Source: Amoebophrya sp. A120 (Eukaryota; Protista; Dinoflagellata). Taken from it: 64,000 nt of DNA. The position numbers and the translations under genes were made by a program. Shown here one piece after another: positions 1 through 64,000 of this stretch. The notes beneath the pieces were generated by a model. The model was not told where the DNA came from. It worked only from the letters and a program-made list of their open reading frames with translations, and made no database searches. Each line of letters begins with the position of its first letter. Within the stretch, counting starts at the first letter, position 1. The DNA is taken from assembly GCA_905178155.1 (NCBI GenBank), contig CAJINV010000007.1, positions 2,957,151 through 3,021,150 of the forward strand, given 5' to 3'.

Positions 1-499
1 GTAGAAACTCCAGTATTACAAATCTTGATTTCTTCTGTGCATCGACACGACAAAAAAAACGCGGGGTCTCTCGTTGGTGGGTTTCGAAAACACCAGTATG
101 TCCCAAAAGTAGGCTTTGGCTTGTTGCACGTAGAATCGAATTTCAATTTGTTCCAGTGCATCAGGAAAATCCGAACACGGCACAGCAAAACAAGTAGATG
201 CTGGATCCCATCGCAGTAGAAGGACAGGAGCAGTTTATTTACGTAAGCGTTTCGGGCACTTTCGCCGCAACACCAATTGCGCAGCACGGTAAAGCCAGTG
301 CGTGCTCGGCAACTTGTTTTATTTTCGAAAGGTTCAACATGAGTCGGACTTCAAATTCAACAAAACTGAAACTTGCGGCACATCTACAAATTGATTCGAC
401 AACAGGCTCATGAAACGGGATGAACAGCAACGGAATCGGCATGCTGCGCATCAAAGGAAAGATGAACATGGTGGCGCCCGCGCCCCCAGTGTCGTCGTT

Positions 500-2483
500 T
501 CATTTTTCCCGGTCGTCTGTCGTGGATGTGCAGAAGAAACAGTCCTTGCCAAATTGTTTCTATCCCATGAAAAAGTGTATCAGTGTAACTTTTTTGGATG
601 AGCAACATCACACAGTTCTTTCGAATGGCAGAGAAAAATTGCGCGCAAGAAGCACGTGAAATCTAGCCTGTGAAGATGCACATCCAGCATGACAAGTTCA
701 GCTGTGGTACATTGCCCGCAACGCAAAGTTACACAAACACGGTTTTTTTCTTGCATAGTTCAATCATTTTTTGGCAGCATTTTGCCAAATTGCGGCAATC
801 GTCGATCCCCGAGTGGTGCTCCCTGTCGTCTGCAAAAATGTCGCACTCGCACTTAGTGTCTGGCATGACAGATCCTCCTTTTAAACTGCAGCGCGACACA
901 AGTCTTTTTTTCCATCTTCTTCGGAAAACTTGTCAATCATGCGATTTAGACCAAGCAAGTGCGATGCTTTTGCAATGCATACTTCCCCACGAGCGGCAAT
1001 TTCAGTTGGTCTAGCAGCTCTGTCATGCCCTTGGCCTTGCGCCCCGACGCGAGCTGGTATATGCTGCAGAAAAGTCACTCACCGCAGTCGTACAAGAAAA
1101 AATGTGCTGCGGTTTGCAATTTCAAAAGCTAAGCTCATTGTCATTGCGGCCGTTCAGTATGACAGGCTTTTTTGTTGCGAGTCTCGAACCGAAGGCTAGC
1201 ACTTTGGACGCATCAGATTCAAAAACTGCATTCTGCAAGACAGCAGGCTGTCTCTTGTCTAATGACGCAAATAGTAGAGCCACACAAATTTATATGAACT
1301 TGTCTTCTGGTATCAGAGCCAGTGCACTACTTTTCTGCAGGGCCGTACGATAGGCTTCTTTCACGTTGCACCAGTGTGTGATCACCTTCCGCGCTCTGTT
1401 TTTCGACGGAAACTGGCCTGCCGCCGCGAGGGCCAACTGTGACGGGAGGCAGGATCGGAAATCCCAGTCGCCGCAGGTGAGGAGCAAGCAGTTCGGAAAC
1501 CGGGGCATGAATTCCGCGAGCCAGCGGTTGGCCACTCGCAAAAAGGGGTCCGCGGCGTCGACCTGCGTTTGCGAGATTCCGGTCAGATGCGTGCAAAAGG
1601 GGGTTATCACCGGAAACCGGGTGGGCCTGACGTATTCGTGAAACTCCGCGACGGGCTCCAAAATGTCTCGCGTTTTTCCCTCCGGAGATAAAACTTCAGC
1701 TGAATCTGCTCCACATTCCGATGTCGTTGATGTGCGCTCAAACACGATATAATCATCCTCGCAATCTTCGTTCTCATGCTGCGCTTTCGTCGCAGCGACC
1801 TGCTTCCTTCGCAGTACCACCGTTGGAAACTCAATCACCTCGTTTACGAAGCCCGGAATCTGCCACTTCGGATCTGCCCAGGCCGGGTCTCGGTTGCCGT
1901 TCGGGATGCAGTTGCACTCGAAATCGACCACGGCTATGTATTCATAAGTTGGCACGGCCAAGTCGGGTTTCTCGTTTGGCTCTGCGCCTGTACAACTAGT
2001 ACGTGTGGCAGCGCCCGGCTTTTTTCGAGAAAAGTAGCTGTCCATCTCTTTGTAGAGACAATTTTGCTTGAAAAACGTGTAACCCCTCAGTTTATCTTCG
2101 GAATGCCCTTCACCATCCTCTACTCCGAGGGGGTTGTCTTGAAGTATATCCGGACCAGTTTCATCTCCACCTATGTAGTCTGCAGACGAAGCTACTGCTC
2201 CGGCCTCCAGCATGTTGTCTCCTGGTTGCGGCGCAGGAAGTAGTGTGGTGGGAAGTAGATTAGCTGTAATTCTTTCCTCCTGTGGTGTTGTTCTGGTGGA
2301 AAACGATAAGCGGTTTAAAGGAAGTTCCCCACAGGATGGCACGCTAGTCCTGTACGCCGGTAAAGGTGTAGCAGAAATTTTCGGAAACAAGAAGGAGCTC
2401 GGTGAAGTTCTTCGTTGCTGACAGAAATAGCGATATCTGCGACCAAAACCGGAAAAAGGAGAAGGAGATCCGATCGTGGGCAT
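500..2483 (-). CDS. ERI1/ERI3-like DEDDh 3'-5' exonuclease, 4 exons (2483-1348, 1054-982, 818-758, 555-500); start codon uncertain (2483 or 2213)
   Basis: ORF 1290..2483 has VVDFEC, EVIEFP, EFHEYVRP, FCTHLTGISQ and TCGDWD. Removing three IR-bounded inserts adds KEAYRLASGRKAKGMTELLDQLKLPLVGK|HHSGIDDCRNLAK, which supplies the missing ExoIII H/D motif. Exon total is 1326 nt, in frame. Confidence 0.85.
561..757. mobile_element. Decayed introner-like element (197 bp), intron 3 of the ERI1-like gene
   Basis: Left end tatcccatgaaaaagtgtatcagtgtaact; reverse complement of right end tatgcaagaaaaaaaccgtgtttgtgtaact, close to the TIR at 10952. Flanks gtttc/gttca are imperfect. Removal of the element plus 5 bp gives MIEQFGKDCFFCT...stop at 500. 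Confidence 0.6.
824..981. mobile_element. Decayed introner-like element (158 bp), intron 2 of the ERI1-like gene
   Basis: Imperfect TIR (tgcaaaaatgtcgcactcgc vs tgcaaaagcatcgcacttgc). Flanks ctccc/cttcc match 4/5. Removal joins LPLVGK to HHSGIDD. Confidence 0.75.
1060..1347. mobile_element. Decayed introner-like element (~288 bp), intron 1 of the ERI1-like gene
   Basis: Inverted ctgcagaaaagt near both ends; flanks tggta/cgata match 3/5. Removal joins WCNVKEAY to RLASGRKAKGM in frame. Confidence 0.6.
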
Positions 2484-3457
2484 GCAAATCCAAATTCAAG
2501 TCAAGCAATTTGAAAAGATGTTTCCTCTCATTTATGTCGAGCTAATCCTATTCCCAAAATCAGTGAAAGTGTTACACAAGCGCTGCACTTGGACTTGCTT
2601 TACTCGTTGCAAAAAAGTAGATTAGAAAACTGAAGAGGCAGCGGCAAAAAAATCCTTTTTTTCACGCAGTTGAGAAACAATGTGATGCAGAAGTACGGGA
2701 CCGAAGCCGAACCATGCGAAAGGTAATCAATATCGAAGAGTTTCTTCCTGTCCAAGATTTCTCCGCACGATTAAAAGTGTTGATCAAAAAACTTTCGCTG
2801 CTCGAGCTCGACCGAGAGCAGCGGTCCTGGATCTCTATGTCTATCTCATTGATCTGCTTAAACAAGAAGGAAGTATTAGTATTTTGTTTTACACACTGGC
2901 ACTGCTTTCATACAAGCTTCTTCTACAATCCTGATGAAGCTAGAAGATGATCTCGAGGTGAACAATGTAGTGCTGGATCTTCACCTTCGGTGCGGCGAGT
3001 AAGTGCCTACCACAAGAGCGCCTGACTCGAGAACCTCGGCGCCATCTTCTTTGTACTCAAAACAAAGTCGATTCAGTACTTGTATCCGCGTCCCTCAGAT
3101 CTCCTCGAACAGGGACTGCAATCGGCGGGGGCATTGCCGGGAGTCGGTCCGTGTCTACTGCGCATCGCCCGTCACATTCTCGTCCTCTGCAAGGTGCTTG
3201 TCTACGCATGATATTGAAACGATGCTATGTACTTATTGCTCCGAGTTACTTTCAGAAGCGCCACCGCTAGTAGATGTGAAGATCATTGATTCATGATCCC
3301 GCTTGTGGCATTCTTGAGGAACTCGCCACGTTGCAGCACTCCTTGCCTTTTGCATTTCCCTTCCTGTTTGTGCAGGGCTTACACCATCCATCGAGAGTTC
3401 AGCAACCACTCGTGTGTCTCCTGAGACAGACGGTATTGCATTTTTCCCAAATCTATT

Positions 3458-4870
3458 CTATCCAAACCCACAGGTTTCTTTACAATTTCCCAATATCGCA
3501 TGCACCCAGGGCGCGAATTGCGTGAATCCAGTCCTCGTTCGCGCAAGTGCGAGGTACGTGGTCATATTCGCGTAGTAAAAACTGTGCACCTCGTCATCCT
3601 CGGACAGGTCCGTGGCCAGTCTTTTCCCCAATGTGTAAACCGTGAGCAGCGTTTTCTCGCAGAAGGGCCGCATCTTGGGCATGACGCCGCGCCATGAAAA
3701 AGCCAAGCGGCAACACTGTCGCGGCATCGGTGACGTCGGGAGAGGATTGGTGCTACTGGACGTCGTATAATCCTGACTCGTGCTTGTGTCCGCGCCGTCA
3801 GCATTTTGAACAGAATTACAGGCTTGGTCGCTCCTGTTCTCTTCCGCTGCATCCGCGGACACAACGGCTCCGCTCGTTTCTGAAATTATCCTTGTTGAGT
3901 GCCTGCATTTTGCTTCATTTCTGACATTTATTGCGTCGCTCTTCACCGAGCGCGCATCGGGTAGTTGTTCTGCGAGGTCGACCTCATAGAAGTCGTCGTC
4001 GAGGGTCGCTGCCTTCAGCAAATTGATCCCAAGCTCCTCCTGGACCGCTCGATGGGCCGCAACCTCGTCCGGCTCGTCAATCTCCACGGTCTCGCTGACT
4101 CCCAGGTCGATCAACCCTCCGAAGGCCCACTTCCACGGAGCCCGGACTTGGAACAGGAACTCCGTTTCGCTTTTATGTGTCTCGGGATGTTGATGTTGTG
4201 GTGTGCTGCGACTGCGAGCAGCACTGTCAGAGGCGTGTTGCTCTTCTGGCGATGTAGAAGTCGCCGGTCGATGGACGACCGGAATAACGGCAACGCCACG
4301 GTGCCAGTAGGGGCAGGTCGTTCGCATCTCCCATGCTGTCATACGGTTCGCCGCGCTAGGAGCCGGCGTAGGCGTTGCCGTCTGTATATCATTCCCCAGC
4401 TGGTCATCCCCCACAGCCGCCGGACGAACAGGAGCCCTCCGGGCGTGGCCAGGCTGCACCCCCTCCTGCAACCCGCTTGTACTCTCGTGGCCGTCAAAAT
4501 GGGGCTCGAAGTTGGCTTCTTGTGGGGTCAAAAAGCCGTCCACTACGTCCTGCCAGGACTTGTACTGCAGCGGGTCGCCTTGGGTCTCAAACGGCCGGGC
4601 GCCCTGCCAGCACGCGGAGAGATCGTACCCGCCTACTTCATCTGCTAGGGCTGCGCGGAAGCAGTCCTGGTGCGCCGCCCACTCTGCGTCCGTCAGAAGC
4701 GCCCGTGGGGAAGCATCTCCATCTTCGTCATCGTCGCGACCTGGCTCTACTGGTCGGGCAGCGGACGACGAGACACCAGGTAGGAAGGTGACGGTGAAAA
4801 CGACCAATTTACAAGAGGACGTAGAGGAGAAGAAACCTAACCTCAAAAAACGTTTGGAGCGAAGCGACAT
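3458..4870 (-). CDS. Nudix hydrolase, IPP-isomerase (IDI type 1)/YfcD-like, with possible N-terminal targeting peptide
   Basis: HRGVAV...FQVRAPWKWAFGGLIDL...EPDEVAAHRAVQEELGI (degenerate Nudix box), later DDEV and FAPW; hydrophobic N-terminal stretch. Confidence 0.7.
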   Translation of the reverse strand: MSLRSKRFLRLGFFSSTSSCKLVVFTVTFLPGVSSSAARPVEPGRDDDEDGDASPRALLTDAEWAAHQDCFRAALADEVGGYDLSACWQGARPFETQGDPLQYKSWQDVVDGFLTPQEANFEPHFDGHESTSGLQEGVQPGHARRAPVRPAAVGDDQLGNDIQTATPTPAPSAANRMTAWEMRTTCPYWHRGVAVIPVVHRPATSTSPEEQHASDSAARSRSTPQHQHPETHKSETEFLFQVRAPWKWAFGGLIDLGVSETVEIDEPDEVAAHRAVQEELGINLLKAATLDDDFYEVDLAEQLPDARSVKSDAINVRNEAKCRHSTRIISETSGAVVSADAAEENRSDQACNSVQNADGADTSTSQDYTTSSSTNPLPTSPMPRQCCRLAFSWRGVMPKMRPFCEKTLLTVYTLGKRLATDLSEDDEVHSFYYANMTTYLALARTRTGFTQFAPWVHAILGNCKETCGFG

Positions 4871-5438
4871 ACTGATACTTATGCTTTAATACGAAGAGAA
4901 AGAAAGAGAGAGCAAGAAAGAAACACGACCTGGCTGCATTTATTCTCTTTTTTCTTTTTTCACTAATTAACACTTGCATCATTTTTCATCCTTCGTGAGT
5001 AAACCCACCTCTTCCCTCTCGTTGCACACCCAACGCCCTGGTGCTGGTTACAGAATCAGAAAGAAAGAGCAGACGAACATAGCTTCTTCTTTTTGTTTTT
5101 CCCTGCAGGCAAACAAATCGATCAGCTGCGAGCCGTCGAGCAGCAAGAGCACCTCAGCCATCACAGCGAGCGGTGGAACCACTGAGTACTGCAGCACAAT
5201 GTGCAAGACCAAAAATTGAAGTTGATCCCAAGTTGTATACAAAGCTGAGCCGAGGACGTCATGATTTGTATGGGAGTCCTCCAAGGAGCGGAGGCGTAAA
5301 GACGCTAGTGCATCACCATGCAGAAAAGCAAGCCGATAAATTCGAATTCAAACACTGGTGGTCGCTTCGAGAGGAAGAAGAACAAGAAGATGAAAAGTGC
5401 CTACTATTGTTCTTGAAAGTCCACAACTTCCTCTGCGT

Positions 5439-8400
5439 CTATTGTTCCTTCTGTCTGTCTTCTCTACTACACCCAGACACCGCTGCGTCCCTCACCAACG
5501 GCCCCACTAATCTCCGTGCGAACGCCGCTCCCTCCTCGCTGTACCTGTGACTTTCGAACAAGTCTGCCTGTTCCGGGAAGTGTTTTTGCAAGACGGATTT
5601 TAACTCCTGCAACCATATCACGTAGCAAGTCCACCAATTTCCGGTCGTGGACGGGTGCAGGTCGTCAGACAGGGTCAATACGTGGCGCCGCTCTCGTTCT
5701 GCTGGTATTCCGCTATTATTCCCAGGACCCCCACCAGCCTTTCGCCTGACCGCCATACAATAGGGTGGCGGGTTCGATTCCAGCATGTGCCGCAAGACGG
5801 TTCGTAGTTGCAACATCGACGGCCCCCGTGTGTGGGAGGACAGAAGATTGTAGTTTTTGCTTTCTTTATTCGCCACCACTCGCCGTCCTCGTGCGCCGGC
5901 CTGGCGCTCGTGCACTTCGATTGCCTTTTCCATCACCTTCGTTGCAAGTTCTTGCGTCCAAATCTCGCTGTGCCTAGCGGCAGCAAGGAACAGTTGCTGT
6001 TCTTGGTTTTCTTGCCACGCTTTATTTTGCTCCGCCTGTACTAGCGGTCTAGCTCCAGTCATCGTGCTAGAAGACAGGTTTGCTGTACTATCATCTCCTT
6101 CAGACAAAGCCTCCACTCCATTTCCTACTGGTGCATTGTCAACATCTAACCCTGCGGCTACTTCGTCGCGCCGGACAGGACCACAAGAACGTCGTCCTTC
6201 CGCTATTAAAGAGAGTCCTTTTCGCGCTGCCGTCGGTGCTGTGTTCTCGGAATCACAAACAACCTCAAGCTCCGGAACCACAAAGACCAAAACTTCATCA
6301 CCGCGTCCGGACCGGCTGCTCGTCCCAGCAAGCCTTTCGCCGCCGCCACGAGGATCCTCGTGGTCACCTGGTTCAGATGTTGAACCAAGATCTTCATCGC
6401 AGTCCGGCGAAAATTCCAACAAACGCACACTGTGCGGGGTGGAGGTCGAGCGTCGAGCCTCGTCCCGAAATAAGAACGGAACATTTTGAAGACCACAACT
6501 TCGTTCCTGGTCTTGTCGTGACGGAGTTTTATTTTCACACGATAGATTTTGCGCCGCGTGCTGCTTGCGCCTCTGCGAGGAGACATCAATGCTCCTGACA
6601 GATAGAAAATCGTCTCGGCTCGCCGCACTACTATCATTCTCGGTGAAGTAGGGGTCATTCTTGTTCCCTCCGATATTGATCCGGACAAGTCTACGTTCTT
6701 TCTCCTTGAAGAGGCCCGGTCTTTTACGTTCACCAGGAACTGCAGCTGCTGCTTCTAATCCTTGCACACCCGTACAACTCGCTTGCCAGTCGTAGCTGTA
6801 GCGCGCCACGCCGTAACAGGGACGCGTGAAATTTATTCTGAAAGAAGAAGTAGAACCCGAGGCACGAGTTGTCTTCAAGGGGACGCTCGTCGCGCCGTGC
6901 GATTTATGAGCAGGATCATCAAAAACATCCTCGTCGGTATTTTCGCAAGCAGGATTTGGTGGACCATGTTGTTCGCTCTTTTCTCGTTCTCCTTCTCCGT
7001 GGACCTGCTTTTCGCCAACTAGGCTTCTCCGATGTTGTAGTTGGTCCTCTACCTCGTTTCCGTACTTCATCTCGAGACAGAGCAGGATCAGATTGAAGCT
7101 CGCCTGCAGGAAGACGGACAAAAGCTTCGGTCTTGGCGGCACTCGGAGCACCGGGCGCGCGACCTCGGTGAGCCGGGGGATGCGCAGCATTTGCGCAATA
7201 TCGTGCGGCACAAAGACAATCCGATCCGGGGCGAGTTCCTCGGAGGAGGAAAAGTCGGACGTTGAAGTTAATGACGGGGAAGTTAAAGTTCCGTACGCTG
7301 CATGCTGTCGTCGTTCCTGCGTACTTGTCGCGGAGGAGGAGAAGGAACTACATCGAGACAAAGAACTATTGCAGGACGTCGACAAGGTGCGGCCACGATC
7401 GTTCCTGCTGTCACTGAACGGCTCGGAGGCGAGGTCGTTCACTACAAGCAAGTAGCTGTTCTCTCCTGCTGCTGGAGGTCGTTGCTTGTTCACCTCCTCG
7501 GCAGATGCACAAACGCTAGCAGCGCCACTGGATATCAACCTCTTCACGCGGCCCGTGGACGAAGTAGAGCGCGAGGGCAACGAAAAAGGCGTACTTTTCT
7601 TTTCATTTTCCCTCTGTAGCGGCTTAAACCCCCCGCTCCGCACCCGGACCACGGGCAAAGCACTTGACAAAGTGTGTTCCCGAGCCCGGGCACCCCCGTG
7701 TTGCTGTGCGAAGGCGCGAAAAGCCGGCAGTGCGTAGTTTTCGTACACGCTGTGGGTTCCGTAGGGCCCGTGGTCGTCCAGGTACATGTCGCGAGACCGA
7801 CCCGGGAGCTGAGTGAGGCTCCTGACATCGTGCCCATCGCATAGATCGACGCTAGTGAGCTTGAGGTTACTCTGCTCTTCCTGCTCTGGTGGATTTGATA
7901 TTACGTGCTGGTCCGCCGGAGACTTACTTGCACAACTGCTTGATAGGCTTCCCAAACCCGCACCACTGTTTTCAGCCAACAGCAGCTCGCGCTGCGCTTT
8001 TCTTTTCTGCAGCCGAAAAAGCGTGAAGGTTTCCAAGATCTCCCGGAACCCCGGCTCCTTCCTGGCACCAATCTCGCACAGAAAGGGCGCCAACTCCAGG
8101 TCGTAGTGGCGCTCAAGGACACGGTAGCCGCTCATCGACAGTTCGAAGACGTTCATCGAAAACTCTTTCATCCCGTTGTTCCGGCGTCGGTCCTGGCCAG
8201 CCGGTGCCCTGCTGCCCACCGCCTCCTGGCTGTTCCGCCTAACCGGAGGAACTTCTGGAAGCGATGGTGGGTGGAGAAAGGTTTCGTGCGCGTAGTGCCA
8301 CGAGCCCAGCAAAACGGTCTCCGTCACCCGTTTGTTTTCCTTGGTGCCCCAGTTGCGCTCGAGCGGCACCCAGATGGCGGGAAAAAGTTCGAAAAGGCGG

Positions 8401-11400
8401 TGGACCAGCTTGGCGTTTTCGCTGTTTTTCGCCGCGAGTTGGTGCAAGCGCAGGTAAAAGGCCTGCATCCTCTGCGGCACCATGCGCCGGAAGGAAAATG
8501 ATAGACAGCACGCGGAACTGCTCGTCCTGGTTTGAACAGCTTGATCGCTGCTGTCGCGACCCGAGGAAATCGCGGCCGACGAGGATGTCGCTGCACCAGA
8601 GGAAGCAGAATCAGTCGAGGAGGATAGAGCCGGCGCTCCTCCCGCTTTACTATTGCTGCGAACTAATCCGCTTTCCTCGCCTTGACATTGCCTTTCCACT
8701 GCAGCAAGCAGGTCACATGTTATACCATACACTCCTCCCGGCGTTGTTTCCTCCGCGTTGCGGAATGTCTGTGGGCGACAGCCCGGGGTGGTTTCGTAGT
8801 AGTACTCGTTGTCGCTACTTTTGAAGAAAGATAGTAGTTCCGTGCTCGTCAAATCAATCTTCGGCACTTCTCCTCGTCCACGACCAAATGAGGTTGCTGC
8901 ACACGACCCGTCAGTTGCATCGTTTGATGCGGTTGTCGTGAACTCCTCGTGGTTTTCGTTCGTGTTACTCGCACAGGGCTTTGAACATGGTCCTGCAATC
9001 TTAGAAGCTGCACCTTTGATGCCAGACGTAGAAGTTGCAGCTGCTGACCTACTTGAAGAAGACGGCGGCGCACAACCTCTACCATTAATGCTGGTCGTCA
9101 TACACCACCGCACCAAGTAGCCGCACAAGTCCGCGCAGGACAAATGGTGTCGCAGTCCGCAGGCGAAAAGGAGCAAGGATTTCTCCGGCAGGTCCGGGTG
9201 CAGGAGGTGCTTGTATTCCCGGACAGGCACTGGAGATGAAAAGGATTCTTCCGCATATTTTTGGGCATCTTTCCTGCTCGTGCTTTGTTGGCTCGGATAA
9301 CTTCTAGAGCATCCGGTCATCTGCTTGTTGCTACCGTAACTTTTCTTCTGCCCCTTCCGTAATTCCCTCTCATTTTCTGACAGCAGCAGCAGACCACGGT
9401 TTGCCTCTGAGCCCGGAACCAAATCGGCACAGCAGTTGGAAAAGGGCAGGAACCGATTCTTCGTAAAGGTGTCTGCCGGCAGAGAATGCAAGAACCTGTC
9501 CGCAACTGCACCGCTGAAGCAGCTGCTGGCGCTACGACGACTTCTATTGTTCTTCCGAAGTACAACAGACGATTGACTACTGGAAGCCCGCCGGCGGCTA
9601 CAACTACCCACCGCGTTTGGGCACCAAGGCATGGTTCGGAGAAAGGAGAACAGGTCTAGGTTTCCGAAACAGTCCAGAAACAGCCCGCCGCAATCGTGCT
9701 GCACAAATTCGTAACACCGCCAGTACGACTGCATGGCAGACCAGTCCGGCGTCACGTAGTCGTCGTTGCAGGCCACGGCTCGCAGGCGGTTCAGTTCCCG
9801 GTCGCAAAAATTCACGAACTGCGTGATCGCGCAGAGAATTCTCGCAGATTTCTGCTCTGATTCTGCAGGATGAGATGTCAACATTCTGCTTCCATTTCTG
9901 CCCATGTTTCCACCACGCCCTGGTTGCCAGTAGTGCGTGTCGTAGACATGATGTTCTTGTAGGGCGCTTTGGTTTTCTTTTTCAATATCATCCCCGTTGT
10001 CATCATTTTCTTCACATGCCAAGTTGTAGGCGACGGCTAATTCGGAAAAAATCGTTTTGAGAAAAAGCTCGCTCCGCCGCTTAGATGCGACCGTCAACCC
10101 GGGCGAGAAAAGACTGCGGACGTTCAAATGTTCGTGCAGCCACCGGAGTTCCTGTTGCTGCTGTTCGGCGACCCCAACAGCCCCCCTGTTGCAAACATTA
10201 TGACCACGCGCGTCGGACTTATCATCATATCCAGTCCCGCAAAGCGCTGCGTGTCCGTGCCCGGCCCCACCTGCAGGATTTGTTGTACCACAACTAGTCA
10301 CCAGTATACTATCTACAACGCAGACGGGCAATTTGTCCGCTACTTTGGAAACCGAGTCCAAGGCCACCCGGTCGTCACTGTGCGGCGCCATCGCCAGCAG
10401 GTGCTGTCTGCTTGCCTTCACCAGCATCAGATTCCCTTTGCCGAGGGGCAGGGCAAACTGGGAGTCGAAAAGCGAAACCGGCACACAAGAACTGTCGGAA
10501 ATATCACAACTCTCGTCCTCCCTAAAGAGCAGCTGGTACACGTTGTTCCTCGTGTATTCCAGGACGTCATCGCGGATTTCGGTCGTTGGAGCAATGGCGT
10601 TCTCGTTTCCCTTGCAGACAAGCCAGAGCGACTCTAATAGCGCGTTCCAGAGCGTGGGGTCCCGCGTCTTTAACTCATCCGAGAAATTCTGAAGGAACTT
10701 CAGCATCGATTTGTACGCCCGGTCGGCGCGCGGGGGCCACGACAGAACATGTTCTTGAAGTGGTCCTGGATGAAAAGGAACAAACTCAGAAGAATTAGTC
10801 AAAGTGGTCTGATGCAGTTCCAAGACATTTTCGTACGTTGGTTCCTCCGAACTTGCAACACAACTTCCGCTTGTCTCAAAGAAGATGAAGGATTTCGCTT
10901 CGGGCGAAAGCAGGGAGGCGTGCGAGTCTTTGTGCGCCTCGCAGTACTCGGTATGCAAGAAAAAAACTGTGTAAGTGTAAGTCTGTCATGCAAAGTGTGC
11001 GACCCTGTTGCACTTGTCATGCTAGCCAACCATGAAGTCCTATTTCATTTCCATTTGTGCTTTCACTTATTAGTTGCGCATGACAGGCTTTGTCTGACAT
11101 GCAGAACAGATTTGTAATGCTGTCACCTCAAGACACCTACACTAACACAGTTTTTTTTCTTGGATACTCGGTGATACGCGTGTACTCGTCGAGAATGTAG
11201 TGCGCAACTGTGGGGACGGAAAGTTCCTGAACTCCGTACACTCGTGCGAGAACCGACTTCAAAGCCGACCGCGCGTCACTTGTGTCGGTCTCCTGCTGAG
11301 GGACAACTACATGAGCACCACTTTGATTTTCTGTCGCCGGCAATGGCAAATTCGAATTCGTCTCGAAAGCCTGGAAAATATCCGTGTCCAGAACCAGCAC

Positions 11401-14400
11401 GGCATGCGCAAACTCGTACTTTTCCAGCGTACTCAGCGTCAACATATGATCCTCGCGGTCATCCTCTGTTTGTTCACCAGACGACTTCGCGACTGGGATG
11501 CTACAACTGCTCTGGTCGTAGTTACTCAGCAGAGACGTGGCGGCGGTCCTGGAGAAACAAGCATTGCGTGACTGTTGTTGCCGTGCTCTGCTAAACTCCA
11601 AGTCGTGCGGCAAGGGTTGCGCCACGTTCGACGCCGACGTGTAGGAGCTGGGTACCGACGTCGTGCAAGAGTCAGACCAATGAGTGGAAGGGTGAGACTG
11701 GAGCGAAAGCTTCTTCTTGTCAACCCCGGCTATTATACCTTGTGCCGCTGTTCTTGAGGAACTGCAAGCTGTGTATGTGTTAGAAGACGACGCATCGTAC
11801 GTCGCCGCATCTTCGGTGTACAAGTAAAGACTTGTCGAATCTTCGTTCACGGAGGTATTGGCGGAATAGGAGCTTGTCTTGTCTATGTTTGTTTCACCGC
11901 CACTGCCAAGAACGTTGTTGGCATAGTAATCATTCCTGTAGTTGTAGGTCGTTGAAGGAAAGGACGTCGAAGCCGCGGTAGAAGTGGAGGAAGAAGGAAA
12001 ACGATTCGACGAATTTGCTGAATTTTTCAAGCCGCAGGAAGTTGTCGCAGCAGCACTAGCACCTGTGGGAAAAAGCAGCAACGGTTTCTGCCTTCGCCAG
12101 TATTTCTCCCCAGACTGCTCTGACAGTTTCTCATGTTCTGGTTTAGCATCGCGGTCATCTTTTTCCTCTTCACTCGTAGTATGTTTTCCTGCCACCCAAC
12201 GAAGCCACGAAGTCGAGGGCGAGTTGTTGTGGGATGATGAAGAAGACACCCCAACGTGATTGCCATTCAAGTGGTTCGCCGTGGCTTTACAGAAGAACGA
12301 ATTGCCGCCCAGACGCCTGACGGGAACCAGATCCAGCTTCCGCAATCGGTCCAAGAGGCTTTCCGGTAAAAACAGTTGTGACGTCGTCGAAGACGAAGAC
12401 ACATGCTCTTCTTGTTGTTCCAGGCTGCCCCCCGCGAATATGCTAACCGCGTACAGAAAAGCCCCGGCCCAGCCTGGGGTTTTTTTGAAAAGACTGGTAC
12501 TTTTGTCCACTTCTTGACGTTCCTGTTCCTCCGTGCTGATGTCCAGTGCGCCGCTTGCCGTCTGTTTATTCATACGCTTCGTACAATTTTTCGTTGTGCC
12601 ACTTTCTAAAAACTGCAGCACCTTTTCCACGATTCCAAAGTCGAATTTTTCCACTCCCAGTTGCTCCATCACGATCTCTTCCCGCTTCGACCGGCAGAGG
12701 CAGAGCCTTCCCTGGACGCCAGCAAGCTTCAGCAACTCTTCCGGCAGGGCAGCGGTAATGAGTTGAGCCGTCAAAACTGAATTTCTGTTGCCGTCGGCCG
12801 CCTCGAGACGACCAGAAGCAGCACCTTCCGTGGCAGGTGCTACCGTAATTGCCAAAGAAATCGCGATCGCGTCTTGCGAGGACACGAAAGCGCTCCCGTC
12901 GCCGCGATTGTCCGGAGCCGGAGATGCTGAACTACACGAAGAGGACGTTGAACCAGATGGGCCCGCACTAGCAGCTGCGCTGCGTTTAGAAACTTGATTC
13001 CAAAGTGGCAAAACCGGCACCGTGGAGCGCATGTCCAGCGAAATCGACAGGGTTTCTAGGTCTTGCTCATGTCCAAAAAGCCCTTCGTTGTCCGATCCTC
13101 CCAGTAGCACCTGAATTCGACCCTCGTCCTGACTTGTAGTGGAAACATTCGTTCTCGATCCAACTCCACCGCAAGTAGAAACAAACCCCGCTCTCACCTG
13201 CGCCCCGGCGAGCAGCTCCGCCAAGTCCCAGGGCTCCGGGAGCTGAAATCCACAAAAATGATCATGTCCTCGCTGCGAAAGAACTGCAGCTGCGCTCGAA
13301 CTCGTCCCAGGCAACACTTCACGTCTGCACGTAGCTCCCACCGCCTCCTGCTCTCCTCTCAGAAGTTGCGCGATCCGCGGCGCGCAAATGGTCTTCCACT
13401 CGGTGTCGGTGCACAGGTGGGCCAGGACTTTCAACAAACGGTCGAAATGATACGTGGACGTCGAGGAATCAACGCATGTCGGTGGTACTCTAGGCTCTTC
13501 CCCTCCTCTTTCACAGCTTCGTTCAAAAGCAGGTGGCTCACCATCCCCTTCGTTGTGTCTTCTTTTCTCCGAACTACCATCGCGCACTATTCTACTTCTG
13601 CCGACGTGAAACACGAAGGGGGGAAGAGGTGGTGTCCTGGTTTCACTACCGACACTCGCTGCACATTTATTTGGCTGTGGTCGTTTACCAACTGCCGCAG
13701 ACGAGGATGAAAAATCGAGCAGTGATAGAGTGGAAGTCGACTTGTTTGGCAGCCGCGAACAATTATCTGCAAATTTCTGGCCCTCGATGAAGATCCCAGT
13801 AGAACTTATTGCAGTTTCGTCCACGATCACTTCCGCTCTACCAGCGTGTTCCACTGAGCCCGTGCGGGCAATAATTTCCGCTTCTTCCCCCAGAAGAAAT
13901 GATCTTCCGGCGCCTTCACAACCTCTCGACTGCTCGTTCTTGTTGGTTCTAGAACCGAAATTGCGCTTCGGTTGCAGCTCCCACGCCAAAGACATGCGGT
14001 CATCTTCGCGATGATCAAAAGCAGTAGTTGCGGATACCTTTATCCCCGGTGTCTGTCCGTTCGCACGAGCGGCGTCTGCTACATTACCACCTCCAAGGCT
14101 CTCATTACCACTTCTCGTAGACACCAGGAGAAAACATCTGGTACGCGGGGTCGTAGCGAGAGAAGCGGTCACCGCAGCCGGGGATGTTCTTGAACTAGAA
14201 TCCTCCGTACAGAATGTCGTTAATCCTCCCCCGATGAAGCAAACCACTTCTGCATCGTAAACGGTTGCTGATGTGCCACCTTCTGTTGGCCGTTGCGTCG
14301 TGTTTGATGTTCTCCTCTGCGCATTATTGCTGCTTTCCTGCTGCTCTCGTCCTCCTGCAAGTTCTGCGCCACCGCCCGTTTCCGCACTTGTTTCCGTAGT

Positions 14401-17400
14401 ACTGCTGCTCCGAAAGTGCGATACCAAGCAGCGCGTTCTGTGCGCGAGGAGCACACATTGTGTGGTCGCGGACTTGTCGTCGCCCTTGATGTCGTGAAGG
14501 TGACCACTACATTCTGCCTCGAGCAACTTTATCGACTCCAGCTCCGGTAAAAACAGCCACATCTTATCCCACCGGGATGAACTTCGCGACGAAAAAATCT
14601 CAGTCTGGAGCACGCTCTTCACGAAAGCGGCGAAAGAACTTTCGCCGTTGACGTCATGTTGCGCTCTTGTATCTGTTTGTTCATCTTGTTCTTGGCATTT
14701 TTGCTTGTCGACATCTGCAAGCAGAAGCTTTGGATCTTCTGGCTCTTTTGTCGACCTCCTCGACGCGGTCGAGATTGATATCGTTGCTGCGGGTAAATTT
14801 GAACTACTTTTCCCAGTCGTGTCCTTAGTTAAACTGCTATTCGGACCCGTACCGAGGCAGAATTCCAGTCGTTCCTGGTCCCCAAGTAGCTGGAGGGAGA
14901 GGCAGCAATTTCGTTTATTCCCGTGAGCAGTCTGGATGTCTGTTCTACTCAGAAGTTTTCTGATCAGGGTCCCGAACTCCGTCAGAAACCGGGCTTGCAG
15001 AGCGGCGGACCACACCGGAGGAAGGAAATCTGACGACGAATCGGCTCGGCCGGGGCAACAAGCATCATCTTTCTTACTGCGCGACGACGTCGACGTACTA
15101 AAACAAGAAATATCTGTTCGGTTATTGTACGCGTCATGCAGAATCGCTTCCAGTGCAGACGCAGCTCCTGTTTCATCGTCGTAGTAGTTCACCGCGCGAG
15201 ACAAAGCACTTCCTGCCTTTATTTCGTTCACTGGTTGGTCTTGGTGCTCAATACTTGTCTTCCCCTTCCCCGCCTTGGTCGCGTTGTTACTATTGTCACC
15301 GTTCGAAATCGCTTTCATCGCCTTGGATTTGTTTTGCTTTTTCTTCTTCTTTGAAGAACCCACCGCGTTCATCATTTCCTCGCGCGAAGACCCCGGCTGC
15401 TCGGGCCTTGATGTCAGAGCCAAGTTCGACGGATTTTTGGCCAGCGCCTCGTTTGCTAGTGGAGGACCTGCCTTTGAGCCGACGGCTGGTGAAGGTCTTC
15501 TTTTTCTTGTATCGTCCTCAGGTCGCTCCATACCCAATTCTTCACCGTGCTCCGCGAGGAAGGACAAAAAGGACTGCCCTTTCGCTATCTGTTCAAACGA
15601 TGCTGATGGTACAGTGCAAGTCGAAGATAAATCGTGCAGACTTCTGTAACCAGCCCGTGCAAAAAAGCCAATTCTAAGTCCATCGCTTCCACTTCTGCTT
15701 GTTTCTGCACGATTTCCACAAATGTTACTTTCCTCCCCCGCCTTCAGATTTTTGTTTCCATGATCGGCGTCATCTGCAGCACTTGTGGACCGCAACCTTT
15801 GTGCTTCGTGGTACCGTTTCACTACCGAGCGCTCCATGGCATGCAGGTCGGCAAAACTCATCGCCGTGCGGTCGAAAACGCCCTCTAAATGCAACTTGCA
15901 GAAATCCATCAGCAGCGACTTGTCTTCTCGGCACAGCGATTCTTCGACCGCAGAGTGAGATTCTGTTCCACTGCAGTCGACAAAAGTACTTTTCTGCCCA
16001 ATTTGATCCTGTGGACCGCTCGAGATGAGCAATTGTTCTTTTGATATTTCCTGTCTGGTACATCCGTCAGTTGTCGCCCGAATAAAACCAAAATCTTCAT
16101 TATTCTTTCTTGACCTGTCCTGGACGTCCGCCACCAGAGAGGAGACCAGGGTGAGCAAGAGCCTCTCTTCTTGTACGGACGAGCGCAAGTAGCTCGCGCC
16201 TGGCTGGACGTCCGTCTCAGTTTTAAAATTCAAATTGTCCAACGGGGGCAACAGCGGTCGCAACAGCGTCATCGTGTACTGCAATCCAGCTTCAAAGGAG
16301 AGATCGCCGATGTCAAAGCGCAGCCGGGCTTCGAGCTTCTCCCGCGCGGCTGCCAGCTCGTCGGAAAGGGAGGCTTGGGTGCTAGTTCTCGTTCCTGCGA
16401 TAGATGGTCCTTTCGGACGAGGTGGCGACTGCTCCTTGTCTCCACGATGATCTTCGGATGTTCTTGGAAACAAACACGACGACGGAAGGCGCAACAAAGA
16501 CCCAAAGCTGGTGCAAGAAGGTCCTCGTCCTGCTTCCTTTTCCTTTTCCAACACCTTCTTTGCGTACTCTTCAACGGCGCAGAAGCGCAAGAGGCTTGAC
16601 CGCTGCAACTTTTCCGACAACTGAGGGAAGAGTGCGTTGTTCAAAATGAGCCCGCGATTCCGCCCAATCCGTGCCTGCAACTGCTCCTCCGTCGGCAGCT
16701 GCCCCGTGGTGGAAAGGATGTCCAGAAACTGCTTGACAATCTCGTTGGTTTTCAACACGGGAATGTCCTCCCGTCCGCTCATAATCGGGTTGCTATTGCA
16801 ACTCGAGCTGGTCGTCGTTTGGGCCAGGAGCGTGGTACTAGCGGAAAAACCGGAAAAGGTTTTCCAAAACGGCGCAAAGTCCGGGAAGCAGCTGGCGGGG
16901 CCGATCCCGAGCTGGTCGAAGCTCTTCAAGTTTCTCGTGGCGCACAGCTTCTCGACGAAGTCGTACACCGAGCCCACCGCAGAGATTTCTTGGTAACACG
17001 AAAAATCGGTGGACACATCGTGCGTCTTGCGAAGCAGCTCGGCGAGAAAGGGCACCTGGTGTGGCACCCCGACGTTCAACTGGCGGTAGGTGTCCCGCTG
17101 GAAAAAATGGGCAATGTCGCGCACCACGCCGTTGTAGCTGGCGTCCACTTTTCCCAATCTCAACGCCTCTTGGTGCAGCATAAACGCGATTCTTTCCACT
17201 TTCTCCAGCGTCGCGGACTCTCTCGCCCAGCGCAGGTATTCGTTGCCCTCGTTGCCGCTCTTCCGGAGCTTTTGCACGAAAGATTGCAGTGTTTCGGAGG
17301 ACTGCGTAGGCGGGGAAAGGAGTTGCGGGTGATCATGGGGTTGCTGTACATAACCTTGAAGTTGTTGTGGCAGATTCATCTGTTGGTGCTGGAGATTTGG

Positions 17401-19071
17401 AGTCTGCTGCTGCTGCTGTTGCTGTTGAATATGAAAGTGGTTTTGTTGCACTTGCGAAGATGCCGTTGGCATTTCCATTTGGTTACAAAACGTCGACCTC
17501 GCCTGATTTTGCATGTTGCCTAGTTGTACACCTCCTACCGCGGAAAGACTGTTATAATGTTGCTCTGGACAACTATGCTGCTGTAGTTGTATATTCTCCT
17601 GTTGCTGGGTGCATTGATGCGGCCCGTTTGAAGACCCGGCAGCAACACACACCCCGCCCGGCTGAAAGTTCTGCGCGGCTGTACCACTACTATTTGGCGC
17701 ACAGCTATCCAATTGGTTCCTCCAGCCAGGTTGCTGTAGCCCGTCTAAAGCGCCAGGGGGTAGGGGCACCGAGTTACCGATATTGATGAAGGGCGCATTT
17801 TGATTTTTGTTCGTCGTGTGTTGTACTATTGTTTGCGGTTCTTGCTGTCCTGCTGCCGTTATTTGAGTCTGCTGCAGCTGTGGAACTGTTTCTGGTGTAG
17901 TAGACCTCCACGACCCGCCCGGGACGAGGAGCTGACTGCTAGTATTCATAAACAGATTCATCTGGTGTGAGCTACTCTCCCTCTGCTGCACCGGCAGCGC
18001 CGGCACGACCACCTGGGAGGGTGCTACTAGCATCTGTTCACCGCGCTGTTCCATGGTACCCAGCGCGGCGGGGGGCTGTGCCAGGTCGCTGTTCGGGGAT
18101 GGTCGTGATGTCACGGCCGCGGCATTAGTGGATGAATAACCGCCGGGCGTGGTCCTCGCCTGGCTGGTCGCCAGTACTACGGGTTCCACTTGCGGGGCCA
18201 TGTGATAACCACCTTGTCCTCGCGCGTGGTCATTGTGTGGTGGAGCTAGCTGTTGTATGTTGGTGAAGCTGTTGCTGTGTGGCAATAAAGCTCCCGGCAC
18301 GACAACGCAGTTCTGTGATTGTTGCCCCGAAACAAGATGCAGTTCTTGAGCACTGGCATTGTTGTTGTTACACGAACTTCTCGCCGCCGCAAGCACTCCG
18401 CCTTCGGAGCGGGTACCAGCTAGGACCACCGTTGGAGCCAGTATCGCCTGACTCTCGTCTTGATTTTCTGTATTCCTCCCACCTAATACATTCGTTTGTC
18501 GGACCACTGGCGCACTTTGGCTGCAGTTCAAAGGCTGTTTGTGCTCTTGCACGACGGGTGCCGGCCGGTCTCCGTTTTTTGCGGACAAAAAATCAGCTCC
18601 GCTATAATCTGCTGCAAAAACATGTTCCGTTATAACTTGATGTTTCGAGCCTCCAGGATGTTGTAGAGAGGACTCACCATCGACATCCTCTTCCAGGTCC
18701 GGTGTGCAGGTGGCATTCGTAGATGCAAAGTCAAGCTTTTCTTGCGACGGTGTTGATATCATTGTTCCATTGCAGATATTCCTCACCGGCGGGGAGGTGA
18801 AAGTCGCGTCTGTGTCTGTGAGCGATGGCCCAAATTTAGCAGCCATTCGACCGGCTGCCCCAGCACCCTCGTCGGGCCTACTTCGGTCCGGGCTCAGAAA
18901 GTCGGAACGGCCCGCGAGTCCAGGGTTCGTCTTGCCGGGTCCACAATTATTGCCCTCCGGCACCGTCGTCCCGTGGTCACCAACAGCCTGGCAATCCAGG
19001 TTCTGCATTTTCGAGCTTCTTTCTCTCGGTGGAACCCGGTCGTTCCTCGTTGCCCTGTCCGTTCGAAACAA
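5439..19071 (-). CDS. Giant ~4,470-aa protein, 2 exons (19071-11167, 10946-5439); Q-rich N-terminus; NO VEIN-like motifs
   Basis: ORFs 11137..19071 and 5439..10958 join in frame (TRITE|YCEAHK) after removing the element at 10952-11166. Motifs SVYDFVEKLCATRNLKSFDQLGIGP and SFEQIAKGQSFLSFLAEH resemble the NO VEIN N-terminal region (recalled similarity, not searched). Confidence 0.7.
10952..11166. mobile_element. Introner-like element (215 bp), TIR family B, 5-bp TSD CTCGG
   Basis: ctcgg|tatgcaagaaaaaaactgtgtaagtgta ... tacactaacacagttttttttcttggata|ctcgg. Confidence 0.92.
17404..17425 (-). repeat. CAG/CAA poly-glutamine tract within a Q-rich region
   Basis: ctgctgctgctgctgttgctgttg on + strand, read as IQQQQQQQQT. 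Confidence 0.6.
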
Positions 19072-19782
19072 CGCTGACGAAAACCTGACTCAGCAGCTTC
19101 TACAATTTTTCTACTTACTTATCTCTCTCCCCCCACAAACAGAGGCCAAAAAAGGCAACGCAAAAAAGCAACAAAAAAAAAAGCAACTTCCACATCAAAA
19201 AGAACTTAACCATAAACTTTCTAAATCACAAGGTGAAGTAGTCAACCAGTTAAGAGACAAGGGAAGCAAAAGTCTTTTTCCATAACAAGGGAACCTGAGC
19301 ATCGGTGCGTGATCTCTAGAGCTTGTTCGGGAGAGGAACAAAGAGCAGATGAAGTAGAAGACCAAACGAAACAAAGGATCTTTTCGTCGACAAGAATCAG
19401 GAAGAAAGAACATCCTCAAGGCACCTCTTTGTCATCAGCTTCCAAAAGCACTTCCGGTCGGGGAGGCGCTGTTTCCTCTTATAAAGCGTCCTTTCATGAT
19501 CAGACTGGATAAACTATTTGCACATTCACATTCATTCATCACGACATCTATTTAGTTTTAATGCACATAGAAAAGACTTCTGTGTGACATCGACAATGAC
19601 TTTCTGAAATCAATGATAAGGCTACTGCCGTAGCTGCTCATTTGCATTGCACTACAGGGTTCTTCCACACGGAAAACTATATCGAATTTAGAGGGAAAAT
19701 CACGGCGGACAACAAAAAAATTGCAGAAGTTGCACCAGTTGCGGTCTGTTCCGAACCAATAACACGGGAAGATGAAATCGAG

Positions 19783-22700
19783 CTAAAAGTCCTGTAAACA
19801 GGGAGGGGCCCATGGCGATTCTTCGCAGAATTCGTAGTCAAACCCTATCTCTTTCTCGAAATGTTGCCGGCTCCATGTCGGCCGCGCTTCTGCCGGCTTG
19901 GAAGAGGAACCTCCGCGGACCGACTGGTACACATAAAGATCAACAGAAAGCTGCGACTTGCTACTTCTTCCGGCGATCTTATTGACTGGCTCCGGATTTA
20001 GTTCCAAGCTTTGTGGACAACCTGAACCTGCGGTAGGCTTTGGACGACGATCAACATGATCCCCTCCTATTGCATTGACAACGTCATCTTCATCACTCTC
20101 GCCATTGAGCCTACCGTTCATTTTTCGCAGCTGGTGCATGTAGGCCTCCAACTTTTCCAAGATTCTACGTCTTTTCGAAACGTTAGGGAAAACGTCCGCC
20201 ATCAAGCTTTCGCTTTCGAAATACACCCGGTGTCTGTCATTTTCGATGTCGTCGCAGCTACCATCAGCCCTTTTCGCAGGTGCGGCCGCTCTTTTCTTTC
20301 GACAACTAGCTTGGGCAGCCCTATTCGCCACGGCGGTCAGGTACTCTGGGTCGTGCTTAGACAATTTCGGAAACTCCTCTACGCAGCTCTCCACGGACGG
20401 GCAATCTTCCTCCGAATAGACCCGCGCGTCGACCAGTTCTTGCCGGGAAGGTTCTTTTCCTTTCTCTCTGTCGGATCCGCCTCGTTCTGCTTCAAGGCCC
20501 ATTACCACGTCGCCCTCGTCGTCTAATGAGACCACGGAGGACCGTTTTTTAGTCCCTGCAATCAGGTCTCGTGCTGCTTCACGACCGGCCTCCTCCGCAC
20601 TGCCTTCCGGCACCTGACCCGGCGTCGTGAAATTCGAATATAACGCGCTATGACCGACCTCCATTGAATCTGCAGCTCCATGCAGTCCGTGCACTGCAGT
20701 TGTACGCGCTCCTGCGTCATGTTGTACCTTGCCAACATCTCGTTGTTGTTTCTTTTCTCCATTAATTGAAAATCGCGATTTCTCATCGACATCAACAAGG
20801 TGAAGCCCTTCGTTTGCGTCTTTTTCCATGCTCATGATGATGTACCCTACTTCTGCTGCTTCTCGCCCTGCAGCACCAGGAGCACTAGAGTCCGGAGGTT
20901 GATGCGCCGAATCTATTTTTTGTGGCTTTGGAGGTTTTATTACACCACTGTCCAAATTACACCCAGAATAATTCCTTTCATTCGAGAACTTTTTCCTCCG
21001 CAGTGTGATGTACGTGGCCAGACTAGGTTCCAAGTGCCGTGCCCAGGTTTTGTAGTAGTCCGGTGCGGAAAGCAAGTGGATCAGTTTCCCGTCGTGTCCC
21101 ACCCGGAAATGGATGCTGTCCTCACCGCTAGGCTGGTGTCCGCGAATGATCAGTTTGAGCTGATTCTTTTCCAAAAATTTTTCCGTAACTTCCCTCGTCC
21201 AGCCGCCATTGATCATGCGCAGGCGGCTCGACTCGGCTCGCCCGAGGATCTCGCTCATGTACACTGACTTGTCTATGAATTCCCGCTTTGGCCGGGCCGG
21301 TTGTGGCGGTCCTGCGGGGGACGCCCTTGGGGTTCGAGAAGGGGAAGGTGTCGGGCCCTGTGATGGTGGTTGATGTTCCGGTGACGTCGATAGAGTCACA
21401 GATGGTGACGATCCAGAAACAGATGATCCACTCTTGCTCAATAGAGATTTTTGCTCCATCGCCTTATTTCCTTGTTTTTCGTACTTGACGTGATTTGGCT
21501 TGCTCGGCAGCAACTTGCCCCGATGGAGGGAATTTTCCCACGGATCGGCAAACAGGAACGTTTCGCGCACGCAGCAGGTCAAAAACTTGCGCGTGCGGGC
21601 GAACTCCGTGCCCAGCGAGGATTCCAGCAAGCGGTGGAAAACGCGAATGAGCAGTCGGTCGTAGGTCTCTCCGTCATCGGGTCGCTCATCCTGCCGAGGA
21701 AAAGATGACGAGGCAAGGCGATCTGCACGTTTTTCAACATCCTGTTCCTCTTCGGCCTGCACGTAGCCCTTCGCGAAGTGCTCCACAAAGCGGGTGAACA
21801 TGGTGTCCCACCGGCTCTTGACGCAGTGGTCCCACATCTGTGCGTTGTAGGTGGAACAGTAAGCTTCGTCCTGTTGTCCAAGAACGGTGAATAGTGTCCG
21901 GTCGATGAACTGTTTGAACCACGGCCTGGATATCACCTCCAGCGCTCGCGCCGCAGGATTATGGTCTGTGGTCTTAGCGCTTGGGTTATGTGGTGTAGGC
22001 TTTGATGTTGCGTCGTGATGTAGTTCCAATCGGCGCAAGAATAGTCCGCCGCTTGCTGGGGACTCGCCTTCATCTCCAGCTGGTGCACCAGGCTTCTTCA
22101 CTTGCGTGGAAAGGAACGACGCTTGGAGACCCTGTGGTGGTGTGACAGTTGTATCGAGTCGTGAAGAAGCTCCTGCACAAGGACCCCCACAAGGGATCAT
22201 CGCTGATACCGTCGGGGGCTGCGTTTTATTTGCAAGAATTTCTACGGATGAAGTCGTCGAGATCTCATCTTCGGACACATCAACCCGACGAGGACTTGCG
22301 GCTGCACTCGAAAAAACAGCGCTTGCTGCACTGGAGACATCAGCGGCGCTTGCCGCGCTAGAGAACATCGAGGGAGTTAACGGGGTCAATTGCCGTCCCT
22401 GGCTACTCAAGCAAATTTCTTCTTTCTGCACGTCTTCTTTTGCTGTCATCTCCGCGTCACGCCCGTGTTCCACATCCATCTCCATCGAGGTCACAGCGCA
22501 AGTGTCCGCCTTTGAAGAAGATAATGTTGGTCCTCCTGCTGATACTTTTCCCTGCTCCGCAGAACTCCTTCCGCATTCATCCTTCTCGTCCGCAGGACAA
22601 GACTCGGACGGCTCAGATGGAACGTCGTCCGACGAGGCAGTAGAATAAGTCAGCATCACATCATCAACAGCGGCATCGTCTTTGTCCACAAGAACTTCGG

Positions 22701-25131
22701 AAGAGGTTTTATTTTCCCCGTCAACTACAACACGACCCCGGTCCTCGTCGTCCTCGGATATAATGATCCTGTCGCGCCCCCGCTCCTGCGTCCCACCCGC
22801 TAAGTTCTTCACTTCTGGCATGAAATCGGAAATCCCGGCGTGCACGAGAAGTACCTCGTCGAAAACCGTGGCGACGTAGGGGAGATAGCCGAACAAGCCG
22901 TTGATCTGTTATCAAGTGTAAAAATGTCTGGGTCTGGAAGGTTGCCAGGTTTGTCATGCATATTTTGCACAACCCATGACGCCTGTAACGCCTGGCCGAG
23001 CATCACAGATTTTTAAAGGGCCTTCTGATGCGTATTCCGCATGAGAAACGCGCACTCCGCGTAGCACAAACTGAACTCCTCTTCCTGGTCATGCAATACA
23101 GATTTTTTTACCTTCCAAAGACAGCATCACAAGTTGCAACCTTCCAGACCCAGACATTTTTACATTTGATATCTGTTCTCGATACACAAACTCCTCGACA
23201 AAGACGGTGGCCTATCCCACAGAAAAAAGCTGGCGTGGCATATTTGCAATGCAAAAATAAATAGACAAAAAAATCTGTATTGTAAATCCGAAACAGCATG
23301 CTATGGGGCCACCCATGACAAATTTTTGCGTGTATTTCTTTTTGCATTACACCCATACTGAGTGGAGCGCGTTCACCCTTGTAGTAATTACAAATATGCC
23401 CTGCCAGCTTTTTTCTCTGGGATATGGCCAGCTCGACGCGCTGCAGATCGCCGCTCAGCGGACCACCATCGTGGTCGTGTCCTCCGAAAGGTGTAGTGGT
23501 CATCGCGCCGAGGGCGGAGAAGGGAACGTAGTTATCGCCGCTCTCATGAAAAAGCCCTCCTCGGGTGGTGCTGGTGCGGAGGTGCTGGTGCGACCCAACT
23601 GCTTGATAAAACCAAGAATCCGGTCCGTACGGAGATCTTCTCCGCGCCGCAGAAGCTGCTGTTCGGGAAGAGGAAGATGAATTGTAATTGTTCCCTACGA
23701 GTACACTTGCAACGCTGCTCGGCCGCAACACCGCAAAGACGTCTTCTTTCAAATTCGACGTGTTGTCGTTCCGCACCTGGTCTGCGCCATTCAACCCCGG
23801 GAGCTCGTGGTTGCCGCGAAGAAGCGTCACGCGGTCGGGAAGCCGCGCTTTCAAGTAAAAGACAAACAGCACCATCGCGAGGGACTCACCTGTATTTGTG
23901 CGGTGGCAGGTTTTTAAAATTTGCGGGTAAAAATAAATCGCCTGTTCGGTACTCAGGTCGGTTGTGATTTTACGGAAAATCAAAATGTAAATCAATGCAA
24001 CGAAGAGGCAAGTCATGCATAGTATACCACCAAGTGAGCCCCCAGCACTGCTGTCATCATGGAAAGACGCCACACGGCGAATCTTCCTATGCATTGACTT
24101 CTTGTATTTCGTAGCATGACAGCATGTTCTTGGGCCAACAACAAAAAAAAAGTAAGCACCGCAATACTCTTAGGCCCGCGGTCAACGTAATCACCCAGAA
24201 ACACTATGTGGGTGGACGTTTGATTCAGCAAGTCCATGTCTCGGATAATGCGCAACGTGTCCAAAAAGTGCCCATGCGTATCGCCCAGTACGTTCACAAG
24301 CGCACATCGAGCTCCTGCTGCTTGTGGAGACGTTGTTATTCTACTTGACGGGCCGCGGCGGCCCTTCGTTGCTCTGCTTTGTTCCTCAGCATCAAGGCTG
24401 AACTGCCCCAAGCGTTCCGTCATCCCGTCCACTTTTGACGCGGAGCGCGCAGCGTCGTGCTCTACTTGTGGCGCACGATCGACGTCGACTGGTGTTGCTC
24501 TCTTGTCGTCAGCTGCTGCTGTAGCTGCAGACGACTTTCTCACGATCTTCTGCGTAGTACTATGCAGTTCATCCTCCTGTCCGCAGACCCGCACGTGCAT
24601 CGGGGGGAGAACAGGATTTGTGTCGTCTTGGCCCGCCCCCGCGAGGACCTTCCAAGCTTTTTCCAGGATGTAACCCATGGACTTGAACAGCGCCCCCTGT
24701 GCGGGCGGGTACCGGGTCGTGAACGCGCTGTGGCCGCTCAGGTTGGCCTTCCTCAGTTCCTCCAAAATCTCCAGAAATAAGCTCTGCGCGCCGCGATGAT
24801 CCTCCAGGGACAGGGAGCCCAACACGGTTTCGTCACTCCACCCAAAATTCCGGCCGCTCTGCAGCCCCCGGGCCGCGAGCGACATCTGCATGTGGTCGAC
24901 GTGCGGGTCGATCAGCAGGTCCAATGTGCGCTCGACTTGCATTTCCCACTTGGCTTGCTCGGTACTGGGTGTCGTTGCAGGTGTTCTTCCCAGCACGGCT
25001 TTGCCGAACAGTGAAACTATCGTGTAATTCCACTGCAGAATTGCGAGAAAAAGCCCAGCAACCCGTCCCCGCCAGCGGGGGCGGACAGGAATTGCTTCAG
25101 TTTGGGGCCAAGCAAGGACACTCATTTTCAT
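19783..25131 (-). CDS. PPP-family Ser/Thr protein phosphatase with long insertions, 4 exons (25131-~24168, ~23889-23425, 23207-23172, 22904-19783), ~1,530 aa
   Basis: GDTHG, GDYVDRG, LLRGNHE, VHAGI, LFADP, IIRGHQ and SAPDY motifs occur in order across three ORFs. Removing two TIR elements gives RVELATVFVEEFVYREQINGLFGYLP in frame. Confidence 0.85.
22910..23171. mobile_element. Introner-like element (262 bp), TIR family A, TSD TCTGT
   Basis: tctgt|tatcaagtgtaaaaatgtctgggtctggaaggttg ... caaccttccagacccagacatttttacatttgata|tctgt. Confidence 0.95.
23213..23424. mobile_element. Introner-like element (212 bp), TSD TGGCC
   Basis: tggcc|tatcccacagaaaaaagctggc ... gccagcttttttctctgggata|tggcc. Confidence 0.92.
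23890..24167 (-). other. Intron 1 of the PPP phosphatase (boundaries ambiguous)
   Basis: Frame change between GDYVDRG and LKARLPDRVTLLRGNHE. GT-AG 24167-23890 is in frame; the interior carries gcatgac/gtcatg motifs seen in the introners. Confidence 0.6.
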
Positions 25132-26093
25132 TTTTTTTGCAGTTATTTTTCTTCCAAGAAAAGTATAGATAAGTAATATATAAGGATGGTCAAAAAGTAA
25201 AAATGAAGACAAAAGCAGTGGAATCCCACTCACTAGCATAGATGCAGCTAGGGCTAAAAACACTACACGTACACAAGTAAGGCGGATTCGAAATAATGAG
25301 GTTGCGAGCGTTGTAAAGCTGGTCGGAGCAACCAGAGCGGGCCGAGATGATCTACTTAATACTGGTGGTGGTGTAGTTATGCAAAGAAATGCATGCGCAA
25401 CGACGCAACCCTTGTTTTTGTTTTTGACCGAAGTTGGCAAAAGATGCATAAGGATAAGAGTAGATAATGTTCATGAGATAAAAGGTGGCACTCAAACATG
25501 AGGGAAACAGTACAAGATCACGACCAGGGCTGCGCGTTATAAATTGACACTACATTTTCATACTTCGACTTAAAGTTAAAATCAAACTGCTGGTCTTCAT
25601 CCACTACATAGATCTTCTGGAGGACGGGACGCCGGTTCTTGGACCTTTTGCAACAGCACTAGGTCTTCGGTGCAGAACAGATCGGTGTTGACAACGCTAG
25701 TACCTAGATCTTCCACTTCAACTAAGATAGAACGATGAAGTACATAATATCCTATCTAGATCGACGTCTTTAGTGACGAAACAACCGTTAGAGCGAGATC
25801 CAGCATTGAAGATCCTTGGCGTTCACGATGAGACTTGTACATGTCTACGTCGGGGGCTACGAGAGGCTCATTAAGTTTAAGGTTATCATCCTACTTCTTT
25901 CCACTTTCGCAGCAGAACAACTACCCTCACAAGGACAAGACAGATGAGAGTCAGTTGTTTTTTGAGCCATCTACTACAAAGCTGCCTCTAGATATGTTGA
26001 AACTTTCATCATCACAACAGCACAGCGAGCGCAGATAGTAATTATACATTCCATCATACAAATTGGGCGAAGCATAGCTCGTCCTGCTCTTAT

Positions 26094-27264
26094 TTAGCAC
26101 TTTTTGTTCGCCGCGAGAATCTCACTTCTGAGCCGCACGATATCAAATGCAAGAATGTCTGGGTCTGGAAGGTTGGAACTTGTGATGCTAACTTTGGAAC
26201 TCTGAAAAAATCTGTATTGCATGACCAGCAAGACGAGGAGTCTAGTTTGTGCTACGTGGGGAGGGCATTTGTCACGCGGAGGAGGCGTCAGGAAGCCCTC
26301 TAAAAATCTGTGATGCTAGGTTGTGTATTGCAGACATCCTGGGTCATGCAAAATATGCATAACAAACCCGGCAACATGCCAGACCCTGACATTTTTGCAT
26401 TTGATACACGACTTTCTGCTGCAAAACCAAATTCGCTTCCTTTACAGACAGCAACTCCTCGGTAATTGTTTTGTTCTTCTCCACCTCGCTCACCAGGAGC
26501 TTTTTCGTCGCCATCAATTCCGCCCGCTCCGACTTTGACAGGATCGCGAGGTTTTCCAAATTTCGTTGGATCGAAATAATGGTAAAGTCCTTGGTTTCCA
26601 GCTCGAGTTTCAACTTCTCGATCTCGCTCTCGTAGGCAAACTGGGAGCCCAGCGACACTGCGTTCATTTGTTCGGCCGCGCCGCTGGGACGAGCAGCTTC
26701 GTCCCCTCGCTGTTCGATGCGCTGTCGATGATGATCATGCTTTTCATTCTGCGGTGAATAGGAATTATACCAAAGACGGCTGCTTTCGTCGTCGTCGCAC
26801 TCACCTGCTGTAAGAGCTACACTAGCTCCACCATCATCTGGGGGCAGGTGCTCTACTAGGGACAAGGAAGAAGATACAACAAATTCGCTGGAGGAATGCG
26901 GCTTTGGTGTAGCAGAACAAGCCTGTTGTTGTGGATGCTTTTGATGCTGCAGGTTCGGCGCACCACACCCTGGCTCACCATCCGGTAGCTCAAACTCCGG
27001 GACAGGTTCCGAAAAGACGACGTCATTTTCATACTCCGCTGCAGTGCAAGTGGAATAGCTTGCTCGCTTAGTAGCTTCCGCCCCGTACAGCTCGGCCGCC
27101 CGGGCTGACAGCGCTCGCATCGACTCCAGCAACGCCTTCGGGCGGTCTCCTGCTCCCCGAGCGGATGGCTGTGGATTGTTATGTTGCCATAGCTCGTGCT
27201 GTGACGAGGCGGACGGACAGGAAGTGAAAATATTCCTGCCGGGAAGGCTTGCCTGTTGGCTCAT
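26094..27264 (-). CDS. Hypothetical coiled-coil protein, 299 aa, 2 exons (27264-26407, 26135-26094)
   Basis: Heptad-rich C-terminus EIEKLKLELETKD...LQQKVV continues as RLRSEILAANKKC* after element removal. Confidence 0.7.
26141..26406. mobile_element. Introner-like element (266 bp), TIR family A, TSD CACGA, reverse orientation relative to the copy at 22910
   Basis: cacga|tatcaaatgcaagaatgtctgggtctggaagg ... ccagaccctgacatttttgcatttgata|cacga. The interior matches the reverse complement of 22910-23171. Confidence 0.95.
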
Positions 27265-27317
27265 TTTCTTTGTGTAGTAGTTCTTTCACTATGAAGGTCG
27301 CGCCCGGAGGGCGATAT

Positions 27318-28724
27318 TGGTAACCAAATGCGTGCGCGAAAATCTAACCAGCGCGAAAGCCTAACCAGCCGCGCGGCGAAAGCGCGGCCCAGCGGGCCGC
27401 GCTTTCGCCGCACGACTGCCGCCACCATTTCTTTTTAATTAGAATCCCACTTCTATCCCGGGTCATCGGGGGCTTCCGGATTCGCCTTCAAAGCTTATCG
27501 CAGGAGCCTGCGGGCCGCCGCGGGCTCCACCACTTCCCCGCGGCCCTAAAGGGCCGCGGACAACTACTGTCGCCCGCGGCGCCCCGCAGGCTCCTGCGAT
27601 AAGCATTGAATGCGAAATCCGGTCTGCTAGTTCGCAGCGGGGCATCCTTTCTAGCCCCCTGCGTGACAAACTGGCCCCGTGACCAGGAAGGAACGCGAAA
27701 GGCCGAAAACCCGCGAACCCTTCCGGGCCACCAAAATCGGCCATTTCAGACGCGGCGGAGGTTCCGGATTTGTGCCCACAATCCAGGGCAAATGGGGACT
27801 TTGTGACATCCCTCCGCCCGCTTCTAGTGCGGTTTTTTTTTCAAAATCGCGATGGCACGGCGCGACCACGCGCCCGCCGGACCGCCCTTGGCGGCCAGTT
27901 TGTAAGCCTGCCGAGGGTTCTCGATTTTTTTTAATTTTCGCTCTTTTTTCAGGTTTTTAGGCGGCCGAAGGGCTCCGGACATTTTCGCCGCCCGCATCTG
28001 GCTGGCAGTTTTGAAGCCTGCGGAGGGATAGCGCTTTCGCGCAATTTTTCATCTTTTTCTGGTTTCCAAGTGGCCCGGGCGGCCTGGACATTTTCACCGC
28101 CCGCATCTGACTGGCAGTTTTGAAGCCTGCGGAGGGATTGCGCTTTTGCGCAATTTTTCATCTTTTTTCATTTTCCAAGTGGCCCGGGCGACCTGGACAT
28201 TTTCACCGCCCGCATCTGACTGGCAGTTTTGAAGCCTGCGGAGGGATTGCGCTTTTGCGCAATTTTTCATCTTTTCTCATTTTCCCAGTGGCCCGGGTGA
28301 TCTGGACAAAATCCGACGATTGCTTCCACCCACGTTATAAAGCAATTCTTTGCCATCTGCTTCCGGACAGGTCGCGGGCCTGCTGCTCCAACGCAGCTGG
28401 CCAGCGGGCGGAGCAAAAAATACTCCGTCTCTTTTGCAGATATCAAGTGGGCCAAACCGCAGAAATGCTCTTTTTTCACCTTCTCCCGCTTGGTTTCTGC
28501 CATTTTTGCGAGATTTTTGACCTCCTGGCCATTTTCCCATCTGGTCCGCTTTTTTTCCCTTCTCCCGCTTCATTTCTGGCCATTTCCCTGACCTTCACGC
28601 CCCCCGGCGGTTGCCCTATATGGTAACGGCAACTGCCTTCGCGCTGCGTTTGCTAAGCAATATCGCAAGCGCGCAGAGCGCGCGCGCCGGCTTCGTGGGC
28701 CGGCGCGCACGCATTTGGTTACCA
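27318..28724. mobile_element. 1.4-kb GC-rich non-autonomous TIR (foldback/MITE-like) element
   Basis: Perfect 21-bp inverted repeat tggtaaccaaatgcgtgcgcg (27318-27338) / cgcgcacgcatttggttacca (28704-28724). Contains internal hairpins and tandem repeats; no transposase ORF; no perfect TSD. Confidence 0.7.
27977..28308 (+). repeat. Tandem repeat, 109-bp unit x3 (plus a degenerate upstream copy)
   Basis: ggacattttc..ccgcccgcatctg..tggcagttttgaagcctgcggagggat starts at 27977, 28086 and 28195; ggac recurs at 28304. Confidence 0.9.
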
Positions 28725-30847
28725 GATCAGAGGAATTCAAACGATCCTCCTGTTGACTGCAGCCAGCTAGTGAATCAATATCCGGCGTCCACACACCGTG
28801 CATCAAATAATCGGTCCTGCTGCGAAGCAGATCATCGTCAACATCGTACTTTCTCTCATCTTTTGATCTCAACTGTTCACTCGTACAATTCGTCTTTGGT
28901 GCCTGACCCTCATCAGAAGCAACATTCATCATGCAATCGGCAGCAGTACCAAAGGGCCGAACAGAACGAACGACAAATAGCGGTCTTTTCGTATGCCGAA
29001 TAAACGCACCCGTACAACTCGTAGCAGCAAGGTGAAAGTGTTAAATTCCTTTAAAAACAAAGACAAAGAGTTTCATGCCGCAGTGCTGTGTGTGTTCAAA
29101 ATTGTTGATTTTGTCATGCTTATGCGCATCGATCACCCAAGAACCACAAAATTCCCACTCGGTATACCTAGAATTTCATTTTATGATTACACGAAAATGC
29201 TCTCCACTTCTTACTTCTTAGGCGGGTGAGCGTCGCTGCACCTCCTGCATTTTACATTTCACTTCACCACGAGAAAATAACTCTAAGTTTTTGGGACAAA
29301 AAAGAAAAGAACTTTATAGCTAAAGTGTGAAGACATCATCGGGGTTGATAACGAAAGCGGTACTGAGTGCACTCCTGGTACTTGAATCTTGATTGGAAAT
29401 TTTCACTTCGGCTTAGTATTTCCAGATGTTCTACTTGAAGGGGGGAATAAGTTGGTAAGGGAAAATTTAGCTCGAGTGTCAAAACTCGAACTGATAATGT
29501 ACGGAAGGGTAACATCAACAGTACTCAATCAAACTGAAAGAAAAATTTGCTTAATTTACAATCGGTTAAAAAACGTAGTGCAATTGCTCTCACAACGACA
29601 GAGACAAGGAGACGCGACGCGAAAGGACAGAGAATAGCGATAGCTAAAGCAATTTGGACTTTCAAAAGCACGCTACAAAATTCCGCCGCGCACGTCATCT
29701 CCGAGTTTCCGCCTTTGCACTGCGCCCGTGAGAATTTTTCATTCTTTTTCTTGCAGTATTTGCGATTGAAATTGATATGTATTAGAAAGGGACTTTTTCT
29801 TCTTATAATGCCGTCGCTTTAAAGTTTCCCCAGAATACTTCTGCACCTTGTTCATAATCTACAAAAAAATCGCACCTGACAAAAGAAAGAACCCGCTAAA
29901 GAAGTAGTGCTAAATTTTTTCCCGACAATACACAAACGAAACGAAAACCACTTTTGTACTACTAAAATAAACTATCTCATACTTGCAAAGGAATCATAAA
30001 AAACTTTAGATACTTAGTATAACATCGAGGCATGCATATTAGGAAAATCGGTTGTAAAACGAATCAAAATTTGAATAGTTGTCGGTTCTTTTTTCACGGT
30101 TTATTTCTAAAAAAAGTTTGATACACATATTTCATTGCCATCAAAAGTCTCAACTTCAGGAGGAGCGTGAACTTTCCCGGATATTGCAGTACCTCGTCCT
30201 GGTTGTTCTTTTCACGCACGAGCACGACTGCGCAATACTGTCGGTACTAGGCCACGTTCTCTGCTGAAATCGGATTAAGAAAATAAACTCCCTGACGCGG
30301 ACTCTTATCAGGAGCGAATAAAAACTATCGTTATCGATATAGAAGATCATGCTAGGGTCACTCTAAATCGCTAAAATAGTTCACATTTTCGGCCCGCAGA
30401 ATGTTGTAATGTACGTGGAAGAGTGTGGTCGGTTCTTTTTTCAAAATCTTTTGTCGATGATAAAGCAATAATGTACAAGAGAATTTTGGCATTTCGACTT
30501 CGAATACTAAATAGAGGTAAAAACAAACTTAATGTACAAGAAATCATCAAAATCATCACGAAGACTCACGTGTCGATTCACCGACGAGAGACTCCGATCT
30601 ACTGTACCGGATGAAATGATAATGCGTGATAAGGAATAGATTCGAACGGTTTATTTTACACACACAGCAGCTTCTTCGAGTGGAAAGTTGATTTCTGTTT
30701 CTCGCTTTCATTTTGAGAAACGAGAAAAACCACGCGGCCATCAGGTCGTGCATATAATACATTTTCAAGAAAATAATTTTACGTGATTTCATTTTTTGCC
30801 TGTTGCAATTCCTGCTATCGAAGCTGATGTTTGAAAATGTAAGAGTC

Positions 30848-33800
30848 TCACCCTCGGCGAGACCAGGGGTCCGTCGGTGTAGTGGCCGAAGCTGCTGCAG
30901 CTGCGAGGTCACCATAATGCTGCTCGACCTCGCCCTCCCCTTCTGAGTCGGACCCGAGCCCCGGTGGAGCGGAAAGAACAACCGCTTTATTCATCTTTGC
31001 AGCTGCGCGCGAAGAAGATGTCGTCATCGAGGTCGGATGCTGGTACACCACGAGGTTGCTCTTTTGAAAAGAAGCAGTATAGGTCGGTGGAAAATCGTGT
31101 TGCTGCGAAAAAGCTGCTCCCTGTGCGAGTTGTGAAGAAGACCGTTTTGCTCCTTGCTGCGTCCTCGTCGTGTCATACAACGGATAGTTCCTGTCCATCA
31201 TCTGCTCGCGCAACCGCGCTTCCAACTGCTGCCGGAGGAACGCCGGCGGAGACGGCGGCTGTACCGGAAAATTTGCTCCTGTGCGTTGATTGTGCGGATT
31301 ATAACTAGTCACGCCTGTGGACGACGATGTTGTCGCGTGGTCCTCGTTTGCTGGCGGGTGCATGATCGCGCCGTCCTGACCGTCGTGCTCCCCGGCCTGA
31401 ATGAACAGTTTGTTTCCAGGAGGTCTTCCTGTGCCGTTCCGTTGCGGTAGACGGTTGCTGCCCGTCACGACTGCCGGTCTCTTGTTAGTTGTCTGCAACA
31501 CCGAGCCAAATAGTGCGCGGTCCGGAGGGAAAGCAGGATCGTCGTGCTGGGATTGTTGTTGTTCAAGAACAACACTAGTAGTTGCGTTTTCAGCGGGTTT
31601 CTGCAGATAAGGTGCCCCTGGTCCAGCTCCAGGAGCCGTTGCAGCAGTAGAAGTGGAGGAGTATGCACTAGCCCGTGCCGCTCGCTCCCACGCAATCTGT
31701 TCTGCCAGTGGGTCGCGATAATACGCGGGAGAAGAACCGGACAACAGCGGCGGAATCCTGGTCGTGCCGTTCGCAGTGGTGCTCGCTGTCCCGAGGGCCG
31801 CAGCAGTGGGAGCAACAGTGGGCGGCTCGACGCCGCCGTGGTAGTGTTGATGATTATTTGCGTTGTAGTAGTACTCCCGATCGTGTTCCGTCTCGAACGA
31901 CGGACTGGCGTTTGACGTACTATTCTGCGAAGCGCCATCACCATTGTCGTACTGCTCCACCTCGGCTCGCTGCAAGTACTCGTGCATCGCCAGCGCGGCT
32001 TGGGCCTGGAAAAAGTTGTGTTGAATGTAGTATCATCCCGCGAGGTTAAGTATAGTAAGCAAGCAACTGTAGTGAATCTAGAGCCAACCGACGACAAAGT
32101 TGCTTGTTTATTTCATGCGCAGAGTCAACAGCCAGTATACAGAGCCATTAAGAATTCTCATCTCTGATGCGCAACATTTATGTAGAAACTACAACATCCA
32201 CCGCTATAATAATCAGATCTCCATACCTGCATTGCCCGCCGCTGCTGCACGACCTTTGTGGCGGCCAAATGAAAGTAGTGTCGCTCCAACCAGAGTCGCC
32301 TTTGCTGCATCAAGATGGCCTCGTGCTCTTCCTTATGAAATGCAAAAATGTCTGGGTCTGGAAGATTGCGAGATTTGTCATGCTTGTCTGGCATGACAAA
32401 AAAGTTTGTGATGCGTGTCCAAGAAGAGACCCTTTTGCCTGTCATGCAAAAACGCAGTTTCTCATGCGAAAAACGCAACACAAAGAAGCGCAGATATTTC
32501 TCATGCATGGCTGTGCGTTACAAAGCATTCACTATTTCCAACACAGCATTACAAGTTTCCAGACCCAGACATTGTTGCATTTGATATTCCTGGCTCGCCG
32601 GGTACGCCGCGTCGCGTCGAATGTGGTTGAACTCGCGGATCTCGCCGCCCCGCCCGGCTATCGCCACGGGATGCAGATTTTCCGGCACGACTGGGTAGCG
32701 GTAATTACTATTTCCAGCAGTGTTCATCGAATTGGATGGATTGCTGTTGGCGTTGCTCATCAAAATCGGGGGCCCCATCCCGGGGACGACCCCACTAGCA
32801 CTTGTCGACGTTGTGCTCGCGAGAGACGATGAAACAGCCGTTTTCCCAGCACCTCCCGAAGTAGAGCTAATACCGCTTTTGCTCCGTTTCCGCCCGGACG
32901 CAGCGGAGGTGGTGTGCTGCGACGTGTGTCCCCCCGCCGAGTGCAGGGAACTGCTCTCCTCCTGCTCCGCACCGGTAGTGCTGTACGTGTCCAAGCGGGA
33001 CGTAAGTGCGTCGTTGGCGGAGGAAGAGTTCATCGCGTCCGGACAGTAAATCAGGTCCACCGGCGGCTCCGGCCCGTAGAACATGGAAGCTGAATTAGCC
33101 TGCGCCTCTTGAGTAGTAGAACACTCGTTCTTACTTCCCACCGCATCGTTCGCTTCCTCCACCAAGGCCTCCACCTCTGACTCCCCCGGATGCCAGAACC
33201 GGCACTTCTCCGCGCCGTGCGTGCACTTGCCCTGCAGAAAATGCCAGCACACGTCCGGAAACTTGTGGCGGACCTGCATGAGCGCCGCGTCGTACTTCGT
33301 GGTCACGTGCTGCGCACTCGCCGGCGCCCGCCGGATCTCGGAGCCCCCGGACTGCCGATGGGGCTGAAGATGAGACGAGGGTTGTTTCTTCGGTTGCTGG
33401 TTCTTGTGCAGCTGGGCGGGTGGAGTAGCAGTGGCCCCACGTTGAGCGGCGGTCGCGGTTGCGTCATCGCTTGACGTATTAACTGGCTTGTCCGTGTTGT
33501 TATTGGCCTTGTTGTTGGACTTCGTCCAACACTCTCTTCGTCCACGACCACTCTCTTCGTGGTTTACGTTTCGTTTCATCTCCGGCGTGAACATAAATGG
33601 TTGCGCCTGCATGCCATGCAAGTACAACTCTTCCTTCTCTTTCGCTTTTTTGCTTCTCGCTTTCTTCTTCTGAGCTGCGGTTCGCGGTCGCAAACTCCCG
33701 TACGCCGGCTTCGCGCCCGGGTCCGCAAAGAAACGATAGTTGATGTTCCGCTCCTGCCGTTGGGGTCTGTTCTGTTCGGTGGACTGCTTCGAGCCCCCGT

Positions 33801-33960
33801 TCGACCTGGAAGTGGGCGCGTAACTCCTGCTGGCGCCTGAAGCCGCGGATAAGGATTGCTTCGAGGAAAAGTTTTCTTGTCGATCTTCCCGGTCGTGTGA
33901 TGTGTTTAATATCCCGGGGGGCCGATTACTGGGTGCGGTTGCTGTAGATCCTGACGCCAT
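30848..33960 (-). CDS. CCCH zinc-finger (RNA-binding-type) low-complexity protein, ~877 aa, 3 exons (33960-32587, 32328-32227, 32005-30848)
   Basis: CWHFLQGKCTHGAEKCRFWH motif. Introner removal gives PASQE|EHEAILMQ; GT-AG intron 32226-32006 gives AMQ|AQAALAMHEY, in frame with ORF 30848..31987. Confidence 0.8.
32334..32586. mobile_element. Introner-like element (253 bp), TIR family A, TSD TTCCT
   Basis: ttcct|tatgaaatgcaaaaatgtctgggtctggaa ... ttccagacccagacattgttgcatttgata|ttcct. Confidence 0.95.
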
Positions 33961-34320
33961 TTTCACAGCGTACTGAGTTTTACTCAGGATGTAAAACAAA
34001 CAAAAGCGTCGCGGAAAAAAAACGATCCATCAATATTTTCGCCTGGATCATAGTTTCAATTCAAAATTTTTGTGTGTTATGTTTCGAAAAATTCAAAAAA
34101 GCTCGTGCAACGAGCAGGAAAATAGTTGTTGATAATGTAGATGTACGTGGAAAATTGAGTAATGTAATGTACGGAAAATGGTGATAAAATTATTTGATTC
34201 CTTTGCAATAATGTACCAGTTGATGCGAAGTCGTTGTTTAGTGTTTTCGTTTGTCGTGAAGTGAAAATCTTTAGCGAGAAATATCGGGGGTTTTCTAGTT
34301 GCCTGGTGCATTCAGTTACA

Positions 34321-34948
34321 TGGGGCGGGCGTAATATACGACGGACGTCTAGTAATAAAACACTGCAACGAGGATGAACGTGTAGACTCCTTTTCGTACG
34401 GTCGCGGGCTTGCCACGAGGGGGGCGTGAAGAACGGTACTGGTAACGAACGAGGCTCTCTTGAAGAACGATGTAGTACCAACTACGTAGACGCTAGGCCC
34501 GTAAGGACGAAAAGATCTGCTTCGAAGGTGTTGTCGGACTTCTTTTACTTGACAGTGCACCGTTGGACGAAACACACAATACATTACAATCACAATACAA
34601 AACCGGCTGTAACCGTTGCATTCTTTTCTTTTCGACGGTCACGGTCTCACTTTTCTCCTTGCACGAGAATGAGACAAGCGATCTTGTTCACGAACTTCTC
34701 ACGACAAGGTAAAGATAACATGACTGAACTTTCTCAACACAACTCATTCGGAAACTCGTCCACCACGAAAAACTCAACATTTTACGAACAATCTCCCTCC
34801 TCGACATTTGATGCGCAGCTCTCAGGGAAGTTAACAACAAACGCGTTCAGAACTGTATGAGCTGGCGAATGGTACTCCATCAGAGTGATTTCTGTCGTCC
34901 AGCTCCTGATCAGGGTGCCCGAATCGAGATCCCCAGCACCTGTGGGGG
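34321..34948 (+). pseudogene. Possible highly decayed IS630/Tc1-mariner DDE transposase remnant
   Basis: Frameshifted fragments W/AGVIYDGRLVI...RVDSFSY (34321-), LLLLDSAP (D at 34551) and S/PD..P/IE..HLWG (~34900-34948) echo Tc1 VWAG..G..Y, DNAPxH and SPDLNPIENLW. Several stops and frameshifts intervene. Confidence 0.3.
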
Positions 34949-35823
34949 GTCAATACCGGGTTCATGATAATCATGTTTTCTGAAAAATTCGACGTGAATC
35001 TAAAATGTTTTCCACAATTTTTTCGTTGTATCCGAGGGGTTCTTGGGGAAATGACTATGTCATCATTATCATCATGGTCTAGAGACTACTACATGCATGT
35101 AGTCTTCTGCTTTTGTCGCTACAGCTGCGCTGTGCTGCGTCGGTACGTGGTACTAGCTTGTGTAGTGTGAGGCCGTTTTATTCGGCATGCTTGGGCAACA
35201 CCTCTAGCTGTCGATGTGAAGATCATACTATCTGTAGCTGTGCAAGATACCTGTGCAAGATACGCCTCACTCCTCTTTTCCACAGTAGTAGAGCGAGGTA
35301 AGCACTGAATAACGTGCAATGCCATCATACTCAAATAAGACCATTATCACAAAAAGAATCACACCAATAAGATTTCAGCCACTCGAAGAAAGATAAGGGT
35401 AAGGGGGGTAGGGCAAAGCTTGCTCGGGGACCACAACAATTACATTAATAACGAAATCTTACACCATGATTAGCTCCGGCCTTATATATTAAGAGCATGT
35501 TCAGCAGCAATTATCCATCCACCATGCTGCCCGTGCCGGTGTAGTGGCACGCCTGGCAGTAGCTAGTGCCTCTCGTCATTCAGCATCAGCACTGCTACTG
35601 TTCATAAATTCAGAAGAGAAAATTGTTAGTCTTAGTTCGATCACCTATAATAAAATCCAGCTATCTGTTTGTGTTTTCTTGCTCCTATTTGTACCATCTG
35701 ATTCTTATCTATATGCTAACCTCGTCATTTTCGAAAAACAATCTTGGGGGGGTTCACTAGTATGAATGTGGGTTTTAGGTGTTTGCAGCTCGCACGGGGA
35801 ACGACCACGACCACGCTTCCTTT

Positions 35824-38800
35824 TCAGGTTTTCATTCCCGGCGCTGTGCTTCCCTGACCTGACCCGAGCATGCGGTGGACATCTTCCAAATCCTCACCGG
35901 GTGGATCCGTTCCGGACGCCAAACGACGAACAGGACTGTCGGATCCGGTGGAAGAAACGCTGTTTTTCCTTTCTTTTCTTCTCTTCAAACCCGGGGACTC
36001 AAAGTCGGTGGGCTGCGGGTCCTGCTTGAACATAATTTCCCTGCCGAAGGTCACCGAAGTCCAAAGCAAAGGTGGATCTACTTTGTCAACATGACCTGGT
36101 TGCGTTGCGTGCAGTGCTGCTGCAGGAGCTCCATTATTCTTGCTCAACGTGAAGATATTCTTCCGATCACTGCTACTACTACTGCTACCACCTGCTTCTC
36201 CCAACGCCTGCTCCTCACCAAGGTCGCTTTCCTGTGCCCCTTGCGAGGGGGTCCACGGAGCTGGAAGTTCACCGTAGGCGGAATTATAATACTTCGACTC
36301 GAACGCAACGTCTGGGCCGGTCACCGACCGGAGAATGTCGTCGACCCGCGGCACCATGCTGTTCGTCTTGTCTATCATCGGTGACGCCGCCACCCGCTCG
36401 CACGCAGAGATGGACACGTGTCTCGTAAAGTGCCACACCGACTTGTGGCTTCCGACCAACAGGTTTTGCAACGACTCCGTGGCTTTTTCGTCTTCGCGCA
36501 GCAGAGCCTCCTGCTGATGAGGTGCTGGGTTGTTTGCTCTTCCCACTCGGTCGTAATAAAATCGCAAGTTTATGTCCACTACGTTCAAACTGCACTCCTT
36601 ATCGCTCGGCCGTTTGTATTTCCCAAAACGAGAGCCCTCGCGCAGGTACGGGTCGTCCTGTACTTTCTTCCCCCCGCACGGGCGCTCCACGCCACGGAAT
36701 TGGAGCGACAAGCACCCTTTTTCGACGCCCCCCTCCCCTTGCCAGGAATTCCAATGCACGTCGAACAAAATCCAGTCCTTGTATAGGGGAATGTTCTTTA
36801 ACAGGGACACATGCTTGTCGAGACGGGGCCGCGCAGGGTCGACAACCTTCGGAAACCGAATTTTGAAAAGCTGCTTCTTTGATGCGCCTCTGATTCCTGT
36901 GTCACCACGACTTGGCGTAGCAGTACCCGTACCCAGCAACACTGGTCCACCAACCTCAGTCTCGTCGTCTGGGTCACCCTCGTCTTCGGAAGCCCACCTA
37001 TTTCCGTTTCCACGCACAAATCCCAACAGCGTGGACCCGACGGAAATTTTCCAGTCTTGTTCCATGGGTTGTTTACTACTGGAACTCTCCTCCTGTCTCT
37101 GTGTTTTAATACCACCGTCTTCGTCATCCGTACCCGCATCTGGAGGCAGAAAACCCACGTCGCTCTCATTCGCCAACCTACGACTCTCCTCTCCCATGCG
37201 ACGCACGATCGCGTACCCGGTCTGGATTATCCTCGACGGATCGAAATCCGGGCTGGAAACCTGACCCTCTGCTTCTTTCTTGCGGCGACGCCCTTCCCTC
37301 GCGTAGGTGTTCAATACCGTTCCGCAGGCTATCCGCGCGCGATCCAGGGCGTACTGCAGCGGCGAGTGGTCGTAACTAGGAAACTCCGGCCGGCTTGGGT
37401 CATTTAGCTCTTCGGGCTCGAGGTCGTAGTTGTTTCTGAATGTTAGTTTCGCAAGAAACTTCGAACCCTGCCACCTGGCTTGCGCAAGCAGCTCCTTTCC
37501 CCGCCCAAAGTGCCAGGGTGGCGTCAGACAAAACGGCTCGTCGCCGTGCAGGTCGACGCCAAAGTAACCGCGAGCTCTCGGTCCCTCCTCCTGCAGGGCC
37601 ACAGCAACGTTTCTATAGACCTGTTTTCGCACGATAGCCTCCAAAGGGTCCCGGTGTGGCTTGTTTCTTTGCTCCGGCGGCGTAGATGCGGTCCCGGGAT
37701 GCTGGACAAAATCCAACAACCAATCATTGACGACCGGAGAGCTCAAGTACGACGACCCGACACCGGAATCAATGTCACTGAAAGGAATAAAGAACGCACG
37801 CAGCTTGGATTTCTTCCATTCGTCGCCCTTGCTGTGTTCCAGCATTCTGTAATGTTCGCGCAGCAGATCTGTGACGTAAAACGTAGCGCGATCAGCTACA
37901 AGCACGAAGCTTTTTTCCACGTCAACCCTGACCCGAGCGGTTTCTTCATCTTCGGGCAGCACCCCGTCTAAGGTTTGTTCCCATTTTACCCACAGTACTC
38001 GTAGAAAAAACCGCAATAGCTCTGGATACTCGCATGCAGTGGCAAGGTCCTGATCGTCGTCATACTTCTGCCCCGCGCCGCCCGCCGCCGACGCAGCTTT
38101 CTGGTTCCACTCTGCTTTGAGCATTTCTCTGTGCGCACGGATGGAATCGCCACGCCATTCGTTCCATTGAGCCTTTTCCTCCTCCAGGATATCCCTAAAG
38201 TCCTCAAACGTAAAGTCCGTGAGCTGGCCATTGACGAGGCCCAACAGTCGAGAACTGACGCGTCCCGAATGGAACGGGAACGGCCCTTGCACTTTGTAAA
38301 GCAAAAGAATATCGTCGCCTTCCCTTTCAATCACCCGCGCACCCGCAGCCGCAGCTCCGTTTAAAATGTAGTTCAAACCTTCTGCTGCGTCGTTTTTCCT
38401 GCCTCCGAAGGCTGGCTGAAAGGCGCGCGCGCCACTACGTATGGCTTCGACAGCGACCAGCAACTGAGATGCGCGCTGTAAGTCCTGTAGTGGATTCGAC
38501 AAAAGTGTGGGTCTGCTGTAAGTCCCGCTGTTGCTACTGCTGCTGCTCTGCTGCATTCCAATTCCGTTTCCAAACTGGGGATCAACAATTTTCGAAATGT
38601 GCTCGTCGTGCAGGACGTAAAAGGGTTTCTCGTAGATCAACTTGCTCCACTCCCAGCCCTTCAACATAACACCCTCTTGCCGCCCGACCAGAAAGTTATT
38701 CCCGCGCGGTCGGTCGAAAATATCGCCGTGCCATTTTTGAATGACTGCTGGCACGTGTTGCGTCGCTCCACCGGTGTGTGCAACTCTTCCAAGATTGAGA

Positions 38801-41800
38801 TTTTGATACAGCCACTTCTTCACCTTCTCTGCAGAAACCAGGTCGTCGGAGTTCCATGTTGGCGGTGAAATCGTTCCAGCAGCCGTTGTTTGTCCAAAGC
38901 GATTTAATTGAACGGCGCTCGAGGACGCGGATGAGCTTGACCCTGACCCTCCCGCTCCGAAGGCCTGCTGCTGCTGCCCCCCGGGATGCCGTACCGGGAC
39001 GAGCGGCCCCGCAGTGGTGCCTGAAGGAGACGATGAGCTAGGGGCAGCAACAGGCGAGAGGCCTGGGCTGTGCTGCACCGGTGTGCTCGCTGTTGGAGAC
39101 GATTCTGGCGAACCCGAACTCGGGCTTCCAGCCGTCATATTGGCGACTGTGTTACCTCCTCCTCCGCTAACGAGATGCCCAGACTGCGAAGCCGTCAACG
39201 GTGACGGCAAAAGTGGCTCTGCATAACCCGCGCCAGCAAGAAGATCGCCTGCGGGAGGGCTGGGATGTGCAGGAGACGAGATCGGATGGCTGGCACTCCC
39301 ACTCGCACTTGCCGGTGTCTGGCCCATCTCCGCGGAACCTTCAGGCGCAGGTGTTGTCGAAGCCGCAAAATCATTACCAGAATCTTCCGAAGAACCTCGC
39401 GCACCAGAAACGACCACTTCTACTTCCGCAGCGTCGGGCAGGTTTTCGCCTGTCGCAACGACGGCTCCTGCCTCTGTCGCACCGTGTACGCTTGCTTGCG
39501 AATGCAGCGCAGCCGCGGCACTAGCTTCTGGTACATCTCCTGGGGGGAATGCTCCATCTCCTGTGGGGCTTGCTGGTGCTACTACAGTGCCTCTATAATA
39601 ATTAGGTGTAGTCGCGCCTCCAGTTGCTCTCTGCGGGCTCAGCTGGAAAGCAGGCACAGGTTGAGACCCGACTGGCGCAAGCGGCCCCGGAATGGAAATC
39701 GTCGTTGCGCTAGTACTCGTCGGCATAGAGGCCATTGTGGTGCCTGCGGCACCCACGGCAGTGCTCTGTGCGGCGTCGTTCGTCGACGTTGCAGCAAACA
39801 CACCTGGAATCGCGCCAGCATTCGTTTCACCTTGTCGCTGCCCCAATAGCGGAAGCCCCGGATTAGCCTGGCTTCTTGGTGGGGGAACCGGAACCGGAAC
39901 CGTTTTACCGCCGGGCTTCGAAGTCTGCGACCGCGACCGTCCGCCACTCTGACCACTTGAAGCGGACGACCCAGCACCTCCCGAGGACGGCGTCGATTTG
40001 GTCACGATCCCGGGGAATAATTCCGGTGGCTCGTTCTGTTGAAGCCCAGGTGCTACTCCTGACTGCGGCTGGAGCTGGATGTCGTGATCATCACCAGCAT
40101 CACCCCCACCGTTTCCAGTACCGCCAGCGCCACTGCCCCCCGTCCCAGAAAGACCGCTACCACCATCGCCATTGCCACCGCGAGGTGGGGGAAACAGAAA
40201 CTTTGTAGTTCCGCCGCCACTTTGCCCGTCCTGCGTGTCCATCTTCGCTCTCTCCTGGTCCACTGTGTACACCGCAAACCCGGCCGCTGCCGACACCGTC
40301 CCGGCAACCAGGACAAAAGCCAGCAAAGCCTTCCACGTGAGCAACGAGGAGAAAAACGAGGACCAGAGAGAAGGGTTTGAGCCTGCAGATTCTTGGTCCG
40401 TACTTTTTCCGCCGTCGGCTGCGTAACAGTCCTCCTCGTCGTGGTAGATATCATCCTGCTCCGCGTTACGATCCAGAGCGGTTTGACTTTTGGCAACAGT
40501 AGAATCGGCGTCCTCACCTCTTCTTTCGTGTCCGCCCGACAACAAAGGCATCCCTTGCAGCTCCGACTGTTCTTTCTCGTGGCTGTTCCCTGCTCCAGCG
40601 TCCACCCCTGGTACTACGTCCGGCGGGCTCTGCACAGAGCTAAAGCTATCCTTCCCCGCAGCGTCAAATAAATTATCGTCGTCGTGCAATTTCGCGAGCG
40701 CCTCGGCAACCTGCGTCCACTGTTCGCGTGCGGACGCAGTGTAATTCTTCTCCACCCCGTCGATCGGGTTCTCATCTGGTGTCGTCCCGGCTGCACCCGG
40801 AATGGTCTTAATATATTCTGGCGTAGCGTTGCTCTGACTAGTACTATCACCTCCTTCCCCACTCATCGTCATACCTGTCAGCAGCCCCGCGTCTTCCACT
40901 AGACTTCCGCTCTTGCTGATGTGCTTTTTGTGCAGCACCGTGGCGGTACTCCCCCAGATGGGCCGGATGTCCGCGCGCTGAAACGGAAACTCGACAAGAG
41001 ATTGCAAAGATTTCTCCACTTGCTCCAGACAAAGCACTTCCTCCCGGAGAAACGCCGCCGTCGGCCGTTTTTGCGCGTCACGGATCAGGCAGGATTGCAG
41101 CAGGTGCATCAAGTGGGAAAATTTCAGGAACAGAAGCTGGTTTTTCTCACTTTGTGAGAGAAATTCCACTTGTGCTGTTGTAGTCGTACAACTACTGCTG
41201 TCGTAATTTATTGTTGTTCCCCCGTCGTCAAAAGTTGTAGAGCCGCCATGGGACCACAGCGATTTGTTCCCACGACCCGCCGAGCCAGCGAACGTGAAGG
41301 TGCTCGAACTTGTTCCTCCCGCTGGAGTTGTAGTTCTCTGTCCTGCGCTATCTTCTGGGGAGAAGAACAGCGCCCCGTTATGGTCTTTTCCTGTAGTACT
41401 GCTACTACTCCCGTACACCTCTTTCACGTCTTCTGCGCCGTACAGGTAGTACCGATCTGGGTACTGGATCTCCATAGTCGGATCCACGATGCAGAACATG
41501 ACCCGGTTCTGGTTCCCCCCGTTTGCGTAGAGGTAGGCGTGCGGCGGCTTCCCGTAGATCATCGCGTACAGGATGATCCCCAGCGACCAAATGTCCGTCC
41601 CGGGCTTCATCTTCATGCTGCTTTCGTACTGGTCGCCCTGGAAAAACGCCTCGGGCGCCATGAACAGCGCGGTGCCGCACTGTCCGTGGCGGGAAATGTG
41701 CGTTTTGTCCTGCTCCAGCACCCTGGCCAATCCAAAATCGGACACCTTGATCTTCGTCCGATTCTCAAACAGCAAGAAGTTCGCGGGTTTCAGATCGAAA

Positions 41801-43350
41801 TGCACGATGTTCTGACTGTGGATAAATTCCACCGCCGCAGCCATCTGGCGGAAGCAGTGGAGAATGGTCGGCAACGGCATGAAGTCCACCTCGTCCGCGA
41901 AATGTTGGTGATTCGAGTCGTTCTTACCAATTTCGTCCCGCACAGAGGAACTTGCCCCGCCTCCTGCGTTGTTGAACAATTTCCGTCGCCGCTCTAGGAT
42001 CTCCCGTCGCCTCTTCGCGGTGGAGGAAGCATTTGAGGACAACTTCGGCAAGAATTCCTCGTGGAAGGCCTTGAAGTCGCAATCCGCAAATTCCAACAAA
42101 ATGTACAATTGCAGCGTTTCGGGCTCGCACCGACTGCCGAAGCACCGCACAACGTGCTCGCTGTAGTTCGTTTTCCGGTTCTGGTCGGTGAGGTTTTGTA
42201 ATAAGACCACTTCCTTTGCGTAGTTTTCCATCTGCGTGTAGGTCTGCGCCTTCACAATCTTCATCGCGTAGGATTTTTTGTCCCGGCGAACCCGGTACAC
42301 CTCCGCCGACCCGCCGCGGCCGAGCAGCTCATAAATGTCGAAGGTTTTTCCGTCCTCCAGCGCGAAGGTGGAAGTGCTAACGCGGGTCGTCGTGGTTCTA
42401 CTTCTGGCGGTCGTGCGTCGGTAATGATTCTCCAGGAAGAAACTAGGACGATCATGATGTTCTGCCGGCAGATGGGATGCATTATCGGGACGAGCCATTG
42501 GAGGCTGCTGGCCGCTTGGACCTACGATTATGGGAGGTGGCGGGGGTCCTCCGTGTGGACGCTGTGCAGTAGCAGCTTGCTCATCATTTATTGCATTTTG
42601 CACCGGTGGAAGTGAGATGTTCTGCACTGCTGGTGCCTGCGGGTCGTCCTCCACGTGGGCAAAAACCACTGCTGGTGCGCTTGCGACAACATCAACATGA
42701 TCGTTCTTGTTTTGGCCATATAATTCTTCATCTTCTGACCTGGGAGGTCCAGGAAGACCCTCTTGCGCACCCTGTTTCACCTCCAAATGTTTCTCATACG
42801 GATGATTTTTCGGCGTCCACGCAAGTGTTGTGGTCGTCACCCGCCCGGGAGCCGTATCATCTTGTTCAAGAGCAAGTAGATGTGACTGAGAATCCAAAAA
42901 ATCTTCATCCCCACCACCTCCACTACCGATCCTCAGTGCACGACCTCCAGCTGCTCCTTGTTCCAAGGTCGAGGCCGACGGGCGGAAGCTCTTACCTTCG
43001 TAAGCAGTCGGCGGAAGAGCAGAAACAGAGGACATGAAGCTGCTCCGGCTGCCTGTTAGTGTTCTTCTTTTCGGTTCAAAAGTATGGAATCTTCCGTTCT
43101 GAAGATGGGATACGGAACCATTTTCTTTTTCAACAAGAGCATCTTCGTCGTCCCGCACTTCATTCTCGTCTTCCACCGAGGCAGCTCTGGGTGTCGGGCG
43201 GGGTCGGGGGCCTAGTTTCAGCAAGCCCGCGTTAACATTGACGTCACGGGGGTCGTCTGTTTCTTCATGAAAAGAGGAGCCGCAGTCGTGCTGCTCGCCA
43301 GTGAGGGGATTTAAAAAATTAAAGGGAAGTAGATGCACCGGAGAGGACAT
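35824..43350 (-). CDS. Mps1/TTK-like protein kinase + single TM helix + long C-terminal region (2508 aa), paralog 1
   Basis: LGRGGSAEVY, YAMK, HFDLKPANFL, SDFGLA, GTALFMAPE, DIWSLGIILYAMIYGKPP; TM segment LLAFVLVAGTVSAAAGFAVYTV (~40260-40335). Confidence 0.85.
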   Translation of the reverse strand: MSSPVHLLPFNFLNPLTGEQHDCGSSFHEETDDPRDVNVNAGLLKLGPRPRPTPRAASVEDENEVRDDEDALVEKENGSVSHLQNGRFHTFEPKRRTLTGSRSSFMSSVSALPPTAYEGKSFRPSASTLEQGAAGGRALRIGSGGGGDEDFLDSQSHLLALEQDDTAPGRVTTTTLAWTPKNHPYEKHLEVKQGAQEGLPGPPRSEDEELYGQNKNDHVDVVASAPAVVFAHVEDDPQAPAVQNISLPPVQNAINDEQAATAQRPHGGPPPPPIIVGPSGQQPPMARPDNASHLPAEHHDRPSFFLENHYRRTTARSRTTTTRVSTSTFALEDGKTFDIYELLGRGGSAEVYRVRRDKKSYAMKIVKAQTYTQMENYAKEVVLLQNLTDQNRKTNYSEHVVRCFGSRCEPETLQLYILLEFADCDFKAFHEEFLPKLSSNASSTAKRRREILERRRKLFNNAGGGASSSVRDEIGKNDSNHQHFADEVDFMPLPTILHCFRQMAAAVEFIHSQNIVHFDLKPANFLLFENRTKIKVSDFGLARVLEQDKTHISRHGQCGTALFMAPEAFFQGDQYESSMKMKPGTDIWSLGIILYAMIYGKPPHAYLYANGGNQNRVMFCIVDPTMEIQYPDRYYLYGAEDVKEVYGSSSSTTGKDHNGALFFSPEDSAGQRTTTPAGGTSSSTFTFAGSAGRGNKSLWSHGGSTTFDDGGTTINYDSSSCTTTTAQVEFLSQSEKNQLLFLKFSHLMHLLQSCLIRDAQKRPTAAFLREEVLCLEQVEKSLQSLVEFPFQRADIRPIWGSTATVLHKKHISKSGSLVEDAGLLTGMTMSGEGGDSTSQSNATPEYIKTIPGAAGTTPDENPIDGVEKNYTASAREQWTQVAEALAKLHDDDNLFDAAGKDSFSSVQSPPDVVPGVDAGAGNSHEKEQSELQGMPLLSGGHERRGEDADSTVAKSQTALDRNAEQDDIYHDEEDCYAADGGKSTDQESAGSNPSLWSSFFSSLLTWKALLAFVLVAGTVSAAAGFAVYTVDQERAKMDTQDGQSGGGTTKFLFPPPRGGNGDGGSGLSGTGGSGAGGTGNGGGDAGDDHDIQLQPQSGVAPGLQQNEPPELFPGIVTKSTPSSGGAGSSASSGQSGGRSRSQTSKPGGKTVPVPVPPPRSQANPGLPLLGQRQGETNAGAIPGVFAATSTNDAAQSTAVGAAGTTMASMPTSTSATTISIPGPLAPVGSQPVPAFQLSPQRATGGATTPNYYRGTVVAPASPTGDGAFPPGDVPEASAAAALHSQASVHGATEAGAVVATGENLPDAAEVEVVVSGARGSSEDSGNDFAASTTPAPEGSAEMGQTPASASGSASHPISSPAHPSPPAGDLLAGAGYAEPLLPSPLTASQSGHLVSGGGGNTVANMTAGSPSSGSPESSPTASTPVQHSPGLSPVAAPSSSSPSGTTAGPLVPVRHPGGQQQQAFGAGGSGSSSSASSSAVQLNRFGQTTAAGTISPPTWNSDDLVSAEKVKKWLYQNLNLGRVAHTGGATQHVPAVIQKWHGDIFDRPRGNNFLVGRQEGVMLKGWEWSKLIYEKPFYVLHDEHISKIVDPQFGNGIGMQQSSSSSNSGTYSRPTLLSNPLQDLQRASQLLVAVEAIRSGARAFQPAFGGRKNDAAEGLNYILNGAAAAGARVIEREGDDILLLYKVQGPFPFHSGRVSSRLLGLVNGQLTDFTFEDFRDILEEEKAQWNEWRGDSIRAHREMLKAEWNQKAASAAGGAGQKYDDDQDLATACEYPELLRFFLRVLWVKWEQTLDGVLPEDEETARVRVDVEKSFVLVADRATFYVTDLLREHYRMLEHSKGDEWKKSKLRAFFIPFSDIDSGVGSSYLSSPVVNDWLLDFVQHPGTASTPPEQRNKPHRDPLEAIVRKQVYRNVAVALQEEGPRARGYFGVDLHGDEPFCLTPPWHFGRGKELLAQARWQGSKFLAKLTFRNNYDLEPEELNDPSRPEFPSYDHSPLQYALDRARIACGTVLNTYAREGRRRKKEAEGQVSSPDFDPSRIIQTGYAIVRRMGEESRRLANESDVGFLPPDAGTDDEDGGIKTQRQEESSSSKQPMEQDWKISVGSTLLGFVRGNGNRWASEDEGDPDDETEVGGPVLLGTGTATPSRGDTGIRGASKKQLFKIRFPKVVDPARPRLDKHVSLLKNIPLYKDWILFDVHWNSWQGEGGVEKGCLSLQFRGVERPCGGKKVQDDPYLREGSRFGKYKRPSDKECSLNVVDINLRFYYDRVGRANNPAPHQQEALLREDEKATESLQNLLVGSHKSVWHFTRHVSISACERVAASPMIDKTNSMVPRVDDILRSVTGPDVAFESKYYNSAYGELPAPWTPSQGAQESDLGEEQALGEAGGSSSSSSDRKNIFTLSKNNGAPAAALHATQPGHVDKVDPPLLWTSVTFGREIMFKQDPQPTDFESPGLKRRKERKNSVSSTGSDSPVRRLASGTDPPGEDLEDVHRMLGSGQGSTAPGMKT

Positions 43351-45143
43351 CTCGTCCGATCAATACACTTCTTACTTCTGACGAAAGTCCATCGAACGAA
43401 CTTTGTTCATAATTTCTTCCGGTTTTTAGTTTCACGATTAAAAATTTCATACAGTGTCTTCGTAAAAGTAAAAGGAGCTTGTACTTCTAGATTTTCACTC
43501 ATATCGAACTTGAGGTGGGTTTACAACCTTTTACTTCTTGATCTTTCTACACGATTATGAGGATGTTCAAACGAGGTCAGGTTCCAAAAGTTCCTTTCTT
43601 TTTCTACTGTAGCTGCTACCAGCAAATATTTTATGCTCGTGTTCGCGCTAGACAAACACGGAGAGTTGAGTCAGAATCTGAGCCTCGTCGTATAGAAAAA
43701 AATGACTTCAACGAGTTGAGATGGAGACTTCAAACGATATAAAAAAAACTTCAAATATTTGCGTACGTGTTCAAGACAGGGGTCCAAATCCTTCAAAGGC
43801 CACTACGCAGTCAGAAGTAACAAGGAAGTACTCGGGGTGGTAAAAATTGTCCAATCACGATTATCGAGAACGAGAGGTCTATCTTCTCTTCCGGTTAAAA
43901 ATACGTGGAAGGACGTGCGCCTTTCAAGGTGTTAAATATCTAGCAAGACCACGCTTCGTCACAATTATACACCTGGATGTGATTGTTGTTTCAGGAATCA
44001 GGGAGAACGAAAAGTGTCGACCGAGGACTCAAAGGTGAGACTTATTTCTGACACACGAATACAAGGCCATCATTTCAATTTTTCATTCGATCTTTCCTGC
44101 GGAGAAACGACTCTCCACTACGACTATGTATGATCCAAGCAATTTGAATTTTGCATGTTCATACAGATCAAGAGCATTAATTTCAGACAAGAGTGCTCGG
44201 GAAGGGTGCAATTTAACATTTTCATCCCGAAATTTGCACCGAGCACAATGATGTGGCAAGATCACGATTAGAATCACTGACCGAAAGACCGAACTCTTTT
44301 CTTCACTCTCAGAACTCATCTTGTTGATCCATCTATTTAATGTAAGATTTTTGAGCTACTCGATATCATCCTGCAACTCGGCTGACCAGAAATGTTTTCA
44401 CCCGAGATCATTTTGTGGATTCCGGATGATCATGAGAAATAAACAATACGTAGTTATAGCCACACCGTGCAATAAAATTCGTCGGAGAAATGAAATAGAA
44501 ACAGATAGCTTAAAAAGTTCTATCCAAGACCAAAAGAATCGTTTCAGGCGGGTGGTAAACGAAGAACCACAACGTGATACATCCGGGGTATTCATATTTC
44601 TCACTTGTCACGACCTCAATCAAATAAAAACACTTTTCGAAGATCTCTACGCCTGCGAGATTGATTCATCGCGAGGCAGAAAAAAAAAAATGCCATATAT
44701 CATCCTTGCTATGGGAACCATGCTATGTCAAGGTTGTGACATGTGTGTATGTATGTATGTTTAATTATGAATTCTCATGAAGTAAAAACGAAACGGGTGA
44801 AACAGAAACAGTTTCTAGTACAATAAATTTTCCACGGTTGATGTATGAATGCAGTGCACATAGCGGATGTCAGAGTGCCGCGTGTAAATCCAATCGTTCT
44901 TCGGGTACTATAGACATTTGACTGTTGAATAAAGAAGTTATTTTGGGTTCCTACATCACTGTAAAAATAACACGCTAGTGAAACTGGCAAGTGGAAGATG
45001 GGGGGGAGGGGAAACTAGAAAAAGGAAAAAACAAAAAGTCATTCGCTTGAAAAATAAAAAAGAAAAACACAGCCTTGCGTTTCGCGGAGGTGAGCGCCGG
45101 CTCTGTCTGAAGTTCCTTCACTATAAAATACGTCACGTTCGCC

Positions 45144-48100
45144 TCAGTCTGAAGTGGAATCATCCCAGATCACGATCGGAGCCGCACAAACACCCCTTTC
45201 CCACAGACCGATTGGTGAGGTTGTCTCGGTAGGGGTCGCCCCGGGTCCTGTTGATGGGAATGGTGATCCCGGACGGTTTCCTTGAGCCGCCTGGTTACGA
45301 ACGCCCTCGAGGCCGCAATCCCTTCCGAAGAGTTTGGTCGGCGGGCCGCTTTCCTTTAGGATGTCATCGACGTGCTTGCTACGCCAAAACGGGAGGTTCT
45401 CACTTCCGTAACTTTGCGCCATTTCCGCGAATATTCTTACATGTTTCCTCAGTTCCCAGAGCGAATCTTCATTCTTCTGTAAAGCGGTTTTTAAAGGCGG
45501 CAGGTCCTCGATCTTAATGGAACCCCGAGATTCTGGCTCAGAACTGCACTTGTAAAAAAAGTGGATAGCAACATTTACCAGCGAAAACTTATTTTCCGTG
45601 GCGTCTTCTCCGAATGAGTCCACCCCGCGAAACTGCAACACGACTCGTCTACCATTGATCCCGTCGACATATTCGGTACTGAAGGCTGCAAGAAACCAGC
45701 GCATATTTTGCAGCGGAAGGGTGCGGAGACGAACTACGTGTGGAGAGTTGGGCTGCGAGGGTGGAGGAGCATCTCCCTCGGCTCCCGATGGCGGGTCAGA
45801 ATCATATTCTCGAACCTCGTAGTTTCGACTAAACCTCAACAAATTCCGAGCGATGACCGACCACCAGGAGGTAGGCTCCTCCTCACGGCTCGCATCTGAA
45901 GATGCGGAAGACGATCCACGAGCACCAGTATCCTGAGCAAAAACGTCCCCACACCAGAGTCAAGATGGGAAATCTGCTAGACAAATCAACCAGCTTTAGT
46001 TGTTTCGCATGACAAGTTTGTCGTCGTAGTCTGGTCCTGTTTAGCTAGTTCAGCAGCATCACAGATCTAGAATATCATGCTGATTCTAGCATTAAAAATT
46101 CCCAAACACGACTAGAAAATGCTTCTCATGGGGCTCCGCATGAGAAACTTTTTTGGCATGTAGATTGGGGTGGGGACGTTTTTACTCAGAATAACCAGGT
46201 CGCGTTCTTCTTCTTGGCACGTAGCTGCTGTACTCCTCATCCGGCCTTCCTAGCTCTTGCACAATGCGATATCCAAGATCAATCAGCCCAGACTGGTCTG
46301 CACCAGCGTCTCGCAGGTCGTGCTCTTCCCTCTCTGCGCGTGCGAGCACAGTTCGCGTGTACGAACGCAGTGCCAGTTGCTGGTTTGCGGTGAGTACGTC
46401 CTGCAGATCACGCAACCATGATGTAGTTCCCGAATCACGGTAGATCTCGCGCCGAACTGTCGTTTCCAAAAGATCTTGATAGTCAAGGGCACCTGATGCA
46501 GTTAGTGTGCTTGTGGGAAGATGAGACCTGCTTTGTTCCTGCGTCGAAGCTCGTCCAGGATCCGCAGTGGTAGCTCCTGACGGCACGACCAACGAAATCG
46601 TAAGAAAAAATCCCCCCTCCCAATATCGAAGAGGTGCGCCTTCTAATGCTGATTTGTGGCCACAAATCGCGTCTGTCCTGCAAGGAGGCAAGTCCACAGG
46701 CTCCGCCGCATTATGCAGGCGGCTTGTCATCCTGTTGGGCCTACAGCGCGGACGTTTTTCATGCTAAGCGCCTAGGCCAAAGCCTCTCTACTCAGGCTTA
46801 CTATGGGTCTGCAGTCCTCTCCAGCACGACAAACCTGATTTGTGTACGCAAATCCAGCATCAGAAACTTCGTTTTTGATATGGGGAGAGGAGATTTTCCC
46901 TTTGGATAAACGAATCAGAATCTTCCGGTCGTGTGCTGGTCACACTCCCGTATCTTGCAAAGTCCTTTATCCAGTCCACTACCCTTGCGCTGCTAAAGGT
47001 AGCAAAAAGGCTCGGGAACGTCGAAATACAATCCCTTTCCGCTGTGACAGCCAAAGAAGAACGCGCTGGTAGTACAGTAGCAAGACCGTCACTGCTCTGC
47101 TGAGCAGTGGAAGGCTCTCTCGTCGTGTAATGCGATTTCAACACCTCCGCGACATAACCTGCGGCACACTCGCAGGCCGCTGTGTAGGCTCGGTCAAACG
47201 CAGCCCTCTGCCGCTCAACCTCTGAACGAAGACCTGCTGTTCCCGGCAACAAACCGATCTGTTCTGCTTCTAGCGCGTTGCGCTTCGTTCGCACCAAGCG
47301 CAGCAGCGCACGCAGCGCTTCCGGCAGCCGGCGAGCTTCCGAAGCGGGAGCTTCCGAAAAGTTTTGTCCATTTTGGCTGTGCGCCTCGAGTGTCCGTCGT
47401 TTCCGCTGGGACCACGCGGAGGAAGTAAGTTGTATTGCCGTTCCGCGATTGTGCGCCATCCTTCGGTGGTCCCGCATCTCCTCCAGCAACGTTGTTAAAA
47501 AAGACCGCGGCACCAAATCACCAGCTTCAGGAGCGGTGTCGTCTTCTTCTACCCGAACTTCCTCCGGATCCTGCATTCTATACAGCAGTAGCACATTCTC
47601 ACCTTCTCGCTCAAACGAGCGCGCGTTTTCGCCGACTATGCGGCTGTGCAGCCCGAATGCCCGAGCCCCGGAACGGAGTGCCGCGACTGCCACCAGGAGC
47701 TGGGAAAGCTCCCCGAGCTTCTTGAGACGAGTGTCTAGTAGGTCGTGTTCTCGCGTCTGCCCGGATGGCAGTAGTCCCTCCCCCCCATGGGCACCGTTAT
47801 GTCGAAGCGCAGCTACTAGCGCGCCTCGGTCCGGCGCGGCGCCGCGCAACTGGTGCCCCATCAGCAACTCAAACGGCGCCCCATTTACGAGCCGTTCCCA
47901 CTCCTCACCGCGCAACCTCCAACCCCAAGGCTCACTCTGTGGTAGCGACGGTCTCTCAAACTCAAACATGTCCCGGAAAAACTGCAGTCGCGGGTAGAGC
48001 GCGTATAAGTCAGAAGATTGCTCATTCTGTCGATTCGCTGGTGTGATCACCTGCTCTGCATCAGGAATATCACCCGCATCAGCGAGTTCCTGCGCAGGAG

Positions 48101-51100
48101 AAAGTTCCCGACGCGGCCGCGTGTTAGCTCGCCGGTATCTCTCCTCCGCCTCCCGCCGTTCCGCGGCTCTGATAAAGTTGACATCGACGTGCTTCGTCTG
48201 ATTTCCGTTCGCCCTTGCTGCTTTCACCAGCTTTTCGCGGACCACACTTGCTGGCAAGCGGGGTGTAGGTGGTAGCCATGAGCCTTGCAAATAGCGGCTT
48301 CTTTCCCGTCTTACGCGCCGCCACCGCAGGTCCCGTTCCGTCAGCTCGATGGCAGAAAGAGGATCGCGCGGCGGTGGTAAGAACGAGGGCATGTCTAGTA
48401 CTTCGCGCGTCCTCTGCAGCCGGTGTTGTTGTTCTTCTTCCCCGTCTTCCCCCGGACTTGTCTGGGCCTGATCAACGTCAACCGCTGCACTTCCAACCTG
48501 ACCGCTTCCGGCGCTGCCCGAAGATGCCCCTTGCTGCTGTGGATGAACTTGCCCGGAAGATGAATCGTCCGCACTGCCCGCAGCCGCGGTCCTCGCTACA
48601 GGTTCCTCCAGGTCGCGCTCGTCCTCGTCCCCAAAGTAGAACAAAACCGCTTCTTCCGGGGTCAAAGAACCGGTTCTCGACGCCAGGTCGTTGCTCGGAG
48701 GTGCTGCTGCAGAAGAAGGTTGCGGACCAAGAGTGCCCGTTTCAGTGACTGGCCGTGCGCTCACGGGCGGAGAAAACGGGTCAGGCGTTTGATCAGTGGG
48801 AGGAGTAGCCAGCGCCGTACTACCCGCATCTACAACCGCGGAGGTATGCCCAGCGTCGCCTCGCTCTTCACCCATTGGTAAAACAGGTGTCGTCGGGAGA
48901 AGAAGAACGTTTCCAGAACCAGTGCTAGCCGCGCCGCGGTCAGCGTCAGCAGTCAAAGCCTCATCTCCGTCGTTGGATAAAGACGGCCCTGCGTCCCCAG
49001 GTGAAGCTACGACCTCTACCGGACTCCCGGGTGCTGCAGTGGGAGGAAAATTTGTTGCGATAACAGCTGAAGACAACTGATCACTTTCCTGGAGTTGTAG
49101 TTCTCCTGCTGGAGACGGGACAGCCGCACTGGACGCCGCTGATGCCCCTTCCAGAGCTGCAGACACCGTCACGCCAGATTCCTCCGCTAGTACCTCCGCC
49201 GACGCCACTGTTCCTGCTTCCGCAGGAGCTTCGGTAGGCCCGTCGAGTGCTTCGTGCTTTGGGGCGGGCGTCGGGCCCGCTTTTGGGGACGGAGGTGGAG
49301 GATTACTCGACTCGGACTCACCAGCTGGTGCTACATCAAAATTCGCTAGTGCCTCCGTCTTCGCGCCTGCTTTTGCGGAAGGACCAGTTGTCGTTCCACT
49401 TTCGTCACCTGCTGTCGCGTCTTGATGGTGTTCACCATCATCATCTTCTTCTCCAACACCTGTACTCGCTTCTGGCGTGGAGATCGCTCCCACCGCACCA
49501 GCCTCTCCCCCGCCCACTTGCACGTTCGGGCCGCTGGTTGGCGGCTGCGGCACAGACCCTCCTTGGGGCTGCTGTGCGAGGAAAGGCTGCGGGAGTTGGA
49601 TAGTAGCTTGCACCTGCTGCGGCTGTGGTGGCAGTTGCGGTGGCAGCTGTGGTGGCAGTTGTGGCGGCAGCTGCGGTGGCGGTGCTGAGGCCTGTGGCCG
49701 TGCTGCAGACACGCCCGGTTGCGGTCCTGGTCCACGCGTTCCTGCGAGACTGACCTGCTGCTGCGCGTTCCGAACAACCGCTTGTCCACCTGCTCTTGCA
49801 TCGTGTGGTCCCACCGTGACTCCTGGTGGCTCCGGAATGTCAAGACCCGGAACGCCGACTATATCATCTACCGCCCCTGGTCCGGTCGTCGGGAAGAACG
49901 GCGGCGGAGGTTGCAGTGGCGCTAAAGGAAGAAAGTCCCCACCACCTTCACCTCCAAAGCCGTCTGAAGATCCAGCAGTGATACCGTGGTTGTTTCCCGG
50001 CCCCCCTGATATGCCGGCACTGGTTCCGTTTCCGGATTCTCCTGCCGTCCACACCGGTTTATTGTGTGCTTCGCCCATTGGATGCTGTTCGTCCCCCGTT
50101 CCCGGCAAAAACCCAGAAACCGTGAGGGACTGCCGCGAGCTTTTCTTCCGTTGCATGTTCGCCATGGCCACGCCGATGCCCACCGACATACCCACGCCGC
50201 CCAGGACCACCAGCACCAGGATCACGCCGGGCAGCGAGATGACCGACCAAACTGCGGAGAGGCAGGTGCGCGATTTGTCGCTCTGCTGTTGTTCGTGGTG
50301 GTCGCCCTCTTGGACTTTGTTGCGGACTTTTTTCGGTGATGTCGTGGACGACCCACGGGGAGAGGATCTCGTTCCAAGCGAGGATTTATTTCCTAGCAGC
50401 AGCTGATCGCTTTCGTCGAGGTTCTGTTCCTGATTCTGTCTCATCTGTTCTTCTCGTCCGGGAGGAAACGAAAAACCAGCTTCGTTGTCTTCCAGGGCAA
50501 GGTTCTCGTCGTCACCAGCATTTTTCGCAGCGGAAGTTACTTCTGGACAGGCCGTCCGCCGTTCATTTGTTTCGCCGATTTTTTGATGGGATGAAGATAC
50601 ATCCACCTCGTTCGCTTGTTCATCTACTGTGCAGCCAGGAGGACTCTCACCGTTTTTTCTGTTTCTTTGCAAAAGCGCCGACGTCTCGCTTTCGCGGTCC
50701 GAGCGAGAGCTCGTCACGACAGAGGTCTCGCCTGCTTCTACACCGCCCTCCTGCCCCGGAGAACTACCGGACAGCCCCGTGCTTTGCGTCTTGTTGCTTC
50801 TCCCACTCACGATGTGCTTTCGGTGCAACACGGTGGCGGAGCTTCCCGGGATCGGGCGGATCGGTGCACGCTGGAACGGAAAATGATTCATCAGCTCCTC
50901 AACAGCAGTCATGTGAGCATTCGTTTCAAGCCGGCCACTTTGATTCACTTCCAACTGCTGGAGACTTACCAGTTCACGATGCAAGCACTCCGCCGTCGGC
51001 CGCCGTTCCGGCTCGCGCTCCAGGCACGCTTGCAGCAGGTACATCAGGTGTTCAAACCTCAACCCGTCTAATTGTTCCGCGTAAGGCCGCTGCATCTCCT

Positions 51101-53372
51101 CGTGGCTGCCAGAAGCGGGTGCAATTTCCGTAGCACCCTGGAAGTTTCTGTACACTTCGTACCGGTCTGGATACTGGATTTCCATTTTTTCATCCACGAT
51201 GCAGAACATGACGCGGTTCCCCCCGCCCCTCTGATTGTACAGGTACGCGTGCGGCGGCCTCCCGTAGATCATCGCGTACAGGATAATCCCCAGCGACCAA
51301 ATGTCCGTCCCCGGCTTCATCTTCATGCTACTTTCATACTGATCCCCCTGGAAAAAGGCCTCCGGCGCCATGAAGAGCGCTGTCCCGCACTGCCCGTGGC
51401 GGGAAATGTGCGTTTTGTCCTGCTCCAGCGCCTTCGCCAGGCCAAAGTCGGACACCTTGATCTTCGTTTTCTGCTCGAACATCAGCAAATTCCCCGGCTT
51501 CAGGTCGAAGTGTACAATCTTTTGCGAATGGATAAACTGCACCGCCGCGGTCATCTGGCGGAAGCACTCGAGAATGGTACGAAGCGGCATGAAGAACTCC
51601 TGTCGCTGGCGGCGGAAAATCAGTTTTGGCGGCTCTTGGTGCTTCTTGCGGTCGTCGTGTACTTGGTCTTCTTCTACTTCGGGACCACAACCGCTACCCT
51701 CTTCATCAAGCCTGTTCCCATTTATTTCCCCCGCAACATTTTTGCTCCTCTCCACGAGGTACCAAAACTCCTTGTGATAACTGTGAAAGTCGCAATCGGC
51801 AAACTCGAGCAGAATGAACAGCCGCAACGTGTCCGCTTCGTAGCGCGAGCCGAAGCAGCGCACCACGTGCTGGCTGTAGCCGGACTTTCTGTTTTCGCTT
51901 GTCAATTGCTCCAGGAGCAGAACCTCTTTTTGGTACGTCCTCAGCCGCTCTTCGCTCTGGGCCGCCACGACCTTCATGGCGTAGGAGTTCCCGTTGCGGA
52001 CCACGCGGTAAACTTCCGCCGTGCCCCCCCGGCCGAGCAGATTTTGCACCACAAAGGACCCGTCATCGAGCGAAAACGACGACTTGACGTCGCGCAAGGA
52101 ATTTAATTCGGCTCCTTCGGTGTTGTCGTCGTTGCTTTCTGACAGAAGGGGTGGCACGGCAACAGCTGGTCCTGGTGCATGCTCTGATACAACTACTTCT
52201 GCGTTTTGTCCTCTAGTACCAGCTGGCTGGGTACAACTAGAAGCAGCTTTATTTTGCGTTAGTGGCAATAGACGCTGCTGCCCTGATGTCGCGGGTGCTG
52301 CCCCTTGTCTGTCCAGAAAATAACCGGCACGGTGCCGCGTTGCGCTCGTTCCTGCACCGCGCGGTGCGTTGTGCTCGTTCCGGTTGATGTCGTCCCCTCC
52401 TTGTGCCAACAGCTGGTTGTAGTATTCAAAGCCACTGTTAATATCTGACGAACTCGCCGTTGCGGCCGGGCGTCGCGCGTCATCGCTGACCCGCGGCAGA
52501 AACTCGGCGTCCGGGAGAGTTTGCGTAGCCGAGGAACTGTTGAAAAGAAAGCGCTCTTGTTGCTGGTGGGTGGGCGAAGAAAAAAGTAGCGGCGGAACGG
52601 ATAGTGGCGGCCTGTTCGATGGGGAGCAAGCGACTGCAGTTGTCCTTGACGTCTCGCGTGCAGCTGCCCATTCTGCTGTAGCGGATGGCCGTTCTTCAAG
52701 CGGACTTGTTTCTTGCGCTTTCCAATTAGCGGAATGCGACGCAGCGCCCTCGTTGTCGCCAGCGAGCAAGTACGCGAAAGAACCTCGTCCTCCGGTGTTG
52801 CTGCAGAAAGACGCTCGCCTGCCCTTGTCGGTACTGTCGTGTCGCCGTGGTTCTTGTGATGCGGTTCCAGTACCGACAGCAGGATTCTTTCGCTTCTCGT
52901 CTGACAGGAGCTCCTCATGCTCGCATCCCAGTGAATCCTGCGCTTGCTGTTGATAAAACTCTTGCTCTACTACTTCGCAGTGGGAACCATTCACAAAGGC
53001 TTGAAAAGCCGCGTTTCTGTCTGCGATCTTGTTTCTATTTTCCAAATGTAGTTGTGCCGCGACTCTGTTTGGTGTGCCTTCGGTGGTATCCGTGTGGTTG
53101 CTACAAGTGCTGGGGGTTCGACAGGTTTTGTTCTTGTTCCTTTGGGTCGTCGCTACTACACTTTTACTTTGGTCGTGTCCCTCTGTCTGCCTGTCTTGGT
53201 CGTGCTTCTTGTACTCATTTTTCTGTCTTGACGTTGTTGAATTTGATATATCATCACCAGAATTATAATCGTCCACTTTGCTGCGCTGTCCTTCATCTGA
53301 GGTCGAAATCATACTGCATGACGCGGCGTCCTCCTGATCTGCAGCGCAGTGAAGCGACATCTCTTTCCGCAC
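45144..53372 (-). CDS. Mps1/TTK-like protein kinase + single TM helix + long C-terminal region (~2,540 aa), paralog 2, 3 exons (53372-46909, 46590-46194, 45923-45144)
   Basis: Same kinase motifs; TM segment VISLPGVILVLVVLGGVGMSVGIGVAM. Three ORFs join in frame after removing two TIR elements, and exons 2-3 match the C-terminus of paralog 1 (LQFRGV, RKHVRI/RHVSI, VDDIL). Confidence 0.85.
45929..46193. mobile_element. Introner-like element (265 bp), distinct TIR, TSD ACCAG
   Basis: accag|tatcctgagcaaaaacgtccccac ... gtggggacgtttttactcagaata|accag; removal gives RTRPG|ARGSS. Confidence 0.92.
46596..46908. mobile_element. Introner-like element (313 bp), long imperfect TIR, TSD AACGA
   Basis: aacga|aatcgtaagaaaaaatcccccctcccaatatcgaa ... 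ttgatatggggagaggagattttccctttggata|aacga; removal gives DSDS|LVVPSG. Confidence 0.85.
49621..49680 (-). repeat. 12-bp coding tandem repeat (PPQL)n
   Basis: PPQLPPQLPPQLPPQLPPQP in kinase paralog 2. Confidence 0.8.
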
Positions 53373-54354
53373 GGTTTCTTTTCGTTTTCGGCAGTGAGGA
53401 ACTGCATGCTTTTACTCTGGGCTCCGGGGGGTCACAGCTGGCATTTTCTTGGAGGAGTGCTGTCGTCCGAAACGTCAATTGATTTGCACGGCAAAGCGTG
53501 CAGTGCTTGCTAATGCTGTTAAACTGTTAATTTTCCACTAAAAGAAAAGTCCACGATAATTTTATACTAAAGTTAAGATAGTTACAGCAAAACATACTAC
53601 AGTCGGCGCGAGATAAAGACGCCTCAAAAAGGCAAACTGTCCCCCTCCATGTCCACCCCTGAAAAATTGTACAGAAACGCGATCGCGTTGTTTGGTTTCA
53701 TTTTAGAAATAATGTATCAAAACGCCAAATCCATACCAGTCTGCAGCAGGACTCGTCCGCGAAGGCCTGCCACTGAGGGGAGGAACAGCCGCTGCCTCGC
53801 CCCTGCAATATTATATCGGACGCACGTGTCGTGTGACTTCAACTTGAAATCAACGTTGCGTCTCACAAGATCTCGACGGACCTGACAAGATCTCAAGTTG
53901 ATCTTTCTTCTTCGCCTACGATGTGCAGAAGATCCAAGATCTTTCCACGTTGTGAATGCAAATAGATCACGAGGAGCACCTGCTGCGTCAACAAGATGAA
54001 GATATTGCCAAAATCGAAAAATACAAACGCTTTCTCAATAAGCACGGACCTCTGACGATCCATCTTCTCTTGTGAATCATTTGTAGTCTTGTCTCGCGAT
54101 TATAACAGGGTGATCATTGTCCTAGCGAAGTAAAACAGGCGTAGACGTCGGAGGCCTTTTTTCCGGTCGTCGAGAATGCGAATCAATTCATTATACTCAG
54201 TTTTTCTTTTTCTATTGCGCGCACGATTTTTGAGCGACGGGAACGTCAGAACTACTTCTCTCGGAAGCTTGGAGAAGGATTATGCGCATCTTCTCCATTC
54301 TAGCACCGCACCAAAGCTGAGTTTAAGTAGGTACAACTCCTGTGATAATGACAT

Positions 54355-56472
54355 TCATTCTGCGCGATCCACGCGTCGCCACTGGTTATCTAGGTCCTCC
54401 TTGAAGATGCGAACGGTTTCCTCCTCCCCGCAGGAGAGGCAGACACACAACCCCGTCACGGACCACGTGACACGGTTGACCGGGAGGTTGTTCTCTACAT
54501 GTATCTATCAAATGCAAAAATGTCTGGGTCTGGAAGAGTCATGCTGCTTTTGCATGACACAGTAGGGCTGTCATGGAAGCTCTAGCATCACAGGTTTCGA
54601 GAAGCTTCCGCAATGCCAAATCCGCATGACAAATGCCCCACTTTGGTGACAGAAAGTGGGCAGCTTTTGCTGCCTACGCATGAGAGATTTTTGTGTGCTG
54701 TGAAATGCGCATCACAAGTTTGCATTCTTCCAGACCCAGACATATTTGCAATGCATAGTATCGTCGCGCTGTTCTGCCAGTTCAGTCCCTCCATGGTCTG
54801 CACCCATATTTTGCACGTTCCGTCCTCGTATCAAAAGTAAAAATGTCTGGGTCTCGAAGAATGCATGTTTGTCATGCTTGTCTGGCATAACTTCTAAATC
54901 TGTCATGCACGTTACCCAAGAGCTCCATTTTTCTGTGATGCAGCAACGCAGTTTGTCATGCAGAATAGGCAACACCTAGAAGCTCAGAAACTTGTCATGC
55001 TAAGCCAGTATTTGTGGCCTCATCATGAGACGCCACCCAGCATCACAAGTTTCCAGACCCAGACATTTTTACATTTGATACCTCGGAACCGGAGGCGAGA
55101 AAATTCGAGGGGATGCCGATGTTCGGTCGCCAGGCGACGGATCGCACGGGCCCTGCATGAGAGGTCGGGGGCGGGACGGTGGAGCCCCCTCCAGACGGGT
55201 GCTGGTCTCCTTCGGGGTTTGGTGGCACTGGAGGTGAATCGCCGCTACTGCTCAGAGTGCCCTCTTCCACCCACTTTTTGTCGTCGGCGTTCCAGCGCCA
55301 TATTTTCACGTTGGAGTCGAAGCCGCCGGACACTAGTCTCCGCGGCCGCAGCGCGGGCATCATGTACCCGCCCTGCACCGCAGGGCCGGAGGCGAGGGTC
55401 GCCGGGCTGACGGGCACCGCCCAGCTCACGCTGGAAACGCCGTTTTGATGGGCTTTCAGCACGCCAATCTTCATTAGGGGGCCCGTCTGGTTTTGCGCCT
55501 CGAAAATGGTCACGAGGCCACTGGAGGAACCCGCGGCAATGAACAAGCCGAATCTGCGAAAATAAAAATCTTCTCAATTATCCGATGCAAAAAGTCTACC
55601 TCGATTCAGGGTTGGTTCTCTTCCACGTGCAGCTGCGGCGCATGATGTCGAGACAAACAAACCTCCAATTATCAGGAGTCTCATTTCAGCCTCTTCTTCC
55701 CGTCCTATGCAGCATCTAAGTATGCGCAATAAGATCCGATCGATAGATAAACATTGAGAAATAATCGTAATCCACGCAATCAACACAATACTCTTTCGGC
55801 CCTATCTGCACAGTTGTGGCAGCCCCGTCCAGCCTTTCTCGCCACACCAGGGACCAGTCGCCGGGCCGCCCTTCTCGCCAAAGCATCACACTGCCGCACG
55901 CGCCGCACGCTGCTATCATCGTCCCTTGTGTCGGGTCGCTCCAGCAGATCTGCTGCAACGGGCCGGCTACCTGTCGTTTTTTGTTATGTTTCGTTTATGT
56001 ACTATCTCGAGAACTTCCACGGACACGGAGACTCGTGCAATTTACCTTCTACGAGAATCTGCTAGAATTAGCCGTGTCGAGACACCAAACAAATCTTCCA
56101 CTGAAACCTATACCCAAAACCACAGCAGGCATCACAATCACTGTTGGTAGGTACGTAGAAAGAAAAAACATATACATCTGGGTGCTCCAGTCTGGCGACC
56201 AGTCTGGCTTCTTCTGTGCCCGTGGCCAACTTTGACACAATATTCTCCCCCGCTGTGGAGATTTCGTAGACAAAAATCACCCGGTCGCCGCAGACCGCGA
56301 GCCGTTTGCCATAGTAGTCGATGGCCAGATCCACGATCTGGGTGTTCTCCGGCACGTCAATCGTGCTGTCGGCCACCAGATTCGTGCTCCCCCCGCCGCC
56401 GCTGTAGATGGGAGCCGATGTCATGTACTCGCGCAGCCGCGCGTCCGCGGGCAACGTCGGGGGCGCGACCAT
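54355..56472 (-). CDS. SEC13: Sec13 WD40 protein (COPII/nucleoporin), 386 aa, 5 exons (56472-56176, 55970-55792, 55553-55081, 54823-54758, 54500-54355)
   Basis: DYYGKRLA, GPLQQICW, GPKEFGLFIA, AHQNGVSSVSWA, RLVSGGFDSNVKIW, VRSVAWRPNIG, LASGSE|DGTCKIW, RVTWSVTG, KEDLDNQW. Two GT-AG introns (56175-55971, 55791-55554) and two introners; exon total 1161 nt. Confidence 0.9.
54506..54757. mobile_element. Introner-like element (252 bp), TIR family A, TSD GTATC
   Basis: gtatc|tatcaaatgcaaaaatgtctgggtctggaaga ... tcttccagacccagacatatttgcaatgcata|gtatc. Confidence 0.93.
54829..55080. mobile_element. Introner-like element (252 bp), TIR family A, TSD CCTCG
   Basis: cctcg|tatcaaaagtaaaaatgtctgggtctcgaa ... 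ttccagacccagacatttttacatttgata|cctcg. Confidence 0.95.
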
Positions 56473-56989
56473 TGGTTGTTTTTGGATTTCTTGAAAACCA
56501 GACGGCCCACAGAGGGCGCAGTGGCAGTTGCACTTCTACACGAGAATCAAAATAAGTAAGTGTTGCGGGGCGGGTCGGAAGAAAATATTGTGTGGTCTCC
56601 TCTATCAAGAAAACGATGTGATCAGATGATGAACCTGAAAAAAAGGTCGCAATCAGAAAGATCTTAGTTTCATCTTCTAGGAACCTAACACAGAATATCG
56701 TCAAGCCAGTTGCAGTACATAGGAAGATCCTTTCAAAGGAATGTCGTGCACGATTCATTTGTTCCAAAAGCCGCGGATCTGATACTTGCTGTCAGGTAGC
56801 GCAGCTTCATGCTTTATGCAACGATGGTGCTCTGTGTGTGCAGAAAGAAGATGCATGCGCCAAAAGCGTACTGACCACTTTCCATATACAGCATCTCGAT
56901 TGCCGCGAAGCTTTGTATTTGTTTCTCCTCCGTTACTTTTTTCATAAAGTGTTTGCGTCAGCAACAACTAACTCTAACACGGAGAAAGT

Positions 56990-57850
56990 TTACAAATCAT
57001 CGTCATCGTCATCTTCCAACACAGTAACATCAACCGGAGGTTTCTTTGCAACCTCCCGTACTTTGGTTTTCTTTTTGCTTCTCCTTTTCTCCCCGGGTTT
57101 CTTCTTTGCTGTTGCTTTACGGCCTTCCTTACGTGTTCCACCATCGGAAGGGCTTTTTTTCCCCTTGTCTTCACTTGCTCCATCCTCCACCGGCTTCACA
57201 ACCCTGGGCCTCTGTTCCCGATCCGGAATGTACCGTCCGCCCCACTTTAGCTTCTCGCCAACTCTCTTCCGCTCCTCGTCGTCCACCAATTCCTTGTAGC
57301 GGTTGTTGGGGAAGACTTTCTTTTGGTTCACTTCGAAAAAGTCCACAATATCCGGGTAACTCAAAACGAACTTCTGCACCGTCTCCAGGTCCCTGTTGGT
57401 GCTCGTGACAATCAAAATGCGGTCCGGATCCACGGCGTAGAAGCGAGCCTCCGTGCCCCCCGTCTCCAGCAGTCCCTGCCACTGCTGCGCCAGGTCGTGC
57501 GAGCCCCGCCCGGTTTTCCGGTCCTGCTCGATGGCGTACTCCAGGTTGAGCACCGCAAAGCACATCGTCTGTTTCCCGGTGGGAATTTGCGACACCATGT
57601 CCACCGGGTCGGCCCGGTTTTTCTTGTTCGCGACGAACTCCGACTGTTGCTTCAGCTTCAGAATTTCCTGCTTCACACTGGCCGGAAGATCCGTCGTGGG
57701 GTCGTCAATGTCGCCCACGTCCAAATCCCGAATGTCCGCCTCGGCGTCGATGATGGCCACCTGCCCACGGGCGAATGCAGGAAACCGATTGGCGCACTCA
57801 TCAGGTGGAAAAAACAACTGCAAAAAAAGCAAGCCGAAACCCTTCATCAT
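56990..57850 (-). CDS. MESD-like ER chaperone with signal peptide and C-terminal DDDL
   Basis: GKQTMCFAVL...LAQQWQGLLETGGTEARFYAVDPDRILI...QKFVL resembles the MESD core; hydrophobic start MMKGFGLLFLQLFF; K-rich tail ending DDDL (KDEL-like). Confidence 0.7.
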   Translation of the reverse strand: MMKGFGLLFLQLFFPPDECANRFPAFARGQVAIIDAEADIRDLDVGDIDDPTTDLPASVKQEILKLKQQSEFVANKKNRADPVDMVSQIPTGKQTMCFAVLNLEYAIEQDRKTGRGSHDLAQQWQGLLETGGTEARFYAVDPDRILIVTSTNRDLETVQKFVLSYPDIVDFFEVNQKKVFPNNRYKELVDDEERKRVGEKLKWGGRYIPDREQRPRVVKPVEDGASEDKGKKSPSDGGTRKEGRKATAKKKPGEKRRSKKKTKVREVAKKPPVDVTVLEDDDDDDL

Positions 57851-58455
57851 TTTAACCGAAAAGTCGTAGTCAGCCGGACGCGGGTGCATGCAGTTCTGCC
57901 TTTCGAAACGAAGTCGTAGCACCGTCGTTCTGCTAGCTTTACCGCCAGGTAAGGTGGCGATCGTTGACTACTACAGAGAACACATCTAAATATCATCTAT
58001 CTAACAAGCTGAACGTGAGCAGTTCGGAACGCAAGATTCTTTTCTCACATGCGGAACAAGCGAGACATGATTCACTTTGTCTTTTGAACTTTGACAGACA
58101 GATTCTCGTATAGAGAAATCTGCCTGGCAACTAAGACTTCGAAGAAGATCACTTTCTGGTCTTTCTTTCTACTCCAACTGGTGTCTTCTACTTCTTGGAA
58201 CATCAGAGAAAAACAAACAGGAAAACGAAAACTACGAGTGCTTAACTTCCCCCCTTGGAATACATCAAGAAACAGCACGTAATGTGAATCTTGAGTTTTG
58301 TTTCTTCCTGTGTTTCCCATTTATGCAGGAAGAGGGCCGAGACGTTTTCATGGCCACGGTGCAGTTTCATGGCCACGGTGATGAAGTTCTTATTCTTTCA
58401 TCATGTTTTCGTTAAGTTCCTAGTAGCGCGGCACAGCATGATTTCGCAAACTAAA

Positions 58456-58878
58456 TCACCGGTCCGCGAGACCGCCATTTTCTTCCAGCATGTTCATCAT
58501 GTTCTGCAGTGCCTGGGGGTCCTTCATCACTGCCTGGATCTGCGGATCGTTCATCATTTGCTGTACGGCCTGCGGGTCGTCCCTCAGTGCCCGCGCTTGC
58601 TTCGCCAGTTTCGGGTTGATGGCCATGAGGTGCTGGGCCTGCTGCGCCATCCCGGGCGAGACGTCCCCCAACTCCTGCTTCAGTTTCAGAACTTGCTCCT
58701 TCACGCTGGCCGGCAGTTTCGCCGTCGGGTCGTCGGTTTCATCAAGCGCGTCCAAATTCCGGATGTTCGCCGTGGCATCGATGCTGCTGGCCAGCTGGCC
58801 GCGAGCGAAAGGCGAAAGCTGATTGGGAGAATAATCAGAAAAAAACAACTGCAAAAAGACGACGAGAGACCCCTTCAT
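58456..58878 (-). CDS. Small secretory-pathway protein: N-terminus paralogous to the MESD-like gene, C-terminal STI1-like (DP/NP-M/Q) repeats
   Basis: MKGSLVVFLQLFF...FARGQL...DDPTAKLPASVKEQVLKLKQ followed by INPKLA...DDPQAVQQMMNDPQIQAVMKDPQALQNMM. Confidence 0.7.
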   Translation of the reverse strand: MKGSLVVFLQLFFSDYSPNQLSPFARGQLASSIDATANIRNLDALDETDDPTAKLPASVKEQVLKLKQELGDVSPGMAQQAQHLMAINPKLAKQARALRDDPQAVQQMMNDPQIQAVMKDPQALQNMMNMLEENGGLADR

Positions 58879-59277
58879 GATTTTGAATTGATATTGAATT
58901 TGAACGAATAACGCAGCATAAAGTGAGGCGAAGCCAGTAATAGCGATCTCTATTTCGCGTCCGCGATATGTGAAGTGGTTGATCCTAAAAACTGGTCCTC
59001 CTCGTAAAAACAGTTGTGACGCCGTGTACTGAAAAGCACCGGGACAAAAAGGAACAGCGACTCGAAAAGCTCCCAAGCTTGAAAGTTGAAACTAGAAAGA
59101 CTCGTCACGGTTTTACTTTTGCATGATCGCAGGCCCGAAACGGAAACTTCAAATTCATTCGGAATGGTCGCTTGGTCGTTGTTTCTGATGGAGTTCATCT
59201 AAGATTTGCGTTCTAATCTTGCTTCTGCTCTTTGCGGCTCTGCACGACTTTGATACGGTGTGATCACAGGACTGTCA

Positions 59278-60921
59278 TCATCTACACGGCTCGATAAGCT
59301 TCTCCTCTTCAGCATGGCCCTTCGTAGCCCCCTGCTCGAGATGTGCTTTTACCTCCTTGTGCGCACCCGAACTCGTAGGACACGTTCTGGCACGCCAGTA
59401 TCCCTTCCCGTAGTCCACGAGAAACTCCGCCCCGGCCTCGACCGGCTTCACTACCACCACAATGGCCTTTAACAGTTTTGAGCTCTTGTACTTGAAGCGT
59501 ACATTCACTTTTTCCGCACTATCCCCGTGATTGATGTACCGCGCAGCACACGTCGAGTTCTTCGCGTCTACACTGTAGAGGCCAAACCCACCGAGGCAGT
59601 AGTCGAGGTTCCTGGTTTTATTTTCGATTTTCTCCTTGAAGGACACCTTCTCCCCGAAATAAACGCAAACAAACTCGCCCTGGCTGAACCGCCGATTCGC
59701 GAAGAGTCCGAGGCCCGCGCCGGGAATGGTGCTGGGCTTGACGGACAGCGCTAGGTCGTAGAATTCGGGTCCGCTGCGTTCTTGAACCATTCCAGTGCGC
59801 CGGCTCCCGTGAAGGTCTTCAAGTGAAGCAACTGCAGGACGAGCGCAAAAGCTGCTGGTATCTTCAACAACATGAGAATCAGATTGCGGTGGAACACGCA
59901 ACAGAAAATCACCATTCTCTCCTGCCAATGCGAATTTCCTTTCGTCGGCAAACACCAGATAGCGCAGAAGGTTCTCCGCTGTCAACTCAATGTTTCCTTC
60001 ATCGCTTTCCGGATGTTGTAGCGAGTTTGGTGACACATTATCTTTCGCGCCCTTCAGAAACCCCTGCAATCTGAAAAACGTGTGCAGCTTGCTCGGTATA
60101 ATTTGTTCACGGTCGTTAATACTTCTCTCGTTCACGGCGCTCCACTCTGAGGGGAAGAGGGCGGTCAGGGTTTTGGCGACCTTGACTTCGTCGCCATCAG
60201 CGCGAAGGGGAGCGCGACCAACATCATCAAGAAGCTCATTATCTGCGACAGTCGCCTGTTCCAGCGCAGCCCCTCTATTGCCTTTTCGAGGAGCCGCTGC
60301 TGCACAACTGGCGGCTCCCTCATCGCTGCCTTTTCCGCACGTCAGTGGCCTGTTTCGCGGGTCGTCTTTTGCGAATTTGAAATCGTCCAGCTCCGCGAGT
60401 AACTCCGGCGGAATGGACTTTCCCAAGCATTCTGAACGCAATTGTCGTACTTCTGCATTGTCGGGCGCAGCACTTGTTGTTTTGGTTTTTCCTTCTGCCT
60501 CTCCATCTACTACTCCACTATCCTCCGCAACATACCGGACACTCAAACTGTTCACGCAGTGCCGCTCGCTTTCCGCTTCGGCCTTGTGCCCCAGAAACAA
60601 GTGCCCAAGGTGCGACTCGCACCGCTTGCACCGAATCTCCAGCCGCGTCCGCCCGTGCGACGTGTCTTTTACGTACGAAACGTGCGACCCCTGCAACGCG
60701 GTGGAGAAGTAGCAGGCGTTATACGCCGGCCAGCCGCAGCCGCTCTGAAACTTCGCCGACGCCGGGTACAGGGGTAGTCGGCAGGCTTTGCAGGCGTAGT
60801 GGCCGGCTTTGGTAAAATGCGAAACGTACTCCCCGGTGTTTGGCAACTCTGTCCCGCGCAGACGCAAGATCTCGAACTCGGCGGGCGTAAGGAGGGACCG
60901 CCATTCTTCGTCGGTTTTCAT
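59278..60921 (-). CDS. Methionine-R-sulfoxide reductase (MsrB/SelR) fused to a SET domain, 547 aa
   Basis: N-terminal EWRSLLT..GTE..CKAC..KFQSGCGWPAY..EIRCKRC.SHLGHLF..RHCVNS; C-terminal STIPGAGLGLFA..GEFVCVYFG..ARYINH..NVRF..GAEFLVDYGKGYW; one uninterrupted ORF. Confidence 0.85.
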   Translation of the reverse strand: MKTDEEWRSLLTPAEFEILRLRGTELPNTGEYVSHFTKAGHYACKACRLPLYPASAKFQSGCGWPAYNACYFSTALQGSHVSYVKDTSHGRTRLEIRCKRCESHLGHLFLGHKAEAESERHCVNSLSVRYVAEDSGVVDGEAEGKTKTTSAAPDNAEVRQLRSECLGKSIPPELLAELDDFKFAKDDPRNRPLTCGKGSDEGAASCAAAAPRKGNRGAALEQATVADNELLDDVGRAPLRADGDEVKVAKTLTALFPSEWSAVNERSINDREQIIPSKLHTFFRLQGFLKGAKDNVSPNSLQHPESDEGNIELTAENLLRYLVFADERKFALAGENGDFLLRVPPQSDSHVVEDTSSFCARPAVASLEDLHGSRRTGMVQERSGPEFYDLALSVKPSTIPGAGLGLFANRRFSQGEFVCVYFGEKVSFKEKIENKTRNLDYCLGGFGLYSVDAKNSTCAARYINHGDSAEKVNVRFKYKSSKLLKAIVVVVKPVEAGAEFLVDYGKGYWRARTCPTSSGAHKEVKAHLEQGATKGHAEEEKLIEPCR

Positions 60922-63056
60922 ACTACGTTGATTTTATGGGTTACCGTAGGTAAACTGCTTACTACTTATAATCCTAGCGGTTCTACCAATGTCAATTGGA
61001 TAAGTTTTCTCGCCAACTTACTCTTTTCCCTGCAAAGGAGTCGTTTCAAAAAGAAACAAAAACCTCAGACAAATATCGTGCTTTTGCTCAGTGATCAACA
61101 CGCCACATCATGCCGTTGCCTCCAAAGATGTCTTTCTGTCAACATTGTCGTCATCCGATCCTGGTGAAACTACTTTGCCATTCGAAAAAAACGTCTTACG
61201 GACTTAATGTGACACCAATTTGTTTCGTTGTAAAATAACTCTGGATCTCTGTCTTATTTCTACAACTTGCCATCCTATCACCCCTTCGCGCGTCGTCGGG
61301 ATCATCTGCAGATTACGATGGCAATACGCTGAACAACATCTAGTCGCGATTTGTTCACGACTCGCAGTGAGTGACAGTGGAGTGAGGTGCTTGTTTTTTT
61401 TTCATGTATTGAAACAGCTGCAAAAAGCCAGGAATTCGATTGGTATTTCTTTGTTGATGCCGGAAAACTTCAAAAAGTTGGAGGGGTGGTCTTCTCAGTG
61501 ATCGGCAACTTTCGAATGCTGCCACGCGTCGGCACCGCTCTCCAGCTCCAATTGACCTTTCCGGCACGCAGGGCAGGGGTACTGCAACATTCATCTGCTC
61601 AACAAAAAAAAACTCCCAGTGTCTCGTGCTGCTCAATACATTCCTGCTCCTTGGGGGGAGTATTCACTTATGAAAGAAAGCTCGAGAATTATTCTTAAAG
61701 CGTACAAACCTTAGGGCAGCGCTCTTGCCCGAGCCCGAGAAAAGCGGGCCTAATCTGCGTCAGGACTACGTGTGAAGTTTATTTTGTGTGGTCCGATACT
61801 CCCTCGTAAGAGCTCCTTAAAAAAGTTCGTAAATCAAAATAGTAACTGAAGGACCACGACCTACAATAGTACCTTGCTTCCTTGCTCTTTTGTGTTAGTA
61901 CTAGTTCTTACCGGTAGGGACCAGAAAAGTCCGTTGGGTGGCTGCAACACTCAATTAAGCAGCTCTACCGTGGTGATGAAGTAGGCCCGTGTTCCTCAAA
62001 CTACTAACTCCCTTTCCACACTTTTGTTCGCACTCCTTTTCACACTTCTCTTTCCAGCGGCGCCTGCTTAATGTGGCAATGGGGGTAGCCACAGCAAGCG
62101 ATGGATAGAGTGTCTTGCTTGGGGGTCTTATTCGGATAGTTCCTTTTAGGCATGTGTCGTCATCCGTAAGGACGCAGGCTCCTGCTCTCGTTTTTGCACC
62201 TCCCTGACTCTTCCGTTGCAAGAGCCAGAAGGCAGCAAGTACACGCAACAGGGTAGTCTGTCGCCAAACGGGAAATAACGCCATGCCTGCTCATCGGTGC
62301 AAAACCCCACGCAGAAAAAAAACCGAAAGACGTGCGAGGAAGTTCAAAACTCCCGGTGCACGTCGTTCACGCTCTCAAGCAGCCCAGGCCCGAAAAGAAA
62401 GTTTGGTGGAGATACAATATTTACTTTAGTTTGATGATGCTCAGGCTTCTGATTCAAAATGCATTATTTTTCGTTTCAAGAGTGCTACAATGTTGGCGCA
62501 AGAAAGAAAACAAATTGACAGCAAAATATCTAATTGTGGAGTCCGTACAACATACTTTAAATTGCAAAAAAAATTCTTCAAATTTTAGTCAAACAGTTGT
62601 GAAAAGTCGTTTGTATATGAGTGTGTGCACCTGAAAGTTTGATGATGCTCCATAGTAGTAAACCCTGAATAAACCCGATAAAAAAAAACCATTAAACCCG
62701 ATAAAACCTTAGTCTCTGCTTCGCTCCGGCCGGCGCCGGAGCGCTTTGGTAGCGCTTTGGTAGTAAACTGTCCTCTTCAGCAGGAGACCGGGCGCGACTT
62801 AGAGTCTCCTCACTTCGTTGCTCTACGTCGCGCCTCCTTGCTCTTCATGATGAAATACTGCAGGTCTGTCGAGCTGAAAAAGCTTGCTTCCCATCCCCAC
62901 TCCGACTCCTGGACATCAAATTATTAGTTTTCGCTTCGTTCTATTAAGTAACTTTAACAACACTCCCTGTAGCAGATAGAATCCTCGATATTCCCTGGTG
63001 TATTTTGTTGCCCTCGGCTTTCTCACAGAAATGGGGAAGATGAAAGCAAGTCTTTT

Positions 63057-64000
63057 TCATTTGATAAACACCGCTTGCTCTTCCTCCTCCGCGCTCGTGT
63101 CGGTCGCTGCGGCCGTGGGATCCGCTGCCGAAGCCTCGAGGCTGTCCGCGTCAACCGTGGATGGCTGGATGCGTTCCCCGCCCCCCGCAAGAGCGGCCTT
63201 CGAAGCGGAGGCATGCGGATAATTCGTGGCACTTTCCTCCTCCTCCAGCTTGGACTGGGTCTTACTCCCCGAATCGTTGTTCACGACACGCTTGGCAGAA
63301 CGAAACGACGTACACAGTCCTCCCGAGAGGATGTACAGAAGTACGGAAAGCAGGAAAAGGGCACCAGAGCAGTAGAGAACATTTTTCACCACAATGTTGT
63401 CCGGCCAGGCTGGAAAAGACGGCGACGTGTCGGCGAAGGGTTGTTGTTTTTCTTCCGTCTTTGCAGGAACATCCGGGTTCGATTTGAGTGCACCCTCCGA
63501 ACCATCCTCAGCTGGCGGAAGCGGAACAGGATCTGGCAGGATCGCAGGCTTCCGCCGCTCCGAGAACTTCGTCGGCGCGGGTGCGAGAGATTCGTCGTCG
63601 ATCAGTGGAGCAGTCGTGGCGGCGGGTAGAGCGACGGGTGGAGCGGCAGCAACGCTTGCATCCAACGGAGCGGCGTGGTCCTCCGGCGTTGCGGTTTCAA
63701 GAAACCCGGAGATTGTTGCCTCGCCGGGGTCAGATGTGGTCTTCGCCACGTGCGCAGGCTTGCGCGGGCCAAACGTAAGCTTCACGGCGCCCGCACTGTT
63801 ATAGTAAATGCTCAGAACAAATGATAATGCATGCCCAGCGGGTATTTCGAGCCTATCAATGAAAGTGCAAACCTTGTAGAAAAGGATGACTTCTGTAGGA
63901 ATACTAAGTTTATCCTATTCTATCATGTTCCTCGAACATTATTTGCAAATCAAGAAGAAGCTTACTTACCCAGCTTGACCACCATTCCCACTGGACTGCG
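63057..64000 (-). CDS. 3' part of a single-pass membrane protein (5' end beyond the window); GT-AG intron 63969-63796
   Basis: Pro/Ala-rich region then TM segment VLYCSGALFLLSVLLYILSGGL; ctgg|gtaagt...ataacag|tgcg keeps the frame. Confidence 0.6.

What the first reader, a model, noticed from the sequence alone, without database searches (positions are those of the whole stretch)
561..55080. Twelve TIR/5-bp-TSD elements act as non-canonical introns, all inside coding exons
Seen: elements at 561, 824, 1060, 10952, 22910, 23213, 26141, 32334, 45929, 46596, 54506 and 54829 (158-313 bp) have terminal inverted repeats, usually TAT...ATA. They are flanked by 5-bp direct repeats that are perfect in 9 cases (CTCGG, TCTGT, TGGCC, CACGA, TTCCT, ACCAG, AACGA, GTATC, CCTCG). 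Deleting the element plus one repeat restores the frame every time, including in Sec13 and at the exonuclease HHSGIDD motif. I found none in intergenic DNA. Known: IR-DR introner elements were reported in Amoebophrya (Farhat et al. 2021). Inference: these are MITE-like DNA transposons that are removed precisely from RNA, and how they are excised is unresolved.
Basis: partly seen in the sequence, partly recalled or inferred. Interest (0 to 1): 0.9.

Follow-up and report, generated by a model that had tools for sequence, protein, structure and literature searches.

The report
Transposon introns of the parasite Amoebophrya
Twelve short transposon-like inserts interrupt seven genes of the marine parasite Amoebophrya; assembled transcripts lack seven of the eight that could be checked, likely because their paired ends mark the cut, an intron type described in this organism in 2021 whose splicing machinery is still unknown.

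Summary
Real, and already described. All 12 inserts are at the stated starts (158-313 bp, inverted ends, 5-bp flanking repeats, 9 perfect). A window exon is 100% identical to a protein labelled Amoebophrya sp. A120, and the inserts fit that strain's introner elements (Farhat 2021). RNA-like contigs of one sample skip exactly element + 5 nt at 7 of 8 elements laid; a DNA contig keeps the three exonuclease inserts. Corrections: 54829 also reads as a GT-AG intron; 'all exonic' is weak evidence of targeting (window about 73% coding). Additions I did not find in print: three imperfect repeats put the cut inside the repeat, 1-2 nt before TAT (only one sets the lower bound). A metagenome assembly gave 290 more elements: the duplication is strictly 5 bp, both orientations occur, no G or AG is favoured at the cuts, and an 8-nt internal motif lies in mirror layout. 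Best reading: MITE-like introners cut at a fixed distance from the terminal RNA hairpin. Catalyst untested: cut-and-ligate about 50%, relaxed spliceosome about 40%. The scan noted similar introns before on other genomes.

The parts
561..757 (-). Introner element, 197 bp, repeat copies differ at 2 of 5; last exons of the exonuclease gene
   Evidence: Contigs of X3 and X4 skip 556-757 = 197+5; DNA contig of X1 unbroken
824..981 (-). Introner element, 158 bp, repeat copies differ at 1 of 5; just before the HHSGIDD motif
   Evidence: X3 and X4 skip 819-981 = 158+5; removal raises the family HMM score from 147 to 189 bits
1060..1347 (-). Decayed introner element, 288 bp, repeat copies differ at 2 of 5; sets the cut 1-2 nt before the element
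   Evidence: X3 record 9 joins 1349 to 1055 with no letters between (table 8)
10952..11166 (-). Introner element, 215 bp, high-copy family, in a 4476-aa gene without Pfam match
   Evidence: Joins frames of 2641 and 1835 codons; 61 DNA contigs of X1 run off into unlike flanks at 10952; not bridged by RNA contigs
22910..23171 (-). Introner element, 262 bp, main family
   Evidence: X3, X4, X5 skip 267 = 262+5
23213..23424 (-). Introner element, 212 bp; 36-nt exon between it and 22910
   Evidence: X3, X4, X5 skip 217 = 212+5
26141..26406 (-). Introner element, 266 bp, main family, 82% like 22910 in the opposite orientation
   Evidence: X4 and X7 skip 271 = 266+5
32334..32586 (-). Introner element, 253 bp, main family, in a CCCH zinc-finger gene
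   Evidence: X7 skips 258 = 253+5; Pfam
45929..46193 (-). Introner element, 265 bp, in a protein kinase gene
46596..46908 (-). Introner element, 313 bp, same kinase gene
54506..54757 (-). Introner element, 252 bp, main family, in Sec13
54829..55080 (-). Introner element, 252 bp, main family, in Sec13, opposite orientation to 54506; also reads as GT...AG
508..2495 (-). Host gene: ERI1-type DEDDh exonuclease, three elements
   Evidence: PF00929; 30 homologs; X3 contig of 1597 nt
54355..56472 (-). Host gene: Sec13, two elements and two GT-AG introns (55554-55791, 55971-56175)
23890..24167 (-). Ordinary GT-AG intron (starts GTAT); control showing the contigs are spliced RNA
   Evidence: Skipped in X3, X4, X5
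32006..32226 (-). Ordinary GT-AG intron (starts GTAT); control
   Evidence: Skipped in X7

Best explanation
The twelve inserts are short elements with inverted ends and 5-bp flanking duplications, likely non-autonomous DNA transposons, that sit in exons of Amoebophrya genes; assembled transcripts lack the element plus 5 nt at seven of eight sites checked, likely because the paired ends form an RNA hairpin that is cut at a fixed distance and re-joined by a probably spliceosome-independent system. Steps. (1) Insertion: a transposase supplied in trans makes a 5-nt staggered cut (5-bp duplication shown; enzyme inferred, not found), probably binding the mirrored 8-nt internal motif (motif shown, role inferred). 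(2) The transcribed ends pair (predicted). (3) The cut falls 1-2 nt before TAT and 4-3 nt after ATA, so the mRNA keeps positions 1-3(4) of the first repeat copy and (4)5 of the second (shown at 1060; 561 and 824 agree but bound it on one side only). (4) The pre-insertion message is restored whatever the flanking bases, orientation or codon phase (shown for length and frame). (5) An endonuclease plus RtcB-type ligase does the chemistry (inferred, untested). Steps 1-4 as a class about 0.85; with step 5 about 0.5.
For: RNA: 7 of 8 laid elements skipped by exactly length + 5; the same runs skip two GT-AG introns; DNA contig spans 300-10978 unbroken. Register; Table S4 of Farhat lists nine predominant A120 end pairs, all N-T at the 5' side, compatible with a cut 1 nt before TAT. 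Duplication: 95 of 114 paired family copies in a metagenome assembly have a perfect 5-bp repeat, and no other length from 3 to 9 exceeds 1 of 114. Frame: of 290 elements, 121 lie in stop-free spans of 300+ codons after removing +5, against 36-48 for out-of-frame sizes; 16 of 21 copies with clear frames on both sides need 2 mod 3 (p 7e-5). Against spliceosomal end chemistry: G before TAT in 58 of 177 (background 0.313, p 0.69); AG at repeat positions 3-4 in 14 of 177 against 13, 9 and 11 at other positions; GT-AG at that register 4 of 121; end base composition is the same at the 5' and 3' side; 35 copies same and 41 opposite orientation. Precedents: hairpin-triggered RTCB-dependent SOS splicing (PMC12779559); Euglena nonconventional introns (PMC12501133, PMC11282704).
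Against: The class is known, and a 2024 review reads it as an adapted spliceosome. All 4 ordinary introns found in the window start GTAT, matching the N-TAT start of the elements. SOS splicing is imprecise; these junctions look precise. All RNA-like runs are one sample, are only guessed to be RNA, and are contigs that drop rare forms. The register rests on 3 elements, one decisive. 5 of 21 clear-frame copies did not fit 2 mod 3. The internal motif is slightly strand-biased relative to the host (171 vs 223, p 0.01), and single families are skewed in orientation (13:2, 5:1). The 824 and 1060 hairpins are weak (z -2.1, -2.6) with TAT predicted partly unpaired, yet they are removed. No transposase or ligase gene was found or could be searched.
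Confidence: 0.5

Rival explanations
1. Same elements and hairpin, but a relaxed U2-type spliceosome removes them: N-TAT mimics the host donor GTAT, and the hairpin replaces U1 and the AG in placing the ends.
For: 4 of 4 ordinary introns start GTAT. The paper reports 83 of 89 spliceosomal proteins, U1 snRNA and snRNP27 not detected; loss of SNRNP27K goes with a +4 U donor preference in yeasts (PMC10581693 abstract). A25 repeats start TTA and its end pairs start TT, so U+2 and A+3 would be kept in both strains (my inference). A strain without such introns has U1. 54829 is GT-AG at this register.
Against: No enrichment of G at +1 or AG at the 3' end in 177 copies, although spliceosomal step 2 normally needs them (own knowledge). 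Ends are interchangeable and would be buried in a duplex. U1 proteins are present, so missing U1 RNA may be a search failure. GTAT may instead reflect descent of ordinary introns from decayed elements: 3 of 4 carry the internal motif (p 0.001).
Confidence: 0.4
2. The junctions are reverse-transcriptase jumps across a hairpin between short repeats; the genes are broken or read otherwise.
For: Hairpin plus direct repeat is the classic setting for template switching (own knowledge); no direct RNA reads were available.
Against: Retention truncates all 12 frames, Sec13 included; frames are kept open across 290 elements of a second assembly; weak hairpins with mismatched repeats are skipped too.
Confidence: 0.04
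3. The elements are cut from DNA, like ciliate internal eliminated sequences, before the genes are transcribed.
For: TA ends and precise exonic removal recall IES (recalled); Amoebophrya is an alveolate.
Against: DNA run X1 holds one contig over 300-10978 without a change and none with the joined forms at 555/758 or 818/982. X1 may be the window's source and contigs hide rare forms; only these elements had a DNA control.
Confidence: 0.03

Closest known systems
Introner elements of Amoebophrya A120 (Farhat et al. 2021, PMC7789003)
   Same: Same organism label; repeat starts TAT, 7 variable bases, AAA; flanking direct repeat; about 240 nt; RNA-supported non-GT-AG introns; many families.
   Different: Nothing in kind. 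The paper gives repeats of 3-5 nt and calls the border unknown; here the duplication is strictly 5 bp and the cut lies 1-2 nt before TAT. I did not find the internal motif in its text or supplement text; its figures could not be seen.
Nonconventional introns of Euglena (PMC12501133; review PMC11282704)
   Same: Paired ends, direct repeats at borders, no GT-AG, proposed MITE origin, fixed spacing between paired motif and cut, machinery unknown.
   Different: Signature 5'-N3CDG...CH'GN5-6|R is absent; motif is TAT...ATA with shorter overhangs; unrelated lineage.
SOS splicing in C. elegans and human cells (PMC12779559)
   Same: DNA transposon removed from mRNA near paired terminal repeats, non-GU-AG sites.
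   Different: SOS is imprecise and leaves indels; here the dominant junction restores the message exactly. AKAP17A, CAAP1 and RTCB were not searched here.
Spliceosomal TIR introners of Symbiodinium, Aureococcus and others (PMC9860276)
   Same: MITE-like, TIR plus duplication, no change in mRNA length.
   Different: They carry or co-opt GY/AG sites; these show no such bias.
A120 introner family 38 with integrase-like ORF (PMC12130899)
   Same: TIR element in the same organism; integrase-type enzymes make about 5-bp duplications (recalled).
   Different: Its ends were not seen, and no such ORF is in the window or the loci; a lead only.

Membership tests
Amoebophrya A120 introner elements | Occurs in Amoebophrya A120 | tested here: met
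   157-aa Sec13 exon 100% identical to P0031, labelled A120 by its source; A25 58%; whole 386 aa reproduced
Amoebophrya A120 introner elements | Inverted repeat joining the two intron ends | tested here: met
   12 of 12 pair better than shuffles
Amoebophrya A120 introner elements | Repeat starts TAT, 7 variable bases, then AAA | tested here: met
   21 of 24 ends start TAT; A at positions 11-13 in 474, 495 and 500 of 532 ends chosen for TAT
Amoebophrya A120 introner elements | Direct repeat of 3-5 nt overlapping the exon-intron border | tested here: met
   5 bp, 9 of 12 perfect; cut inside it
Amoebophrya A120 introner elements | RNA-supported intron, mostly not GT-AG | tested here: met
   7 of 8 laid are skipped, none of the 7 GT-AG; 1 of 12 can be GT-AG
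Amoebophrya A120 introner elements | Repeated in the genome | tested here: met
   5 of 12 are one family, 63-82% alike; 61 contigs with unlike flanks at 10952
MITE (non-autonomous TIR DNA transposon) | TIR, constant-length duplication, no coding capacity | tested here: met
MITE (non-autonomous TIR DNA transposon) | Cognate autonomous element with the same ends | tested here: inconclusive
   Longest frame in the 5 longer pairings is 150 aa; no genome held
MITE (non-autonomous TIR DNA transposon) | Empty site in a relative | tested here: inconclusive
   No fetched locus overlapped a window gene
Spliceosomal (U2) TIR introners | GY and AG sites carried or co-opted from the duplication | tested here: not met
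   No G or AG bias in 177 copies
Spliceosomal (U2) TIR introners | Lariat intermediate | not testable with these tools
   No raw reads laid for this organism (X9: 0 reads)
SOS splicing | Imprecise excision leaving indels | tested here: not met
   One exact junction per element in contigs; rare forms would be hidden
SOS splicing | Needs paired ends, AKAP17A, CAAP1 and RTCB | not testable with these tools
   No genome or genetics
Euglena nonconventional introns | 5'-N3CDG...CH'GN5-6|R signature | tested here: not met
   Ends are N-TAT...ATA-N4
Ciliate-type DNA elimination | Joined form present in DNA | tested here: not met
   X1 unbroken over three elements

The most novel reading that the evidence does not exclude
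Amoebophrya A120 runs a precise, spliceosome-independent 'measure from the hairpin' splicing system: it cuts 1 nt before TAT and 4 nt after ATA whatever the bases there, undoing any 5-bp-duplicating insertion exactly. That would be an error-free counterpart of animal SOS splicing that frees tens of thousands of MITEs to live in exons, and decayed elements would then turn into ordinary GTAT-AG introns.
Probability: 0.3. Interest if true: 0.8.

Novelty: already known. Interest (0 to 1): 0.3.

Why it matters
The elements are ordinary for this genome: the paper counts 29,850 in A120. What stays open is how introns with no fixed end bases are removed exactly. Imperfect duplications give a cheap way to read the cut register from existing RNA-seq, and the lack of any G or AG bias makes spliceosome versus cut-and-ligate a sharp test. 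No paper in the library holds both 'Amoebophrya' and 'SOS splicing'. The rule 'TAT...ATA plus 5' also helps annotate metagenome contigs of these abundant parasites.

Tried and rejected
No genome was held, so no genome-wide exon test and no search for transposase, RtcB or U1. 10952 had no bridging RNA contig (no evidence either way). Viral contigs: 0 matches. Rfam: 0 matches. A short stop-free test on 67 copies did not discriminate (47 for +5, 39-47 for other sizes). A coding-flank test gave 17 of 67 against 359 of 1500 random places, confounded by neighbouring elements; exon enrichment in the loci is therefore not shown, and 77 of 290 elements got no host call. Reading the register from 36 mismatched duplications without RNA gave only 2 exclusions (cut 0 once, cut 1 once), and mismatch position was not significantly uneven (p 0.19). 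A GT-AG predictor on the loci was mostly noise; GTAT led weakly (14 of 119 vs 3.7% background). Ordinary introns showed no significant end pairing. My first bound for 1060 (1337) was wrong and was corrected to 1347.
Full report
Observation. All twelve elements are at the stated starts, 158-313 bp, GC 0.40-0.51, with inverted ends and 5-bp flanking repeats; nine are perfect and are those named. A motif-led scan found 7 with a perfect repeat against 0 in each of 20 shuffles. The ends of 12 of 12 pair better than shuffles. No copy lies outside genes in the window, but the window is about 73% coding, so this is weak (p 0.02; 0.11 by gene).

Host genes. All are on the minus strand: a DEDDh exonuclease, two genes without Pfam match, a phosphoesterase-domain gene, a CCCH gene, a kinase and Sec13. 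Each element brings a premature stop if kept. Removing element + 5 restores the exonuclease C-terminus: 189 bits against 130 unspliced, 186 and 178 for +2 and +8, on a profile of 30 homologs. A Sec13 exon is 100% identical to P0031, which its source labels Amoebophrya sp. A120; removing both elements and two GT-AG introns gives its 386 residues exactly. That record is an annotation, not proof. Homologs fix the junction at 54829 but not uniquely at 54506.

RNA. Eight elements were laid. Contigs of X3, X4, X5 and X7 (one sample, RNA by guess) skip 202, 163, 293, 267, 217, 271 and 258 nt, each the element + 5, and also two GT-AG introns, which shows they are spliced RNA. The 1060 joint is read from the pieces of X3 record 9. 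DNA run X1 spans 300-10978 unbroken and lacks the joined forms. Contigs hide rare forms, so 'precise' means the dominant product.

Register. With a perfect repeat the cut can slide over six places. At 561 the intron may start 0-3 nt before TAT, at 824 0-2 nt, at 1060 only 1-2 nt. The common window is 1-2 nt before TAT and 4-3 nt after ATA, and all five mismatches fall in the removed halves. None of the seven junctions is GT-AG at any placement; 23213 can be GC-AG at another register; the unlaid 54829 is GT-AG at the 1-nt register. Table S4 of the paper lists nine predominant A120 end pairs, all with T second, compatible with 1 nt but possibly shaped by the aligner.

More copies. One family pattern hit 145+ places in metagenome contigs; 143 loci were stored. 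Of 148 matches examined, 114 had a partner end and 95 of these a perfect 5-bp repeat; lengths 3, 4 and 6-9 gave at most 1. In 80 long loci, 290 elements were called (241 perfect, 49 with 1-2 mismatches). Removing +5 left 121 in spans of 300+ codons, +2 and +8 gave 117 and 114, other sizes 36-48. In 177 perfect copies with a host strand there is no excess of G before TAT (58, p 0.69) or of AG at the 3' cut. Ends are symmetric; orientation is 35 same to 41 opposite, with skew in single families. An 8-nt motif is 60-fold enriched and mirrored. No autonomous copy was seen.

Mechanism. Shown: constant 5-bp duplication, repeated families, removal from RNA of element + 5, cut inside the repeat. Predicted: the terminal hairpin. 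Inferred: a trans-acting transposase, the motif as its site, the hairpin as the ruler, and the catalyst. I put cut-and-ligate at 0.5 because four or five end positions are free and the ends are interchangeable. A relaxed spliceosome gets 0.4 because N-TAT matches the GTAT of 4 of 4 ordinary introns, and U1 RNA and snRNP27 were not detected in this strain. Template switching and DNA elimination are unlikely.

Literature. Farhat 2021 (PMC7789003): I saw the abstract, sections 10, 11, 12, 16 and 32, passages, supplement part 3 of 5 and some figure legends, no figures. It describes A120 elements starting TAT-N7-AAA with 3-5-nt repeats, 29,850 copies, border unknown, no transposase found; its Figures 3 and S19-S25 may already show the register or motif. 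PMC12130899: passages and section 6. PMC11282704: passages and section 6. PMC12779559, PMC12501133, PMC12005148, PMC9860276: passages. PMC10581693: abstract. 'Not found in print' rests on searches of this library only; Roy et al. 2023 was seen only as a reference entry. Three earlier scan notes on other genomes name the same paper; I did not test them.

Verdict. The observation and its reading are right, and the class is already known in this organism. The additions are modest and the register rests on three elements. Interest 0.3; the boldest reading has probability 0.3 and would deserve 0.8.

Noticed in passing
window 27290 to about 28725: A 1.4-kb repeated element between two genes: TAT start with loose ends of other copies at 27289-27290 in X3, X4 and X7, a 21-nt perfect inverted pair (27318/28724), 109-bp tandem units and a 67-nt-arm hairpin. 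No matching right end or 5-bp duplication found, no copy in the loci.
   Followed up: partly
inside the elements; loci L001-L143: Motif GCAT[GC]A[CG]A: 34 of 47 window hits fall in the elements; 817 hits in 290 elements against 13.5 in shuffles; reversed in the first fifth (141:2), forward in the last (121:2); present in 145 of 155 elements outside the main family pattern.
   Followed up: partly
window 23890-24167, 32006-32226, 55554-55791, 55971-56175: All four GT-AG introns start GTAT, are 205-278 nt, and three carry one copy of the internal motif (p 0.001); possibly decayed elements.
   Followed up: partly
80 long loci: The same families (best 68-95% identity to window copies) occur in a metagenome assembly, 290 elements in 365 kb of partly overlapping loci chosen for holding one; exons between them are often 40-60 nt.
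   Followed up: partly
L049 3001-3972; L031 571-1051; L051: Longer family copies (481-972 bp) with perfect duplication and unrelated internal DNA, no long frame.
   Followed up: no
whole window: All long frames lie on the minus strand, as in the unidirectional clusters described for Amoebophrya.
   Followed up: no
window 59278-60921 (-): One frame carries a SelR (MsrB) domain and a SET domain.
   Followed up: no
window 56990-57850 and 58456-58880 (-): Two neighbouring genes share a similar N-terminal coding stretch, suggesting a diverged tandem duplicate (read).
   Followed up: no

Follow-up and report, generated by a model that had tools for sequence, protein, structure and literature searches.

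The question raised by this locus is how introns bounded by hairpin-forming inverted repeats are removed exactly when most of them can be given canonical splice dinucleotides in no register. The window (the whole stretch of 64,000 nucleotides that we analysed, from Amoebophrya sp. A120) was scanned for terminal inverted repeats (TIRs) and target site duplications (TSDs) and with a TIR profile, which gave ten elements of one kind, eight of them within 10947..55085. These hairpin introns are the introner elements (IEs) already published for A120, and the observation of IEs as such has been known since the 2021 report on that genome (Farhat et al. 2021, PMC7789003). The choice posed in the preliminary description, between two splicing routes and a very permissive spliceosome, is likewise the question left by the published account of that genome (PMC7789003), so the idea was sound and not new. 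The top matches of three window ORFs that we searched were each annotated 'unnamed protein product [Amoebophrya sp. A120]' (99%, 96%, and 100% identity), all on a single contig of 4.65 Mb. The introns discussed here are as follows, with TSDs written in the sense of the gene.

556..757, minus strand: intron of an exonuclease gene, made up of IE 561-757 and the 3' TSD copy 556-560 (sense GAAAC); the 5' TSD copy, 758-762 (TGAAC), is kept in the mRNA
819..981, minus strand: intron of the exonuclease gene, made up of IE 824-981 and the 3' TSD copy 819-823 (sense GGGAG); the 5' TSD copy, 982-986 (GGAAG), is kept in the mRNA and codes for K, not E
1056..1348, minus strand: degenerate IE-like intron of the exonuclease gene, with borders GT-CC or CG-AC
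10952..11166, minus strand: IE, TSD CCGAG (copies 10947-10951 and 11167-11171), separating two ORFs (1848 aa and 2650 aa) of a giant gene
22910..23171, minus strand: IE, TSD ACAGA, metallophosphatase gene; annotated protein P0033 requires exact removal of 267 nt
23213..23424, minus strand: IE, TSD GGCCA, metallophosphatase gene; P0033 requires exact removal of 217 nt
23890..24167, minus strand: GT-AG intron with IE-like TAT...ATA inverted ends, placed by mapping P0033
26141..26406, minus strand: IE, TSD TCGTG, near the 3' end of a coiled-coil-like ORF; supported by ORF continuity
32006..32226, minus strand: ordinary GT-AG intron (GTATGG...ttccag) of a CCCH zinc-finger gene
32334..32586, minus strand: IE, TSD AGGAA, CCCH zinc-finger gene
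45929..46193, minus strand: IE, TSD CTGGT; supported by ORF continuity
54506..54757, minus strand: IE, TSD GATAC, Sec13; annotated protein P0016 requires exact removal of 257 nt
54829..55080, minus strand: IE, TSD CGAGG, Sec13
55554..55791, minus strand: ordinary GT-AG intron with a polypyrimidine tract, Sec13
55971..56175, minus strand: GT-AG-capable intron with a 3-nt direct repeat (GTA) and T-run/A-run inverted ends, Sec13

The ten IEs are 158-266 nt long, and their ends follow the TIR profile TAT[C/G]N6AAAA...ATA (i.e., TAT-N7-AAAA...ATA); when aligned, 19 of the 20 termini begin with TAT followed by an A-run, the remaining one having decayed to TGT. The 5-bp TSDs are perfect in eight IEs, with one mismatch in one of the others and two in the last. 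All ten IEs lie in genes of the minus strand, and both orientations of one IE family occur within genes of the same strand. A 17-mer common to the largest family has 10 matches, against 0.14 expected in shuffled sequence. Minimum-free-energy folds gave terminal hairpins in every IE (18-37 pairs, z from -1.5 to -9.6); IE 561-757 matches the TIR profile and has a hairpin z of -2.9, and IE 824-981 has a decayed outer TIR and a z of -1.5. When 30-nt flanks were included in the fold, the TIR stem began at element nt 1-3 in nine of the ten and at nt 1/1 in seven. Six of the seven IEs that we checked carry stops in all frames, and the seventh (IE 23213) has one frame open, yet its length would shift the reading frame. 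The motif CATGAC is present in every IE, and three motifs of this type lie inside the GT-AG intron 23890-24167; we considered it as a general branch-point motif and rejected this, as it is missing from two ordinary Sec13 introns. Searched against Rfam at gathering thresholds, the window gave 0 matches.

We read the border pairs in all six registers through each sense-strand TSD. Among the eight perfect-TSD copies, GT-AG is possible at 54829 alone, GC-AG at 23213 alone, and GA-AG at 32334, exactly as the preliminary description had it; the GT-AG reading of 54829 requires that 4 nt of the 5' TSD copy be kept, and the GC-AG reading of 23213 just 1 nt. The remaining five allow only pairs such as GT-GA/TA-AG, AT-AG, GT-TC/GT-GT, and GT-TG. 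That description had counted nine perfect-TSD copies; its non-canonical pairs stand, and its count is corrected to the eight of this kind that we found. GT-AG is impossible in nine of the ten IEs, no register yields constant dinucleotides across them, and AT-AC ends (U12-type) occur in no register of any copy. Since a random 5-bp TSD permits GT-AG with p = 0.044, one in eight is about what chance would give, and canonical ends are not enriched. Ordinary GT-AG introns do share genes with IEs, as had been claimed, both in Sec13 (55554-55791 and 55971-56175) and in the CCCH gene (32006-32226). The Sec13 pre-mRNA holds a GT-AG intron together with one that has no possible canonical border, and IE 54506-54757 allows GT-AG in no register. 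Exact intron removal without a fixed border dinucleotide challenges the textbook rule of splice-site recognition.

Direct evidence for removal came from RNA-derived contigs, which we compared with window positions 1-20000 and whose joints there cover two IEs and the degenerate intron. Contigs of X3 and X4 join 555 to 758 (skip 202, ambiguity 3), those of X3, X4, and X7 join 818 to 982 (skip 163, ambiguity 2), and those of X3 and X4 join 1055 to 1349 (skip 293, ambiguity 1); the RNA contig runs represent one sample (X3 = X4 = X5 = X7). At both IEs with mismatched TSDs, the element and one TSD copy are absent from these contigs. Intron 1056-1348 has inverted ends around CTGCAGAAAAGT, and in the RNA an AG 8 nt upstream of its acceptor is passed over (the unused cag ends at 1064). 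None of the RNA-derived contigs bridges 10952-11166; the X7 contigs at 10951-10980 continue into unlike sequence and probably represent different copies of the repeat. The RNA-derived contigs also have a T8 loose end at 19479, a minus-strand poly(A) tail. Of three raw RNA-seq runs labelled as the same species, X10 and X11 had 0 reads on 36400-56399 and X9 had 77 partial reads, all on the 30-nt TIR 55051-55080 and with unlike flanks, so these runs do not bear on splicing in that part. Among the datasets listed as containing 45900-55899, none is recorded as RNA.

Four annotated A120 proteins require exact removal of the element and one TSD copy at seven of the ten IEs, with the caution that the RNA data may equal those behind the public annotation, in which case contigs and proteins are not independent. 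P0001 reads ..KMIEQFGK.. across IE 561-757 and ..LVGKHHSG.. across IE 824-981, and P0034 is obtained whichever of the six registers is used to take out 258 nt at IE 32334-32586. In the metallophosphatase gene, IE 23213-23424 lies ~40 nt upstream (sense) of IE 22910-23171, with a micro-exon between the two. At the position of IE 54506-54757, the strain A25 orthologue of Sec13 (P0017) has a similar C-terminal sequence, as judged by eye. Within 10947..55085, then, five of the eight IEs are supported by annotated proteins and three (10952, 26141, and 45929) by ORF continuity; taking out IE 10952-11166, for example, restores a single open frame.

The mismatched TSDs show which copy stays behind. 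The preliminary description had suggested reading the cut register of 824-981 from GGAAG versus GGGAG, and this check gave K in the mRNA, i.e., the 5' copy is kept. In the RNA-derived contigs the 5' letters are kept at all three differing positions in the two mismatched copies, meaning that 3-5 of the 5 nt of this TSD copy remain exonic. Provided that the register is constant, an assumption that extends these two copies to the rest, the GC-AG and GA-AG readings above are excluded. Retention of the 5' TSD copy in the mRNA is a small addition to the published picture, from which nothing essential differs here; the account in PMC7789003 fixes no border position. Mismatched target duplications are a workable means to fix the cut register, and applied genome-wide they would narrow the possible mechanisms.

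The explanation that we favour, by a modest degree, is that IEs are hairpin-ended, MITE-like exon insertions whose removal likely proceeds by position-reading splicing from the termini or the hairpin, probably by a permissive spliceosome. Each element lies in an exon between the copies of a 5-bp target duplication, and the element with exactly one duplication copy is absent from the mRNA, at borders mostly incapable of GT-AG. The position would be read from the element termini or hairpin, with cuts that we infer to lie 0-2 nt before TAT on the 5' side and 3-5 nt past the other end on the 3' side, and the catalyst would be a permissive spliceosome. The IEs also illustrate how a transposon can give rise to an intron at once. 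A pure ruler measuring from the base of the stem does not fit, since 824-981 is cut at the element edge though its outer 7 nt are unpaired. A first intron base other than G and an end other than AG are very unfavourable for known spliceosomes. In A120, nearly all spliceosomal proteins and the U2, U4, U5, and U6 snRNAs have been found (Farhat et al. 2021, PMC7789003), and strain A25 has a U1-70K homologue according to a 2026 review; minor-spliceosome snRNAs do not figure in what PMC7789003 reports on the splicing machinery.

How the register might be set is a further step, which we put forward tentatively and consider improbable as a whole: that it is fixed by the element terminus, with the 5' cut 1 nt before TAT and the 3' cut 4 nt beyond the opposite terminus irrespective of sequence, and with CATGAC as an orientation-independent recognition signal. 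The intron would then start with N-UAU, imitating the GUAU of local 5' splice sites while tolerating any base at +1, and its 3' site would be chosen by a ruler, by a spliceosome needing neither G+1 nor AG. All four GT-AG introns mapped in the window start with GTAT, so with the cut 1 nt before TAT an IE would begin N-TAT; the base before TAT is G in five of the ten IEs. The RNA joints allow 0-2 nt before TAT at 819-981, 0-3 at 556-757, and 1-2 at 1056-1348, and 1 nt is what is allowed by three GT-AG introns that combine TAT ends with a 2-3-nt junction repeat. One nucleotide before TAT is the sole register that fits all six informative introns.

The strongest competitor, which we regard as possible though doubtful, is a second, spliceosome-independent route in which an endonuclease and an RNA ligase recognise the IE hairpin while GT-AG introns go via the spliceosome. 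The lack of constant IE dinucleotides in any register, the tolerance of both IE orientations, and the strong terminal hairpins would all suit such a route, as would the failure of the genome's authors to detect U1 snRNA in A120 (PMC7789003). There is also a precedent in the nonconventional introns of euglenids, where TIR pairing and TSD-like repeats go with release of a non-lariat circle (PMC11282704). However, folding the ten IEs with 30-nt flanks by minimum free energy revealed no consistent bulge-helix-bulge of the tRNA type (two 3-nt bulges around a 4-bp helix), no recurrent geometry, and no consistent exon-exon helix (flank-flank pairs 0-21). GT-AG introns with IE-like organisation exist in the window (23890-24167 and 55971-56175), and 15% of canonical A120 introns have an inverted-repeat/direct-repeat organisation (PMC7789003), which together suggest a continuum with spliceosomal introns. 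The similarity of IE ends to the local GTAT 5' splice site also speaks against a separate route.

Loss of the elements at the DNA level, by ciliate-like somatic excision or insertion polymorphism with the RNA coming from empty sites, is very unlikely. Loss of the element together with one TSD copy is also what an exactly excised transposon or an empty allele would look like, but DNA contigs whose depth (23-31) is that of normal single-copy sequence cross from exon to element at four borders, including both borders of IE 45929-46193, and no element-sized skip is found among the 15 DNA joints listed (86 others exist). The two RNA-verified copies are moreover old (decayed TIR, mismatched TSD), making polymorphism unlikely. 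We give still less credence to reverse-transcriptase template switching, with the elements staying in the mRNA. A stable hairpin between short direct repeats is the classic setting for this artefact, but if the enzyme switched once the 3' repeat had been copied, it is the 3' copy that would be retained, so the retained 5' copy at both mismatched IEs argues against it; intron 1056-1348 has only 1 nt of repeat, and elements left in the mRNA would introduce a stop or a frameshift in all reading frames, that of Sec13 included. Use of nearby cryptic GT-AG sites with small in-frame indels, which had been named as the result that would overturn the first interpretation, is excluded at the tested copies and negligible overall, given three exact, non-canonical RNA joints, the skipped AG, and the agreement of exact removal with the annotated proteins.

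The elements agree closely with those of Farhat et al. (2021), who describe inverted repeats of TAT, about 7 nt, and an A-run (at least three A), and direct repeats of 3-5 nt at exon/intron borders (5 bp in their Fig. S19), against 5 bp here (PMC7789003). According to the same source, A120 introns average about 240 nt, >60% are non-GT-AG with RNA-seq support, splice sites and inverted repeats are separated by 1-5 nt (Fig. S23 legend), genes are co-oriented, and a hairpin model was proposed; its main text makes no mention of element orientation, the CATGAC motif, branch points, or lariats. The nonconventional introns of euglenids, an unrelated lineage, resemble IEs in their non-canonical borders, end-to-end pairing, TSD-like junction repeats, suspected MITE origin, and presence beside conventional introns in the same transcript, but their pairing is short (CAG/CTG, at +4-6 and -8 to -6) relative to the ~30-nt TIRs of A120, and it is there that circular non-lariat products and late removal have been shown (PMC11282704). 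Tunicate introns of Fritillaria and Oikopleura share the large-scale escape from GT-AG and a suspected MITE origin (PMC13326754, PMC11282704), yet keep preferred dinucleotides (AG-A(N), PMC7789003), whereas IEs have no constant pair in any register. The introners of Micromonas, Aureococcus, Polarella, and others are, like IEs, DNA-transposon-like elements with TIRs and TSDs whose insertion creates introns, and A120 is counted among the introner-rich genomes (Gozashti 2022, 2025). Such introners (the Micromonas/Aureococcus type) carry or co-opt canonical GT/AG, often from the TSD, whereas GT-AG is possible in one of ten A120 IEs and GC-AG in one of ten.

A single further pair in the window, 27663-27906, has a perfect 5-bp repeat (sense GCAGG) and would permit a GC-AG reading; we do not count it as an IE, as it has ends unlike the others. 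Introners as DNA-transposon-like, intron-creating elements were reportedly described by Huff in 2016. The ends of 27663-27906 match an adjoining 109-nt tandem repeat, in a stretch that is non-coding and repeat-rich.

Ten introner elements (IEs; TIR-ended insertions between TSD copies) of 158-266 nt were identified across the whole window by repeat scans, TIR/TSD scans and a profile made from their termini, which read TAT[C/G]-N6-AAAA at one end and ATA at the other. Two of these are older copies that lie beyond the range covered by the preliminary description (10947..55085).

10952-11166, IE, perfect 5-bp TSD
22910-23171, IE, perfect 5-bp TSD, phosphatase gene
23213-23424, IE, perfect 5-bp TSD, phosphatase gene
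26141-26406, IE, perfect 5-bp TSD
32334-32586, IE, perfect 5-bp TSD, CCCH gene
45929-46193, IE, perfect 5-bp TSD
54506-54757, IE, perfect 5-bp TSD, Sec13
54829-55080, IE, perfect 5-bp TSD, Sec13
824-981, older IE, sense TSD GGAAG/GGGAG
561-757, older IE, sense TSD TGAAC/GAAAC

The preliminary description had counted nine perfect-TSD copies, whereas we find eight of this kind; the other perfect 5-bp pair, 27663-27906, was rejected as an intron candidate because it has other ends and lies in non-coding, repeat-rich surroundings. Judged by eye, the IEs fall into about five sequence families, the biggest with five copies, and the 17-mer core of that family gave 10 matches versus 0.14 expected. DNA contig depth rose from ~25 to 8,000-240,000 in bins holding IEs, so the IE families number thousands of copies genome-wide.

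When the splice junction was slid through all six registers of the eight perfect-TSD copies, a single copy could be read as GT-AG (54829) and a single one as GC-AG (23213), with GA-AG readable at 32334, which is the list already drawn up from sequence alone; the five remaining copies allowed just pairs like GT-GA/TA-AG, AT-AG, GT-TC/GT-GT and GT-TG. Since the chance of GT-AG from a random 5-bp TSD is p = 0.044, canonical ends are not enriched among the IEs. As had also been described, ordinary GT-AG introns sit alongside IEs in Sec13 and the CCCH gene.

55554-55791, GT-AG intron, Sec13
55971-56175, GT-AG intron with IE-like inverted ends, Sec13
32006-32226, GT-AG intron, CCCH gene
23890-24167, GT-AG intron with IE-like inverted ends, phosphatase gene

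All four start with GTAT. Those at 23890-24167 and 55971-56175, with TAT...ATA or T-run/A-run ends and 2-3-nt junction repeats, look like intermediates between IEs and ordinary introns.

Deleting the IE with one TSD copy regained an open frame at all eight IEs checked (seven, plus 54506-54757), which is no proof by itself, because any exon insertion would show the same; ORF continuity is the only basis at 10952, 26141 and 45929. Contigs from three runs of one sample (X3, X4 and X7), which are RNA-derived given that they join exons and that one has a T8 tail at 19479, contained the joints 555|758, 818|982 and 1055|1349. The first two correspond exactly to the two old IEs plus one TSD copy each, both outside 10947..55085, and the third to a degenerate IE-like intron with borders GT-CC or CG-AC. 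Public A120 proteins mapped onto the window demand exact removal at seven of the ten IEs (561-757 and 824-981 by P0001, from the exonuclease gene; 54829-55080 and 54506-54757 by P0016, Sec13; 23213-23424 and 22910-23171 by P0033, the phosphatase; 32334-32586 by P0034, the CCCH protein), but they are not independent of the RNA contigs because the genome's authors built their models with RNA-seq. In the phosphatase gene, the exon between two different IEs (23172-23212) is only ~40 nt long, and the annotated protein needs exact loss of both. The raw RNA runs compared with 36400-56399 had no reads from genes of that stretch. One of them labelled as the same species (X9) had none of these genes, yet held 77 reads with the 30-nt TIR 55051-55080 and one unlike flank, suggesting that some transcript ending in a family-1 terminus is abundant, possibly in another strain.

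The mismatched TSD copies of the old IEs had been put forward earlier as a way of fixing the cut register, and the RNA contigs served this purpose: the mRNA carries GGAAG (K) instead of GGGAG (E) at 824-981, and TGAAC instead of GAAAC at 561-757, with P0001 in agreement. The 5' TSD copy was retained at all three differing positions, so that 3-5 of its 5 nt are left in the exon and the 3' copy is excised, wholly or for the most part, along with the element. If the register is constant, GC-AG at 23213 (1 nt kept) and GA-AG at 32334 (2 nt kept) would be unused and GT-AG at 54829 (4 nt kept) would be possible. A hypothetical cut 1 nt before TAT fits six introns (561-757, 824-981, 1056-1348 and three TAT-ended GT-AG introns with a 2-3-nt junction repeat).

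Terminal RNA hairpins of 18-37 pairs were found in all ten IEs (z -1.5 to -9.6 versus dinucleotide shuffles). When 30-nt flanks were included in the fold, most copies had a stem beginning right at the element's first nucleotides, and there was no recurrent bulge-helix-bulge or exon-exon helix. At 824-981 the cut is still at the element edge with the outer nucleotides unpaired, so the stem base alone is not the ruler. Same-family copies occur in both orientations within same-strand genes; comparison of pairs (22910-23171 with 26141-26406, 26141-26406 with 54506-54757, and 32334-32586 with 54829-55080) gave inverted matches of 78% over 186 nt and 73% over 92 nt and a same-orientation match of 74% over 132 nt. 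Removal is therefore independent of internal orientation, and the recognised feature must be symmetric, pointing to the termini.

The 7-mer CATGACA/TGTCATG occurs 18 times in 2,332 nt of IEs versus four times in the remaining 61,668 nt, where the IE-like intron 23890-24167 accounts for one occurrence. Its 6-mer, CATGAC/GTCATG, is present in all ten IEs, in unrelated families and both orientations, and absent from the two ordinary Sec13 introns; it could be a transposase-binding or splicing-recognition motif. Farhat et al. 2021 (PMC7789003) make no mention of it in their main text.

Because removal is exact, borders vary and both orientations occur, we propose that the IEs are removed at the RNA level and that the termini or the hairpin of the element, not dinucleotides, fix where the cuts fall. 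As catalyst we lean slightly towards a permissive spliceosome, because there are GT-AG-ended IE-like introns, IE ends resemble GTAT and a near-complete spliceosome has been reported; the main rival, which is less likely, is a separate route through an endonuclease and a ligase, of the sort suspected in euglenids. Use of cryptic GT-AG sites is contradicted by the exact joints, by a canonical-looking cag left unused 8 nt upstream of the 1056-1348 acceptor and by the proteins matching exact removal at seven IEs. DNA-level excision is contradicted by DNA contigs that run from exon into IE at four borders at single-copy depth, so the elements are kept in DNA. With a reverse-transcription jump the 3' copy would be expected to survive, since it is the first to be copied; the 5' copy was kept instead, contradicting such an artefact as the source of the joints.

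According to PMC7789003, more than 60% of A120 introns are non-GT-AG, each with at least 3 RNA-seq reads, and without a dinucleotide signature; the IEs have 8-20-nt inverted repeats, which in A120 begin with TAT + 7 nt + A-run, as well as 3-5-nt direct repeats and a hairpin model; genes are co-oriented and U1 snRNA was not detected. That paper calls for 'an alternate splicing mechanism' and leaves border position open (legends of Fig. 3 and Fig. S23). The window's proteins belong to A120, and its IEs are like these in TAT/A-run ends, direct repeats and hairpin. Since non-GT-AG IEs are reported there for the A120 genome, the finding is a rediscovery: the non-canonical borders are confirmed, and the earlier reading (two routes or a permissive spliceosome) fairly restates a question that the published work already leaves open. 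Our one small addition is retention of the 5' TSD copy in mRNA. The later papers considered here place the introners of A120 with diverse transposons and continue to describe the mechanism as unknown. In strain A25, a homologue of U1-70K is recorded by a 2026 review, a hint at the possible existence of a divergent U1.

Nearly all long ORFs of the window are on the minus strand, and its Pfam domains comprise kinases, a WD40/Sec13-like piece, metallophosphatase, RNase_T exonuclease and SelR+SET. Two very long single-exon ORFs, 35824-43359 (2511 aa) and 46860-53411 (2183 aa), each have a protein kinase domain and have stretches at 73-85% DNA identity in common, offset by 9.7 kb, making them a tandem paralogue pair. 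The single sizeable non-coding stretch (27366-28308) holds near-perfect palindromes (27366-27418; 27481-27616, with 67-nt arms), a tandem repeat of three copies of a 109-nt unit (27945-28308) and the inverted pair 27663-27906, which has GCAGG on both sides and ends matching the 109-nt unit. An RNA-derived contig stops at 19479, with eight T preceding on the plus strand; this is the poly(A) site of the minus-strand phosphatase mRNA, ~300 nt past the stop codon.

Follow-up and report, generated by a model that had tools for sequence, protein, structure and literature searches.

Oppositely oriented copies of one Amoebophrya-type introner family are lost exactly from transcript contigs at non-GT-AG borders

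Introner elements in Amoebophrya A25 and A120 have been described as carrying inverted repeats and 3- to 5-nt direct repeats, with more than 60% of introns being non-canonical, and a hairpin model has been drawn for them (Farhat et al. 2021, BMC Biol 19:1, Fig. 4). The A120 repeat motif given in that study is TAT followed by 7 nt and at least 3 A, and A120 introners are reported to stem from a variety of elements, TIR elements among them (Gozashti 2025). The introners of Aureococcus anophagefferens and Polarella glacialis resemble those described here in being MITE-like, with TIRs and TSDs, and in creating introns on insertion, in several classes whichever way they are turned, but they combine one splice site in the element with another in a constrained TSD (such as GHNN or AGGH) and have GT/GC/GA-AG borders, whereas the TSD here is unconstrained (Roy et al. 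2020 preprint; discussed by Farhat et al. 2021). Euglenid nonconventional introns share variable non-GT-AG borders, paired ends, TSD-like repeats, a suspected MITE origin, and cuts at set distances from a motif; they differ in belonging to another lineage, in relying on a short CAG/CTG motif at +4 to +6 and -8 to -6 rather than a 35-nt TIR, and in being known as circles (Nomura et al. 2025; Mob DNA 2024 review). Fritillarid tunicate introns are, as here, transposon derived, non-GT-AG, and efficiently removed by the host (Mob DNA 2024 review; NAR 2026), but they show a preferred AG-A(N) pattern (discussed by Farhat et al. 2021), absent here, and are ascribed to a modified spliceosome.

The elements analyzed here are of the Amoebophrya type. 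The introner elements of Farhat et al. (2021) have the same non-canonical borders, TIRs, 3- to 5-nt repeats, thousands of copies in families, a hairpin proposed to join the exon ends, and one-directional gene blocks, and nothing essential in that account differs from what we find, the TIR being 35 nt here versus 8 to 20 nt in that study's definition of an introner element. The phenomenon is thus real and unusual but already known, and the question of how tens of thousands of Amoebophrya introns without fixed border dinucleotides are removed was raised in 2021. The main text of that study gives no tabulation of element orientation against transcription (all four of its uses of "orientation" concern genes). 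The window, by which we mean the whole 64-kb stretch of DNA analyzed, contains two oppositely oriented copies, A and B:

22910-23171, in a minus-strand gene: copy A, an introner MITE of 262 nt, orientation class "+1", with TSD TCTGT at 22905-22909 and 23172-23176
26141-26406, in a minus-strand gene: copy B, an introner MITE of 266 nt, orientation class "-1", with TSD CACGA at 26136-26140 and 26407-26411
19783-25132, minus strand: host gene of A, PPP/metallophosphatase-like with long inserts, start codon predicted
23888-24165, minus strand: conventional GT..AG intron of 278 nt in the host gene of A, its ends weakly inverted-repeat-like
25993-27319, minus strand: host gene of B (coiled-coil-like), transcribed span covered by an RNA-like contig, record 24 of run X4, with B as the last intron

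A and B are full-length reverse-complement copies of one MITE of about 260 nt, at about 79% identity. Inverted matches join 22910-23087 to 26229-26406 (178 nt, 79% complementary) and 23113-23173 to 26139-26199 (61 nt, 92%), and the interiors, with TIRs trimmed, have an identity of 0.79 in reverse orientation versus 0.52 in the same orientation. A sequence-only reading of this DNA had correctly taken the interior of B for the reverse complement of A; a 23-mer quoted in that reading occurs exactly twice, once on each strand. When A is aligned with the reverse complement of B and 20-nt flanks are added, 230 of 306 columns are invariant and similarity ends at the element ends. Each copy has a 35-nt TIR with arms 89 to 91% complementary and a perfect 5-bp TSD. 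The 22-nt TIR core, allowing up to 3 mismatches, has 10 sites in the 64-kb window versus none in 100 shuffles, which excludes a chance origin, and these sites mark five copies, A to E. The family shows what is expected of a MITE, namely, TIRs, a fixed TSD length, small size, no coding frame, and many copies. The other copies, and elements with similar ends, are as follows:

32334-32586, in a minus-strand gene: copy C, 253 nt, orientation class of B, TSD TTCCT; intron in a CCCH zinc-finger gene
54506-54757, in a minus-strand gene: copy D, 252 nt, orientation class of A, TSD GTATC; predicted intron in a WD40 gene
54829-55080, in a minus-strand gene: copy E, 252 nt, orientation class of B, TSD CCTCG; predicted intron in the WD40 gene of D
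23213-23424, minus strand: element of 212 nt, 41 nt from A, with an interior unrelated to A and the same terminal type (38-nt TIR, TSD TGGCC)
10952-11166, minus strand: TAT...ATA element of 215 nt, TSD CTCGG, between two very long minus-strand ORFs
45929-46193, minus strand: TAT...ATA element of 265 nt, TSD ACCAG; its removal is predicted to fuse an ORF of 188 codons with one of 261

All eight elements have a perfect 5-bp direct repeat, and the TIR starts of all eight fit the published A120 motif; TSD lengths of 3, 4, 6, 7, and 8, tried in the window, returned only sub-alignments of the known 5-bp elements. Pfam zf-CCCH_4 is found in the exon upstream of C. D and E lie 71 nt apart, and their predicted removal, each with one TSD, leaves a single open WD40-like frame to the stop; exact removal of E would rejoin a WD40 motif, with Pfam WD40 in the upstream exon. 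Exact removal of 10952-11166 is predicted from the sequence to join ORFs open for at least 999 and at least 1000 codons. In the host gene of A, removal yields a 1641-codon ORF, Pfam Metallophos lies in exon 24166-24654, and the spliced ORF contains GDxHG, GDxVDRG, and GNHE, which we take to be PPP/metallophosphatase motifs. These elements show how a coding-dense genome can tolerate massive insertion of transposons into exons.

The loss of four of these elements was followed in contigs from four runs (X1 to X4), whose RNA nature is inferred because the contig spanning A lacks the GT-AG intron and intergenic stretches go uncovered. Record 1 of X1 lies on 19500-22903, 37 unplaced nt, 23425-23887, and 24166-24655, with 4357 nt of exon matched and 0 other letters, and it joins 23887 to 24166, the GT..AG intron being removed. 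Between the first two blocks, the contig has 37 nt where the genome has 521, the difference being an exact loss of 267 and 217 nt (A and 23213-23424), so that exact removal of A is read in one run from this arithmetic and from ORF continuity rather than from printed letters. A 36-nt micro-exon is left between the two elements once both are removed. For B, a joint from 26135 to 26407 skips 271 nt (the 266 nt of B plus its 5-nt TSD, with a 5-nt ambiguity) in three of the four runs, X1, X3, and X4 (sides of 68, 86, and 143 nt, respectively), whereas X2 lacks it; record 24 of X4 (1056 nt) runs on 27319-26407 and then on 26135-25993. For C, a joint from 32328 to 32587 skips 258 nt (253 plus 5) in one of the four runs, X4, at a depth of 4.93 and with a side of 62 nt. 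A, B, C, and 23213-23424 are thus each lost exactly from transcript contigs, in the case of A, B, and C as the element plus one TSD. With a perfect TSD at each of the four RNA-supported elements, the exact cut register stays ambiguous. The earlier statement that both A and B sit in minus-strand genes and that both restore the frame therefore holds, on transcript contigs and ORF continuity.

The borders of these introns are not those of ordinary ones. In every register, GT-AG is impossible at A (AC..TA, CA..AA, AG..AC, GA..CA, AT..AG, TA..GA) and at B (TC..TA, CG..AT, GT..TC, TG..CG, GT..GT, TA..TG), and the borders of transcript-supported C are likewise not GT-AG; the border of E is readable as GT..AG, and 23213-23424 has a GC..AG border in one register. 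The TSD-constrained canonical splice-site pair of the Aureococcus/Polarella type was not found.

A family census extended these observations to 120 unique copies, 5 from the 64-kb window and 115 from loci of one public assembly, which holds at least 145 loci. Among the matches listed, 125 of 138 paired-TIR elements had an exact 5-bp repeat, with lengths clustering at 251 to 272 nt; the 13 elements without an exact 5-bp TSD and 5 duplicates were dropped. Relative orientation could be assigned to 119 of the 120 copies (1 was unorientable), 3371 of the 3380 signed edges being in agreement, and a further 39 copies without a confident coding strand were set aside. The strand caller extended codon usage outward to the maximal score and gave the right strand for all five window copies; the calls for the 75 non-window copies are codon-usage predictions checked on those five. 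Two other callers were rejected: the longest ORF across the junction put B on the wrong strand and gave no strand for A, C, D, or E, and codon usage in a fixed 240-nt window was confounded by neighboring introns and stops. Of the 80 listed copies with an assigned coding strand, 42 are A-like and 38 B-like (P = 0.74), so the family is balanced in orientation in coding DNA. The reading phase survives exact removal in 23 of the 25 testable copies listed, equally in the two orientations (A-like, 11 of 12; B-like, 12 of 13); reading through meets a stop in 24 of the 25.

The stronger argument for an unusual mechanism comes not from orientation but from the borders, which fall within a 5-bp TSD of arbitrary sequence and for which GT-AG is impossible in 75 of the 80 listed copies. 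The same 80 copies come close to the expectations from pseudo-TSDs, with 5 in which GT-AG is possible (2.6 expected), 1 in which GC-AG is possible (2.3 expected), and 8 in which GA-AG is possible (3.3 expected). No sequence motif was found in the TSDs of these 80 listed copies. Element positions 1 to 3 read T, A, and T in 77, 76, and 74 of them, respectively, and the majority line continues with C-A-A at positions 4 to 6.

The sequence-only reading had proposed that removal is independent of a strand-specific branch point or pyrimidine tract. Both orientations are indeed removed, but that step is not compelled, for whichever way a copy is turned, the TIRs give it the same 35 nt at its start and the same 35 nt at its end, and only the interior of about 190 nt is inverted; any signal within the TIRs, of sequence or of structure, is orientation independent for this reason. 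The stem to which that reading appealed measures about 35 nt rather than the 30 or so it gave. In the transcribed strand, the predicted terminal stem has -115 kcal/mol (z = -7.3) in A and -96.8 kcal/mol (z = -5.2) in B, z-scores that are not independent evidence because a TIR yields a stem automatically. Over 63 listed copies, Watson-Crick pairs make up 1913 of the 2205 stem positions, and transition mismatches in the transcribed strand give G·U 57 times versus A·C 54 times (P = 0.85), so that there is no sign of selection for RNA pairing in the 35-nt stem beyond conservation of the TIR for transposition. The five window copies have one transition mismatch each, which always reads A·C in the transcribed strand, a bias that vanished in the 63 copies. 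Stem quality in genic versus non-genic copies (80 versus 8 among the matches listed) gave P = 0.90, a comparison without power. Structure-guided excision, as earlier suggested, thus stays plausible as a hairpin model but gained no support from the mismatch test.

On balance, we lean toward the view that A and B are Amoebophrya-type introners, exactly lacking from transcripts in either orientation at non-GT-AG borders, with cuts likely placed by the terminal hairpin or by the identical ends. The machinery would read only the symmetric element ends; the TIR stem would bring the two TSD copies together, and two cuts at fixed distances from the stem base would sum to the TSD length of 5 nt. The enzyme would most likely be a divergent spliceosome proper to this lineage, not a nuclease and a ligase acting apart from it, given that one family has GT-AG, GC-AG, GA-AG, or no recognizable borders near chance frequency, all apparently handled alike. 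In its boldest form, a "stem ruler," the TIR hairpin alone would be the signal, blind to orientation and sequence, and cuts measured from its base would remove exactly one TSD length (5 nt) without conventional reading of 5' and 3' splice sites and possibly without a lariat. We offer this form tentatively and think it somewhat unlikely; if true, it would mean that RNA is excised by a rule matching the staggered cut of the transposase itself. With both orientations equally frequent, arbitrary 5-bp targets, and removal exact to the nucleotide, the family is a natural experiment that restricts models to symmetric ends and a one-TSD counting rule, and it contributes a constraint and a set of copies ready for testing rather than a new kind of system.

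A relaxed but otherwise ordinary spliceosome might instead read sequence in the TIR arms as donor, branch, and acceptor regions and release a normal lariat, the hairpin being a by-product of transposon TIRs. The identity of the terminal 35 nt in both orientations, the lack of a G·U excess in the stem, and the copies compatible with GT-AG, GC-AG, or GA-AG would all suit this explanation, as would the detection of nearly all spliceosomal proteins (6 of 89 undetected; Farhat et al. 2021) and the tunicate precedent, in which MITE-derived non-canonical introns are said to be cut by a modified spliceosome (Mob DNA 2024 review; NAR 2026). It must, however, accommodate cut bonds in or at an arbitrary 5-bp TSD with no fixed dinucleotide at either border, and neither B nor C is cut at the GY of element positions 9 and 10 or at the AGs within the 3' arm; the 37-nt count says the same of A. 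That Farhat et al. (2021) found no U1 snRNA in either A25 or A120 also weighs against it, and we regard it as possible but short of probable.

A non-spliceosomal cut-and-ligate pathway, comparable to that of euglenid nonconventional introns or to stem-measuring endonucleases, would share the hairpin idea and differ in the enzyme. Variable, non-canonical borders with paired ends speak for it, and nonconventional splicing in Euglena is defined by a paired motif that keeps fixed spacers to the two borders (Nomura et al., PNAS 2025), with euglenid nonconventional introns reported as circles with TSD-like repeats (Mob DNA 2024 review). The euglenid signature, 5'-N3-C-D-G ... C-H-G-N5-6 followed by a purine-initiated exon (Nomura et al. 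2025), is nevertheless not at these ends, C-D-G after 3 nt occurring in no register of these elements save where a TSD supplies it by chance. No backward joint is listed at any element, though contigs are poor at showing circles. Canonical introns with the same repeat organization (15% in A120; Farhat et al. 2021) suggest a single machinery for canonical and non-canonical introns, and we consider a separate pathway unlikely.

It is very improbable that the joints reflect cells or alleles without the insertions, or excision of DNA, rather than RNA processing. The runs are labeled only "RNA? (a guess)," and MITEs can be polymorphic, but the contig without A and its neighbor also lacks the GT-AG intron over 4357 nt of perfectly matched exon; X1 to X4 have no cover in intergenic bins where the DNA-like run X5 has about 26x; and four separate elements would all need empty sites, while DNA contigs of X5 enter elements from the flanks, B from both sides. 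That B is unspliced and its gene terminates within the element, at the stop at 26344, as an open frame from 27285 into the element would allow, is refuted for the major form, though a minor retained isoform is conceivable, the joint across B being present in three of four runs with a short side of up to 143 nt and being followed by 14 more codons and a stop.

A few minor observations complete the description. A search of 22000-33000 against Rfam, with E up to 1, returned only two irrelevant sub-threshold matches, at 27341-27407 and 28676-28730. In X5, the summed depth is 121,133 in the bin containing A versus about 26 in single-copy bins, a figure that is not a copy number. Two raw-read RNA runs with the same species label, X8 and X9, gave 2 and 0 matching reads and do not contain sequence of this organism. 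The window has a GC content of about 52% and one-directional genes, which would fit an Amoebophrya host, and for the one window protein searched the nearest relative comes from Amoebophrya sp. A25 (42% identity).

A MITE with a 5-bp target site duplication (TSD) enters coding sequence either way round in Amoebophrya sp. A120, and transcripts lose the element together with one copy of the TSD. The introner family concerned is ~260 nt long and has terminal inverted repeats (TIRs). Allowing up to three mismatches, the 22-nt core of the TIR is found at 10 places in the window and at none in 100 shuffles, which gives five copies:

22910-23171, copy A, 262 nt, TSD TCTGT, in a phosphatase-like minus-strand gene (gene A)
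26141-26406, copy B, 266 nt, TSD CACGA, in a second minus-strand gene (gene B)
32334-32586, copy C, 253 nt, marked by the 22-nt TIR core
54506-54757, copy D, marked by the 22-nt TIR core
54829-55080, copy E, marked by the 22-nt TIR core

The sequence-only reading took the interior of B for the reverse complement of A, and this is borne out over the full length. In a repeat search two inverted matches link the copies, one spanning 178 nt (79%) and the other 61 nt (92%), and when A was aligned to the reverse complement of B with 20-nt flanks included, 230 of 306 columns were invariant and the likeness ended at the element borders. Stripped of their TIRs, the interiors have an identity of 0.79 reversed versus 0.52 in the same sense. 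In both copies the TIR is 35 nt long with arms 89 to 91% complementary, and a perfect 5-bp direct repeat stands on both sides.

The window elements are members of the published Amoebophrya introner class, since 8/8 of the window's TIR/TSD elements carry a 5-bp TSD and the A120 repeat motif, described as TAT at the start, seven variable nucleotides, and at least three A at the end (Farhat et al. 2021). According to that paper, more than 60% of introns in strains A25 and A120 are noncanonical, and a subset, the introner elements, has inverted repeats at the ends and direct repeats of 3 to 5 nt across the borders, in strain-specific families of thousands of copies. The same paper gives a hairpin model for joining the exon ends (its Fig. 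4) and reports that U1 snRNA was not found in A25/A120. The kind of system, its nonconventional borders, and the hairpin model are therefore already known. Two further TAT...ATA elements in the window have unrelated interiors:

10952-11166, TAT...ATA element with a 5-bp TSD
45929-46193, TAT...ATA element with a 5-bp TSD

The first interrupts a would-be open reading frame (ORF) of ~4,500 codons and has a relative near 560-758, where the TSD is imperfect.

Removal was followed in the contigs of four runs of one sample, X1 to X4, labeled only "RNA? a guess." These runs behave as transcript assemblies, because they cover the exons, have zero cover in intergenic bins where the DNA-like run X5 has ~26x, and have lost a conventional GT..AG intron. 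A 4,423-nt contig of X1 is placed on 19500-22903, followed by 37 unplaced nt and then by 23425-23887 and 24166-24655, and its placed parts contain zero differing letters. From 22903 to 23425 there are 521 genomic nt, and 521 − 37 = 484 = 267 + 217, where 267 nt is A plus one TSD and 217 nt is a neighboring element (23213-23424) plus one TSD. With A, this element, and a GT..AG intron (23888-24165) all removed, gene A has one open frame of 1,641 codons with phosphatase motifs and a Pfam Metallophos match in one exon. For B, a direct joint 26135->26407 skips 271 nt (266 + 5) with a positional ambiguity of 5 nt; X1 (side 68 nt), X3 (86 nt), and X4 (143 nt) contain it and X2 does not. Past the joint the frame stays open for 14 further codons before a stop, so exact removal restores the frame in both genes, as had been claimed from the sequence. 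The joint and the frame beyond it also refute, as the main form, a gene B ending at the in-element stop at 26344, the outcome that reading had named as fatal to its proposal. Copy C is skipped at a joint 32328->32587 (258 nt, 253 + 5) in X4 only and at low depth. Removal of D and E, each with one TSD, is predicted to leave a single continuous WD40-like frame with a Pfam WD40 match.

Element sequence is also present in the transcript-like runs, where summed depth is raised in the bins at 22769-23235 and 32109-32608 (in X1, for example, 144.7 versus 24.4); this could reflect precursors not yet spliced, introns already excised, or copies located in untranslated regions. Between A and the element at 23213-23424 (23172-23212), 36 nt of exon are left after both removals, and D and E lie 71 nt apart in the same WD40 gene in opposite orientations, so that micro-exons between neighboring insertions seem to be tolerated. 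The ends of the intron at 23888-24165, the only GT..AG one observed in gene A, weakly resemble inverted repeats (GTATTGCGGTG... versus the 3' end), and this intron may be an old, canonically bordered insertion from a different element family.

For a census of orientation, a metagenome collection was searched with a 20-nt TIR core, a search biased toward copies with an intact core. It gave at least 145 loci, all in one public assembly; among the matches listed, none overlaps the window outside the element itself. These listed matches held 138 paired-TIR elements, 125 of them with an exact 5-bp TSD, and 120 unique copies with an exact TSD when the window's five are included. Of these 120 listed copies, 119 could be oriented by a signed similarity graph (3,371 of 3,380 edges consistent), which groups A with D and sets B, C, and E in the opposite class. 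Coding strand was called by scoring codon usage, with 10,233 window codons as the training set, and the score chose the right strand for 5/5 window copies; the calls are predictions rather than annotations. They were obtained for 80 of the 119 oriented copies among the matches listed, and the tabulation of orientation against host strand that the sequence-only reading had proposed came out, for these predicted strands, at 42 A-like and 38 B-like (binomial p = 0.74). Removal of the element plus 5 nt kept the phase in 23 of the 25 listed copies with clear phase in both flanks (A-like 11/12, B-like 12/13; chance ~1/3), and read-through would meet an in-element stop in 24 of these 25. Most members of the family appear to lie within coding sequence, since among the listed matches only 8 long-flank copies have a weak coding signal on both strands. 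Many listed loci (e.g., L050, L057, and L065) hold two or three family copies within 1 to 3 kb.

The TSD leaves six equivalent cut registers per copy. In gene orientation the borders of A are AC..TA, CA..AA, AG..AC, GA..CA, AT..AG, or TA..GA, and those of B are TC..TA, CG..AT, GT..TC, TG..CG, GT..GT, or TA..TG; GT-AG, GC-AG, and AT-AC are impossible for either copy in any register, and B cannot end in AG in any of its six. Among the 80 listed copies with a predicted strand, some register permits GT-AG in only 5, against 2.6 expected from pseudo-TSDs drawn from flanking coding sequence, with corresponding values of 1 against 2.3 for GC-AG, 8 against 3.3 for GA-AG, and 5 against 2.4 for AT-AC. 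No TSD motif was found in the listed census copies.

Finding both orientations does not allow the conclusion, proposed by the sequence-only reading, that removal needs no strand-specific branch point or pyrimidine tract. The TIRs make the first and last 35 nt the same either way, so signals in the arms, whether of sequence or structure, are blind to orientation. Inversion affects the ~190-nt interior, whose majority line shows conserved asymmetric motifs; these therefore cannot be required in one sense. Exact removal at arbitrary border bases is a stronger argument for an unusual mechanism than orientation is.

We lean, by a little, toward a mechanism in which the symmetric ends alone are read. 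The machinery would read nothing but these ends, the TIR stem would draw the two TSD copies together, and two cuts would fall at distances from the stem base summing to 5. The transcribed strands of A and B are predicted to fold with a full terminal stem (−115 kcal/mol, z −7.3, and −96.8 kcal/mol, z −5.2, respectively), the same fold being expected of any TIR. Selection at the RNA level should favor G·U over A·C transition mismatches in the transcribed strand; no G·U excess was found in the stems of 63 copies among the matches listed (G·U 57 versus A·C 54, p = 0.85), and a comparison of the stems of 80 genic with those of 8 nongenic listed copies has numbers too small for power. The computed tests thus speak neither for nor against the hairpin model, and a relaxed spliceosome that reads sequence, the hairpin being incidental, is possible, if distinctly less probable than reading of the ends alone.

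The enzyme is more likely the divergent spliceosome of this lineage than a separate nuclease and ligase, because the borders of one family are canonical-looking or unrecognizable at near-chance frequency and because, according to Farhat et al. (2021), 15% of canonical A120 introns have the same repeat organization and nearly all spliceosomal proteins are present in Amoebophrya. A nonspliceosomal pathway of the kind suspected in euglenids would be the analogous alternative and is unlikely: the nonconventional introns of euglenids, in the accounts consulted, share paired ends, variable borders, and TSD-like repeats with this family but their short CAG/CTG signature does not occur in it. Absence of the elements at the DNA level is very improbable, as X5 contigs run into B from each flank and B is thus present in DNA, and a complete lack of splicing of copy B is more improbable still, given its joint in three runs.

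Insertion in either orientation has precedent in Polarella classes and, as cited there, in Aureococcus (Roy 2020 preprint), where constrained TSDs supply GT/GC/GA-AG (also in the discussion of Farhat et al. 2021), whereas the TSD of the present family is without a motif among the matches listed. Opposite-orientation insertion was also part of the search method described by Gozashti 2022. The main text of Farhat et al. (2021) applies "orientation" to genes in 4/4 uses, and we found no mechanistic study of Amoebophrya intron splicing or hairpins in the literature from 2021 on. The balanced orientation count may be a small addition, although the supplementary material of Farhat 2021 or the Gozashti 2025 datasets may already contain it.

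Long ORFs in the window lie nearly all on the minus strand (17/17 of those of at least 155 codons taken as genes, window 1-64000), and most lack Pfam domains; several single exons are very long (1,848, 2,650, 2,511, and 2,183 codons). Protein kinase domains occur in two window ORFs, and SelR and SET are combined in one. For the one window protein searched, the nearest relative comes from Amoebophrya sp. A25 (42% identity). The repeat-rich intergenic stretch 27290-28710 contains a 67-nt near-perfect palindrome (27481-27547/27550-27616) and reaches a summed depth of 1,100 to 1,900 in X5 versus ~26 in single-copy bins; several RNA-contig loose ends fall at 27287-27336, close to the 5' end of the gene B transcript.

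Follow-up and report, generated by a model that had tools for sequence, protein, structure and literature searches.

Parasites of the genus Amoebophrya kill bloom-forming dinoflagellates, and Mps1 is normally a soluble spindle checkpoint kinase whose kinase domain lies near the C-terminus. What, then, is encoded by two neighbouring genes of Amoebophrya sp. A120 in which a predicted membrane helix, a stalk and a large shared head come after an Mps1/TTK-like kinase? About 60% of Amoebophrya proteins are without an assigned function according to the excerpted genome study (PMC7789003), and a literature search found no Amoebophrya signalling receptor that recognises hosts or governs stage change, and no paper on membrane-anchored Mps1-like kinases. 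We analysed a window of 64,000 nucleotides (contig CAJINV010000007.1, positions 2,957,151 to 3,021,150 of the forward strand), and all positions given below are those of the window.

Organization and expression of the gene pair

Gene A is one uninterrupted frame of 7,536 bases (2,511 codons), and gene B reads after splicing as a 2,559-codon frame colinear with it (Table 1). An initial annotation had described the order kinase, one helix, low-complexity stalk and shared C-terminal blocks, and this order and every motif it quoted are present in the sequence. Its N-terminal kinase holds as a statement of order, but disordered stretches of ~340 residues in A and ~450 in B come before the domain itself. 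Similarly, the LQFRGV and VDDIL blocks are found in both genes, but the gene B copies come after two non-canonical introns, in exon 3.

Table 1. Features of genes A and B in the window
Feature	Position	Strand	Remarks
Gene A coding sequence	35824..43350	-	uninterrupted frame; 2,508 residues counted from the first Met (predicted start)
Gene A Mps1/TTK-like kinase domain	41005..42342	-	residues 340-785; two long inserts
56-residue run, activation segment to helix F	41551..41718	-	no difference between A and B
Gene A predicted transmembrane helix	40270..40326	-	residues 1012-1030; KD 2.23
Gene A stalk, Pro/Ser/Gly/Ala/Thr-rich	38872..40269	-	~465 residues
Gene A head	36310..38871	-	~850 residues
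Gene A probable 3' untranslated region	34980..35823	-	RNA-type contigs of four runs, ending 34980-35012; one study only
Gene B exon 1	46909..53360	-	N-terminal region, kinase, predicted helix, stalk, first head half; predicted start
Gene B Mps1/TTK-like kinase domain	50937..52055	-	residues 453-825; has the catalytic motifs
Gene B predicted transmembrane helix	50169..50225	-	residues 1063-1081; KD 2.57
Gene B stalk, Pro/Ser/Gly/Ala-rich	48279..50168	-	~630 residues
Gene B intron 1	46591..46908	-	318-base non-canonical introner; terminal hairpin; 6-base direct repeat; high copy
Gene B exon 2, middle of head	46194..46590	-	
Gene B intron 2	45924..46193	-	270-base non-canonical introner; 28-base inverted repeat; 5-base direct repeat; high copy
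Gene B exon 3, end of head with LQFRGV and VDDIL	45144..45923	-	
Gene B probable 3' untranslated region	44680..45143	-	RNA-type contig ends 44680, 44680, 44692, 44521; one study only

The joint across intron 1 (46590/46909) occurs in all four RNA-type contig runs and that across intron 2 (45923/46194) in three of the four, both being absent from the DNA run, and one RNA-type contig unites all three exons. Summed DNA depth reaches 11,954 for intron 1, against ~43, and 39,338 for intron 2. Compared with the introners of Amoebophrya as defined by Farhat et al. 2021 (PMC7789003, in the part of the text available), the two introns are alike in their non-canonical ends, terminal inverted and short direct repeats, hairpin fold, repetition in the genome and splicing, while their arms are longer (~28 bases versus 8-20), as is one direct repeat (6 bases versus 3-5). 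Both are Amoebophrya introner elements.

RNA support for the two genes comes from a single study; three raw-read RNA runs labelled with this species contributed 0 reads and carry no weight. RNA-type contigs tile positions 34980-40642 of gene A piecewise, one of them (39833-40642) bridging the helix; among the contigs listed, none spans from kinase core to helix in A or in B. Contig depth drops from the 3' end toward the kinase in both genes, but such depth does not rank gene parts, and uncovered bins over the kinases carry no weight.

The kinase domain

Pfam kinase models match both proteins strongly (E 3e-37 for A, 5e-38 for B), TTK accounts for all 22 PDB matches at E<=1e-20, and the best 150 library matches are mostly non-RD Mps1-like sequences, in agreement with the original assignment to Mps1/TTK. 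The catalytic set is complete in gene A, comprising the GxGxxA loop, AMK lysine, HFDLKPAN, DFG, APE and the subdomain XI Arg, and the catalytic loop of the pair is non-RD (HFDLKPAN in one, HFDLKPGN in the other). Both genes also place Thr at the columns matched to T676 and T686, with numbering mapped in this analysis; these are activation-segment sites of human Mps1 named in the accessible part of PMC5863767. Judged by these motifs, genes A and B encode an Mps1/TTK-like kinase with its predicted catalytic machinery intact. No Pfam TPR was found in either gene. A search of metagenome contigs found no locus for the kinase, an Atlas search with an AT5 protein returned generic kinases, and exact look-ups of the window's proteins matched no entry of the collection searched.

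The stretch of identity reported in the activation segment, originally put at about 50 residues, measures 56. Gene conversion as its whole cause was rejected because other paralogues match 41-47 of the 56 residues and differences occur at 12 of the 51 codons that are degenerate; conversion that was partial or took place long ago is possible.

Predicted anchoring and orientation in the membrane

A Kyte-Doolittle hydropathy scan (19-residue window) gives a single clear peak in each protein, consistent with the one helix first described. The best window scores 2.23 in A (residue 1012; next 1.17) and 2.57 in B (residue 1063; next 1.09). Neither gene has a signal peptide or hydrophobic N-terminal stretch ahead of the kinase. 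By membrane-insertion rules, proteins with tails of 20-25 residues, such as occur among the relatives described below, fit tail-anchoring with their kinase kept in the cytosol. Kinase-inside topology is inferred from these tail-anchored relatives together with the missing signal peptide: the kinase is likely to lie in the parasite cytosol and the head in a lumen or outside the cell. The Lys/Arg fraction is 0.04 in the post-helix stalks versus 0.07-0.13 on the kinase side. The flanking-charge rule, applied to 12 members, favours kinase-inside in six, opposes it in four and ties in two, and gene B is among those favouring the reverse (net +4 after the helix versus +1).

Two sorting signals were also considered. 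An acidic dileucine motif before the helix, present in four of six proteins, was set aside as evidence, being not above shuffles in any protein singly (p 0.05-0.35), and the RxLxE/D/Q export-like motif is absent from the first 80 post-helix residues of the six proteins tested.

The shared head

Genes A and B carry ~1,480 residues beyond the helix. Their heads of ~850 residues are 29% identical (211 of 718 aligned columns), with local scores of 215 before the first intron, where 300 shuffles reached 60 at most, and 85 after it, where they reached 66 at most; the similarity is beyond chance. The head matched no family in Pfam or NCBIfam, no PDB sequence at E<=10 and no protein in a database search confined to proteins of 1,381-4,395 residues; the ESM Atlas held no usable match and viral contigs none. 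AlphaFold models of the head (mean pLDDT 33.8 from a single sequence, 36.3 from two) are too poor for a fold search. A match of the head profile to AT5 protein P0079 was discarded as too weak (E 0.011, probability 3.8%). No cysteines align between the two heads, and N-glycosylation sequons are not enriched (2 versus 7.1 expected in A, 3 versus 5.5 expected in B). The C-terminal domain had been proposed as a mark of the family, which did not hold: over all fetched proteins its profile matches A and B only. The head is known from these two genes only.

An Amoebophrya family of kinases with a predicted anchor

Of 22 Amoebophrya-type kinases, from four named strains, 12 have a hydrophobic helix after the kinase domain, versus 1 of 106 canonical Mps1-like sequences, where the single case is a homologue of a soluble post-kinase helix. 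The ten helix-less Amoebophrya-type sequences are mostly fragments, three long ones (877, 1,049 and 2,417 residues) not obviously so. The Mps1 TPR module is found in none of the 11 Amoebophrya-type sequences with a long N-terminus versus 38 of 75 canonical ones, by a profile built from four of those 38 positives. Canonical sequences have a median of 232 residues after the catalytic loop.

In the kinase tree, the check proposed at the outset, the Amoebophrya-type sequences form one branch (96/86), and A and B are sisters (99/94) nested within an A120 branch (100/99), bearing out the view of a tandem pair in a kinase family. The first-branching member is a tail-anchored Ameob2 protein known from a complete transcript. 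With four distant outgroup sequences, canonical Mps1 as a whole comes out as the sister group of the family in a tree that contains long branches, and a topology joining the family with dinoflagellate Mps1 is not rejected (AU p 0.115).

Heads differ among paralogues, the other members ending in a tail of 20-92 residues or in unrelated heads. One A120 paralogue (CAD7973263.1, a predicted gene model) has a RING finger beyond the helix; an AT5 model resembling it is contradicted by a complete transcript (P0021 versus P0015). The initial annotation's inverted receptor-like family therefore stands as a layout inverted relative to type I receptors, but not as a description of every member, since several have tails of 20-92 residues only and cannot be large-ectodomain receptors.

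Interpretation and alternatives

We give roughly even odds to the reading that the tandem paralogues are back-to-front (type II) receptor-like kinases activated by clustering. Because membrane-anchored relatives occur across the genus, a soluble checkpoint kinase likely became a family of this kind. An Amoebophrya ancestor would have exchanged the kinetochore-targeting N-terminus of Mps1 for a C-terminal anchor, with the members bearing 20-25 residue tails representing the ancestral form. Later paralogues may then have grown stalks and unrelated heads beyond the membrane, with the lineages of A120 and AT5 each doing so separately, the A/B pair being one presumed duplication inside this expansion. 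Binding to the head, or crowding, would cluster the kinases, which would switch one another on by mutual phosphorylation; in human Mps1 lacking the targeting region, forced dimerisation or clustering suffices for activation, as stated in the excerpt of PMC5863767. Counting against a receptor are the failure to find a ligand-binding family or fold for the head, its want of aligned cysteines and enriched sequons as usual marks of secreted domains, and the cytosolic-type RING finger predicted past the helix in one A120 paralogue. The mixed flanking charges, the long helix-less sequences, the missing kinase-to-helix contig among those listed and the dependence on one RNA study also weigh on that side. 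A broader reading, which we advance only tentatively, is that Mps1 as such turned into a membrane protein in Amoebophrya: the TPR module was lost, a tail anchor was gained, perhaps no soluble copy was kept, and receptors with swappable heads came to read the host compartment. If true, a eukaryote would have arrived anew at the bacterial PknB layout, starting from a mitotic kinase with a ready-made clustering switch.

The anchor might instead replace the TPR/N-terminal module to hold a mitotic Mps1 at the nuclear envelope or centriole pocket, the sites at which kinetochores and spindle of syndinians contact the membrane, with stalk and head serving in the lumen as spacer or scaffold instead of sensor. 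We regard this as unlikely overall; it is likeliest for the short tail-anchored members and less so for the A/B pair. In its favour, TPR loss and helix gain go together, no named Amoebophrya protein is among the canonical soluble sequences, and a branch with dinoflagellate Mps1 is not rejected by the AU test; so, too, count the attachment of Syndinium chromosomes via the nuclear membrane and the membrane fusion that lets the Amoebophrya spindle into the nucleus (both from the available portion of PMC12114471). However, core dinoflagellate Mps1 is soluble (Gymnodinium smaydae, strain TGD) despite membrane-based kinetochores, ~1,480 residues past the membrane and paralogue-specific heads are ill-suited to one conserved mitotic job, and canonical sequences mostly carry no species name, so a soluble Amoebophrya Mps1 may be among them. 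It is also rather improbable that the head acts in the host cell as an enzyme or as a binding module, stalk-displayed or cleaved, with a kinase that controls its trafficking or merely carries it. The cytosol-like heads (no shared cysteines, few sequons, one RING finger) and their rapid turnover between paralogues would suit such a role, as would the life of A120 within the host, first in a vacuole of the cytosol and later in the nucleus (PMC9478091, in excerpt), but none of the six proteins has the export-like motif, no catalytic family was found, and the RING model may be a fusion like its contradicted AT5 counterpart.

A reversed topology would turn the kinase outward to phosphorylate host proteins, as ROP/FIKK kinases do, and leave the head in the parasite cytosol. 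This would explain the cytosol-like heads and agrees with the basic cluster after the gene B helix and the four of 12 members leaning likewise, but we hold it to be improbable: there is no signal peptide, ~1,000 residues including a folded kinase would need to cross the membrane before the internal helix, and the short tails of relatives fit tail-anchoring with a cytosolic kinase. Least credible is an artefact in which kinase and head are separate genes or transcripts run together in one frame. The lack of a kinase-to-helix contig among those listed and the occurrence of gene-model fusions in the group (P0021 versus P0015) would allow it, and yet gene A runs through 2,511 codons without a stop, its paralogue repeats the same order and head, one RNA-type contig bridges the gene A helix while others tile stalk and head, and a post-kinase helix is present in ten other members.

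Under the receptor-like reading, a membrane kinase family with fast-changing heads would supply concrete candidates for receptors of host recognition or stage change. An anchored Mps1 relative without the kinetochore module, in a lineage whose spindle crosses the nuclear envelope, makes the placement of a checkpoint kinase testable, and human TTK offers ready probes in Mps1 inhibitors and phospho-site logic.

Comparison with known kinase systems

The secreted apicomplexan ROPK and FIKK kinases differ from A and B, in which neither a signal peptide nor an export motif precedes the kinase. Type I receptor kinases, which include animal RTKs, plant RLKs and the Entamoeba transmembrane kinases, share a single pass with the kinase on one side and a large domain on the other. 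In A and B, however, the order is reversed, signal peptide and Cys-rich or repeat ectodomain are missing, and the kinase is Mps1-like instead of TK/TKL.

Bacterial Hanks-type kinases carry PASTA repeats (PknB/StkP/PrkC) or a proline-rich linker (PknH-type) and are activated by dimerisation. The PknB/StkP type has the order kinase, helix, stalk and distal head in common with A and B, whose sidedness is predicted, but it is an RD Hanks kinase outside the Mps1-like branch, while A and B have no PASTA or other known head. The PknB_PASTA model scores 86 bits against a cut-off of 450, and RD kinases with the same order and PBP or FHA domains are among the matches. The likeness is one of convergent layout, not of descent.

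Mps1/TTK itself (human TTK, PDB 5ntt and others) is the best solved match to the A/B kinase, with which it shares the non-RD HxDLKPxN loop, the Mps1-like C-lobe and activation-segment threonines in register. Compared with Mps1/TTK, including P0034 of Gymnodinium smaydae, A and B are without the TPR module and place the kinase in the N-terminal third, and the Amoebophrya family adds a predicted helix, up to ~1,770 residues after it and several paralogues per genome.

Gene structure and protein anatomy

A frame scan of the 64 kb found long open frames on the minus strand only, among them those of the tandem paralogues A and B. Splicing gives gene B a frame of 2,559 codons, colinear with gene A right to the end. 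Its joints come from four RNA-type runs of a single study, their RNA nature being guessed; one contig joins all three exons, and neither joint was present in a DNA run. The ends of both introns are non-canonical, with terminal hairpins and direct repeats (6 and 5 bases); their summed DNA depth is hundreds of times that of the flanks, and they are of the introner type described for Amoebophrya (PMC7789003, in part). Together with the protein relatives described below, these introners point to Amoebophrya A120, or a strain close to it, as the likely source.

Each protein begins with 340-450 disordered residues ahead of an Mps1/TTK-like kinase (Pfam E values 3e-37 and 5e-38), followed by a linker, a predicted membrane helix, a Pro/Ser/Gly/Ala-rich stalk (~465 residues in A, ~630 in B) and a head of ~850 residues, such that 1,481 and 1,478 residues lie past the helix in A and B, respectively. 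The helix scored KD 2.23 in A and 2.57 in B in a hydropathy scan, the next best windows reaching 1.17 and 1.09. Both kinases retain the glycine loop, AMK lysine, helix C Glu, HFDLKP[AG]N, DFG, APE and the subdomain XI Arg, and all 22 PDB sequences found with the window kinases at E<=1e-20 were human TTK. The heads share 29% identity across 718 columns and exceed all 300 shuffles in similarity, before and after the first intron separately.

The activation segments share an identical run of 56 residues, 41-47 of which are also common to three A120 paralogues, which argues that the identity is mostly due to selection. Partial gene conversion or a local bias in codon use may contribute as well, since inside the run A and B agree at 39 of 51 degenerate codons, compared with 96 of 188 beyond it (Fisher p 0.0013, for a region picked after inspection). 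An old conversion in this segment is possible, given the raised synonymous identity and a 36-base stretch identical between the genes.

Features of the 64,000-nucleotide window
Feature	Position	Strand	Detail
Gene A open frame	35824-43359	-	Single, 2,511 codons; frame scan
Gene B first frame	46860-53411	-	2,183 codons, then two more exons; frame scan
Gene B intron 1	46591-46908	-	Skipped in contigs, 4/4 runs guessed RNA
Gene B intron 2	45924-46193	-	Skipped in contigs, 3/4 runs guessed RNA
Identical bases, A and B	41684-41719; 51394-51429		36 bases
Second repeated introner-like family	22903-23178; 26141-26406; 32334-32586; 54505-55081		Inverted arms 30-43 bases, near-identical sequence
Additional hairpin-ended elements	570-747; 10960-11157; 23213-23424
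SelR/MsrB methionine sulfoxide reductase and SET domain	59278-60933	-	One frame; E 8e-35 and 9e-10
Calcineurin-like phosphoesterase (PPP-type) gene	19783-25470	-	Apparently three long frames, hairpin introns between
Perfect 21-base inverted repeat	27318-28724		Copies 1.4 kb apart; long hairpins inside at 27366-27418 and 27481-27616
RNase T-type exonuclease and CCCH zinc finger gene	1290-2495; 32518-34029	-

Among the neighbouring features, the SelR/MsrB and SET frame is either an unusual pairing or two genes sharing a frame, and the inverted repeat is possibly a mobile element. No functional link of the exonuclease or zinc finger gene to the kinases was seen in the window.

The kinase family

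Relatives were gathered by two database searches and one library search, the named ones coming from Amoebophrya A120, A25, AT5.2 and Ameob2. A hydrophobic window of at least 1.75 outside the kinase occurred in 18 of the best 150 library matches: 8 Amoebophrya-type (the group to which A and B belong), 1 canonical Mps1-like and 9 RD kinases of other kinds. Groups for counting were taken from a quick tree of 158 rows, from which 4 lacking the catalytic motif and 14 of the 22 RD rows had been dropped; neither group took in the other RD rows, two more outgroup-side rows or two unplaced rows. A post-kinase helix is predicted in 12/22 Amoebophrya-type rows, A and B included, versus 1/106 canonical rows, the lone exception being homologous to a soluble post-kinase helix. 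Seven of the ten helix-less Amoebophrya-type rows are <=541 residues or marked partial; since the other three are long (two of them AT5 gene models), some members may lack the anchor, or their models may be in error. A profile of the TPR module, made from four canonical proteins, matched 38 of the 75 canonical rows and none of the 11 Amoebophrya-type rows with room for the module. Two named core dinoflagellate Mps1 proteins (Gymnodinium smaydae, strain TGD) are canonical and soluble.

A tree of 43 hand-picked rows (16 Amoebophrya-type, 8 dinoflagellate-branch, 15 other canonical, 4 outgroup) places the Amoebophrya-type rows on a single branch (96/86), with A and B as sisters (99/94) nested in an A120 branch (100/99), a separate AT5 expansion, and a tail-anchored Ameob2 protein branching first. 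We call the family Mps1-derived by likelihood rather than an established member, because it falls beside canonical Mps1 when distant kinases root the tree, while a branch with dinoflagellate Mps1 is not rejected (p-AU 0.115). Dinoflagellate-branch Mps1 itself forms two sub-branches (relatives P0018/P0049/P0054/P0056 and P0016/P0034/P0041/P0046), hinting at a duplication in core dinoflagellates.

Regions beyond the helix

Tails past the helix measure 20 and 25 residues in AT5 P0006 and Ameob2 P0015, 86-92 in two A120 proteins and one from A25 (marked partial), 280-660 in a set that includes AT5 and two A120 proteins (one member with a RING finger), ~1,480 in A and B, and 1,767 in AT5 P0079. The initial annotation took the shared C-terminal domain as the mark of a family; because A and B are the sole pair of like heads among the members compared, it instead marks their duplication. 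Residues 1989-2028 of P0079 match the best-conserved block of the A/B head (RAF ... GL ... AR..EREG) weakly (E 0.011, probability 3.8%).

Heads of the other members, RING included, are predicted gene models only. The C3HC4 RING finger of the close paralogue P0004 (A120, CAD7973263.1; ~975-1040, past helix and stalk) may be a genuine tip or a gene-model fusion. The AT5 model P0021 (g16632) is identical to the complete Ameob2 transcript P0015 to mid-helix and continues into an F5/8 type C (discoidin) domain; it is likely a fused model.

Topology and proposed mechanism

Under the rules of membrane insertion, a folded domain that precedes a single internal helix, without a signal peptide, stays cytosolic by default. 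Since no signal peptide was found in the kinases examined and the folded kinase precedes such a helix, it would lie on the cytosolic side, and tail-anchored relatives point the same way. The flanking-charge rule is split, placing the kinase inside in 6 of 12 members, with 4 reversed and 2 ties. We regard a reverse topology as improbable. The A/B head is better founded than the other predicted heads because it recurs in both genes and A is intronless, and an artefactual fusion of kinase and head is highly improbable.

Forcing human Mps1 that lacks its N-terminal extension to dimerise or cluster activates it, through T676 and T686 phosphorylation (PMC5863767, in part), and both places are Thr in A and B when aligned to TTK. 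As clustering suffices for the truncated human enzyme and both threonines are present, the anchor could do the kinetochore's work of clustering, and a stalked head would place clustering under outside control. We give even chances to A and B being receptor-like kinases so controlled through the head; the lack of cysteines shared between the heads, their few sequons and the failure to find a known fold for them count against it. A nuclear-envelope tether for mitosis is an unlikely role for the anchor, although it would fit syndinian kinetochores and an Amoebophrya spindle tied to the envelope (PMC12114471, in part; see also PMC6351617). That the head acts on the host is slightly less likely still, though A120 does occupy first a vacuole in the host's cytosol and later its nucleus (PMC9478091, in part).

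Comparison with known systems

The literature searched, outside of which lay subscription journals and preprint supplements, contained no paper on Mps1 in Amoebophrya, nor any on Mps1 and kinetochore evolution in alveolates and Perkinsus; the papers listed for dinoflagellate or apicomplexan Mps1, Amoebophrya kinase expansion and inverted parasite transmembrane kinases were, by title and abstract start, not on the subject. A term search of the Amoebophrya genome paper (PMC7789003) found neither 'kinase' nor 'transmembrane' in the main text, and neither Mps1 nor TTK in one supplement. The predicted membrane-anchored kinases A and B are real, apparently undescribed so far and a variant of a known kinase family, whose function we only infer. 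Their kinase is Mps1-like, yet tests for two features that define Mps1, the TPR module and a soluble protein ending in its kinase, found neither in A and B. Their layout is that of bacterial PknB-type kinases, by convergence, and the reverse of that of type I receptor kinases.
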